From positions 1-26,314 of the forward strand of contig JAGABK010000068.1 of the NCBI GenBank assembly GCA_017614625.1: a stretch of DNA of 26,314 nt, in the 5' to 3' direction. The notes under the pieces were generated by a model that made no database searches, had not been told where the DNA came from, and saw only the letters and a list, made by a program, of their open reading frames with translations. Below are positions 1-26,314 of the stretch, piece by piece. Position 1 is the stretch's first letter. The number at the start of each line of letters is the position of its first letter. The translations under genes and the position numbers were made by a program. The stretch comes from Spirochaetales bacterium. Its GTDB lineage: Bacteria; Spirochaetota; Spirochaetia; Sphaerochaetales; Sphaerochaetaceae.

Positions 1-642
1 GAAGCTCATGTTGATGTCTTCTCCGAGCGGATTCTGGTAGGAGACGTTGTGGACGCCCTTGAGGGAGACTCCGTCGACACCGGTCATCTGCCAGACGTTC
101 TTGAGCTGGTCCTTTCCGACCGTGCTGTTATCATAGATGAAGACCTTGTTGAAGGTGACTCCGACCAGCGGGTTCTTGTCGGCATCGGCGATCTTGATGT
201 CGGAATCCGACGGATCGTAGCTGAGAAGGAAGCCCGTGTCGAGCATGGCGTTCTTGAGGAACGATGCATCCTGGATCATGACGAAGTCGGCGATGTAGGA
301 ATTGGCTTCCTGAGCGGCGATGAGCTTGGGCTGGTACTCGGAACCCTTCTTCGAGTTGTAGGCGGTCCTTCCGGCTGCCCATGTGTACTTCTTCTCGAAT
401 GCAGTAAGAGCCTTCTTGATGCCGGATGTGAGTGAATCGGCGTTGAATTTCATGTCGGGATTGGCCTCGAGCTCTGCCTTTGCGGCTGCCTCGAGTTCGG
501 CAAGCGACATTGTCTGGGCCTTCTCAATGGCCTGCTGGACTGCGGACTTCTGGACAGCCGCAGTTGCGGTCTCTTCTTCGCCGTTGGCGAAAGCCGAGAA
601 AGCGATCATTGCAATGAGCAAAACAGCAAACAGTTTCTTCAT
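1..642 (-). CDS. ABC transporter solute-binding protein (Fe3+/AfuA-like superfamily), 5' part only; runs off the left edge
   Basis: Not in the ORF track. Manual translation from ATG 642 (SD AAGGAG upstream) is open to position 1: MKKLFAVLLIAMIAFSAFANGEEE...MSLAELEAAAKAE...FEKKY...ADFVMIQD...LLSYDP...NKVFIYDN...KNVWQ. It has a signal peptide and the motif spacing of extracellular binding proteins. Confidence 0.8.
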   Translation of the reverse strand, partial: MKKLFAVLLIAMIAFSAFANGEEETATAAVQKSAVQQAIEKAQTMSLAELEAAAKAELEANPDMKFNADSLTSGIKKALTAFEKKYTWAAGRTAYNSKKGSEYQPKLIAAQEANSYIADFVMIQDASFLKNAMLDTGFLLSYDPSDSDIKIADADKNPLVGVTFNKVFIYDNSTVGKDQLKNVWQMTGVDGVSLKGVHNVSYQNPLGEDINMSF

Positions 643-716
643 TGTGTTTCTCCTTTTTATTTGCGGTACAAATAATGCAACAGTCTTACCCCGTCATGCG
701 ACGGAGTATCTTTTGT

Positions 717-746
717 ATCTTACATTAGGAGACTGCGGACATGCAA
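717..746 (-). promoter_or_regulatory. Putative sigma70 promoter for the SBP gene at 642
   Basis: Minus strand TTGCAT (746-741), 18-nt spacer, TAAGAT (722-717). Confidence 0.4.
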
Positions 747-874
747 GGAAAAACAAAGGGTCGGAAAGATTATTCTTGAGTACGAACGTAAAAATGTAGG
801 GATAATATCCCGAAATTCACACAAATCCGCATGTTGTATGGGTTTATTGAGAAAAACACGCCGTTTTTATGCTT

Positions 875-908
875 AAAAAATACAGGCTGCGGCAAAGCTG
901 CCGCAGCC
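875..908 (-). terminator. Intrinsic terminator after the minus-strand Wzi-like gene
   Basis: Perfect 10-bp stem GGCTGCGGCA/TGCCGCAGCC (885-894/899-908), 4-nt loop, followed on the minus strand by TGTATTTTTT. It lies just downstream of the stop at 933. Confidence 0.85.
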
Positions 909-932
909 CGTGATATGAATCGGATCGGGTTA

Positions 933-2510
933 TCAGAAGAGGTTCGCCCAGTCCACGTCGCAGACGGCGATGGATGCTCCGATGCTGGCCTTGAAGGCCT
1001 GGTTGTCGTGGGTGAAGTCCTTCGTGAATCCCAGGGAGGCGTCGAGCCTGAAGCCTTCCTGCAGGTAGTACGAGCAGCCTGCCTCGAGCATCAGGACCGT
1101 GGTGACGGGAGCCGTCAGGTCGTACGGGGTGTTCAGGTGCGCGTTCGAATAGGACGGCGAGTACTCCGTGTCGATCGTGTAGGAACCGCGTCTGAGAAGC
1201 TCTGCGCTGAAGTATGCCTTGAGCGGGTTGTCCGTGTACTCTGCGTAGAACCTGTGCAGCATCGAATCCGGACCGTACTTGAAGCCCAGGTAGAAGGCGT
1301 TCTCGTCGAAGCAGTATCCGGATCCGGCGAAGCTGATGAACTGGTACGGCGATGTGAACTTACCTACGTTGGAGCTCCTGTTGTACATGAACTTCGAGCA
1401 GTAGTACAACTCGTAGCCGATGTTCAGACCGGTCAGCGACTTGAAGGTGTCCTCCCTCAGGACGTAGTCCGTGTAGTCGAACTTGGAGGACTTGATCTCC
1501 TCGCCCTTGAAAAGGTTGATCTCGATTCCGGCCACGAATCCGATTGCAGGCGGTTTGCCGCTGAACGTGCCCGGCTCGGGAGTCTCGTGCGGAAGATCGT
1601 AGTCGTCCATGGTGAAGTTCGCGTACGCTCTCACCGGACCGAACTTGCCCTCTGCGGTGAAGCTCAGCATGACGTTGGAGAAATCGTCCTGATAGTTGTC
1701 ATGCCAGACGACCGTGGGCGAGAAGTCCAGAAGCGAGGGATCCTTGCCGTAGACGTTGTTGAGCTCGGCGAACGTGAACCTCAGGTTGTCCTTCTCCATC
1801 GAGAACTTGTGGGCGAACGTGGTCTTGGGACCCCATGTCTTGTGGTCGTCGGAAGGACCGAAGTAATTGTCGACATAGTCCTTGTCGATGTACTTTCCGT
1901 AGTTTAGGAAGTACTTGTAGGCGATGCCGGTCAGACTGTACCAGAACTTCCAGCCGTTGTTCATCGGGATGTCGAACGTGATGAACGCGCTGTCAAGGAA
2001 CGGCTGTGAATCTGAGATCGCCAGGTCGTATGTGGCCGGTCCCCACTTGATCTGCCTGCGTCCGAGGGAGGCGTAGAAGTTGCCGTCCGTCGACTGGTAG
2101 TCGATGTATCCCAGTCTCGGGAAGTTGAGCTCGATCATGAGTTTCAGGAACGGAATGTTGGAGAAATTGCCCTTGTTGCCGTTGATGAAATAAGCCAGGG
2201 TGTCCTGTCTGACGTCCATGATGAAGACAAGACCGAACTTGTCGCCCTGTGCCGTGAAGCCGATGTCCAGTGCGCTGGGCTGCTTGAAGGCCTCGAGCCA
2301 GTAGTCCTGCTTGGTCATGTACCAGTTGTCGAGCTGGGGTCCTACGGCCTGCTTCCAACCGATGTTGTTGTAGTAGCCTACCGTTTCAACATCCGCCGCA
2401 GGTGTGTTGTCGAACTTGAACTGCGGTTTGAAGTTGACAACACCCTTCACTCCTGCGAAAAGAGCACCTGCCAAGAGGACAAGGCAGAGTGTGAGAATTA
2501 CTTTCTTCAT
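933..2510 (-). CDS. Wzi-like (capsule assembly family) outer-membrane beta-barrel protein, paralog 1, 525 aa
   Basis: Start moved from 2543 to ATG 2510 (SD GGAGGG; signal peptide MKKVILTLCLVLLAGALFA). Wzi-type motifs: LGRRQIKWGP..DLAISDSQP, AHKFS, FSP..VWHD...N..LSF, YANFTMDD. Amphipathic beta-strands at the C-terminus. Confidence 0.72.
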   Translation of the reverse strand: MKKVILTLCLVLLAGALFAGVKGVVNFKPQFKFDNTPAADVETVGYYNNIGWKQAVGPQLDNWYMTKQDYWLEAFKQPSALDIGFTAQGDKFGLVFIMDVRQDTLAYFINGNKGNFSNIPFLKLMIELNFPRLGYIDYQSTDGNFYASLGRRQIKWGPATYDLAISDSQPFLDSAFITFDIPMNNGWKFWYSLTGIAYKYFLNYGKYIDKDYVDNYFGPSDDHKTWGPKTTFAHKFSMEKDNLRFTFAELNNVYGKDPSLLDFSPTVVWHDNYQDDFSNVMLSFTAEGKFGPVRAYANFTMDDYDLPHETPEPGTFSGKPPAIGFVAGIEINLFKGEEIKSSKFDYTDYVLREDTFKSLTGLNIGYELYYCSKFMYNRSSNVGKFTSPYQFISFAGSGYCFDENAFYLGFKYGPDSMLHRFYAEYTDNPLKAYFSAELLRRGSYTIDTEYSPSYSNAHLNTPYDLTAPVTTVLMLEAGCSYYLQEGFRLDASLGFTKDFTHDNQAFKASIGASIAVCDVDWANLF

Positions 2511-2598
2511 TTCTTCCCTCCTGCAAAAGCATATAGCATGCATTTGTAAAACAATTCTATCGGTATGGTGGTTACAGAACCCCCTCCTCCGTCCTTTT

Positions 2599-4356
2599 TC
2601 AGACCGACACCGAGAAGCCCAGCGTCAGCTGGATGTCCGCCTCGTGGTCGGAATACTCCCTGGTGGCCTTGGTGTAGCCCCACCTGTTGACCCAGTCCAG
2701 TTCACCTTCGAACGAGACCCCGGGCCAGCTGAACAGCCTGTCCAGGTCCGCTTCGAACTCCAGTCCGCACACGAGGCTCCGGCAGATGACGTCTCCGGAC
2801 GGGGTCTTTCCCGCGTAATTCGCATCGTCCTCGTTGTTTCCGCTCGTGCTGTGGCTCATGAAGATGTTCATGACGCCGTGGTCGGCGAACCTTCCGAACA
2901 GGCTGACCTTCCAGTGCTCCAGCGACGTGTACGTGCTTCTGACCTCAAGCAGTCTGCAGTCCCCTCCGTACGGGAAGCCTATGTAGTCGAAGAACGGCAC
3001 GTGGCCGCCTACGAAGGTCCCGTTGGAGAATGACCAGTACCTGTAGCACCTGACGAAATCCACTATGTCCCTCCTGTACAGGAGCGGCGTGGTCTGCGCG
3101 AACTCGGCGTAGGATGAAAGGACCCCGTTGCCAAGGGCATTGGTATACCTGATTCCGGCCACGAAACCTGAGGAGTCGCTCTGGCTGGTGCCCTCGTGCG
3201 GAGCCCTTGCCTGGTCCAGCGCGTACTGGCCGTACACCTCGAGACCGGGCATGACCGCCCAGTTGATGTCGACATAGGCCAGGGCGTTGAACATTCCGCG
3301 GTTGTTCAGGTTGTGGAAGATGAACGCCGGGTTGAGATACTGCAGGTCGAAGGTGTCGTACCTGTACATGACGTTCTCGCTCACGGTCAGCGAGACCTTG
3401 TCCAGTATCCTGAAATTCAGGGTGTGGATCATGAAGATCCTTCCCTCATCCTGCTCCGTGTGCTCGTTGTCCGAGACTATCGTGTTCAGGAAGAGAAGCA
3501 CCCAGTCGTACTTGAAATATTCGCCGAACAGTGTCAGGCGTGCATAATCGCTGAAATGGTGGCCGTCCACCAGCATGTTCCCGACGCTTGCGTTGCCCAG
3601 GCTCAGAACGTCCCTGTTGATCGAGAAGTTCCAGTTGTCGCCGCCCAGGGACAGCACGGCCCGTCTGGGCCAGATGAACGAGAAGTGCTCGGTGTTGAAA
3701 TAGACGTTGGTGAAGAATGCCCGGGTGAACTGGTTGGACTGCTTCACGTGCGCGGCGTTGCTGTCCGGCTCTATCGCATACGAGGCCACATAGTGGTCGT
3801 TGGAATCCAGGTTGCCGTAATAGTACTCGAAGACATCGTCCTGGTCCGCCCTCTTGTAGCGGTAATGGAGGTCGCTTGCGGTGTAGAAGTTCTCTCCGCT
3901 GGTGAACTCGAAGTTGAACTTCATGAGGCTCTTGCGCTCATTGTAGCTGCGCTCCCAGTCGTCCCCCGTGGTGAAATCGTCCTGGTTCGAATGGGCGTAC
4001 ATCTCCAAGGCGAAGTCAACTCCCAGCGTGAGCTGGAAGTCATCGCCGAACTGCCACCTGAGGCCCTCGCCGAGAATCGAGAGGATCTCGTCGTACAGCC
4101 CGGAGGCTGCCGCGCCCAGAGCGTCGGGATCGATCCTGTCGAGGATCCTTCTGGCCTCCGCGTCGGACCACGGACGGTTGGTGGACGGTCTTGCAAGTCC
4201 GCACAGGGCGTAGAGGGCGTCCATGTCTTCGTACAAGGGGGAATCCAGCGGATATATTATCGCTTTCACGGGTTCTGATTCGGAGGCTGACACGGTTGCC
4301 AGGCAGAATGCGAGCATCACGGCTGTCAGCAGGGTTGCAACGGCTTTCCTTTTCAT
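2599..4356 (-). CDS. Wzi-like outer-membrane beta-barrel protein, paralog 2, 585 aa (alternative start 4374)
   Basis: Signal peptide MKRKAVATLLTAVMLAFCLATVSA. N-terminal helical motif YEDMDALY..CGLARPSTNRPWS, then NRDVLSLGNASVGNMLVD, HTLNFR, LNPAFIFHN, EVYGQYALDQ, and terminal DIQLTLGFSVSV. ATG 4374 would overlap the CotH stop as ATGA. Confidence 0.75.
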   Translation of the reverse strand: MKRKAVATLLTAVMLAFCLATVSASESEPVKAIIYPLDSPLYEDMDALYALCGLARPSTNRPWSDAEARRILDRIDPDALGAAASGLYDEILSILGEGLRWQFGDDFQLTLGVDFALEMYAHSNQDDFTTGDDWERSYNERKSLMKFNFEFTSGENFYTASDLHYRYKRADQDDVFEYYYGNLDSNDHYVASYAIEPDSNAAHVKQSNQFTRAFFTNVYFNTEHFSFIWPRRAVLSLGGDNWNFSINRDVLSLGNASVGNMLVDGHHFSDYARLTLFGEYFKYDWVLLFLNTIVSDNEHTEQDEGRIFMIHTLNFRILDKVSLTVSENVMYRYDTFDLQYLNPAFIFHNLNNRGMFNALAYVDINWAVMPGLEVYGQYALDQARAPHEGTSQSDSSGFVAGIRYTNALGNGVLSSYAEFAQTTPLLYRRDIVDFVRCYRYWSFSNGTFVGGHVPFFDYIGFPYGGDCRLLEVRSTYTSLEHWKVSLFGRFADHGVMNIFMSHSTSGNNEDDANYAGKTPSGDVICRSLVCGLEFEADLDRLFSWPGVSFEGELDWVNRWGYTKATREYSDHEADIQLTLGFSVSV

Positions 4357-4370
4357 GGGCGCAGTATACC

Positions 4371-5852
4371 TCATAATGATTCTATGTACGAGTCCATCCA
4401 TTCCATCTTGGACCCGAGCCACTGGAGGACACGGCTTTCCGTGGCCCCGTCCTGTCTGTTCCACCGCCTGTCGTTCATCTCCCTTGCGGCGTCGATATCA
4501 TGGAACTTGTCTGCCAGAATGTCGAATGCGTCTTCAAGTCCGGCCTTCTTGCTGTTCCACCTGTCCTTCAGGGCGGCCACGAACGCGGGATCCCTGACCA
4601 GCTCCCGGAACCAGTAGTTCCTCTCCCTTCCCGTAACGACCTCGTTTCCGAGGAACAGGATCGTCTTGTCGAAATCCCAGTTGGGCCCCATGTGGATTTT
4701 CCCGTCGGCGGGATTGTAGTAGAAATAGGTCGATGTGAGGAATCCTGCTTCGAAATTTCCCATGAATTCATTCACCAGATACCAGTCGATGAAGGACGGG
4801 ACGTCCAGGTAATCCCTGTAATCCGCACCCGAATCACCGAACAGGGCGGCCTCGAACCGGTTGACCACCTGCGTCGCATGTTCGGCTATGGCCTTGCGCG
4901 TCCAGTCGCCCTCGACCTCGTCCAGGTCCGGGTCCTTGAAGCTCAGATGGGCTCCGTACATCGTGGCCGTTGTGTTGCCCCTTCCGTTGAACGAGACCTC
5001 CATGATGAAGCCGCCGTCGTACAGGTCGACCTTCCCGTCTCCGTTGTTGTCGTTTTCCGGATCCTTCGTAAGCTCTGCGATGTCGGGGATGTCGACGCGG
5101 TTGCCTTCTATCTTTATCGATTCGGCAATTACGTAGCAGCCCGCATAGTCCCCGTTGACCACGAGGTTCACGAACTCGTACTTCGGCTCCCATTCGGCTC
5201 CGGAGTTGAAGATCGTCCTTCCGATGTACGAGGCGAACCAGTTGCCCATCATGGAGCTGTCCGTGTCGTTTGAGATTACGGACCACTTCTTGCTCTTCTT
5301 CATGCCCAGGACCTTGCTCTTCGAAGGCAGCTTGAAGTTCATGCCCTTCTTCTCATGGTCGAACCAGGAGCTGTTTCCCCTGCCCTTGACGGTGCATTCG
5401 GAATTCAGGTCCTCCGTGCCGTCGGCCTTGAGGATCCTTATGTCGGCATCGACATATTCGTTTCTCGATGCAATCTTATCTCCCGACTTTGTGTTCACGT
5501 AAACGGTGGGCAGGCCGGTGTATGCAAGGACGTATTCCTTTGTGAAGAGAATCTCGTCCGAAGACCCCGTGACAACGCAAGTATAGCTCCGCACGGCAGG
5601 CTCGGCGAACGCCTCGGCCGCATAGGTCTGTCCGTCATGGACCTGCACCTCTTCCAGATACCAGCGGTAGTGGGCTGCGGAACCGACTGCAGGACAGGTC
5701 AGTTCGACCGAACCGCCGTCCACGCTGAGGACGAAACCGGAAAGGTCCTTCTCCTCCTCCCAGACCACCTTCAGGTGGAAGAGGTCGCAGGAGCAGATGA
5801 GAAACAGAATCAGCATTGAAACAACCGTCAGAACAGATCTTCTTCCCGTCAT
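4371..5852 (-). CDS. CotH kinase-family lipoprotein with N-terminal Ig-like domain, copy A, 493 aa
   Basis: ATG 5852 has SD GAGGT and is preferred over TTG 5864. Lipobox ILFLICS-C. CotH motifs TGLPTVYVNT, VKGRGNSSW, KKGMNFKL, LGMKKSKKWSVISN.TD, FVNLVVNGDYAGCY..AESIK, MGPNWDFD. Confidence 0.88.
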   Translation of the reverse strand: MTGRRSVLTVVSMLILFLICSCDLFHLKVVWEEEKDLSGFVLSVDGGSVELTCPAVGSAAHYRWYLEEVQVHDGQTYAAEAFAEPAVRSYTCVVTGSSDEILFTKEYVLAYTGLPTVYVNTKSGDKIASRNEYVDADIRILKADGTEDLNSECTVKGRGNSSWFDHEKKGMNFKLPSKSKVLGMKKSKKWSVISNDTDSSMMGNWFASYIGRTIFNSGAEWEPKYEFVNLVVNGDYAGCYVIAESIKIEGNRVDIPDIAELTKDPENDNNGDGKVDLYDGGFIMEVSFNGRGNTTATMYGAHLSFKDPDLDEVEGDWTRKAIAEHATQVVNRFEAALFGDSGADYRDYLDVPSFIDWYLVNEFMGNFEAGFLTSTYFYYNPADGKIHMGPNWDFDKTILFLGNEVVTGRERNYWFRELVRDPAFVAALKDRWNSKKAGLEDAFDILADKFHDIDAAREMNDRRWNRQDGATESRVLQWLGSKMEWMDSYIESL

Positions 5853-5860
5853 GGCCCACC

Positions 5861-6457
5861 TCAAATCACATACTTGAGCGAAACGCCCAGGATTCCGGAG
5901 AAGAATATGCCGGGAAGGCCCTTGTCCTCGGCAACGACCGAATGGAGATAATGGGGTACCACCAGATAATCAGCCTGCAGGGCAAGGAATCCTGCGATTT
6001 CCACTTCCACTGCGGCCTTGAACATGAATGTCCTGAGCATTAGTTCGGAGGGATATTCCGAGACATACTTCAGCCGCTTCAACAGCAGTCCGCCGGAAGT
6101 CACAACGACCTTCCCGTCATCCTGCCTCTTGGAGAATTCGAGGTTGATTCCCGCTCCGGCCTTCAGGGCCACCGGACCGGCCACTTTGAACCTGAAGCAC
6201 AGATACGTGGTGGTCATCACCTTGTCCTGTATCCCGACGTCGAGTTCAAGTCCCACCAAATCCTTCCAGAAAAGGCCCGCCTCCAGCCCGTATACGAAGC
6301 TGTCCGCATCCTTGAGGTTTTCGGAATTGGTGAAATCATGGTCGAACGGCCTGTACTCCGCACGCGGTCCCACGGAGAAGGAAACCGACGCAACCGCGGA
6401 AGACAGAACCAGGAAGAGCAGCAGAACGACAACCGGGAATGCTTTCAAACGCTTCAT
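5861..6457 (-). CDS. Small (198 aa) signal-peptide protein, predicted outer-membrane beta-barrel
   Basis: Start reassigned to ATG 6457 (MKRLKAFPVVVLLLFLVLSSAVA). Alternating hydrophobic strands (FVYGLEAGLFW, VALKAGAGINLEF, LALQADYLV) and terminal GILGVSLKYVI. The stop abuts the CotH RBS. Confidence 0.7.
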   Translation of the reverse strand: MKRLKAFPVVVLLLFLVLSSAVASVSFSVGPRAEYRPFDHDFTNSENLKDADSFVYGLEAGLFWKDLVGLELDVGIQDKVMTTTYLCFRFKVAGPVALKAGAGINLEFSKRQDDGKVVVTSGGLLLKRLKYVSEYPSELMLRTFMFKAAVEVEIAGFLALQADYLVVPHYLHSVVAEDKGLPGIFFSGILGVSLKYVI

Positions 6458-6463
6458 GACGCA

Positions 6464-6469
6464 ATTATA
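6464..6469 (-). promoter_or_regulatory. -10 box of a probable leaderless promoter for the small-barrel/CotH operon
   Basis: Minus strand TATAAT, exactly 6 nt (TGCGTC) before ATG 6457; no SD. Confidence 0.55.
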
Positions 6470-6518
6470 AAGCATAACGGTCAGGAATTGAACCAAAAGG
6501 AATATTATCCCCTTTTTG

Positions 6519-6547
6519 ATGACATATGCAGGGTTCTCCTCTATAAT
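6519..6547 (+). promoter_or_regulatory. Sigma70 promoter for Wzi-like paralog 3 (divergent from the above)
   Basis: ATGACA (6519-6524), 17-nt spacer, TATAAT (6542-6547). Confidence 0.65.
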
Positions 6548-6582
6548 TAAGTGACAACAAGAACAAAATTGGAGATTCGTCT

Positions 6583-8367
6583 ATGAAAAAGCTGATTACC
6601 GTCCTGCTTCTGGCAGCACTTGTCCTGACTTCCGCTTTCGCCTATTCGAACCAGCAGAAGATCTATTCCGTGGACTCCGGCATCTACAAGGCCATGGAGA
6701 CACTGTACATCATGGCGGGAAAGGCCATGCCGTCCTCGTCCGGCCCCTGGAGCGAAGCGGAGCTCCAGCTGATGCTCGCAAGGATCGACAGGTCCTCCCT
6801 GTCCGAGGCTGCGCAGAAGTACTACGATTACATAAGCGCGGAAATCACATCCGAGCCAAAGCGCCAGTACGGCGACAACTTCGCCATGCAGTTCGGTTTC
6901 GAGATTGCGATCGAGGGCTATTTCCACACCGACAGCGACAATTTCACCCAGAACGAAGACTGGTTCCACAATTATGCGGACAGGCAGAAGTTCCTGAACT
7001 TCACGTTCGAGACCTGGCCCACGGACAACTTCTACGGCTATTTTGAGTTCTCTCTGGCCAACGGAATCATTCTCATGGACGGTAGCGGAAACAACGAACT
7101 CTACCAAAATACAATGTCAATCAACATTCCTGTAATGAATTCGCTTCTTTTCCTCGGAGAAGACCTTTTCAATGGTTTCGACTGGTCGTTCCCCAAACGG
7201 GCATTCGTTGCCGCAGGCGGAGAGCACTGGTCACTGATGGCCGGAAGGGACAAGCTTTCATGGGGCGGCGGCGAGACGGGTAACATGATGTTCTCGGATT
7301 CCTTCCCGCTGCACACGATGGTCAGGTTCAACACATTCTTCAACGCCTTCAAATACTCCATCGTCGGAACGGTCTATCCTTTCAGTGCCGCACCGCAGGG
7401 ACAGTTCACAAGCATGGACGGCTACAAGGCGCTTGTCGCCCACCGTCTGGAGTTCAATCTCTGCAAGGAGAAGGTCGGTCTCATCATAAACGAAGCCTGC
7501 ATGTTCTGGTCGAATCCGGCAATCGGACAGGATTTCTCCATTGCCCAGATAAACCCGTTCGGTTTCATGCACAACGAATATATAGCCAACAATGCGAATT
7601 CCCTTCTGGTTTTCGAGGCGAACTACACACCGCTTGCAGGCCTGAATATCTACGGCCAGTTGGCGGTTGATGAGTTCAGAGGCCCGGGTGAACCGAAGGA
7701 GAATCCGTCGGCATTCGGCTTCCTCGCAGGCGTGAAGGGCGCATTCGCAGCAGGAAGCGGAATCATGACAGGCTCGTTGGAATTCGCAAAAACCGATCCC
7801 TATCTTTTCCTCCGCGGTCTTCATTACTATGGAGGACCTTCATACGGCAACGAGAAGGTAGGCTACGGATACGATGCGATCTACAGAAGCTTCGTGATGG
7901 GCAACTCGGTTGTGTACTCAAGACAGTTCGTGACATACACATACGGGAACGACCTTATCCTCTTCGATGGCAGGGTGAACTATGAGAAGGCCGGTATCTT
8001 CAAGGTCGGATTCGAAGCCATGTACATGAAGCACGGCTCAATGGATGTCTCAAGCCCCTGGGGCAAGTACGACGGATCCCAGACGGACGAAACGCCCGAG
8101 GTCTCGACGCCTACGACATACAACGTGTTCGATTCCAATGATTACACAATCGGAACCGCCGCGAACAACTACGCAGACGGAGTTCTTATCCAGACACATG
8201 CCATTGAGCAGAGAATCGTCCTCTCGCTCACAGGCGAGTATTTCGTGGACGGATGCTTCAGCCTGAACCTCGCCGCCGACTACCTGATCATCAAAAACAA
8301 GGGCAATGTGGCGGACAACAATGCTTCGGACCTTCAGCTGACATTCGGACTGAAGTATTCTATCTGA
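6583..8367 (+). CDS. Wzi-like outer-membrane beta-barrel protein, paralog 3, 594 aa
   Basis: SD GGAG; signal peptide MKKLITVLLLAALVLTSAFA. Motifs IYKAMETLY..AGKAMPSSSGPWS, AGRDKLSWGGGETGNMMFSD, AHRLEF, INPFGFMHN, NIYGQLAVDE, terminal DLQLTFGLKYSI. Confidence 0.78.
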   Translation: MKKLITVLLLAALVLTSAFAYSNQQKIYSVDSGIYKAMETLYIMAGKAMPSSSGPWSEAELQLMLARIDRSSLSEAAQKYYDYISAEITSEPKRQYGDNFAMQFGFEIAIEGYFHTDSDNFTQNEDWFHNYADRQKFLNFTFETWPTDNFYGYFEFSLANGIILMDGSGNNELYQNTMSINIPVMNSLLFLGEDLFNGFDWSFPKRAFVAAGGEHWSLMAGRDKLSWGGGETGNMMFSDSFPLHTMVRFNTFFNAFKYSIVGTVYPFSAAPQGQFTSMDGYKALVAHRLEFNLCKEKVGLIINEACMFWSNPAIGQDFSIAQINPFGFMHNEYIANNANSLLVFEANYTPLAGLNIYGQLAVDEFRGPGEPKENPSAFGFLAGVKGAFAAGSGIMTGSLEFAKTDPYLFLRGLHYYGGPSYGNEKVGYGYDAIYRSFVMGNSVVYSRQFVTYTYGNDLILFDGRVNYEKAGIFKVGFEAMYMKHGSMDVSSPWGKYDGSQTDETPEVSTPTTYNVFDSNDYTIGTAANNYADGVLIQTHAIEQRIVLSLTGEYFVDGCFSLNLAADYLIIKNKGNVADNNASDLQLTFGLKYSI

Positions 8368-8387
8368 GATAGATCTAATGGAAACAG

Positions 8388-8414
8388 AACGGCACCGGGA
8401 AAACCGGTGCCGTT
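8388..8414. terminator. Bidirectional intrinsic terminator between Wzi-like paralog 3 and nagB
   Basis: 11-bp perfect stem AACGGCACCGG/CCGGTGCCGTT, loop GAAAA, with T-rich tails on both strands, between convergent stops at 8367 and 8421. Confidence 0.85.
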
Positions 8415-8420
8415 TTCTTA

Positions 8421-9158
8421 TCAGCCTATCAGCATCGACGCCGCGTCGTCGTCTATGAACAGATACCACTGCGGGTGCGTCTTGAGCAGCGTGGCGGGAA
8501 CCATATTGTTCACTTTCTGCGTTATAGTGTCATAGACGGCTTTGGCTTTGACCTTGTGGGGCACGACGGACACTATGGCCCTACACGCCATGATCTGCTT
8601 CGGGAGCATCGAGATGGCCTGTTTCGGGACATCGTCCTCCGTTGCGAACCAGCCCTCGCCCACCTGCTGCATGCGGCACTTGTGGTCCAGGTTCACGACC
8701 CTGTAGGCCTCGGTCGCATCGAAGTCCGCCGGCGGGTCGTTGAACGCGATGTGCCCGTTCTCGCCTATTCCGATCAGACCCACATCGACCTCCTCGCTGC
8801 GCAGGGCCTTTGTGAGTTCCTCAATGTTGGCCTTCACATCGCCTTCTCCGTTGACGAAATGTGCCGCAGCCGGATGGACGATGTTGACGAACCTCTCCTT
8901 CAGATACTTGCGGAACGATGCGATGTGGCTCTCCGGAAGACCCACGTACTCGTCCAGATGGAACATCTCGACCCTGGACCAGTCCACGTCGAGCTTCACC
9001 AGGGCCTCGAACATCTCGAACTGGCTTGCACCGGTCGACAGAATGATCCTGGCATGTCCCTTACTTGCTATGGCTTCATTGATGAGCTGGGCGGCCTTGA
9101 TTGCCGCCTTGCGTCCGTTCTCCGCTGCTATGGCGGAAACAGAAATGTTGATGTTCAT
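8421..9158 (-). CDS. nagB: Glucosamine-6-phosphate deaminase family protein (NagB/6PGL family), 245 aa
   Basis: ATG 9158 with SD GAGGTG. Motifs LSTGASQ, FHLDEYVGL, GIGENGHIAFNDPP, PATLLKTHP. It sits directly downstream of nagA. Confidence 0.8.
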   Translation of the reverse strand: MNINISVSAIAAENGRKAAIKAAQLINEAIASKGHARIILSTGASQFEMFEALVKLDVDWSRVEMFHLDEYVGLPESHIASFRKYLKERFVNIVHPAAAHFVNGEGDVKANIEELTKALRSEEVDVGLIGIGENGHIAFNDPPADFDATEAYRVVNLDHKCRMQQVGEGWFATEDDVPKQAISMLPKQIMACRAIVSVVPHKVKAKAVYDTITQKVNNMVPATLLKTHPQWYLFIDDDAASMLIG

Positions 9159-9165
9159 ATTCACC

Positions 9166-10320
9166 TCACAGAACGGCATTGCCGTCCACATAAACCTGTT
9201 TTATTCCGATGTTGCCGTCACAGACCACAAGGTCCGCGCGTTTTCCCGCCTCTATGGATCCGATCTCCCCGTCCAGACCGGCCAGAGCAGCCGGCTGCAG
9301 GCACAGTATCCTCGAGACCTCGTCCAGTCCGAGCCCCATGATGCAGTGGAGCGTCCTTGCCAGCCTGTCTCCGGTGGCCACGCTTCCCGCGAAACAGGAC
9401 CGGTCGGTGAGCTTCGCGATCCCGCCCTCTATTATGCACGGCATGCCGTTGTTCTTCGGACCCAGCACCGACGGCCCTTCGGGCATACCGGCACCTCTCA
9501 TGCTGTCGGAGCATGCGGTGATCCTGCCGTGGTCCTTGAGCTTGAAGATCATCCTCAGAAGGTCGGGCGGAAGGTGCAGTCCGTCGCAGATAAGCTCCAC
9601 GTTCATTCCGTCAATCAGATACCCGCTCTCAACTGCGCCCAGGATGCGGAAGCCTCCCCTTCTCGTGATCGTACTCATGCCGCTGTAGAAATGGGTAAGC
9701 ATGTTCAGGCCGTGGTCATAGGCCTCGGAAACCACATCGTATGTGGCAGCCGTGTGCGCCGCGGAGACCAGGATTCCGTGTGCGACCATGTCGTCGATGA
9801 AGCGCATGGCACCCGGAAGCTCCGGGGCCACGGACCATCTTCCCACAAGACCTCCGGCGGCCTCCAGCATGCGGTTGTAATGCTCCGGCTCGGGGTTGCG
9901 TATGTAACGGGGGTTCTGGGCGCCCTTCATCTCCATGTCGAAGTACGGTCCCTCGAGATGAAGAGCAGGCATCTTCGCACACAACGGCAGCCTGTTCTGC
10001 GCCTGTTCCCTGTGAATCTGCTTGAAATTCTCAAAGAAGGCCATCATTTCATCATCGGAACTGGTGAGCGTGGTCGGAAAGCAGGTCGTGGTCCCGTGCT
10101 TTGCGAGGCTCTGTGCTGCGCCCGTGATGTCGGATGCCGCGCCGTCCATGAAATCGAAACCGCCGCTTCCGTGCGTGTGCAGGTCCACGAATCCGGGCAT
10201 GATGAAACACTCCGGTTCCGGACACGGATGCTCCTTTATCCCGGTGATTCTTCCGTTCTCAAATGCGAGGGTTCCGCTGATTATCCTGTCCTTCAGGACT
10301 ATCTTTCCTTTGAGCTCCAT
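9166..10320 (-). CDS. nagA: N-acetylglucosamine-6-phosphate deacetylase, 384 aa
   Basis: Amidohydrolase motifs PGFVDLHTHG, LHLEGPY, AHT, THFYSGMS, ICDGLHLPP, SDSM, AGS, G.IEAGKRADLV. Confidence 0.93.
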   Translation of the reverse strand: MELKGKIVLKDRIISGTLAFENGRITGIKEHPCPEPECFIMPGFVDLHTHGSGGFDFMDGAASDITGAAQSLAKHGTTTCFPTTLTSSDDEMMAFFENFKQIHREQAQNRLPLCAKMPALHLEGPYFDMEMKGAQNPRYIRNPEPEHYNRMLEAAGGLVGRWSVAPELPGAMRFIDDMVAHGILVSAAHTAATYDVVSEAYDHGLNMLTHFYSGMSTITRRGGFRILGAVESGYLIDGMNVELICDGLHLPPDLLRMIFKLKDHGRITACSDSMRGAGMPEGPSVLGPKNNGMPCIIEGGIAKLTDRSCFAGSVATGDRLARTLHCIMGLGLDEVSRILCLQPAALAGLDGEIGSIEAGKRADLVVCDGNIGIKQVYVDGNAVL

Positions 10321-10327
10321 GGCCCCG

Positions 10328-10336
10328 ATTATAGCA
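10328..10336 (-). promoter_or_regulatory. Extended -10 promoter of nagA-nagB, probably leaderless
   Basis: Minus strand perfect TGnTATAAT (TGCTATAAT), 7 nt before ATG 10320; no SD. Confidence 0.7.
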
Positions 10337-10377
10337 CATTTCCGACGCTTCTTTCCAATTCCGAAGCCGAACCCCTA

Positions 10378-10405
10378 TTGTTTTTAATGATCTTTATGAT
10401 AGAAT
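10378..10405 (+). promoter_or_regulatory. Putative sigma70 promoter of the ABC operon
   Basis: TTGTTT (10378-10383), 16-nt spacer, extended -10 TGATAGAAT (10397-10405). SD GGAGG lies downstream, before ATG 10442. Confidence 0.5.
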
Positions 10406-10441
10406 TACCAAGCAATAGCATTTAATAGGAGGCTATATAAA

Positions 10442-11434
10442 ATGAAGAAAGCATTAGCAGTTCTTTTGATGCTGGCCGCTGTGTTCACAGTTTTCGCACA
10501 GGGCGCGGCAGAAGCAGATGCAGCTCAGGGCGCAAAGACCGAGAAGATGGAGTTGTACATCTACACAGGTGGAACAATCGATGAGTGTCAGGCTCTTATC
10601 GACGCATTCAATGTCAAGTATCCGAACGTAAAGTGCCAGATGGTGCAGGACAAGTCCGCCAACATCCCCACCAGAATCATCAACGGAGAGGAAGCGGATG
10701 TGATCATCCTTATCGCAAAGGAAAACCTCGATTCCATCCTCGACTACTATGTTCCCTACAAGACCGCTAACGATGCGCTGGTCGAAGATGTGTACAAGGA
10801 TTCGGAGTACAGGTATTATTCGATTTCCATGCCCCTGCAGACAATCATGTACAACACGGAAGAGGTCAAGGGCGACATGATTCCGAAGTCATGGTTTGAT
10901 CTTGCAGATCCCAAGTACAAGGGTCACATCGTTCTGACAAGCCCCTCGACCGGAAGCGGATATGCCCAGCTCTATATGCTCTACAAGCTTTCCGGAGACA
11001 ATCTCGAGCTTGCAAAGAAGATTGCAGAGAACGGAACGACATACCTTCCGGATTCAACGACAGGTCCTGCCGCTGTTGAAAGAGGAGAGTTCTGGTTCAC
11101 TCTCACAGGAGAGAAGAACGTCGCCACAGCCATGGCAAAAGGCAGTCCCGTCAACTATCTCTATCCTGAAGAGGGAACAGGCCGCAGAGTCGAAGGTGCC
11201 GGAATCATCAAGAACGGAAAGAACCTTGAAGCCGCAAAGCTCTTCATGGACTGGCTGACAAGCACAGACGGTGCGGAGACTCTCAGAAGCCTGGGAAGAA
11301 GATCCGTTTCCTCTGCAGTCGCAGGTCCCGACTATCTGCCCGCACTCAACGAAATCAACTTCTTCGAGTACAACGACGCAGAAGCCGCTTCAATCAAGAA
11401 GGCTCTTCAGGCAGAGTTCAACACATATCTCTGA
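10442..11434 (+). CDS. ABC transporter solute-binding protein, FbpA/AfuA family, 330 aa
   Basis: Signal peptide MKKALAVLLMLAAVFTVFAQG. Motifs IPKSWFDLADPKYKGHI, VERGE, YPEEGTG, IIKNGKNLEAAKLFMDWLTS. Confidence 0.88.
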   Translation: MKKALAVLLMLAAVFTVFAQGAAEADAAQGAKTEKMELYIYTGGTIDECQALIDAFNVKYPNVKCQMVQDKSANIPTRIINGEEADVIILIAKENLDSILDYYVPYKTANDALVEDVYKDSEYRYYSISMPLQTIMYNTEEVKGDMIPKSWFDLADPKYKGHIVLTSPSTGSGYAQLYMLYKLSGDNLELAKKIAENGTTYLPDSTTGPAAVERGEFWFTLTGEKNVATAMAKGSPVNYLYPEEGTGRRVEGAGIIKNGKNLEAAKLFMDWLTSTDGAETLRSLGRRSVSSAVAGPDYLPALNEINFFEYNDAEAASIKKALQAEFNTYL

Positions 11435-11455
11435 TTGCAAGACACAATCCTTCAT

Positions 11456-11490
11456 CGGGGCTGCCTGCCTGGCGGGCGGCCCTGTTTTTT
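11456..11490 (+). terminator. Intra-operon terminator/stabilising hairpin after the SBP gene
   Basis: Stem GGGCTGCCTGC/GCGGGCGGCCC (with G-U pairs) followed by TGTTTTTT. This arrangement is typical for producing excess SBP over ATPase and permease. Confidence 0.7.
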
Positions 11491-11530
11491 CCCAACCACC
11501 AATCATACCGACTAGGAGAAACTACTTCTT

Positions 11531-12652
11531 ATGAGCAAGAACGTAAGATATGAGAATGTAAACAAGATTTTCGGACTTGGAACCAAGAACGAGGTCCATG
11601 CCCTCAAAGACATTTCCTTCACCATCAACGAAGGAGAGCTGTTCTGTCTTCTCGGACCTTCCGGCTGCGGAAAGACAACTCTTCTGAGAAACACTGCAGG
11701 ACTGGACACCATCACTTCGGGAAAAATGTTTTACGGCGACGTGGACATCTCCACCATTCCTCCCTACAAGAGGAACATCGGAATGGTCTTCCAGAGCTAT
11801 GCCCTCTACCCGCACATGACGATCTTCGAGAATGTTGCTTACGGTCTCAGGGTCCGCAAGGTTCCAAATGACATCGTGACGAAGAAGGTCACCGAGGTCA
11901 TGGAACTCGTCGGACTGCAGGAGGAACTCAAGAGAAACCCGAGCCCCACCGCCCTTTCCGGCGGACAGCAGCAGCGTGTCGCAATCGCGCGCGCCCTTGT
12001 CTACGATCCGGACGTCCTGCTTCTGGACGAGCCCCTGGCGAACCTCGACGCCAAGCTGCGCCGCTACATGAGAGCCGAGATCCGCAGGATCCAGAAGGCA
12101 ACCAACATCACAACCATCTTCGTAACCCATGACCAGGAAGAGGCCATGGCGGTCGGAGACAGGCTTGCAGTCCTGAGAAAGGGAATCGTCGAGCAGATCG
12201 GAACCTCCGACGAGCTTTACAACCAGCCCAATAACGCTTTCGTGGCGAACTTCATCGGAAAGATGAACTTCTTCAACGCGCACGTGATTGCGTCGAACAA
12301 TGAGGAGACGGTCGCGGAAATAGACAAGACCGGCATAAGGATAGCCATCAAGAAGGAGCGCAGACATGTGGATCCGCTTGTCGGAGACGTGGTCCTGGTC
12401 GGAGGAAGACCCGAATACCTCTCCGTCTCGTCGGAGGATGAGGACGACTCGATTCCGGGAACGGTCAGGATAATCCAGCACCTCGGATCATTCATCCGTT
12501 ATGAAGTGGAGATCAGCGGCGAAATCTCTCCCGTCACTCTGGAGATCGATATGGACAGCTTGCAGAAGAACATCCATGAAGGTGACAAGGTCTATGTCAC
12601 GTTCGACAGGAACAGGGTCGCCCTGTTCTCACCGGAGGGTAGGGATTTATGA
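11531..12652 (+). CDS. ABC transporter ATP-binding subunit (FbpC/AfuC/PotA-like), 373 aa
   Basis: Walker A GPSGCGKTT, Q-loop VFQSYAL, signature LSGGQQQR, Walker B LLLDEP, H-loop VTHDQEEA, C-terminal TOBE-like region. Confidence 0.95.
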   Translation: MSKNVRYENVNKIFGLGTKNEVHALKDISFTINEGELFCLLGPSGCGKTTLLRNTAGLDTITSGKMFYGDVDISTIPPYKRNIGMVFQSYALYPHMTIFENVAYGLRVRKVPNDIVTKKVTEVMELVGLQEELKRNPSPTALSGGQQQRVAIARALVYDPDVLLLDEPLANLDAKLRRYMRAEIRRIQKATNITTIFVTHDQEEAMAVGDRLAVLRKGIVEQIGTSDELYNQPNNAFVANFIGKMNFFNAHVIASNNEETVAEIDKTGIRIAIKKERRHVDPLVGDVVLVGGRPEYLSVSSEDEDDSIPGTVRIIQHLGSFIRYEVEISGEISPVTLEIDMDSLQKNIHEGDKVYVTFDRNRVALFSPEGRDL

Positions 12653-14385
12653 GCAAGAAATACTCCATGATCGAGAATGGAGCGGAGACGAGCAAGATAA
12701 AGAAGTTCTTTCAGAAAGACTTCTCGCAGGTAATCATTTTTGCGATTCCCATGCTGTTCCTTGCCGTGTTCCTGCTCTACCCTATGGGAATTACGCTTCT
12801 CAGGGCATTCTGGAAACCGGCCAGTTACAATTTCAAGTTCACAGGCTGGTCACTCGACGGATTCAGACAGTTCTTCAGGACAAAGCTCTACCTCAAGAGC
12901 CTGCGCAATTCCGTGGTCGTCAGCACATCGGTCACCCTGTTGACCTTGCTGATCGGTGTTCCGATGGGCTATTGTGTCGCCAGGGTCAAGATCCCCGGGA
13001 AAAAGCTTCTTGTATCCCTCGGAATTCTCCCGATCATCATGCCGTCCTTTGTAGGTGCATACACCTGGGTCATCCTTCTTGGAAAAAACGGAATCCTGAG
13101 AGTGGCCCTCAACTGGATCCTGAACCCTTTCGGCATCAAGATTCCCAGCATCTACGGAATGTTCGGAATGATCCTGTGCATGACCCTCACCTACTATCCG
13201 TTCGTGTTCCAGATGGCATACGGTGCATTCTCGGGAGCGAACGCGCTTCTTGAGGAATCGGCCATGCTCATGGGTGCAGGCAAGGCAAGGATCATGAGGA
13301 CGATCACGCTGCCGCTGATCATCCCCTCCCTCGGAGCAGCGGCCCTTCTGGTCTTCGTCAGGGCAATCGGAAACTTCGGTATCCCGGCAGTCATCGGCGG
13401 AAACAATTATGTGCTTCCGACTCTGATCTCATTCGCCTATTCCGGTGACGGAGACATCAATTTCTCTTCGTCAATCGCAGTTCTGAACGTTGCAATTACC
13501 GCAATCGTCCTCTTCGTGCAGAAGTACATCGTCTCCAGACGCGAGTACGAGACAATCTCATCCAGCCACGTCGAAGTGAAACAGCATGAGGGAGTCGGTG
13601 CAAGGGTCTTCGCCATCATCCTGTGCCTGATTGTCCTTATCTTCTCGCTGCTTCCCCAGGTGACCATCATCGTGATGTCGTTCTTCAAGAACTGGACAGG
13701 TCTTCTTCCCACAGGCTTTACTCTTGACAACTACATCTCGATTCCCAGGAAAGCACACAGGGAACTGTTCAATTCGTTCTTCCTATCCATTGTCGCAACC
13801 ATGCTCTGCGCCATCTTCGGTTCGATCCTCGCATACATCACCGAGAGAAAGAAACCCAAGGGAGCGTCTCTGCTGGACCTCTCCATCATGGCTCCGTTCA
13901 TTCTGCCGGGCACGGTTGTTTCCATTGCGCTGATCTCTGCATTCGGCGGAAACAGCGTGTTCAAACTGACAGGAACATATACGATCCTGCTTATCTCCTA
14001 CATGATAAGAAGAACCCCGTATGTCTACCGCTCGGTTGCTGCCAACCTCACCCAGCTGAACCCGTCGCTTGAGGAAGCGAGTACGATAAGCGGCGCGACC
14101 TGGTTCTACACATTCAGGAAAGTCAGCGTGCCTCTCATCATGCCGTCCATCATCTCCGGTTCGGTAATGACTCTCACGACCCTGCTCCAGGAGTTGAGCA
14201 CGACAATCCTTCTCTCCGGAGCAAGAACGAGAACCGTCCCGATCCTTATCTACAATGCGGTTCTTGCGAACAGTCTCGGACAGGCAAGCGCTTTGTCGAC
14301 TGTCCTGCTCATCGTGGTATTCATCATCATTTACGCGATGAACAGCAGAAAGGGAACAAATCTGGCTTCCTCGATGAAGATGTAA
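12649..14385 (+). CDS. ABC transporter permease, fused two-half FbpB/AfuB type, 578 aa
   Basis: About 12 hydrophobic segments and two EAA motifs (LEESAMLMGA, LEEASTISGA). ATGA overlap with the ATPase gene. Confidence 0.93.
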   Translation: MSKKYSMIENGAETSKIKKFFQKDFSQVIIFAIPMLFLAVFLLYPMGITLLRAFWKPASYNFKFTGWSLDGFRQFFRTKLYLKSLRNSVVVSTSVTLLTLLIGVPMGYCVARVKIPGKKLLVSLGILPIIMPSFVGAYTWVILLGKNGILRVALNWILNPFGIKIPSIYGMFGMILCMTLTYYPFVFQMAYGAFSGANALLEESAMLMGAGKARIMRTITLPLIIPSLGAAALLVFVRAIGNFGIPAVIGGNNYVLPTLISFAYSGDGDINFSSSIAVLNVAITAIVLFVQKYIVSRREYETISSSHVEVKQHEGVGARVFAIILCLIVLIFSLLPQVTIIVMSFFKNWTGLLPTGFTLDNYISIPRKAHRELFNSFFLSIVATMLCAIFGSILAYITERKKPKGASLLDLSIMAPFILPGTVVSIALISAFGGNSVFKLTGTYTILLISYMIRRTPYVYRSVAANLTQLNPSLEEASTISGATWFYTFRKVSVPLIMPSIISGSVMTLTTLLQELSTTILLSGARTRTVPILIYNAVLANSLGQASALSTVLLIVVFIIIYAMNSRKGTNLASSMKM

Positions 14386-14402
14386 TCGTTGTCAAATTGC
14401 AG

Positions 14403-14436
14403 AAAAGGCCTGTACCGATCGGTGCAGGCCTTTTTT
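14403..14436. terminator. Bidirectional intrinsic terminator between the permease and the epimerase
   Basis: Stem AAAAGGCCTGTACC/GGTGCAGGCCTTTT (one G-U pair), loop GATC, with A and T tracts on either side. Confidence 0.88.
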
Positions 14437-14438
14437 CT

Positions 14439-15704
14439 TCATCCGAGAAGCTCGCAGATGAGAAGCAGGTTGCGCGTTATATGGAACGGATCCTTGACAG
14501 GAAGGGCCACAACCTTCTCCTGCGGAAGGCCTTCCCTGGTGAGGATCTGAATCCACTCCCCCACATTCCTGTCAGGATTGGGGAAATGTGAGAAAACATA
14601 GTCGAAGGTCCTGTCATGGATATCCAGGAATTCCGGGTCTCCGGTCTTTAGGTAGAACCTCAATGAAGCATACAGGGTCTCGGAATGGACCCACCAGAGC
14701 TTGTCGCCCCACCCGCCTTTGACCAGCGTCACGGTAGGCTCCGGGGAATCGGACTCGAAGACAAGCGGGTCTCCGTCGATGTTCACGAAATGCAGGATGC
14801 CGCCGTACTGCGCATCCCAGCCGGCACTGAACGCGGTCTTCATGATCAGGGCCGCTGCATCGGAAATGTCATTTCTTCCAAGAATTACAGCTGCATCATC
14901 CAGGAACCATGAATCCTCAATGGAATGGCCCGGATTGATATGGTTGCCCAGAAGCCCTGGAACACGGCTGTTGTCGCTTCCTATGACCTCATGGATGAGA
15001 GAAGACCCGTCCCTGAAGTTGTCTATGACATCACAGGCCGTCTTTTCCATGTCGGACAGCAGCCTTGAAGCGAAGGTCCGGTCGAACCTCATGGCCGCAC
15101 AGTGCAGTTCCCTTGCCACGTTGGTGAGTATCATGGGGATTCCGTGGGCCCTGTAGGCGCTTCCCAGAGGATAAGGCAGCGTATTGAACTTTCCGCTCTC
15201 CACCCTTTCGACAACGGAGAGGTAAAGGTTCTTTCCGAAAGCGTAGGCTTCTCCGTCCCCCGATGCGACGGAATAGGCGGCCATGCCGATTATCACGAAG
15301 CAGTCGGCGTAGATGCTCATGTCAAGGGTATCGTATGAACCCACCTTCTTCGGCGTCCCGTCGCGCTCCATCAGGAAAATGCAGCGCCAGTCGTCCTCTC
15401 CCATCAGGCAATGGGAGCGCAGGAACGAGTACCCGGATTCCGCAAGACGCAAGAACTCCTTCCTTTCCTCTTCTGAAAAAAGCGGGGCCTGTGTCGAGGC
15501 GAGCCGTGAGAACATCCAAAGGAAGCGTCCCTGGCTCCAGGTGTACTTGTCATGGGAGACCAGATTCTCACCCCTGTTGTCGAAACAGTTCAGATAACCC
15601 CCGAACTGCCTGTCCTCGCAGCGCGGGAGCCAGAAACCGAGGATGTTCTCCTTCAGTTCCCTTGAGTAGAAATTATACAGCTTCTTCCTGCAGGCCGGTT
15701 CCAT
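14439..15704 (-). CDS. N-acylglucosamine 2-epimerase (AGE family), 421 aa
   Basis: Motifs KYTWSQGRFLW, NPGHSIEDSWF, GWD..YGG, KLWWVHSE, KDPFHITR. Both catalytic-His motifs of AGE-type enzymes are present. Confidence 0.87.
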   Translation of the reverse strand: MEPACRKKLYNFYSRELKENILGFWLPRCEDRQFGGYLNCFDNRGENLVSHDKYTWSQGRFLWMFSRLASTQAPLFSEEERKEFLRLAESGYSFLRSHCLMGEDDWRCIFLMERDGTPKKVGSYDTLDMSIYADCFVIIGMAAYSVASGDGEAYAFGKNLYLSVVERVESGKFNTLPYPLGSAYRAHGIPMILTNVARELHCAAMRFDRTFASRLLSDMEKTACDVIDNFRDGSSLIHEVIGSDNSRVPGLLGNHINPGHSIEDSWFLDDAAVILGRNDISDAAALIMKTAFSAGWDAQYGGILHFVNIDGDPLVFESDSPEPTVTLVKGGWGDKLWWVHSETLYASLRFYLKTGDPEFLDIHDRTFDYVFSHFPNPDRNVGEWIQILTREGLPQEKVVALPVKDPFHITRNLLLICELLG

Positions 15705-15708
15705 CGAC

Positions 15709-17241
15709 TCAGTATCTTGCCCAGCCGGCCTTCACATAGCGGTCGGTTATTTCCCTGACGTAGCCGTTGAACCTTGCGCACTCGTCCGGGTCGTTGGACA
15801 CGATCTCCCAGCGGCACATGGCGTCCTCGCTTCTGGAGATGCGCTGGGCCACCTGGACCCACTTCTTTCCCTCCAGCGAGGAGGAGGCGTCGAACTCAAG
15901 CGGCAGGTTGAACCTCATGAGGCAGGCGTCCAGATCGCTTCCGTCGTCCATTTCCTTGATGACGGTTGCGCCCAAAGAGCGCATCTTCTGCTCGACCTCG
16001 TCCATGAGAAGCGGCATCTTCTCGGGAGCGGCCTCGCAGTAGAGCGGCCATTCCCTTTCCCTGAAGAGCGAGGTCTGCAGCCTGTAGGCCCTCTCGTAGG
16101 CGGCCGGGTCCTCCTTGTAGCACCTTGCGCTCAGGAGGGCGATGAACAGCGTGGACTCTATTGCGGCGAAACCCTTGGAGAAATCGTCCGGGTCGTACGG
16201 GTAGTTCATGTAGTAGTGGGCGGACTCCTCCTCCGCTGCCAGATATCCCCTGTCGCAGTTGTTGCGCAGCTTCTCCTTGATGAACGAATGCCCGTTGCGG
16301 ATGATGTGAACCTTCACCCCGGTCTTCGCAATCTCGCAGAGCGAAAGCGGAATCGCCTTGACATCGGCATAGACATCGGTCTTGGTGCCCTTGAGGATCT
16401 CGATCATCCTGCGGACGATGATGGACATGTTCAGGCCGGGGACAATCTGCTCGCCGTTGGGGGCCATGAGGTCCACACGGTCGCCGTCACCGTCGAAGCA
16501 GAAGCCGAAATCGAAGTTGCCTTCACGCATGGCGACCCTGGCAGGTGCGATGGAGGTCTCGATGATCGGATTCGGGTCGCCCTGGCGGAAGAATCCGTCG
16601 GGCACGACGTTGCGGACCTCGACCTCGGCTCCGGCGCGCTGGAAAGCAAGTGCCATCTCGCTTCCGGCCGATCCGTTGAGGAACTCGAGCATGATCCTGG
16701 TTCCCTTGAGGGTACCCTCCTTCACGCCGGAGAGCTTCATGCAGTAATCGATATAGGACTCGAGGCAGTTGATGATGACCGTCCTGCCGCGGCCGTCGCC
16801 TTCGACGCACGCTCCGCTCTTGTACAGTTCGAGGATCTTCCTGATTCCGCCGGCGGGACCGCATTCCATGGCTATGGAAGAGACCTCGGGAGCCATGAGC
16901 TTGAGGCCGATGTACTCTGCCGGGTTGTGCGAGGCGGTGACCATGATTCCGGCCGCTTCGCGGTACTGCATGCAGGTGTAGTAGAACTGGCATGTGGAGA
17001 TCGGAAGCGGATTGAGATATACGTCCAGGCCGGCCCTGCGGAGCCACAGCTCGAGGCCCTCCGCGATCTCCGGCACGTAAAGGCGCGCGTCACGTCCGAT
17101 CACGACGGCCTTCGCCTTCACGTAGTCCCTGAAATAGAGGGCCACCGCATTGAAGAGGCGGGTCTTGATCTCCGGTGTGAGATTCTTGTATTTCGTCCTG
17201 ACATCGTACTGCTTGAACATCGAGAGGTTGAGGTTTTCCAT
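15709..17241 (-). CDS. Alpha-D-phosphohexomutase (PMM/PGM-like), 510 aa
   Basis: FKQYDVR, phosphoserine loop TASHNP, metal loop FDGDGDR, sugar-binding loop EESAH. Confidence 0.9.
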   Translation of the reverse strand: MENLNLSMFKQYDVRTKYKNLTPEIKTRLFNAVALYFRDYVKAKAVVIGRDARLYVPEIAEGLELWLRRAGLDVYLNPLPISTCQFYYTCMQYREAAGIMVTASHNPAEYIGLKLMAPEVSSIAMECGPAGGIRKILELYKSGACVEGDGRGRTVIINCLESYIDYCMKLSGVKEGTLKGTRIMLEFLNGSAGSEMALAFQRAGAEVEVRNVVPDGFFRQGDPNPIIETSIAPARVAMREGNFDFGFCFDGDGDRVDLMAPNGEQIVPGLNMSIIVRRMIEILKGTKTDVYADVKAIPLSLCEIAKTGVKVHIIRNGHSFIKEKLRNNCDRGYLAAEEESAHYYMNYPYDPDDFSKGFAAIESTLFIALLSARCYKEDPAAYERAYRLQTSLFREREWPLYCEAAPEKMPLLMDEVEQKMRSLGATVIKEMDDGSDLDACLMRFNLPLEFDASSSLEGKKWVQVAQRISRSEDAMCRWEIVSNDPDECARFNGYVREITDRYVKAGWARY

Positions 17242-17243
17242 AA

Positions 17244-18098
17244 TCAGCTTTCCTTTAAAATCAGTTTTTCAATGGCCTTTGCGAAGCCGTCCTCGTCATA
17301 TCTGTCGGTCACGTAGTCGGCGATGGCCTTCACATCGTCCGGGGCGTTCTCCAACGTCACGCCAATGGCTGCATGCTGCATCATCTGGCCGTCCAGAAGC
17401 ATCGAATCGCCTATGCTCAGGACGTTGTCGAACGTGATGCCTATGCGGTCCAGCAGCACCTGCATGGCCTCTATGCAGTCCATGTCGCGGTTGAAGACCT
17501 GGATTCCCACGGGGTCCGACAGCTTGGTCCCTGCGAAAGGCATGCTGTTGAAACGGTCCTGCATGTCCTGGAACTCCTCCTCCGGGATTCCGTAGAGGTT
17601 GATCTTCTCCAGTCCTATGTTGTTCTCAAGGAAGTAGTCAGAAAGCTTTCCCTCCACGGTCACCGGCCTGCCGGATGCGTACATGTACCATACGTGGTGA
17701 GGCGGCACCGGGTATTTCCACAGATTGTCCATGACCTGTTTCTCGAAGAAAAGCTTGCCTTCGGCCGCGACCTCGCAGTAGATGCCCTTGCCTTCGAAGA
17801 CCCTGCAGATTTCCGAGCTCTGCTGTGGCGTGAACGTGCTTTTGTAGATTATCTCACCGGTCTGCCTGTCCAGGACCCTGGCTCCGCAGCAGGTGAACCA
17901 GTACCTGTATGAAGGGTCCTCGAACTGCGGCGGGAACATGTCCGCGGACCTTCCCGTGCAGGGAATGCAGACGATTCCCCTCTTCTGAAGCTCCTGCAAC
18001 GCGCGGAAGTTGCGCGGGCTGAGCCAGATCTTGTCTTTCTGAAGTGTGGTTCCGTCAAAATCCAGGGTTATCGCCTTGATTTCACAATTATCAAACAT
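17244..18098 (-). CDS. Cof-type HAD-IIB hydrolase with atypical motifs III/IV, 284 aa
   Basis: Motif I LDFDGT, motif II TGRS, and C-terminal GD...D..M...A.IGV.LENA.DDVKAIADYVT....EDGFAKAI. Confidence 0.85.
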   Translation of the reverse strand: MFDNCEIKAITLDFDGTTLQKDKIWLSPRNFRALQELQKRGIVCIPCTGRSADMFPPQFEDPSYRYWFTCCGARVLDRQTGEIIYKSTFTPQQSSEICRVFEGKGIYCEVAAEGKLFFEKQVMDNLWKYPVPPHHVWYMYASGRPVTVEGKLSDYFLENNIGLEKINLYGIPEEEFQDMQDRFNSMPFAGTKLSDPVGIQVFNRDMDCIEAMQVLLDRIGITFDNVLSIGDSMLLDGQMMQHAAIGVTLENAPDDVKAIADYVTDRYDEDGFAKAIEKLILKES

Positions 18099-18192
18099 AC
18101 TTGATATATTAATCGAAAAAACGATTCTGCTCCACCCTGAAATTATTGAGAAACGGCTGGCGTTTTTCCCTCATAGCTGGAATACTGTACAT

Positions 18193-19986
18193 ATGAAGAG
18201 AACCGCTGCCCTTGCCATCCTCGCGCTGCTTCTGATCGCGGCCCTGCCCCTGTGCGCGACCCAGGTGAAAGCAAAGACCTTTCCCCTGGATTCCGAGATA
18301 TACGACCTCATGGACGCCCTCTATTCGATCCAGGGCCTCGCCCGCCCGTCGACAGGACGCCCGTGGTCTCAGTCCGAGGCAGATCTCATCTTCTCCCGCA
18401 TCGACGGCACAGACCTGTCCCCCGCGGCGAAGAACGCATACACCCGCATTGAGGAGCTTCTGGCCGATGGCATGCGATGGGACTTCGACGACTACGGCCT
18501 TGGCGTGAAGTTGGACCTTGCCATCGAGGCCTATCTCCATTCCAATGCCGATGACTTCACGACCGATGCCGACTGGCTGCGCGGTTTCGAGGACCGCCGC
18601 CCGCTGGCGAAGCTGTCGATGGACTTCTCCGTCTCCGATTTCTTCTACACCTACTGCGACCTGCAGTACGGCTACGGGCGTGTTTCGAAGTACGACACCT
18701 TCATAGCCCTCAATCCGGACCACAGCGGCGGCCTTCTCTCCAACGACGGCTACATCGGCAGCTACAAGATGGACGGAGGATCACACATCCTGGCCTGGTC
18801 GGCCCAGTACTCCCCCGTCTTCGCAACCAACATCATCCCCAAGAGCGACCATTTCGACTTCATATGGCCCAAGCGCGCGCTGATAGCCGTAGCCGGAGAC
18901 CGGTGGAGCCTCCAGTTCGGCCGCGACAGGCTCGAGATCGGAAACTCGACCCTGGGGAACCTCCTCGTGGACAACCACACCGACTTCGAGGACTATTTCA
19001 CCGCCGCCTTCTTCAGCAGCGGCTTCAAATACCAGTGGACCAACCTCTTTCTGAACGGAATCTCGGACAACGCCGAGGTCCGTACGGACGACACCAGGAT
19101 CTTCATGATCCACACCCTGGAGTTCCGCCCGCTGAAGAACCTGTCCTTCACCATCTCCGAGGACGTCATGTTCAAGATCGCCTCGGACAACAACAGCCCG
19201 CAGGTCCTGGACTTCTCCTTCCTGAACCCGGCCTTCATCTGGCACAACCTCAACAACCGCTCGATGTTCAACGCCATAGCGTACGCAGAAGCCGCCTGGA
19301 CGCCGGTCAGGGGTCTTGAGGTCTACGGCCAGTTCGCGCTGGACCAGGCAGTGGCCCCGAACGAGAACCACGACCAGGGCGACGCCTGGGGTCTGGTGAC
19401 AGGCTCGAAGTACACCACCGTCCTCGGAAGCGGTATCGCCGTCTTCCATGCCGAGTTCGCCCACACCACACCGCTCCTGTACCGCCGCGACAAGGTCGAT
19501 TTCGTCAAGATGACCCGCTATTTCCATCTGACAACCGAAAGCCAGCTCCAGCCCGACTCGGATTACGCAAGCTTCTCCAGCAACGCACTGGTGTTCGAAT
19601 ACATCGGCTTCCCCTACGGAGGCGACGTGCAGGCGCTGGAGATCGGAGGAAAATGGATGCTGCCCGGGACTCTCAAGGTCACGGCCTACGCCAGGTTCCT
19701 CCAGCAGGGAGAGTTCAACCTCTTCGTCTCGCACAGCATGGACGGCTACAACGACAACATGCCCAACTACACGGGGAACACCCCGTCAGGAACAAACTGG
19801 ACGCGCTGCATCTTCCTCTCCTCCAATGTGGAGTACAGGATGGACAGCCTCTTCGACTGGCCGGGCGTGACGCTTGAAGCCCAGCTGGACTGGATCGGGA
19901 AATGGAGCTACGCAGCCGACACGAAAACCTATTCCGGCGGCCGCACGGATACCCAGTTCTCGATCAGTGTGAATGTGGAGATATGA
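18193..19986 (+). CDS. Wzi-like outer-membrane beta-barrel protein, paralog 4, 597 aa
   Basis: Start reassigned from 18046 to ATG 18193 (signal peptide MKRTAALAILALLLIAALPLCA). Motifs IYDLMDALY..QGLARPSTGRPWS, FGRDRLEIGNSTLGNLLVD, HTLEFR, LNPAFIWHN, EVYGQFALDQ, terminal DTQFSISVNVEI. Visibly closest to paralog 2. Confidence 0.78.
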   Translation: MKRTAALAILALLLIAALPLCATQVKAKTFPLDSEIYDLMDALYSIQGLARPSTGRPWSQSEADLIFSRIDGTDLSPAAKNAYTRIEELLADGMRWDFDDYGLGVKLDLAIEAYLHSNADDFTTDADWLRGFEDRRPLAKLSMDFSVSDFFYTYCDLQYGYGRVSKYDTFIALNPDHSGGLLSNDGYIGSYKMDGGSHILAWSAQYSPVFATNIIPKSDHFDFIWPKRALIAVAGDRWSLQFGRDRLEIGNSTLGNLLVDNHTDFEDYFTAAFFSSGFKYQWTNLFLNGISDNAEVRTDDTRIFMIHTLEFRPLKNLSFTISEDVMFKIASDNNSPQVLDFSFLNPAFIWHNLNNRSMFNAIAYAEAAWTPVRGLEVYGQFALDQAVAPNENHDQGDAWGLVTGSKYTTVLGSGIAVFHAEFAHTTPLLYRRDKVDFVKMTRYFHLTTESQLQPDSDYASFSSNALVFEYIGFPYGGDVQALEIGGKWMLPGTLKVTAYARFLQQGEFNLFVSHSMDGYNDNMPNYTGNTPSGTNWTRCIFLSSNVEYRMDSLFDWPGVTLEAQLDWIGKWSYAADTKTYSGGRTDTQFSISVNVEI

Positions 19987-20585
19987 AGCGCAAGATCCTT
20001 TTACTTCTGCTTTCCGTAATGCTTTGCATGGAATTGTCCGCAACCTTCAGCATCGACATCAGGACGGGCATCACAAAAACTGAAGCCGGTATCGGTATCG
20101 GAATCGGCAGGAACGAGCTGAAGGTCGGTTGCACGTCGGCTTATCCGAATCTGGCCTTCCACATGAAGCAGGAGGAAGACTGGCAGTTCAAGTACTATAC
20201 CACCGACATGGCCGGCCTTCTTCTGGATGCGTTCTACTACTACAATTCAATGGAAGTGGGCATGCTGTTCGGTCTGTCAGGGGAAAGCAGCGCCGTCTCG
20301 GTGCATCTGGGTCCGCAGCTGTATTGCAGCCATACTGACGGAAAGTGGATCGGAATCGACCTCACCGAAACGGACATAGGAATCAACCTTGCCGCCGTCG
20401 TGAAGGCTCACCTCTCGAAACACTTCGGTCTGAGCGTTCAATGCGGAATTCCCCTGGCGCACGTGGCGTTCTCGAAAAACCAGGAAATCTGCTTCTCAAG
20501 CATCCTCTCGGACGAACGTATACTGAAGGAAGTCCTCTATTCGGTTTCGGCAGGCCTGTTCCTTGAATTCGGAGGCGGAAGATGA
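19983..20585 (+). CDS. Small (200 aa) signal-peptide protein, predicted outer-membrane beta-barrel
   Basis: ATG 19983 overlaps the upstream stop as ATGA. Signal peptide MKRKILLLLLSVMLCMELSA; beta-strand patterns (VSVHLGPQL, IGINLAAVVKAH, FGLSVQCGIP, VSAGLFLEF). Confidence 0.68.
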   Translation: MKRKILLLLLSVMLCMELSATFSIDIRTGITKTEAGIGIGIGRNELKVGCTSAYPNLAFHMKQEEDWQFKYYTTDMAGLLLDAFYYYNSMEVGMLFGLSGESSAVSVHLGPQLYCSHTDGKWIGIDLTETDIGINLAAVVKAHLSKHFGLSVQCGIPLAHVAFSKNQEICFSSILSDERILKEVLYSVSAGLFLEFGGGR

Positions 20586-22156
20586 GACGACGTGCGATAA
20601 TCCTGCTCTGCCTGCTGTCCGTTCTCCTTCTTCCCTCCTGCACGGAATACATCCCGTTCCTGGAGGAGAAAGCCGGTTCGTTCGCATCGGTCAGCCAACG
20701 GGACGGAATCATATGCATAAGCGAGAACAACGGAGACGGCCGGGGAAGGCCCGTGACGCTGACTGCCGCCTTCAACGGAGACGGGGACCGTGAATACAGC
20801 TACCAGTGGTTCGTCTGCTCCGACGAGAGCAAGAGCGGCGGAATGAAGATCGACGGGGCGACGGAAAGGACCTACACCACCGGATACCTCGATGAGATCG
20901 GGAAAGTCTATTACTACTATTGCGAGATCACCGGAAAAGAAGGCCTCGTGAAGAAGACAAAGGAAACCAAGGTGTTCTATGTCTGCTGCACCGGACTGCC
21001 GACGCTCATCATCGACACCGAGAACAATGCGGAGATCGTGAACAAGACGGACAAGATCCCTGCGACGATCAGATACGTCTCGGCCACGCAGGACCTCGAG
21101 CTGGCATCGACGGTCAAGGGACGCGGCAACGCAAGCTGGTACTATTTCCCGAAACGGGGCTATACGATCAAGCTGGACAAGAAAACCGCCTTCGGGAGCC
21201 TTCCGAAAAGCAAGAAGTGGGTCCTGGTGTCCAATTACAACGACAAGACCCTCCTGAGGAACTGGTTCGCCTCCTTCATGGACAACACCGTCCTGGATAA
21301 CGATACCAACTGGAATCCGAGGTACATCCACGTGGACTGCATCCTGAACGGAGAATACATCGGCAACTACACCCTGGTGGAGCAGATCAGAATCGATGAC
21401 AACAGGCTGAACCTGCCGGACATCGCCGAACAGGAGGATCCCGCGGACGGAGGATTCATCCTTGAAGTCAACTGGCGCATGGACGAGGCGTACAATTTCG
21501 TATCCGACCACGGAGTGAAATTCAGCCTGAAGGACCCGGACCTCGAGGACCTGGATGCCGATCAGGCGGAAGCCGTGTTCTCGTACATCAAGGCTCTGGT
21601 CAACAACGCAGAGGATGTGCTGTACTCGGATGACTTCGACCATTTCGCCTCTTATTTCGACATCCCCTCCTTCGTGGACTGGTACATCGTCAATGAGATA
21701 GCCAAGACCTGGGACGGCAGATTCAGCACCTCCGTCTACATGTATTACGATCCGGACGATTCCCTCATCCACATGGGACCGGACTGGGATTACGACGATG
21801 CGTGGGGTGGAACCGACTCGCAAGACAGGGTCTCGACCGACGGCTTCTATCTCAACGACTGCGCATGGTACGCGCATCTGTTCAAGTGTCCGGATTTCGT
21901 TTCCGCCCTGAAGGACAGATGGAACGACAGGAAGGCGGCGATAATCGACTCCGTCAACCATCTGCAGGCCATGTCGGAGACCCTTGCCGTTTCGGCGGAC
22001 CTGAATTTCAAGAAATGGGACATCCTCGGCACAAGGGTCTTCACCTCAGCCCCGGGCTACGAGAAGAGGAAGACCTATCAGAGCGAGATCGATTTCATGA
22101 AGAACTGGATACTTGAGAGAATCGAATGGCTTGATCCTGCGATCAACGGCCTATGA
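20582..22156 (+). CDS. CotH kinase-family lipoprotein with N-terminal Ig-like domain, copy B, 524 aa
   Basis: ATGA overlap with the upstream gene. Lipobox VLLLPS-C. Motifs TGLPTLIIDT, VKGRGNASW, PKRGYTIKL, KWVLVSNYNDKTLLRN, LNGEYIGNY..VEQIR, KTWD, MGPDWDYD. Confidence 0.9.
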   Translation: MRRRAIILLCLLSVLLLPSCTEYIPFLEEKAGSFASVSQRDGIICISENNGDGRGRPVTLTAAFNGDGDREYSYQWFVCSDESKSGGMKIDGATERTYTTGYLDEIGKVYYYYCEITGKEGLVKKTKETKVFYVCCTGLPTLIIDTENNAEIVNKTDKIPATIRYVSATQDLELASTVKGRGNASWYYFPKRGYTIKLDKKTAFGSLPKSKKWVLVSNYNDKTLLRNWFASFMDNTVLDNDTNWNPRYIHVDCILNGEYIGNYTLVEQIRIDDNRLNLPDIAEQEDPADGGFILEVNWRMDEAYNFVSDHGVKFSLKDPDLEDLDADQAEAVFSYIKALVNNAEDVLYSDDFDHFASYFDIPSFVDWYIVNEIAKTWDGRFSTSVYMYYDPDDSLIHMGPDWDYDDAWGGTDSQDRVSTDGFYLNDCAWYAHLFKCPDFVSALKDRWNDRKAAIIDSVNHLQAMSETLAVSADLNFKKWDILGTRVFTSAPGYEKRKTYQSEIDFMKNWILERIEWLDPAINGL

Positions 22157-23770
22157 TCAGTACGCGATTGCCGCACCCAGGACGAACTGGTGGTCTGTGA
22201 CCCCGTCGGCATAGCCCAGGTTGTACTGCCCGTAGACGCCTATGTGCGCATTCAGTTCCTTCCTTCCGTAGAGCTGAAGATAACCGAAGGTCTTCTTCTC
22301 CCCGCTCAGCGCCCAGGACTTCTCTCCGTGGTAGTATTTCGAGTCTATGCGCTTCTCTCCGTGGATCATCCAGAAGAGCTCGGCCTTGACGGTGAAGTCG
22401 CCGGGAACGGTGTATGAGGCGCGCAGGTCCAGGACCGCGGCGTCGCCGCCGTACGGATAACCTATGAAGTACCTCTTGTAATCAAGACCTCCGCCTGCGG
22501 ACCTCACGATTCCCACGAAACCCAGTCCCGGGTCGTCGTCCGGCTGGTTGTCCGCGGAGGTCGACCTGAGATAGAGGAAAGGCAGCGTGTACACGGCCTC
22601 GAGGTTCAGACCGAGGACTCCCTTGCCCACTACGGAGGAATGTCTGATTCCGAACATCCAGCCCATCTCGTCCGGAGAACTGTCCCCGCCTACGGCCTCG
22701 CCAGGCGATGAGGCGTCATCCAGCAGGTACTGGGCATAGACGTTCCAGCCCTTTGCGAAGGCGAATACGGCCTCCATCGCCGCAGAATAATTCTGCTTGG
22801 GTTGGATGAAGTAATTGTGATAGAAATCCATCGGGTTGAAGTATCTGAAATCAAAGCCCGACCCGTCGTCGTTCTTCAGCACGGTGGTGTTGTTGAGCGA
22901 AAGTGACAGCTTCCCGGAGAAGAAGTACCCCTCCACCCTGCTCGTCATGTACAGGAAAGAGCCTTTGACGTTGTCCGGGCTCGTCTTCATCAGATCCGGA
23001 TGCCAGAAGGAAACAAGGGCATACGAGAACTTGAACCGGGATCCGAACATGTTGAACCTGAGCAGATTCTGAAACGGAAAACTGTCGCTCAGAATCAGAT
23101 TGCCCGTCTCACCTGCTCCGATCGAGAAACGGTCCTTGCCCAGCTCGATATTCCAGAACGACCCGCCTGCGGATATGAACGCACGGTCCGGAACAAGAAA
23201 ATCGAGGTCATAGGTAAATCCTTCCGGGGAGAAATAGGCCAGGTCGGAGTTGAAGTTGTAAGCATGGAAGGGAACATCCCCGACCCAGTCCGCGTTTCTG
23301 ACCTGAAGCGAGAAAAATAAGTAGAAGGAATCCTTCCCGTAGATGCCCGCTTTCGCGTTCAGCGTGGTGCTGTCGTTGTCCCCGAACATCCTGAAGAAGT
23401 AGTTCTCCGTCTCGTCGAAGGGATAGTCGAAGGATGTGTCCGTATGATAATAGGCGTTGACAGCGGAGCTCACACCGAGACGGATGTCGACTACATCGTC
23501 GAACGAGTAAGTTGCCTTCTTTCCTATTTCCTTCATCACAAAGGCATACAATTCAGGTGACGTGGACTCCGACACCATTGAAAGATACTTCTGCGCCTCT
23601 GCCACGCTCCACGGCCTTGTGGTCGAAGGCATGGCCTTGCCCTCCATGATGAAAAGGGCGTCCATGGCATCATACACCCCGCTGGTCAGGGGGATGATCT
23701 CCTGCCCGTTCATGGCAAACATCGTGAAAGCGACAAGAATGAAAGCAATAACAGCCACTGCCCTTTTCAT
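22157..23770 (-). CDS. Wzi-like outer-membrane beta-barrel protein, paralog 5, 537 aa
   Basis: SD GAGGAG; signal peptide MKRAVAVIAFILVAFTMFA. Motifs VYDAMDALF..EGKAMPSTTRPWS, LGKDRFSIGAGETGNLILSD, FNPMDFYHN, NVYAQYLLDD, terminal DHQFVLGAAIAY. Confidence 0.77.
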   Translation of the reverse strand: MKRAVAVIAFILVAFTMFAMNGQEIIPLTSGVYDAMDALFIMEGKAMPSTTRPWSVAEAQKYLSMVSESTSPELYAFVMKEIGKKATYSFDDVVDIRLGVSSAVNAYYHTDTSFDYPFDETENYFFRMFGDNDSTTLNAKAGIYGKDSFYLFFSLQVRNADWVGDVPFHAYNFNSDLAYFSPEGFTYDLDFLVPDRAFISAGGSFWNIELGKDRFSIGAGETGNLILSDSFPFQNLLRFNMFGSRFKFSYALVSFWHPDLMKTSPDNVKGSFLYMTSRVEGYFFSGKLSLSLNNTTVLKNDDGSGFDFRYFNPMDFYHNYFIQPKQNYSAAMEAVFAFAKGWNVYAQYLLDDASSPGEAVGGDSSPDEMGWMFGIRHSSVVGKGVLGLNLEAVYTLPFLYLRSTSADNQPDDDPGLGFVGIVRSAGGGLDYKRYFIGYPYGGDAAVLDLRASYTVPGDFTVKAELFWMIHGEKRIDSKYYHGEKSWALSGEKKTFGYLQLYGRKELNAHIGVYGQYNLGYADGVTDHQFVLGAAIAY

Positions 23771-23858
23771 GGCGACAGTCTCCTCTTTTCCTTCATATGA
23801 TAACCCATATCGTCAGGATTTACAGCAACAGGCAAAAGTATTGGAAAAACAGTGATTT

Positions 23859-23909
23859 TACATTTTTTCGTCGGAAAAAGTGTGCTTGGACTACATTTTT
23901 TCGTCGGAA
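23859..23909 (+). repeat. Two perfect 18-bp direct repeats TACATTTTTTCGTCGGAA
   Basis: Copies at 23859-23876 and 23892-23909 (33-bp period), in the region upstream of the Wzi-like gene that starts at 23770. Confidence 0.9.
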
Positions 23910-23929
23910 TAATTGCTATAACTGCATTA

Positions 23930-23983
23930 TTGTTTGAATTGTTTGCTTTATTCGATTTGTTTGATTTGTTTGAATTGTTTGAA
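23930..23983 (+). repeat. Nonamer tandem block 1, consensus TTGTTTGAA x6
   Basis: Units TTGTTTGAA, TTGTTTGCT, TTATTCGAT, TTGTTTGAT, TTGTTTGAA, TTGTTTGAA. Confidence 0.9.
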
Positions 23984-24034
23984 AAAACTGGCTAAATTCT
24001 CATCATTGCCCATGAGAACTGAGCTTCAGGCGGG

Positions 24035-24153
24035 ATTCGTTGTCATTCGTTGTTATTCGTGACACTCGTGAGCGTCGTGACCACCGTGACACTCGTGCTC
24101 GTCGTGGCGTCCGTGACCTTCGTGGCGTCCGTGACCGTCGTGGCACTCACGAC
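24035..24153 (+). repeat. Degenerate tandem block 2: two 10-mers (ATTCGTTGTY), then a 9-bp period with an invariant CGTG core x10
   Basis: CGTG occurs at 24058, 24067, 24076, 24085, 24094, 24103, 24112, 24121, 24130 and 24139. Its reverse complement CACG follows in register at 24148. Confidence 0.88.
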
Positions 24154-24166
24154 AATTCCTCGTATT

Positions 24167-24229
24167 TCGTCAACGTCGTCAACGTCGTCAACGCCCTCAA
24201 CGTCCTCAACGTCCTCAACGCCCTCAACG
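24167..24229 (+). repeat. Nonamer tandem block 3, YCSTCAACG x7
   Basis: TCGTCAACG x3, CCCTCAACG, TCCTCAACG x2, CCCTCAACG. The last unit contains the rlmB stop codon. Confidence 0.92.
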
Positions 24230-24982
24230 CGCTACCGGGTATCCTCTTCTGTATTCGTACATCAGGATTCCCGCCGCCACTGACACGTTTAGCGAATCGA
24301 TGTGCCCCGACATGGGAATTGAAACTATGTGGTCGCATTTGGCGCGCACCAGGGAGCGCATTCCGCTTCCCTCGCTGCCCATGACTATGACCGTGCGCTT
24401 GGAGAAGCGGATGTCGTAGGACGAGTCCCCCGCCATGTCCGCGCCGTAGACCCAGAAGCCGTGGTCCTTCAGGACGTCCAGCTCCCTGGCAAGGTTGGTG
24501 ACGGTGGACATGGTCACGTACTGCGCAGCTCCGGAAGAGATGCGGATGACCGTCTCGTTGGCGCTTGCGCTCCTGCGCTCGGGAACGATGATCAGGGCCG
24601 CCGAGAACTGGTCGGCGCTTCTGAGGATGGCTCCCAGGTTGTGCGGGTCGGTGATCTCGTCCAGGGCGAGCACCAGGGCCCCCTGCCCGTCCTTCAGGCC
24701 CTTGCAGAAATCAAGGACGGAAATCTCGCGGATCCTTCCGCCCTGCGTCTGGGTGCTTCTGGCGCCGAGGTCCAGCACGGCTCCCCTGTGGTCGGTGTTG
24801 CCGGCAAGCTTGTCCAGCTCCATCTCGGAGACCTTCTTGACTGCGGTCTTTCCGTTGGACATGGCCTTGAACTCAAGCGAGCTGTTTCTCTTGTCGCCCC
24901 TGAGCAGATAGAGGGTGCTGCCGCGGGAAGCGTTCTTCAGCGCTTCCTCGATTGCATGGATTCCTGTGATTTTGGTGCCCAT
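24224..24982 (-). CDS. rlmB: 23S rRNA (Gm2251) 2'-O-methyltransferase, TrmH/SpoU family, 252 aa
   Basis: GIHAIEEAL N-terminus and SPOUT motifs LDEITDPHNLGAILRSA, VMGSEGSG, IPMSGHIDSLNVSVAAGILMYE. Confidence 0.9.
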   Translation of the reverse strand: MGTKITGIHAIEEALKNASRGSTLYLLRGDKRNSSLEFKAMSNGKTAVKKVSEMELDKLAGNTDHRGAVLDLGARSTQTQGGRIREISVLDFCKGLKDGQGALVLALDEITDPHNLGAILRSADQFSAALIIVPERRSASANETVIRISSGAAQYVTMSTVTNLARELDVLKDHGFWVYGADMAGDSSYDIRFSKRTVIVMGSEGSGMRSLVRAKCDHIVSIPMSGHIDSLNVSVAAGILMYEYRRGYPVAR

Positions 24983-24994
24983 TCAAGCCTCGCT

Positions 24995-26116
24995 TCAATT
25001 GTTCTCGAACTGCACCGGAGTCGGAGAGTCGTTCTCGCCCATGGCCTCTGACAGTTCCTTCATGATCTGCCTTGCCTTGAGGCCGAGCCTCCTGGGAGTC
25101 TCGATCTGGACCTTGATGTACATGTCTCCGCGGGAGTCGGAGTTGCGGTATCTGGGAAGACCCTGCCCCTTCACGCGGATGATCTTCCCGTTCTGGATTC
25201 CGGCAGGGATGCTGACTTTGATGGTCTCATCCTGCAGGTTCCTCACATTTATATCGAGTCCGAGCGCAGCCTGGGTCATCGAAATGGGAATCTGCACGTA
25301 AAGGTCCTCGCCGCTTCTGACAAAGTACCTGTGCGGTCTGACGTTCACGCGGACATAAAGGTCGCCCGGTGTTGCCACGTTGGCCACGGCGTTTCCCATC
25401 TGCGGGATTATGATGTCGCTTCCGCTCTCGATTCCGGCGGGGATCTTGATCTTCAGGGTCTGGCTCTTGCGCACCGTTCCTGTTCCGCGGCAGTTGGGAC
25501 ACGGGTCGGATATGACCGAACCGCGGCCTCCGCAGGTCGGGCATGTCCTGGACATGGAGAAGAAACCGCTGGACTGTCTGATCTGGCCTGCTCCGCCGCA
25601 TGTGGGGCAGGTCCTGTTGGAAGCCGTTCCCTTTGCGGATCCGGTTCCGTGGCAGGCCTCGCAGGCCACCTGGTGCGAATAGGTCATCTCCTTCTTGAAA
25701 TCTGCGACTATGTCCTGGAGGTCGACCTCGATGTTGACCCTTATGCTCTGGCCGACGTTGGGATTGCCCTGCGAACGTGAACGCGAGGCCCCTCCGAACC
25801 CGAACAGGTCCTCGAAGATGCTTCCGAAACCGCCTGAGAACAGGTCGCTGAAGTCCCTGTAGGCCGCGCCGCCGAAGCCCTGCGAGCCGTCGACGCCTGC
25901 GAAGCCGTAGCTGTCGTAGTTCTTTCTCTTGGTCTCGTCGGAAAGGACCTCGTAGGCCTCCGTGGCTTCCTTGAAGCGCTCCTCGGCCGCCTTGTCGCCC
26001 GGGTTCTTGTCCGGGTGGTTCTCTATGGCGAGCTTCCTGTAGGCTTTCTTTATTTCCTCCTGGGTGGCGTTCTTCTGGACGCCCAGGACTTCATAGTAAT
26101 CACGTTTGTCAGCCAT
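24995..26116 (-). CDS. dnaJ: Molecular chaperone DnaJ, 373 aa
   Basis: Start at ATG 26116 ([13 protein letters not shown]). HPD motif, G/F-rich region, four CxxCxGxG zinc-finger repeats, C-terminal domain. Confidence 0.98.
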
Positions 26117-26176
26117 AACGATCAATAAACCTTCTTTAAGGATAAATTAACAAAAAATCCGTCATTAGTACACAGA

Positions 26177-26200
26177 GAAGCCGGCCTTTCGACCGGCTCC
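26177..26200 (-). terminator. Hairpin between dnaK and dnaJ (weak terminator or mRNA-stabilising stem)
   Basis: Minus strand GAGCCGGTC-GAAA-GGCCGGCTT, a 9-bp stem with a GAAA tetraloop, followed by only a weak U tail (CTCTGT). Confidence 0.55.
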
Positions 26201-26224
26201 CTTTCGTGCAGCGTACTGCAGCTG

Positions 26225-26314
26225 TTAATTGACGACCTCGTAGTCGGCGTCTGTGGCACCAGCGTTGCCCGGGCCTCCCTGTGCGCCGCCCTGCGGTCCC
26301 TGGGGACCTGCGCC
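26225..26314 (-). CDS. dnaK: Molecular chaperone DnaK, last 29 codons (partial, runs off the right edge)
   Basis: Manual translation GAGPQGPQGGAQGGPGNAGATDADYEVVN*. The Gly-rich tail ending in DADYEVV, directly upstream of dnaJ, is typical of DnaK. Confidence 0.85.
   Translation of the reverse strand, partial: GAGPQGPQGGAQGGPGNAGATDADYEVVN

Follow-up and report, generated by a model that had tools for sequence, protein, structure and literature searches.

Gene organization of the window

The window, by which we mean the whole stretch of 26,314 nucleotides that was analysed, comes from a rumen spirochaete (Spirochaetales bacterium) of the family Sphaerochaetaceae. It contains two groups of three genes in opposite orientations (copy A and copy B), each with a small barrel gene, a CotH gene and a Wzi-like gene, and further Wzi-like paralogues:

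Small barrel A: 6457-5861, minus strand; 198 aa, signal peptide, predicted outer-membrane beta-barrel of the 8-strand type; first gene of pair A
CotH-A lipoprotein: 5852-4371, minus strand; 493 aa, lipobox LICSC, Ig-like domain, CotH domain
Wzi-like A: 4356-2599, minus strand; 585 aa, core array gene, outside the cassette
Wzi-like B: 18193-19986, plus strand; 597 aa, predicted Wzi-fold barrel of the 18-strand type with N-terminal helical bundle, core array gene
Small barrel B: 19983-20585, plus strand; 200 aa, signal peptide, predicted small outer-membrane beta-barrel; first gene of pair B
CotH-B lipoprotein: 20582-22156, plus strand; 524 aa, lipobox LLPSC, Ig-like domain, CotH domain with all conserved residues
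Wzi-like 1: 933..2510, minus strand; 525 aa, conserved array partner downstream of Wzi-like A
Wzi-like 3: 6583..8367, plus strand; 594 aa, divergent neighbour with a weak Pfam Wzi match
Wzi-like 5: 22157..23770, minus strand; 537 aa, the sole paralogue above the Pfam Wzi threshold

Both trios lie where the initial annotation had placed them, and all nine open reading frames were confirmed as described. In copy A the genes are separated by gaps of 8 nt (barrel–CotH) and 14 nt (CotH–Wzi-like), while in copy B two ATGA overlaps join Wzi-like B, small barrel B and CotH-B; judging from the sequence, the three genes of each copy are probably co-transcribed in the source genome. The gene order is barrel, CotH, Wzi in copy A and Wzi, barrel, CotH in copy B, so that the Wzi-like gene is found downstream of CotH in the former and upstream of the barrel in the latter. 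Pair A is found upstream of Wzi-like A, in the intergenic region between divergent genes, and pair B follows downstream of Wzi-like B. The junctions are spanned by independent metagenome contigs, and the arrangement is therefore not an assembly artefact.

The CotH lipoproteins

Bacillus CotH is a spore-coat Ser/Thr kinase, and gut and rumen bacteria commonly export proteins with the CotH fold. To our knowledge, for none of those from diderms is the substrate, the phosphate donor or the location known. The assignment of both window proteins to this family is well founded, with Pfam CotH (PF08757, gathering cut-off 23.8 bits) matched at 87.2 bits by CotH-A and at 125.8 bits by CotH-B (34% identity between the two). 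Both possess a signal peptide and a lipobox cysteine (...LLLPSC/TEY in CotH-B and ...LFLICSC/DLF in CotH-A, read off the sequence), along with Ig-like and CotH kinase domains, in agreement with their earlier description as lipoproteins; the Ig-like domain of CotH-A gives a weak match to Pfam Ig_2.

The CotH family profile matches B. cereus CotH 5JD9 across the kinase domain (structure 5JD9/5JDA), and the catalytic residues were aligned to its QNFDG and WDYD motifs. In the alignment of homologues, CotH-B keeps 26 of 26 invariant columns, including the catalytic-loop Asp378 and the metal-binding Asp403/Asp405 of the WDxD motif. CotH-A departs from this signature at two positions: its catalytic-loop Asp is replaced by Glu (D378E) and a near-invariant Arg by Gly (R226G), and neither change occurs elsewhere among the 35 aligned homologues. 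Both substitutions are retained in the 90%-identical CotH-A orthologues of L216 and L217, and the Glu is also found in L042 and L051.

The window proteins share their domain family with Bacillus CotH but come from a non-sporulating diderm. They are lipoproteins that carry an extra Ig-like domain at the N-terminus, and each is encoded next to an outer-membrane barrel gene; substrates resembling CotB/CotG were not seen. An extracytoplasmic lipoprotein CotH is nothing unusual in a diderm: CotH is present in 53 of 401 Spirochaetota genomes, mostly with lipoprotein signals. The source genome itself encodes a third, membrane-anchored CotH on another contig (C27).

The predicted small barrels and their pairing with CotH

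The small proteins A and B (~175 mature residues) are predicted outer-membrane beta-barrels, on the basis of structural models and sub-threshold Pfam matches. Barrel A scores 19.5–19.8 bits for Pfam OMP_b-brl (cut-off 28.7), and two barrel-B relatives have sub-threshold matches to the OMP_b-brl/OmpA_membrane clan (E 0.006–0.015). The AF2 model of barrel A is almost all-beta, with medium confidence (pLDDT 68.5). As leads only, the ESM Atlas neighbours of barrel A are of the OMP_b-brl/DUF2715/TP0733 type, and the ESM Atlas structure of barrel B shows TM values of 0.64–0.74 to OMP_b-brl/DUF2715 clusters. These clusters, the nearest to the window barrels, represent the small 8-stranded outer-membrane barrels of spirochaetes (OMP_b-brl, DUF2715, OmpW-like TP0126/TP0733), with which the window proteins agree in size, signal peptide and beta-rich prediction; they differ in matching below threshold and in the tie of the barrel-B relatives to CotH genes. 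The two barrels show no homology to each other by blastp, and hhalign gives a probability of 9.7%, over the signal peptide only. Both families are tiny (6–7 members found), with barrel B having only 6 representatives among 1.8 billion proteins.

The observation that the small barrel directly precedes CotH proved to be a true link, as the pairing recurs in relatives. All barrel-B relatives that could be placed immediately precede a CotH gene, which in most cases overlaps them by 4 bp. In the three that were looked up (24–34% identity), the junction with CotH is either a 4-bp overlap or a gap of 3 bp, and the same position just ahead of CotH is seen in L015 and L016. The barrel-A orthologues (79–80% identity) adjoin CotH-A orthologues. 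This pair is kept beside Wzi-like 3 in L216 and L217, and it also occurs in a genome of the same genus (G124), where it and the Wzi-like A/B array lie on separate contigs. Other small, beta-rich reading frames with signal peptides adjoin CotH in L041, L046 and L051, and elsewhere in the phylum the barrels next to CotH lipoproteins are a Porin_O_P (L098) and a DUF2490-like protein (L092). Roughly one in two CotH loci of the family sample lacks an adjacent small barrel, thus the pairing is lineage-restricted. One barrel-B-like gene adjoins a Wzi-like B orthologue without CotH (L005 and G102, same type). The predicted barrel–CotH complex scored 0.27, under the mark of 0.32, which counts neither for nor against binding between the two proteins. 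The coupled genes offer a compact, testable handle on the outer-membrane retention of a CotH-fold enzyme.

The Wzi-like array

In E. coli, Wzi serves the group 1 capsule as an outer-membrane lectin. Among the paralogues, Wzi-like A and B are mutually closest, as noted originally, with 45% identity over 583 aa versus 25–31% to the others, and the motifs listed as shared between them are present in the family consensus. The proposed Wzi fold was recovered in the AF2 model, calculated for Wzi-like B only (pLDDT 87.3, pTM 0.86), which has the N-terminal helical bundle and 18-strand barrel that define it. The best PDB match in Foldseek is E. coli Wzi 2YNK (E 2.2e-15, TM 0.69 by target), with AlgE well behind (2.7e-9). 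By sequence the relationship is distant (~12% identity for Wzi-like B). Neither Wzi-like A nor B matches Pfam Wzi (Caps_assemb_Wzi, PF14052) at E <= 0.01, Wzi-like A reaching 16.6 bits in the genome scan, below threshold; Wzi-like 5 (35.5 bits, cut-off 30.1) is the only paralogue that passes, and the family profile found nothing in the PDB by sequence. The Wzi nature of A and B rests on the fold. Further differences from the E. coli system are the expansion of the family to nine or more paralogues per genome, in arrays, and the lack of wza-wzb-wzc genes in the window, among whose reading frames Pfam detected no Wza/Wzb/Wzc-type families.

The Wzi-like genes are core and CotH of the window type is accessory: the former are present in 185 of 200 family genomes and 24 of the 26 of the genus, the CotH-B type in 15 of 200 and 3 of 26, respectively. 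The Wzi-like genes form a conserved array adjoining dnaJ-spoU. In twelve genomes of the same genus this array contains orthologues of Wzi-like A, B, 3, 5 and 1 and no CotH, and has the order dnaJ-spoU, Wzi-like B, Wzi-like 3 ... Wzi-like A, Wzi-like 1; orthologues of four of the paralogues are likewise found within one array in L010. In the CotH-free arrays, Wzi-like A orthologues (55–73% identity) are followed by those of Wzi-like 1, and Wzi-like B orthologues (60–73% identity) have no adjoining CotH. Wzi-like 3 in relatives directly abuts Wzi-like A. The kinship of Wzi-like A and B goes back to an old duplication predating the proposed CotH insertions, and co-duplication of the trio is rejected as its source.

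The most likely role of the Wzi-like proteins is that of outer-membrane barrels, general or sugar-related, in a saccharolytic lineage. They make up a large family of core outer-membrane proteins in the Sphaerochaetaceae, whose genomes have nine or more copies each, arranged in conserved arrays. The family merits its own study, and its members should be annotated neither as capsule genes nor as components of a CotH system.

Interpretation of the two copies

With a little better than even confidence, we favour the explanation that the two copies are diverged versions of a two-gene accessory cassette inserted into an old, family-wide Wzi-like array. Each cassette would comprise a small outer-membrane beta-barrel gene and, closely spaced behind it, the gene for a lipoprotein with Ig-like and CotH kinase-fold domains. 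The barrel may act as the membrane partner of its own CotH lipoprotein, either as an anchor or as an export/display device, and translational coupling could keep the two in fixed proportion. Such a complex would hold a phosphotransferase outside the cytoplasm, on the outer membrane or the cell surface, and CotH-B might there modify an envelope or environmental protein or glycan, while CotH-A would be a low-activity or pseudokinase variant. Co-transcription with the Wzi-like genes would simply reflect where the cassettes landed. The function of the cassettes is something that we infer only.

The initial annotation had joined all three genes into one envelope system, with the Wzi-like barrel as cognate partner of the small barrel and CotH lipoprotein, phosphorylating, displaying or anchoring a surface polymer. 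The tight packing and probable co-transcription of both trios and the modelled Wzi fold of Wzi-like B speak for it, as does the presence in genus g7 of a contiguous Wzi-like gene, GT4 glycosyltransferase, CotH, Bac_transf and DUF6675, and of Bac_transf/DUF6675/PAP2 genes abutting the Wzi-like arrays of relatives. Also in its favour, deletion of a secreted CotH homologue in Streptococcus intermedius reduced Pel-dependent aggregation (PMC12345266). Against this, Wzi-like A/B orthologues occur without CotH in more than 20 genomes of the same genus, the two copies differ in gene order, and barrel–CotH pairs exist without Wzi-like neighbours; the pair of G124 is not on the contig of its Wzi-like A/B array. 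Moreover, among the CotH relatives from 80 other species, none is flanked by a relative of the window small barrels or Wzi-like proteins (0 of 80 loci for the latter). Co-location of the trio in other genomes had been chosen beforehand as decisive, and since it is not found there the three-gene system is largely refuted; we regard it as quite improbable. The pairs might instead be the outer-envelope halves of a widespread module of VTC (polyphosphate-polymerase-like), DUF4956, outer-membrane barrel and CotH, in which VTC-DUF4956 would synthesize and export polyphosphate as the source of phosphate, with the barrel as its conduit, an idea that we consider unlikely. The VTC-DUF4956-CotH triad does exist in the source genome, on contig C27, and an outer-membrane barrel joins the set in other Spirochaetota: all four parts are contiguous in L098 (VTC-DUF4956-CotH-Porin_O_P), and in L092 a barrel-like gene is followed by VTC-DUF4956-CotH. 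The same accessory set has been noted at Gram-positive pel loci (PMC7112168), with deletion phenotypes in S. intermedius (PMC12345266), and resembles the window in that a non-sporulating bacterium exports a CotH homologue. However, neither VTC nor DUF4956 is present near the cassettes or anywhere in the window by Pfam, and of the 15 family genomes with the CotH-B type, only 5 have VTC (6 of the 10 without it are at least 92% complete). The barrels, at ~175 residues, are of OmpA size and too small for phosphate porins of the Porin_O_P kind, and we are not aware of any enzyme with the CotH fold that demonstrably uses polyphosphate.

Two further readings concern the chemistry of the CotH proteins. 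An adhesin or ligand-binder role has been proposed for the CotH invasins of Mucorales, and the window lipoproteins may be mainly non-enzymatic surface proteins of this sort, with the small barrel as a mere anchor and kinase chemistry irrelevant. The CotH-A clade fits such a role, being strongly constrained (90% identity versus 68–85% for neighbouring genes) despite the Glu at the position of the catalytic Asp; in gut and rumen bacteria, Ig, Big, FN3 and further surface domains are found fused to the relatives; and the subfamily is spread over rumen Treponema, Fibrobacter, Bacteroidales and Clostridia, as is often the case with adaptive surface genes. The full catalytic signature is, however, intact in CotH-B and 33 of the 34 other aligned homologues, which argues for a retained enzymatic function in most members, and we give the non-enzymatic reading little credence. 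Fainter still is the prospect of a two-partner device, conceived by analogy with Fam20A, which regulates Fam20C: the barrel would export or hold an extracellular kinase on the surface, and CotH-A, as a pseudokinase, would regulate an active CotH-B in the phosphorylation of envelope glycans or rumen proteins.

Apart from the cassettes, a looser link between Wzi and CotH may run through surface-polysaccharide islands. In genus g7, the Wzi-like gene is found two genes from CotH within a polysaccharide-type locus.

Gene organization of the window

The window is C47, one of the contigs of a metagenome-assembled genome (MAG) of 1.42 Mb and 67% completeness. Its closest named protein matches come from Spirochaetales and Sphaerochaetaceae MAGs, and it occurs in sequencing runs from ruminant gut and fermentation metagenomes.

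Features of the window
933-2510, minus strand: Wzi-like 1
2599-4356, minus strand: Wzi-like A
4371-5852, minus strand: CotH-A
5861-6457, minus strand: small barrel A
6583-8367, plus strand: Wzi-like 3
8421-18098, mixed strands: nagB/nagA, ABC importer, epimerase-like, PGM/PMM and HAD genes
18193-19986, plus strand: Wzi-like B
19983-20585, plus strand: small barrel B
20582-22156, plus strand: CotH-B
22157-23770, minus strand: Wzi-like 5
24224-26125, minus strand: spoU, dnaJ

Both trios of the initial annotation (Wzi-like barrel, small barrel and CotH kinase lipoprotein) are present as observed: the two CotH genes pass Pfam (87.2 bits for CotH-A and 125.8 bits for CotH-B), the copy B junctions are two ATGA overlaps, the copy A gaps read in the sequence are 8 and 14 nt, and independent metagenome contigs cross the junctions. 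The description of one trio occurring twice holds for the presence of the genes but not for their arrangement, since the gene order differs. CotH-A and CotH-B are 34% identical; between barrels A and B no homology was detected by blastp or hhalign, and the reading as a duplicated three-gene block was rejected. Wzi-like A and B are indeed the closest paralogues (45% identical, versus 25–31% to the others).

The block at 8421-18098, between the two cassettes (each a small barrel gene with its CotH gene), holds nagB, nagA, an ABC importer (binding protein, ATPase and fused permease), a GlcNAc-2-epimerase-like gene, PGM/PMM and a HAD phosphatase; it is missing from the Wzi-like array in relatives. 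Two rumen metatranscriptome runs contain short, nearly identical contigs that fall on Wzi-like B, on Wzi-like 3 and on the ABC, PGM and HAD genes, and also on the 3' end of CotH-B, with zero on CotH-A or either barrel, an absence that is uninformative in assembled contigs. Promoter and terminator scans gave site numbers no higher than in shuffled controls.

The Wzi-like barrels

A confident model of Wzi-like B, built from a 34-sequence alignment (pLDDT 87.3, pTM 0.86), shows an N-terminal helical bundle followed by a large barrel. In the PDB its fold comes closest to that of E. coli Wzi (2YNK; E 2.2e-15, TM 0.69, target-normalised), followed by AlgE, chitoporins and OprD-type channels. The Wzi-like identity is thus upheld by the fold of B but not by Pfam, where A and B both score under the Wzi threshold; a PDB sequence search returned no matches for single window proteins or for the Wzi-like profile. 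Of 200 Sphaerochaetaceae genomes sampled, 185 have this family, as do 24 of the 26 genomes of the genus, mostly in multiple copies, with at least nine in the own genome (also on contigs C111, C152, C205, C189 and C91). These Wzi-fold barrels make up a large core family whose conserved arrays lie by dnaK-dnaJ-spoU; they may act as porins or polysaccharide anchors.

The trio is not a module, contrary to the initial proposal. Window-type CotH is found in 15 of the 200 family genomes and 3 of the 26 of the genus, and orthologues of Wzi-like B, 3, 5, A and 1 are arrayed by dnaJ-spoU, free of CotH, in 6 metagenome contigs and 12 same-genus genomes. In one such array (contig L010) A (64%), 3 (64%), B (73%) and 5 (44%) all have orthologues, and Wzi-like B and 5 are directly adjacent where the window has barrel B and CotH-B between them. 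In two genomes (G080 and G009) Wzi-like 3 and Wzi-like A lie side by side in divergent orientation, and exactly this intergenic position is filled by barrel A and CotH-A in the window. Because the orthologues sit in CotH-free arrays, the similarity between Wzi-like A and B goes back to an old duplication, which the CotH-free relatives share. The Wzi-like genes are bystanders that belong to a core array of outer-membrane proteins. In L016, a close relative whose CotH-B is 85% and whose Wzi-like 5 is 91% identical, CotH-B and Wzi-like 5 are separated by a RelB/YafQ toxin-antitoxin pair (1767-2295), which points to an insertion-prone site.

The small barrel and CotH pair

One part of the earlier interpretation that stands, the Wzi-like genes being set aside as members, is the association of the small barrel with CotH, which recurs for the barrel-B relatives, in L015 and L016, in L216 and L217 and in G124. 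Barrel B has just six representatives among 1.8 billion proteins; the three relatives that could be placed (34, 26 and 24% identical) each immediately precede a CotH gene, either overlapping it by 4 bp or lying 3 bp away from it, and their flanks are free of Wzi-like genes. L015 and L016 likewise carry a barrel-B-type gene in this position. The barrel-A/CotH-A pair is found again beside Wzi-like 3 in two contigs; a metagenome scan with the barrel-A alignment gave two loci, and one with the single protein gave no matches. In the same-genus genome G124, barrel-A-like and CotH-A-like genes lie on a contig other than that of the Wzi-like A/B array. The 407-aa protein downstream of this CotH-A-like gene was rejected as Wzi-like, as it shares only an N-terminal motif with the family.

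The barrel and CotH thus appear to form a unit, within which the barrels diverge much faster (24–34% identity, versus 38–61% for their CotH partners at the same loci). In the family sample, such a barrel is missing from about half of the CotH loci, and 80 CotH loci of other species have no relative of either the barrels or the Wzi-like proteins of the window, so the pairing is limited to certain lineages. The neighbours in these 80 species are heterogeneous, and no common partner was found among them.

Barrels A and B each carry a signal peptide and are predicted to be beta-rich. Their Pfam matches (OMP_b-brl and OmpA_membrane) are below threshold, the AF2 model of barrel A has a pLDDT of 68.5, and the ESM Atlas places them near families of small outer-membrane barrels; the proteins are likely, although not proven, to be small outer-membrane barrels. 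The predicted complex of barrel B with CotH-B scored under the mark, which counts neither for nor against the interaction. A distant 183-aa relative of barrel B (hhalign probability 95.8%; L005:5351-5902 and L220:4023-4574, both minus strand) is divergently oriented beside a Wzi-like B orthologue, with CotH not nearby.

CotH proteins and catalytic residues

Both CotH N-termini are lipoprotein-type signals. The subfamily profile, which includes an N-terminal Ig-like domain, matches B. cereus CotH (5JD9) over the kinase domain and is the sole profile that reached this PDB entry. CotH-B keeps 26 of 26 invariant columns in an alignment of 35 homologues, among them the Asp that aligns to the 5JD9 motif QNFDG and both Asp residues of WDxD. 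CotH-A alone among the 35 has Glu for the QNFDG-aligned Asp and Gly for a near-invariant Arg. Its orthologues at 90% identity share both changes, and two more distant relatives share the Glu.

Glu-bearing CotH-A group
window 4371-5852, minus strand: CotH-A
L216:1947-3290: CotH-A group member
L217:3158-4276: CotH-A group member
L042:7803-9296: CotH-A group member
L051:2368-3873: CotH-A group member

CotH-A is 90% conserved where neighbouring genes are 68–85% conserved, a pattern that suggests a constrained pseudokinase or altered chemistry.

The anatomy of the locus and its conservation pattern are established. Functionally, each barrel would work together with its own CotH lipoprotein at the outer membrane, CotH-B being probably an active phosphotransferase and CotH-A possibly impaired or repurposed. 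The two cassettes are best classed as a lineage-specific variant, pairing a small barrel with a CotH lipoprotein, of the poorly understood exported-CotH gene sets.

Wider context of exported CotH

CotH was found in 53 of 401 Spirochaetota genomes, frequently as tandem lipoprotein genes. A third CotH of the own genome (contig C27, L128 and L129; ~1-3900) is a 730-aa protein with an N-terminal transmembrane anchor, encoded on the same strand after DUF4956 and VTC (polyphosphate-polymerase-like) genes. The VTC-DUF4956-CotH gene set has been noted at Gram-positive pel loci (PMC7112168), and in S. intermedius CotH and DUF4956-type members affect Pel-dependent aggregation (PMC12345266). In two other Spirochaetota, VTC, DUF4956 and a CotH lipoprotein also occur with outer-membrane barrels, namely Porin_O_P (36 bits; L098:4975-8966) and a DUF2490-like protein (L092:3137-7236). 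As just 5 of the 15 family genomes with window-type CotH have VTC, dependence on polyphosphate is not supported for the window's subfamily.

A residual link between Wzi-like proteins and CotH is seen in genus g7 (L043:3862-10505, also L044 and L045), where genes for a 615-aa protein, GT4, a CotH lipoprotein, Bac_transf (the initiating transferase) and DUF6675 are contiguous, with CotH embedded in a polysaccharide-type locus. The 615-aa protein, two genes from CotH, is grouped with Wzi-family clusters by ESM Atlas, which is only a lead. The relatives' Wzi-like arrays adjoin Bac_transf, DUF6675 and PAP2 genes. We read the g7 run, these neighbours and the CotH-free barrel-B relative as surface genes sharing islands, not as a defined system.

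At L118:4963-9894 and L119:4325-10315, genes for ~340-aa signal-peptide proteins that match no Pfam family are interleaved with CotH lipoprotein genes, with stops and starts that overlap and a DUF4956 gene at the end. In Flavobacteriia and Marinilabiliales (L177, L180 and L209), proteins that appear GH16-like by a sequence motif only lie directly beside CotH lipoprotein genes, which hints at a glycan-related context in these Bacteroidota.

Follow-up and report, generated by a model that had tools for sequence, protein, structure and literature searches.

Which compound does the ABC importer of this spirochaete take up, and can it feed the amino-sugar enzymes encoded around it without a kinase? 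The window that we have analysed is a stretch of 26,314 nucleotides from a Spirochaetales bacterium of the Sphaerochaetaceae. Its positions 8421–18098 contain eight genes, all of them real and intact. Profile families and ORF coordinates agree with the identities, places and strands given in the initial annotation (Table 1), which proposed a kinase-free locus for amino-sugar phosphates with an importer similar to AfuABC. We have found no ROK, PTS, nanA or regulator ORF within 8421–18098. The two CotH genes of the window belong to a protein-kinase family and are not sugar kinases.

Table 1. Features of the importer locus
Feature	Position	Strand	Basis
NagB-like glucosamine-6-phosphate deaminase/isomerase, FNDPP subtype	8421..9158	-	245 aa; PF01182
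NagA-like N-acetylhexosamine-6-phosphate deacetylase	9166..10320	-	384 aa; profile, PDB and residue matches
Solute-binding protein (SBP), AfuA/FbpA fold, family-specific subfamily	10442..11434	+	model and residue map
Terminator-like hairpin in the SBP/ATPase gap	11456..11484	+	13 pairs and T run; consensus match only
ABC ATPase with TOBE domain	11531..12652	+	profile matches
ABC permease, two-domain, FbpB/AfuB type	12649..14385	+	profile matches
Hairpin in the gap between the convergent genes for permease and AGE, preceded by an A run and followed by a T run	14403..14436		by eye
AGE-family epimerase, VALPVKDP subtype	14439..15704	-	421 aa; PF07221
Alpha-D-phosphohexomutase, importer-linked subfamily	15709..17241	-	510 aa; PF02878-80
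Cof-type HAD-IIB phosphatase	17244..18098	-	284 aa; PF08282

In the NagB-like gene a start at 9158 is preferred over 9191. The HAD, mutase and AGE genes are separated by 2 and 4 bases. Contigs from two runs of one second study bridge both junctions (X2, 16990–18081, for HAD/mutase; X3, 15327–15834, for mutase/AGE), which rules out a misassembly of this gene order. The hairpin between the permease and AGE genes is missing from the list of the program's terminator scan; it is likely to be a two-way terminator. A promoter scan gave 7 sites, with 4.4 ± 2.0 expected by chance, and is uninformative. In one RNA run from bovine gut there are contigs that match parts of the genes for SBP, mutase and HAD at 0–3 differences, which is not a proof of transcription.

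From the observed gene content, order, conservation and residue patterns we infer a ligand, the activity of every protein and the direction of flux. In the reading that we prefer, to which we give about one chance in two, the importer would take up an N-acetylhexosamine (HexNAc) already phosphorylated, most likely as its 1-phosphate or a phosphodiester of it. In the full operon of relatives the sugar 1-phosphate would be released from the diester by an endonuclease-IV/CbiR-like barrel. A transfer of the phosphate from C1 to C6 by the mutase would come next, after which the NagA-like and NagB-like enzymes would yield acetate, ammonia and fructose-6-phosphate. The manno epimer would be the substrate of AGE, whether as 6-phosphate or as free sugar that a PPM or HAD phosphatase has released.

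We will start with the SBP. Its predicted model (pLDDT 89.5) has apo-AfuA as top fold match (4R72; Z 34.0, rmsd 2.5, 295 aligned residues, 24% identity). It has the class II/cluster D fold and is accompanied by an FbpB-type permease and an ATPase, as AfuA is. Four residues of AfuA bind the phosphate (S37, S148, G149, T150) and three are essential for the sugar (H205, D206, E229), assignments that we have drawn from PMC4546632 and PMC8427247. At the positions of S37, G149 and T150 the SBP has S72 (65 of 67 sequences), G171 (70 of 70) and S172 (69 of 70); the equivalence of S37, mapped via 8X1A, is less certain. T170 occupies the position of S148, where 67 of 70 aligned sequences have Ser. The sugar motif is replaced by K225, which is variable, N226 and R249. 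Since this motif fails, the 6-phosphate ligands of AfuA are not transferable to the SBP. Its replacement, together with the invariance of E224, N226 and R249 (70/70), is as expected for another phosphate ester. Judged by these residues the SBP is AfuA-like and not AfuA.

The mutase has the phosphoserine, metal loop, sugar loop and phosphate loop of its superfamily; S104, D250/D252/D254, E338/S340/H342 and R467/S469/R477 are invariant in 31 aligned sequences. A housekeeping role is ruled out: all GlmM and PMM/PGM equivalog models score under their cut-offs, separate GlmM (515, cut-off 447.55) and PMM-like genes are present elsewhere in the genome, and in a quick tree, with very long outgroup branches, the protein falls in a clade apart from both. 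It is a third, separate enzyme next to these two. The subfamily is found beside five importer types: 27 of the 40 other mutase loci fetched adjoin a different importer (a second ABC, TTT, PhnCDE-type or TAXI), with an RNase Z/PhnP-like hydrolase at the TTT and two PhnCDE-type loci. The SBP of the second ABC importer has no informative PDB match. In some genomes paralogous mutase operons adjoin zwf/pgl-like genes.

The other enzymes score under the curated cut-offs; the NagA-like protein and AGE keep their catalytic residues, the NagB-like protein most of its own. The NagA-like protein (TIGR00221, 212.7 against 225.65) has only NagA proteins as best PDB matches; H48, H50, E123, H189, H210, R220, H249 and D272, presumably the metal ligands, the catalytic Asp and the phosphate Arg, are found in 24 of 24 sequences. 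In the NagB-like protein (TIGR00502, 118.5 against 236.9) D69, H136 and K204 are invariant in 27 aligned sequences, and the Glu of the triad is D141 in all 27; we take these to be the catalytic Asp, the His-Glu pair and the phosphate loop. Its FNDPP subtype is uncharacterised. The nagA and nagB assignments hold for family and position, at scores below the models' limits. For AGE the best PDB matches are four true AGEs (E 1e-45 to 6e-43). R60, H260, E263, E342, H408 and R411 are invariant in 21 sequences, and E263 and E342 align to E243 and E309 of the Nostoc AGE. The score with NF052547 is 206.9 against 600; the C-terminal region reads VALPVKDP in place of the glycine-rich motif. Plasmid searches with the AGE protein gave only distant matches. 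The HAD protein has 108.8 against 137 with TIGR00099.

The window has a reduced and rearranged copy of an operon of the Sphaerochaetaceae. The full operon comprises a DeoR regulator, the endonuclease-IV/CbiR-like TIM barrel, a PPM-type phosphatase, the ABC importer, AGE, the mutase and the NagA-like and NagB-like enzymes. Among 36 well-flanked relative loci, 34 have a phosphoesterase-like gene, 32 have NagA, NagB or AGE, 27 the NagB-like gene, 27 DeoR and 22 the mutase; at the other four, NagA, NagB and AGE all went undetected by tblastn. Mutase, AGE, NagA and NagB occur all together at only 7 of 69 loci. By genome, the mutase is present in 54 of the 61 that have the SBP and in 34 of the 135 that lack it, leaving seven with SBP and no mutase; for the barrel the figures are 46 of 61 and 8 of 135. 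The relatives are not independent, so that all these counts are descriptive. The clustering is far beyond chance: throughout the Sphaerochaetaceae, genes of these families are neighbours of the importer, in many different orders. The gene set is conserved, as the initial proposal required, and this cluster of gut and digester spirochaetes likely imports an amino sugar that is already phosphorylated and likely passes it on to glycolysis. A GHMP kinase and a nucleotidyltransferase lie immediately upstream at two of the 69 loci; one locus has a ROK protein nearby. A canonical NagA is encoded elsewhere in all five kin tested; we have thus dropped the idea that loci missing nagA use a non-acetylated substrate.

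The barrel of the relatives has nine invariant His/Asp/Glu residues, in a pattern matching the three-metal ligand set of endonuclease IV. It matches the CbiR model (E 2e-11, 44 bits, cut-off 105). Endonuclease IV provides 11 of its 13 best Foldseek matches, MJ1311 and endonuclease IV being the best (TM 0.6–0.65). Its superfamily takes in sugar epimerases too. We predict that it is a phosphodiesterase, which would fit a phosphodiester source. In the PPM-like protein ED, DG, DG and DD motifs, presumably the PPM/PP2C metal motifs, are invariant in 18 sequences. Its top Atlas cluster is PPM-type, with PF13672 on 18% of the members; it gave no Pfam or PDB sequence match and only distant matches in plasmid searches, both of the PPM contexts inspected there being unrelated.

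The locus of the window differs from this operon: barrel, PPM gene and DeoR are missing, HAD is present, and the mutase lies between HAD and AGE. We did not find the barrel in this genome, which is 67.5% complete, nor in five close kin. With barrel and PPM absent from the locus and HAD used instead, this lineage would take up a monoester or encode a hydrolase elsewhere. The convergent HAD-mutase-AGE operon described at first is real here, but HAD and mutase share a locus in none of the 69 relatives, their adjacency being found only in this window. The lack of a regulator holds for this locus and not for most relatives. In kin of the same genus the mutase is located elsewhere, and the corresponding site in this genome has none; it was therefore probably recruited again, into this operon, in this lineage.

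Is there a sugar kinase? The locus has none, as initially proposed; the genome does, since a hexokinase and a NahK-like 1-kinase (E 7e-62) are encoded on other contigs, and the sugar may pass through such a kinase. PTS EIIC and BadFG kinases gave no match in this genome, and its single ROK protein scores best as a NagC-type repressor; with 67.5% completeness such results do not amount to absences. Two DHDPS-family and two PfkB genes are also present. NahK as a partner of the operon is weakened by its distribution: it is found in 41 of 61 genomes with the SBP and in 78 of 135 without, and no NahK match was obtained in 15 genomes that carry both SBP and mutase. Operon-bearing genomes without NahK had a hexokinase in 5 of 5 cases.

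The explanation that comes next after our own, which we consider unlikely, makes use of these kinases. An amino-sugar phosphate such as ManNAc-6-P would be imported, dephosphorylated by HAD or PPM, epimerised by AGE and phosphorylated again, either by hexokinase or by NahK with the mutase acting next, the kinase gene lying outside the locus; such a route would need a kinase after all. HAD adjoins AGE in all six relative loci that have it and never occurs with PPM or barrel, like a replacement. The characterised AGEs use free GlcNAc and ManNAc (PMC6333288), and the 1-phosphate made by a NahK-type enzyme (PMC11992087) would require a mutase. That NahK does not follow the importer argues against this explanation, which leaves the barrel and the recurrent place of the mutase subfamily beside importers unexplained.

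It is also rather improbable that the ligand is a phosphate ester other than an amino sugar (a hexose-1-phosphate diester, a nucleotide, a phosphonate), used for phosphate or carbon, with the NagA-like and NagB-like enzymes acting otherwise or loosely attached. In its favour, the highest-scoring NCBIfam models of all three importer proteins belong to a putative 2-aminoethylphosphonate transporter (PhnS2/T2/U2), though none reaches its cut-off (TIGR03261 with the SBP: 110 bits, cut-off 392.75). The four loci without NagA, NagB and AGE, the zwf/pgl-like neighbours of paralogous mutases and the uncharacterised NagB-like subtype point the same way. Against it are the 32 loci that keep one of these enzymes, across many gene orders, their largely conserved catalytic residues, and the flanking ORFs scanned, among which no phnW, phnX or C-P lyase family gene was found.

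Ordinary uptake of free GlcNAc or ManNAc, phosphorylated by the hexokinase or NahK of the genome, is quite unlikely. AGE, NagA and NagB are the usual set for free HexNAc, and both kinases are available, but the SBP has an AfuA/FbpA fold with phosphate residues, outside the sugar-binding families, AfuA itself binds neither free glucose nor fructose, and nothing would be left to do for the phosphoesterases found at 34 of 36 loci. Ferric-iron import, which would make the sugar genes chance neighbours of the importer, is hardly credible in spite of the JGI label 'iron(III) transport' and of FbpA-type fold scores near that of AfuA (Z 30–32 against 34): the iron tyrosines are absent, the two positions that they occupy in FbpA (H205 and D206 of AfuA) being a variable one (225, with Tyr outside its five commonest residues) and an Asn in 70/70 (226), and the neighbourhood is one of conserved sugar-phosphate metabolism. 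We reject iron import on these residues. On sequence evidence, then, none of the three findings that would have refuted the initial proposal (an SBP for iron or a non-sugar ligand, a plain housekeeping mutase, a gene set not conserved together) has come up.

The import of a phosphorylated HexNAc followed by mutase, NagA and NagB is favoured by the SBP residues, the locus and genome counts and the predicted phosphodiesterase of the fuller operon. Counting against it are the kinases of the genome, the low scores of NagA, NagB and AGE, the separate occurrence of HAD and mutase in relatives, the few loci with all four enzymes, the genomes that have only one of SBP and mutase, the barrel not found in this genome and its close kin, and a phosphatase within the operon, an awkward fit for a route that keeps its phosphate.

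This pathway was not known to the initial annotation as described, and our searches of open-access papers gave no match to it. It shares the convergence of AGE, NagA-like and NagB-like enzymes on fructose-6-phosphate with GlcNAc catabolism by NagK/PTS, NagA and NagB, and also with the AGE-ROK route for ManNAc in Bacteroidota. Unlike them the locus has no kinase or PTS, has a mutase and phosphoesterases, and its NagA and NagB are subtypes below cut-off. AfuABC of A. pleuropneumoniae (PMC4546632), P5PA (PMC8427247) and VcA0625 (8X1A) have the same fold, three-gene layout and phosphate Ser/Gly/Thr; apart from the residue differences given above, our importer is linked to its own catabolic enzymes, whereas the 6-phosphate ligands of AfuABC need none. 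The barrel appears to share its fold and its nine residues with the CbiR/endonuclease IV phosphodiesterases (PMC7733943) and matches the CbiR model, but it has no cobamide genes nearby and is absent from the window. The mutase keeps all four active-site regions of GlmM, PMM/PGM and the eukaryotic GlcNAc-phosphate mutase AGM1 (PMC10087520); it differs by its separate clade (about 24–30% identity), an EESAH sugar loop, a further invariant Arg (R470) within the phosphate loop and a catabolic, importer-linked context. GlcNAc-1-P is a catabolic intermediate in the LNB/GNB pathway of Bifidobacterium with NahK (PMC6109692) and in B. thetaiotaomicron BT4240 (PMC11992087), where it is made inside the cell by an operon-encoded kinase; here a NahK homologue exists, but no kinase is linked.

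A bolder version, which we hold as tentative, is that Sphaerochaetaceae salvage the amino-sugar phosphodiesters or nucleotide sugars of dead cells: an importer with a new subfamily of SBP would take in the whole ester, the barrel would cleave it, a dedicated GlcNAc/ManNAc-phosphate mutase and an AGE acting on 6-phosphates would supply glycolysis, and no kinase would be used. The mutase subfamily would then mark sugar-1-phosphate import in general, and five types of orphan importer could be given a ligand class from it. If the preferred reading is true, amino-sugar 1-phosphates or phosphodiesters would have an importer driven by ATP, unlike AfuA, which rejects glucose-1-phosphate. Bacteria would have a HexNAc-phosphate mutase that serves catabolism, and the endonuclease IV fold would act on a small molecule that is new among its substrates. 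The labels 'iron(III) transporter' and 'phosphomannomutase' would be corrected on dozens of genomes, and these spirochaetes of rumen, gut and digesters, a family that is common but little understood, would gain a niche: the phosphorylated debris of cell envelopes and nucleotide sugars.

All eight open reading frames named by the initial annotation are present as stated and belong to the families it gave. nagA and nagB run leftwards, and the genes for the solute-binding protein (SBP), ATPase and permease run rightwards from a gap of 121 bases. The genes for a HAD phosphatase, a phosphohexomutase and an N-acylglucosamine 2-epimerase (AGE) converge on the permease, with intergenic gaps of 2 and 4 bases. 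Both mutase junctions are bridged by contigs of runs from a second study; the assembly is 67.5% complete. Among named records, the mutase is most closely related to those of Sphaerochaetaceae/Spirochaetales, which derive mostly from rumen and gut. Around the locus lie five long genes that are alike in build: Wzi (PF14052) matches two of them weakly and under the cut-off, two others resemble each other, and they are not cluster neighbours in relatives. Two CotH-family kinase genes are interleaved with them.

Coordinates of the locus, its surroundings and particular features of related contigs
Feature	Location	Strand	Remark
Second FbpA-like binding protein	window 1-642	-	start of gene
Long gene	window 933-2543
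Long gene	window 2599-4464
CotH-family protein kinase	window 4371-5864	-
Long gene	window 6583-8367
Hairpin	window 8388-8414		perfect, 11 pairs, read by eye; between convergent Wzi-like gene and nagB
Locus	window 8421-18098
Long gene	window about 18196-19986
CotH-family protein kinase	window 20582-22156	+
Long gene	window 22157-23770
TrmH-family methyltransferase-like and dnaJ-like genes	window 24224-26125	-	at the right end; named by inspection of the translation
Second importer	G000 contig C191, 1-3466		matching C-terminal part, permease, ATPase; no exact end overlap with window
Split permease	L026:15436-17168		two ORFs, 213 and 363 aa; this Bullifex porci strain may therefore be a poor test host
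Protein with distant AGE domain	L110:263-2941		892 aa, after DeoR; also L111, L115; ordinary AGE missing from these loci

The SBP has matches in 63 of 196 genomes of the family at E <= 1e-30. Two weak ones (G094, G204) were dropped as paralogues, leaving 61 genomes, and eight less complete genomes were added to give 69 loci. Beyond the family, a single genome among 300 from the phylum gave a match at 1e-60; in a 50%-identity library there is a score drop from 301 to 252 bits beyond the first ten clusters. Many of the 69 loci are cut by contig ends; by tblastn they contain NagB-like (45), a TIM barrel (43), DeoR (41), mutase (35), AGE (30), NagA-like (23), a PPM-like phosphatase (23) and HAD (6). 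Where both flanks reach at least 7 kb (36 loci), the counts are NagB-like 27, DeoR 27, barrel 25, mutase 22, PPM-like 17, AGE 16 and NagA-like 14; a phosphoesterase-like gene of some kind is found in 34 of these loci, and NagA, NagB or AGE in 32. The fullest form (L094, from the single-contig genome G189) is a single compact series: DeoR, barrel, PPM-like, SBP, ATPase, permease, AGE, mutase, nagA, nagB. Two loci from other genera (L078, L084) have the order mutase-DeoR-barrel-ABC-AGE-nagA-nagB, and the named record of Bullifex porci (L026) has mutase-DeoR-barrel-ABC-AGE-nagB, with no nagA. The mutase occurs in 54/61 genomes with the SBP versus 34/135 without it, the barrel in 46/61 versus 8/135; all our genome and locus counts include kin that are not independent and are descriptive, not statistical tests.

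The window has a derived form of this operon. Its close kin (L054, L055, L056, L059, L061) carry nagB(-nagA), the importer and a HAD-AGE pair that the mutase does not interrupt. HAD and mutase occur together in none of the 69 relative loci, and HAD is never found there with the barrel or the PPM gene. G009, G011 and G025 carry the mutase at a different site, near radC; the corresponding site is present on contig C90 of the window genome, without mutase. The window mutase groups with these three copies (support 100 in a quick tree). The most economical explanation is that the mutase entered the operon in the window lineage; its linkage would then have arisen a second time, independently. Neither the window genome (67.5% complete) nor five close kin yielded a match for the barrel. 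In kin the second FbpA-like importer is followed by a mutase paralogue; none was found in the window genome, so that the window mutase may serve both importers.

The mutase keeps all four of GlmM's active-site regions (PMC10087520), invariant in 31 sequences. A housekeeping role is rejected on sequence evidence: the genome has a separate GlmM that scores over the cut-off and a PMM-like gene besides, and 50 members of the subfamily cluster away from GlmM/PMM as a single group (support 98, with long outgroup branches). There are 106 mutase places: 36 by this importer (35 relatives and the window), 40 others fetched, which were hand-picked, and 30 left. Among the hand-picked 40, 27 adjoin a different importer and 13 do not, three of these being cut by contig ends. 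The importers are the second FbpA-like ABC, a tripartite tricarboxylate transporter (TTT), a PhnCDE-type ABC and a TAXI transporter. The TTT comes with an RNase Z/PhnP-like hydrolase, as does the PhnCDE-type in 2 of 3 cases. Because it is found repeatedly behind importers and phosphodiesterase-like genes, the likeliest reading is that the mutase processes sugar 1-phosphates after their import. Genes resembling zwf and pgl are neighbours of some paralogues. Eight loci (L211, L213, L216, L217, L230, L244, L248, L249) have the operon TctC-TctB-TctA, RNase Z/PhnP-like hydrolase, mutase, DeoR; their transporter may carry a sugar-phosphate ester. L233, L234 and L241 combine a PhnCDE-type importer, a mutase paralogue and a LacI-like upstream gene, two of them with an MBL hydrolase; no C-P lyase genes are in view at these loci.

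The barrel and the PPM-like gene were read in relatives. The barrel has nine invariant residues (H55, H98, E173, D202, H205, H234, D247, H249, E276), a pattern similar to that of the nine metal-binding residues in endonuclease IV. Its model (pLDDT 96) has MJ1311 and endonuclease IV as best matches by profile and fold; sugar epimerases appear from rank 14, with similar TM-scores. It also matches, under cut-off, the model of CbiR (E 2e-11), a small-molecule phosphodiesterase of a superfamily which includes sugar epimerases (PMC7733943). In 80 metagenome loci the barrel is mostly within this operon; elsewhere it often follows a TTT and an RNase Z-like gene. The PPM-like gene has PPM-type acidic motifs and no Pfam or PDB sequence match.

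The SBP model (pLDDT 89.5) is closest to apo-AfuA (Z 34.0, rmsd 2.5, 295 residues, 24% identity); ferric-binding proteins come just behind (Z 30-32), and Foldseek ranks HitA first. AfuA contacts phosphate through S37 and T150 and the ring through H205, D206 and E229, all three essential; it binds G6P, F6P and S7P, not glucose, fructose or glucose-1-phosphate (PMC4546632). In P5PA an AfuA-type phosphate site serves a different ring (PMC8427247). By alignment S172 of the SBP corresponds to T150, K225/N226 to H205/D206 and R249 to E229, and S72 matches S37 via 8X1A. G171, E224, N226, R249, R286, R287 and Q133 are invariant in 70 orthologues, S172 is found in 69/70 and S72 in 65/67; position 225 is variable. 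From these residues the phosphate site is predicted to be kept, while the AfuA sugar motif fails. With three arginines invariant, the ligand may be more anionic, for instance a pyrophosphate or a diester.

The NagA-like, NagB-like, AGE and HAD proteins keep their catalytic residues, except that the NagB-like protein has Asp instead of the usual Glu; each is under its curated cut-off. The AGE glutamates align with the active-site E243 and E309 of Nostoc AGE (PMC6333288). A canonical NagA is present elsewhere in each of the five kin tested, so the cluster enzymes are probably paralogous subtypes; gluco, manno and galacto sugars are candidates.

The system had been called kinase-free. This holds for the locus, but not for the cell: the genome encodes a hexokinase and a homologue of the N-acetylhexosamine 1-kinase NahK of Bifidobacterium (E 7e-62), besides two PfkB genes and a repressor-like ROK protein. 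PTS EIIC and BadFG have no match in the 67.5% complete assembly. Five kinase queries from the window genome match in 1 of the 69 loci, a ROK protein (L114). A Pfam scan took in 107 of the 151 representatives of flanking ORFs, and some of the others were covered by separate scans. Besides the ROK protein, the scan of the 107 picked up a GHMP kinase that lies upstream in L100 along with a nucleotidyltransferase; the same pair is in L101. NahK is found in 41/61 genomes with the SBP versus 78/135 without it. In G214, G191, G212, G203, G211 and G208 the matches to NahK fall within open reading frames of 1049-1173 aa, which suggests fusion proteins.

The best reading, with a probability of about 0.5, is that a HexNAc 1-phosphate or its diester would be imported, the diester being cut by the barrel in loci which have it. 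The mutase would convert 1-phosphate to 6-phosphate, deacetylation and deamination would give fructose-6-phosphate, and AGE would handle the manno epimer. Dephosphorylation followed by re-phosphorylation by a kinase encoded elsewhere is unlikely; in its favour, NahK-type enzymes yield the 1-phosphate (PMC11992087, PMC6109692), and hexokinase is present in 5/5 genomes without NahK. An ester without amino sugar as ligand comes after it and is also doubtful, and a free sugar is improbable. Iron is very improbable: the iron tyrosines of ferric-binding proteins are absent from the SBP.

In the open-access literature searched we came across no account of this operon or of HexNAc-phosphate import by bacteria. 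All parts are members of known superfamilies. The operon, a likely one for the import and catabolism of sugar phosphates, includes three uncharacterised subfamilies.
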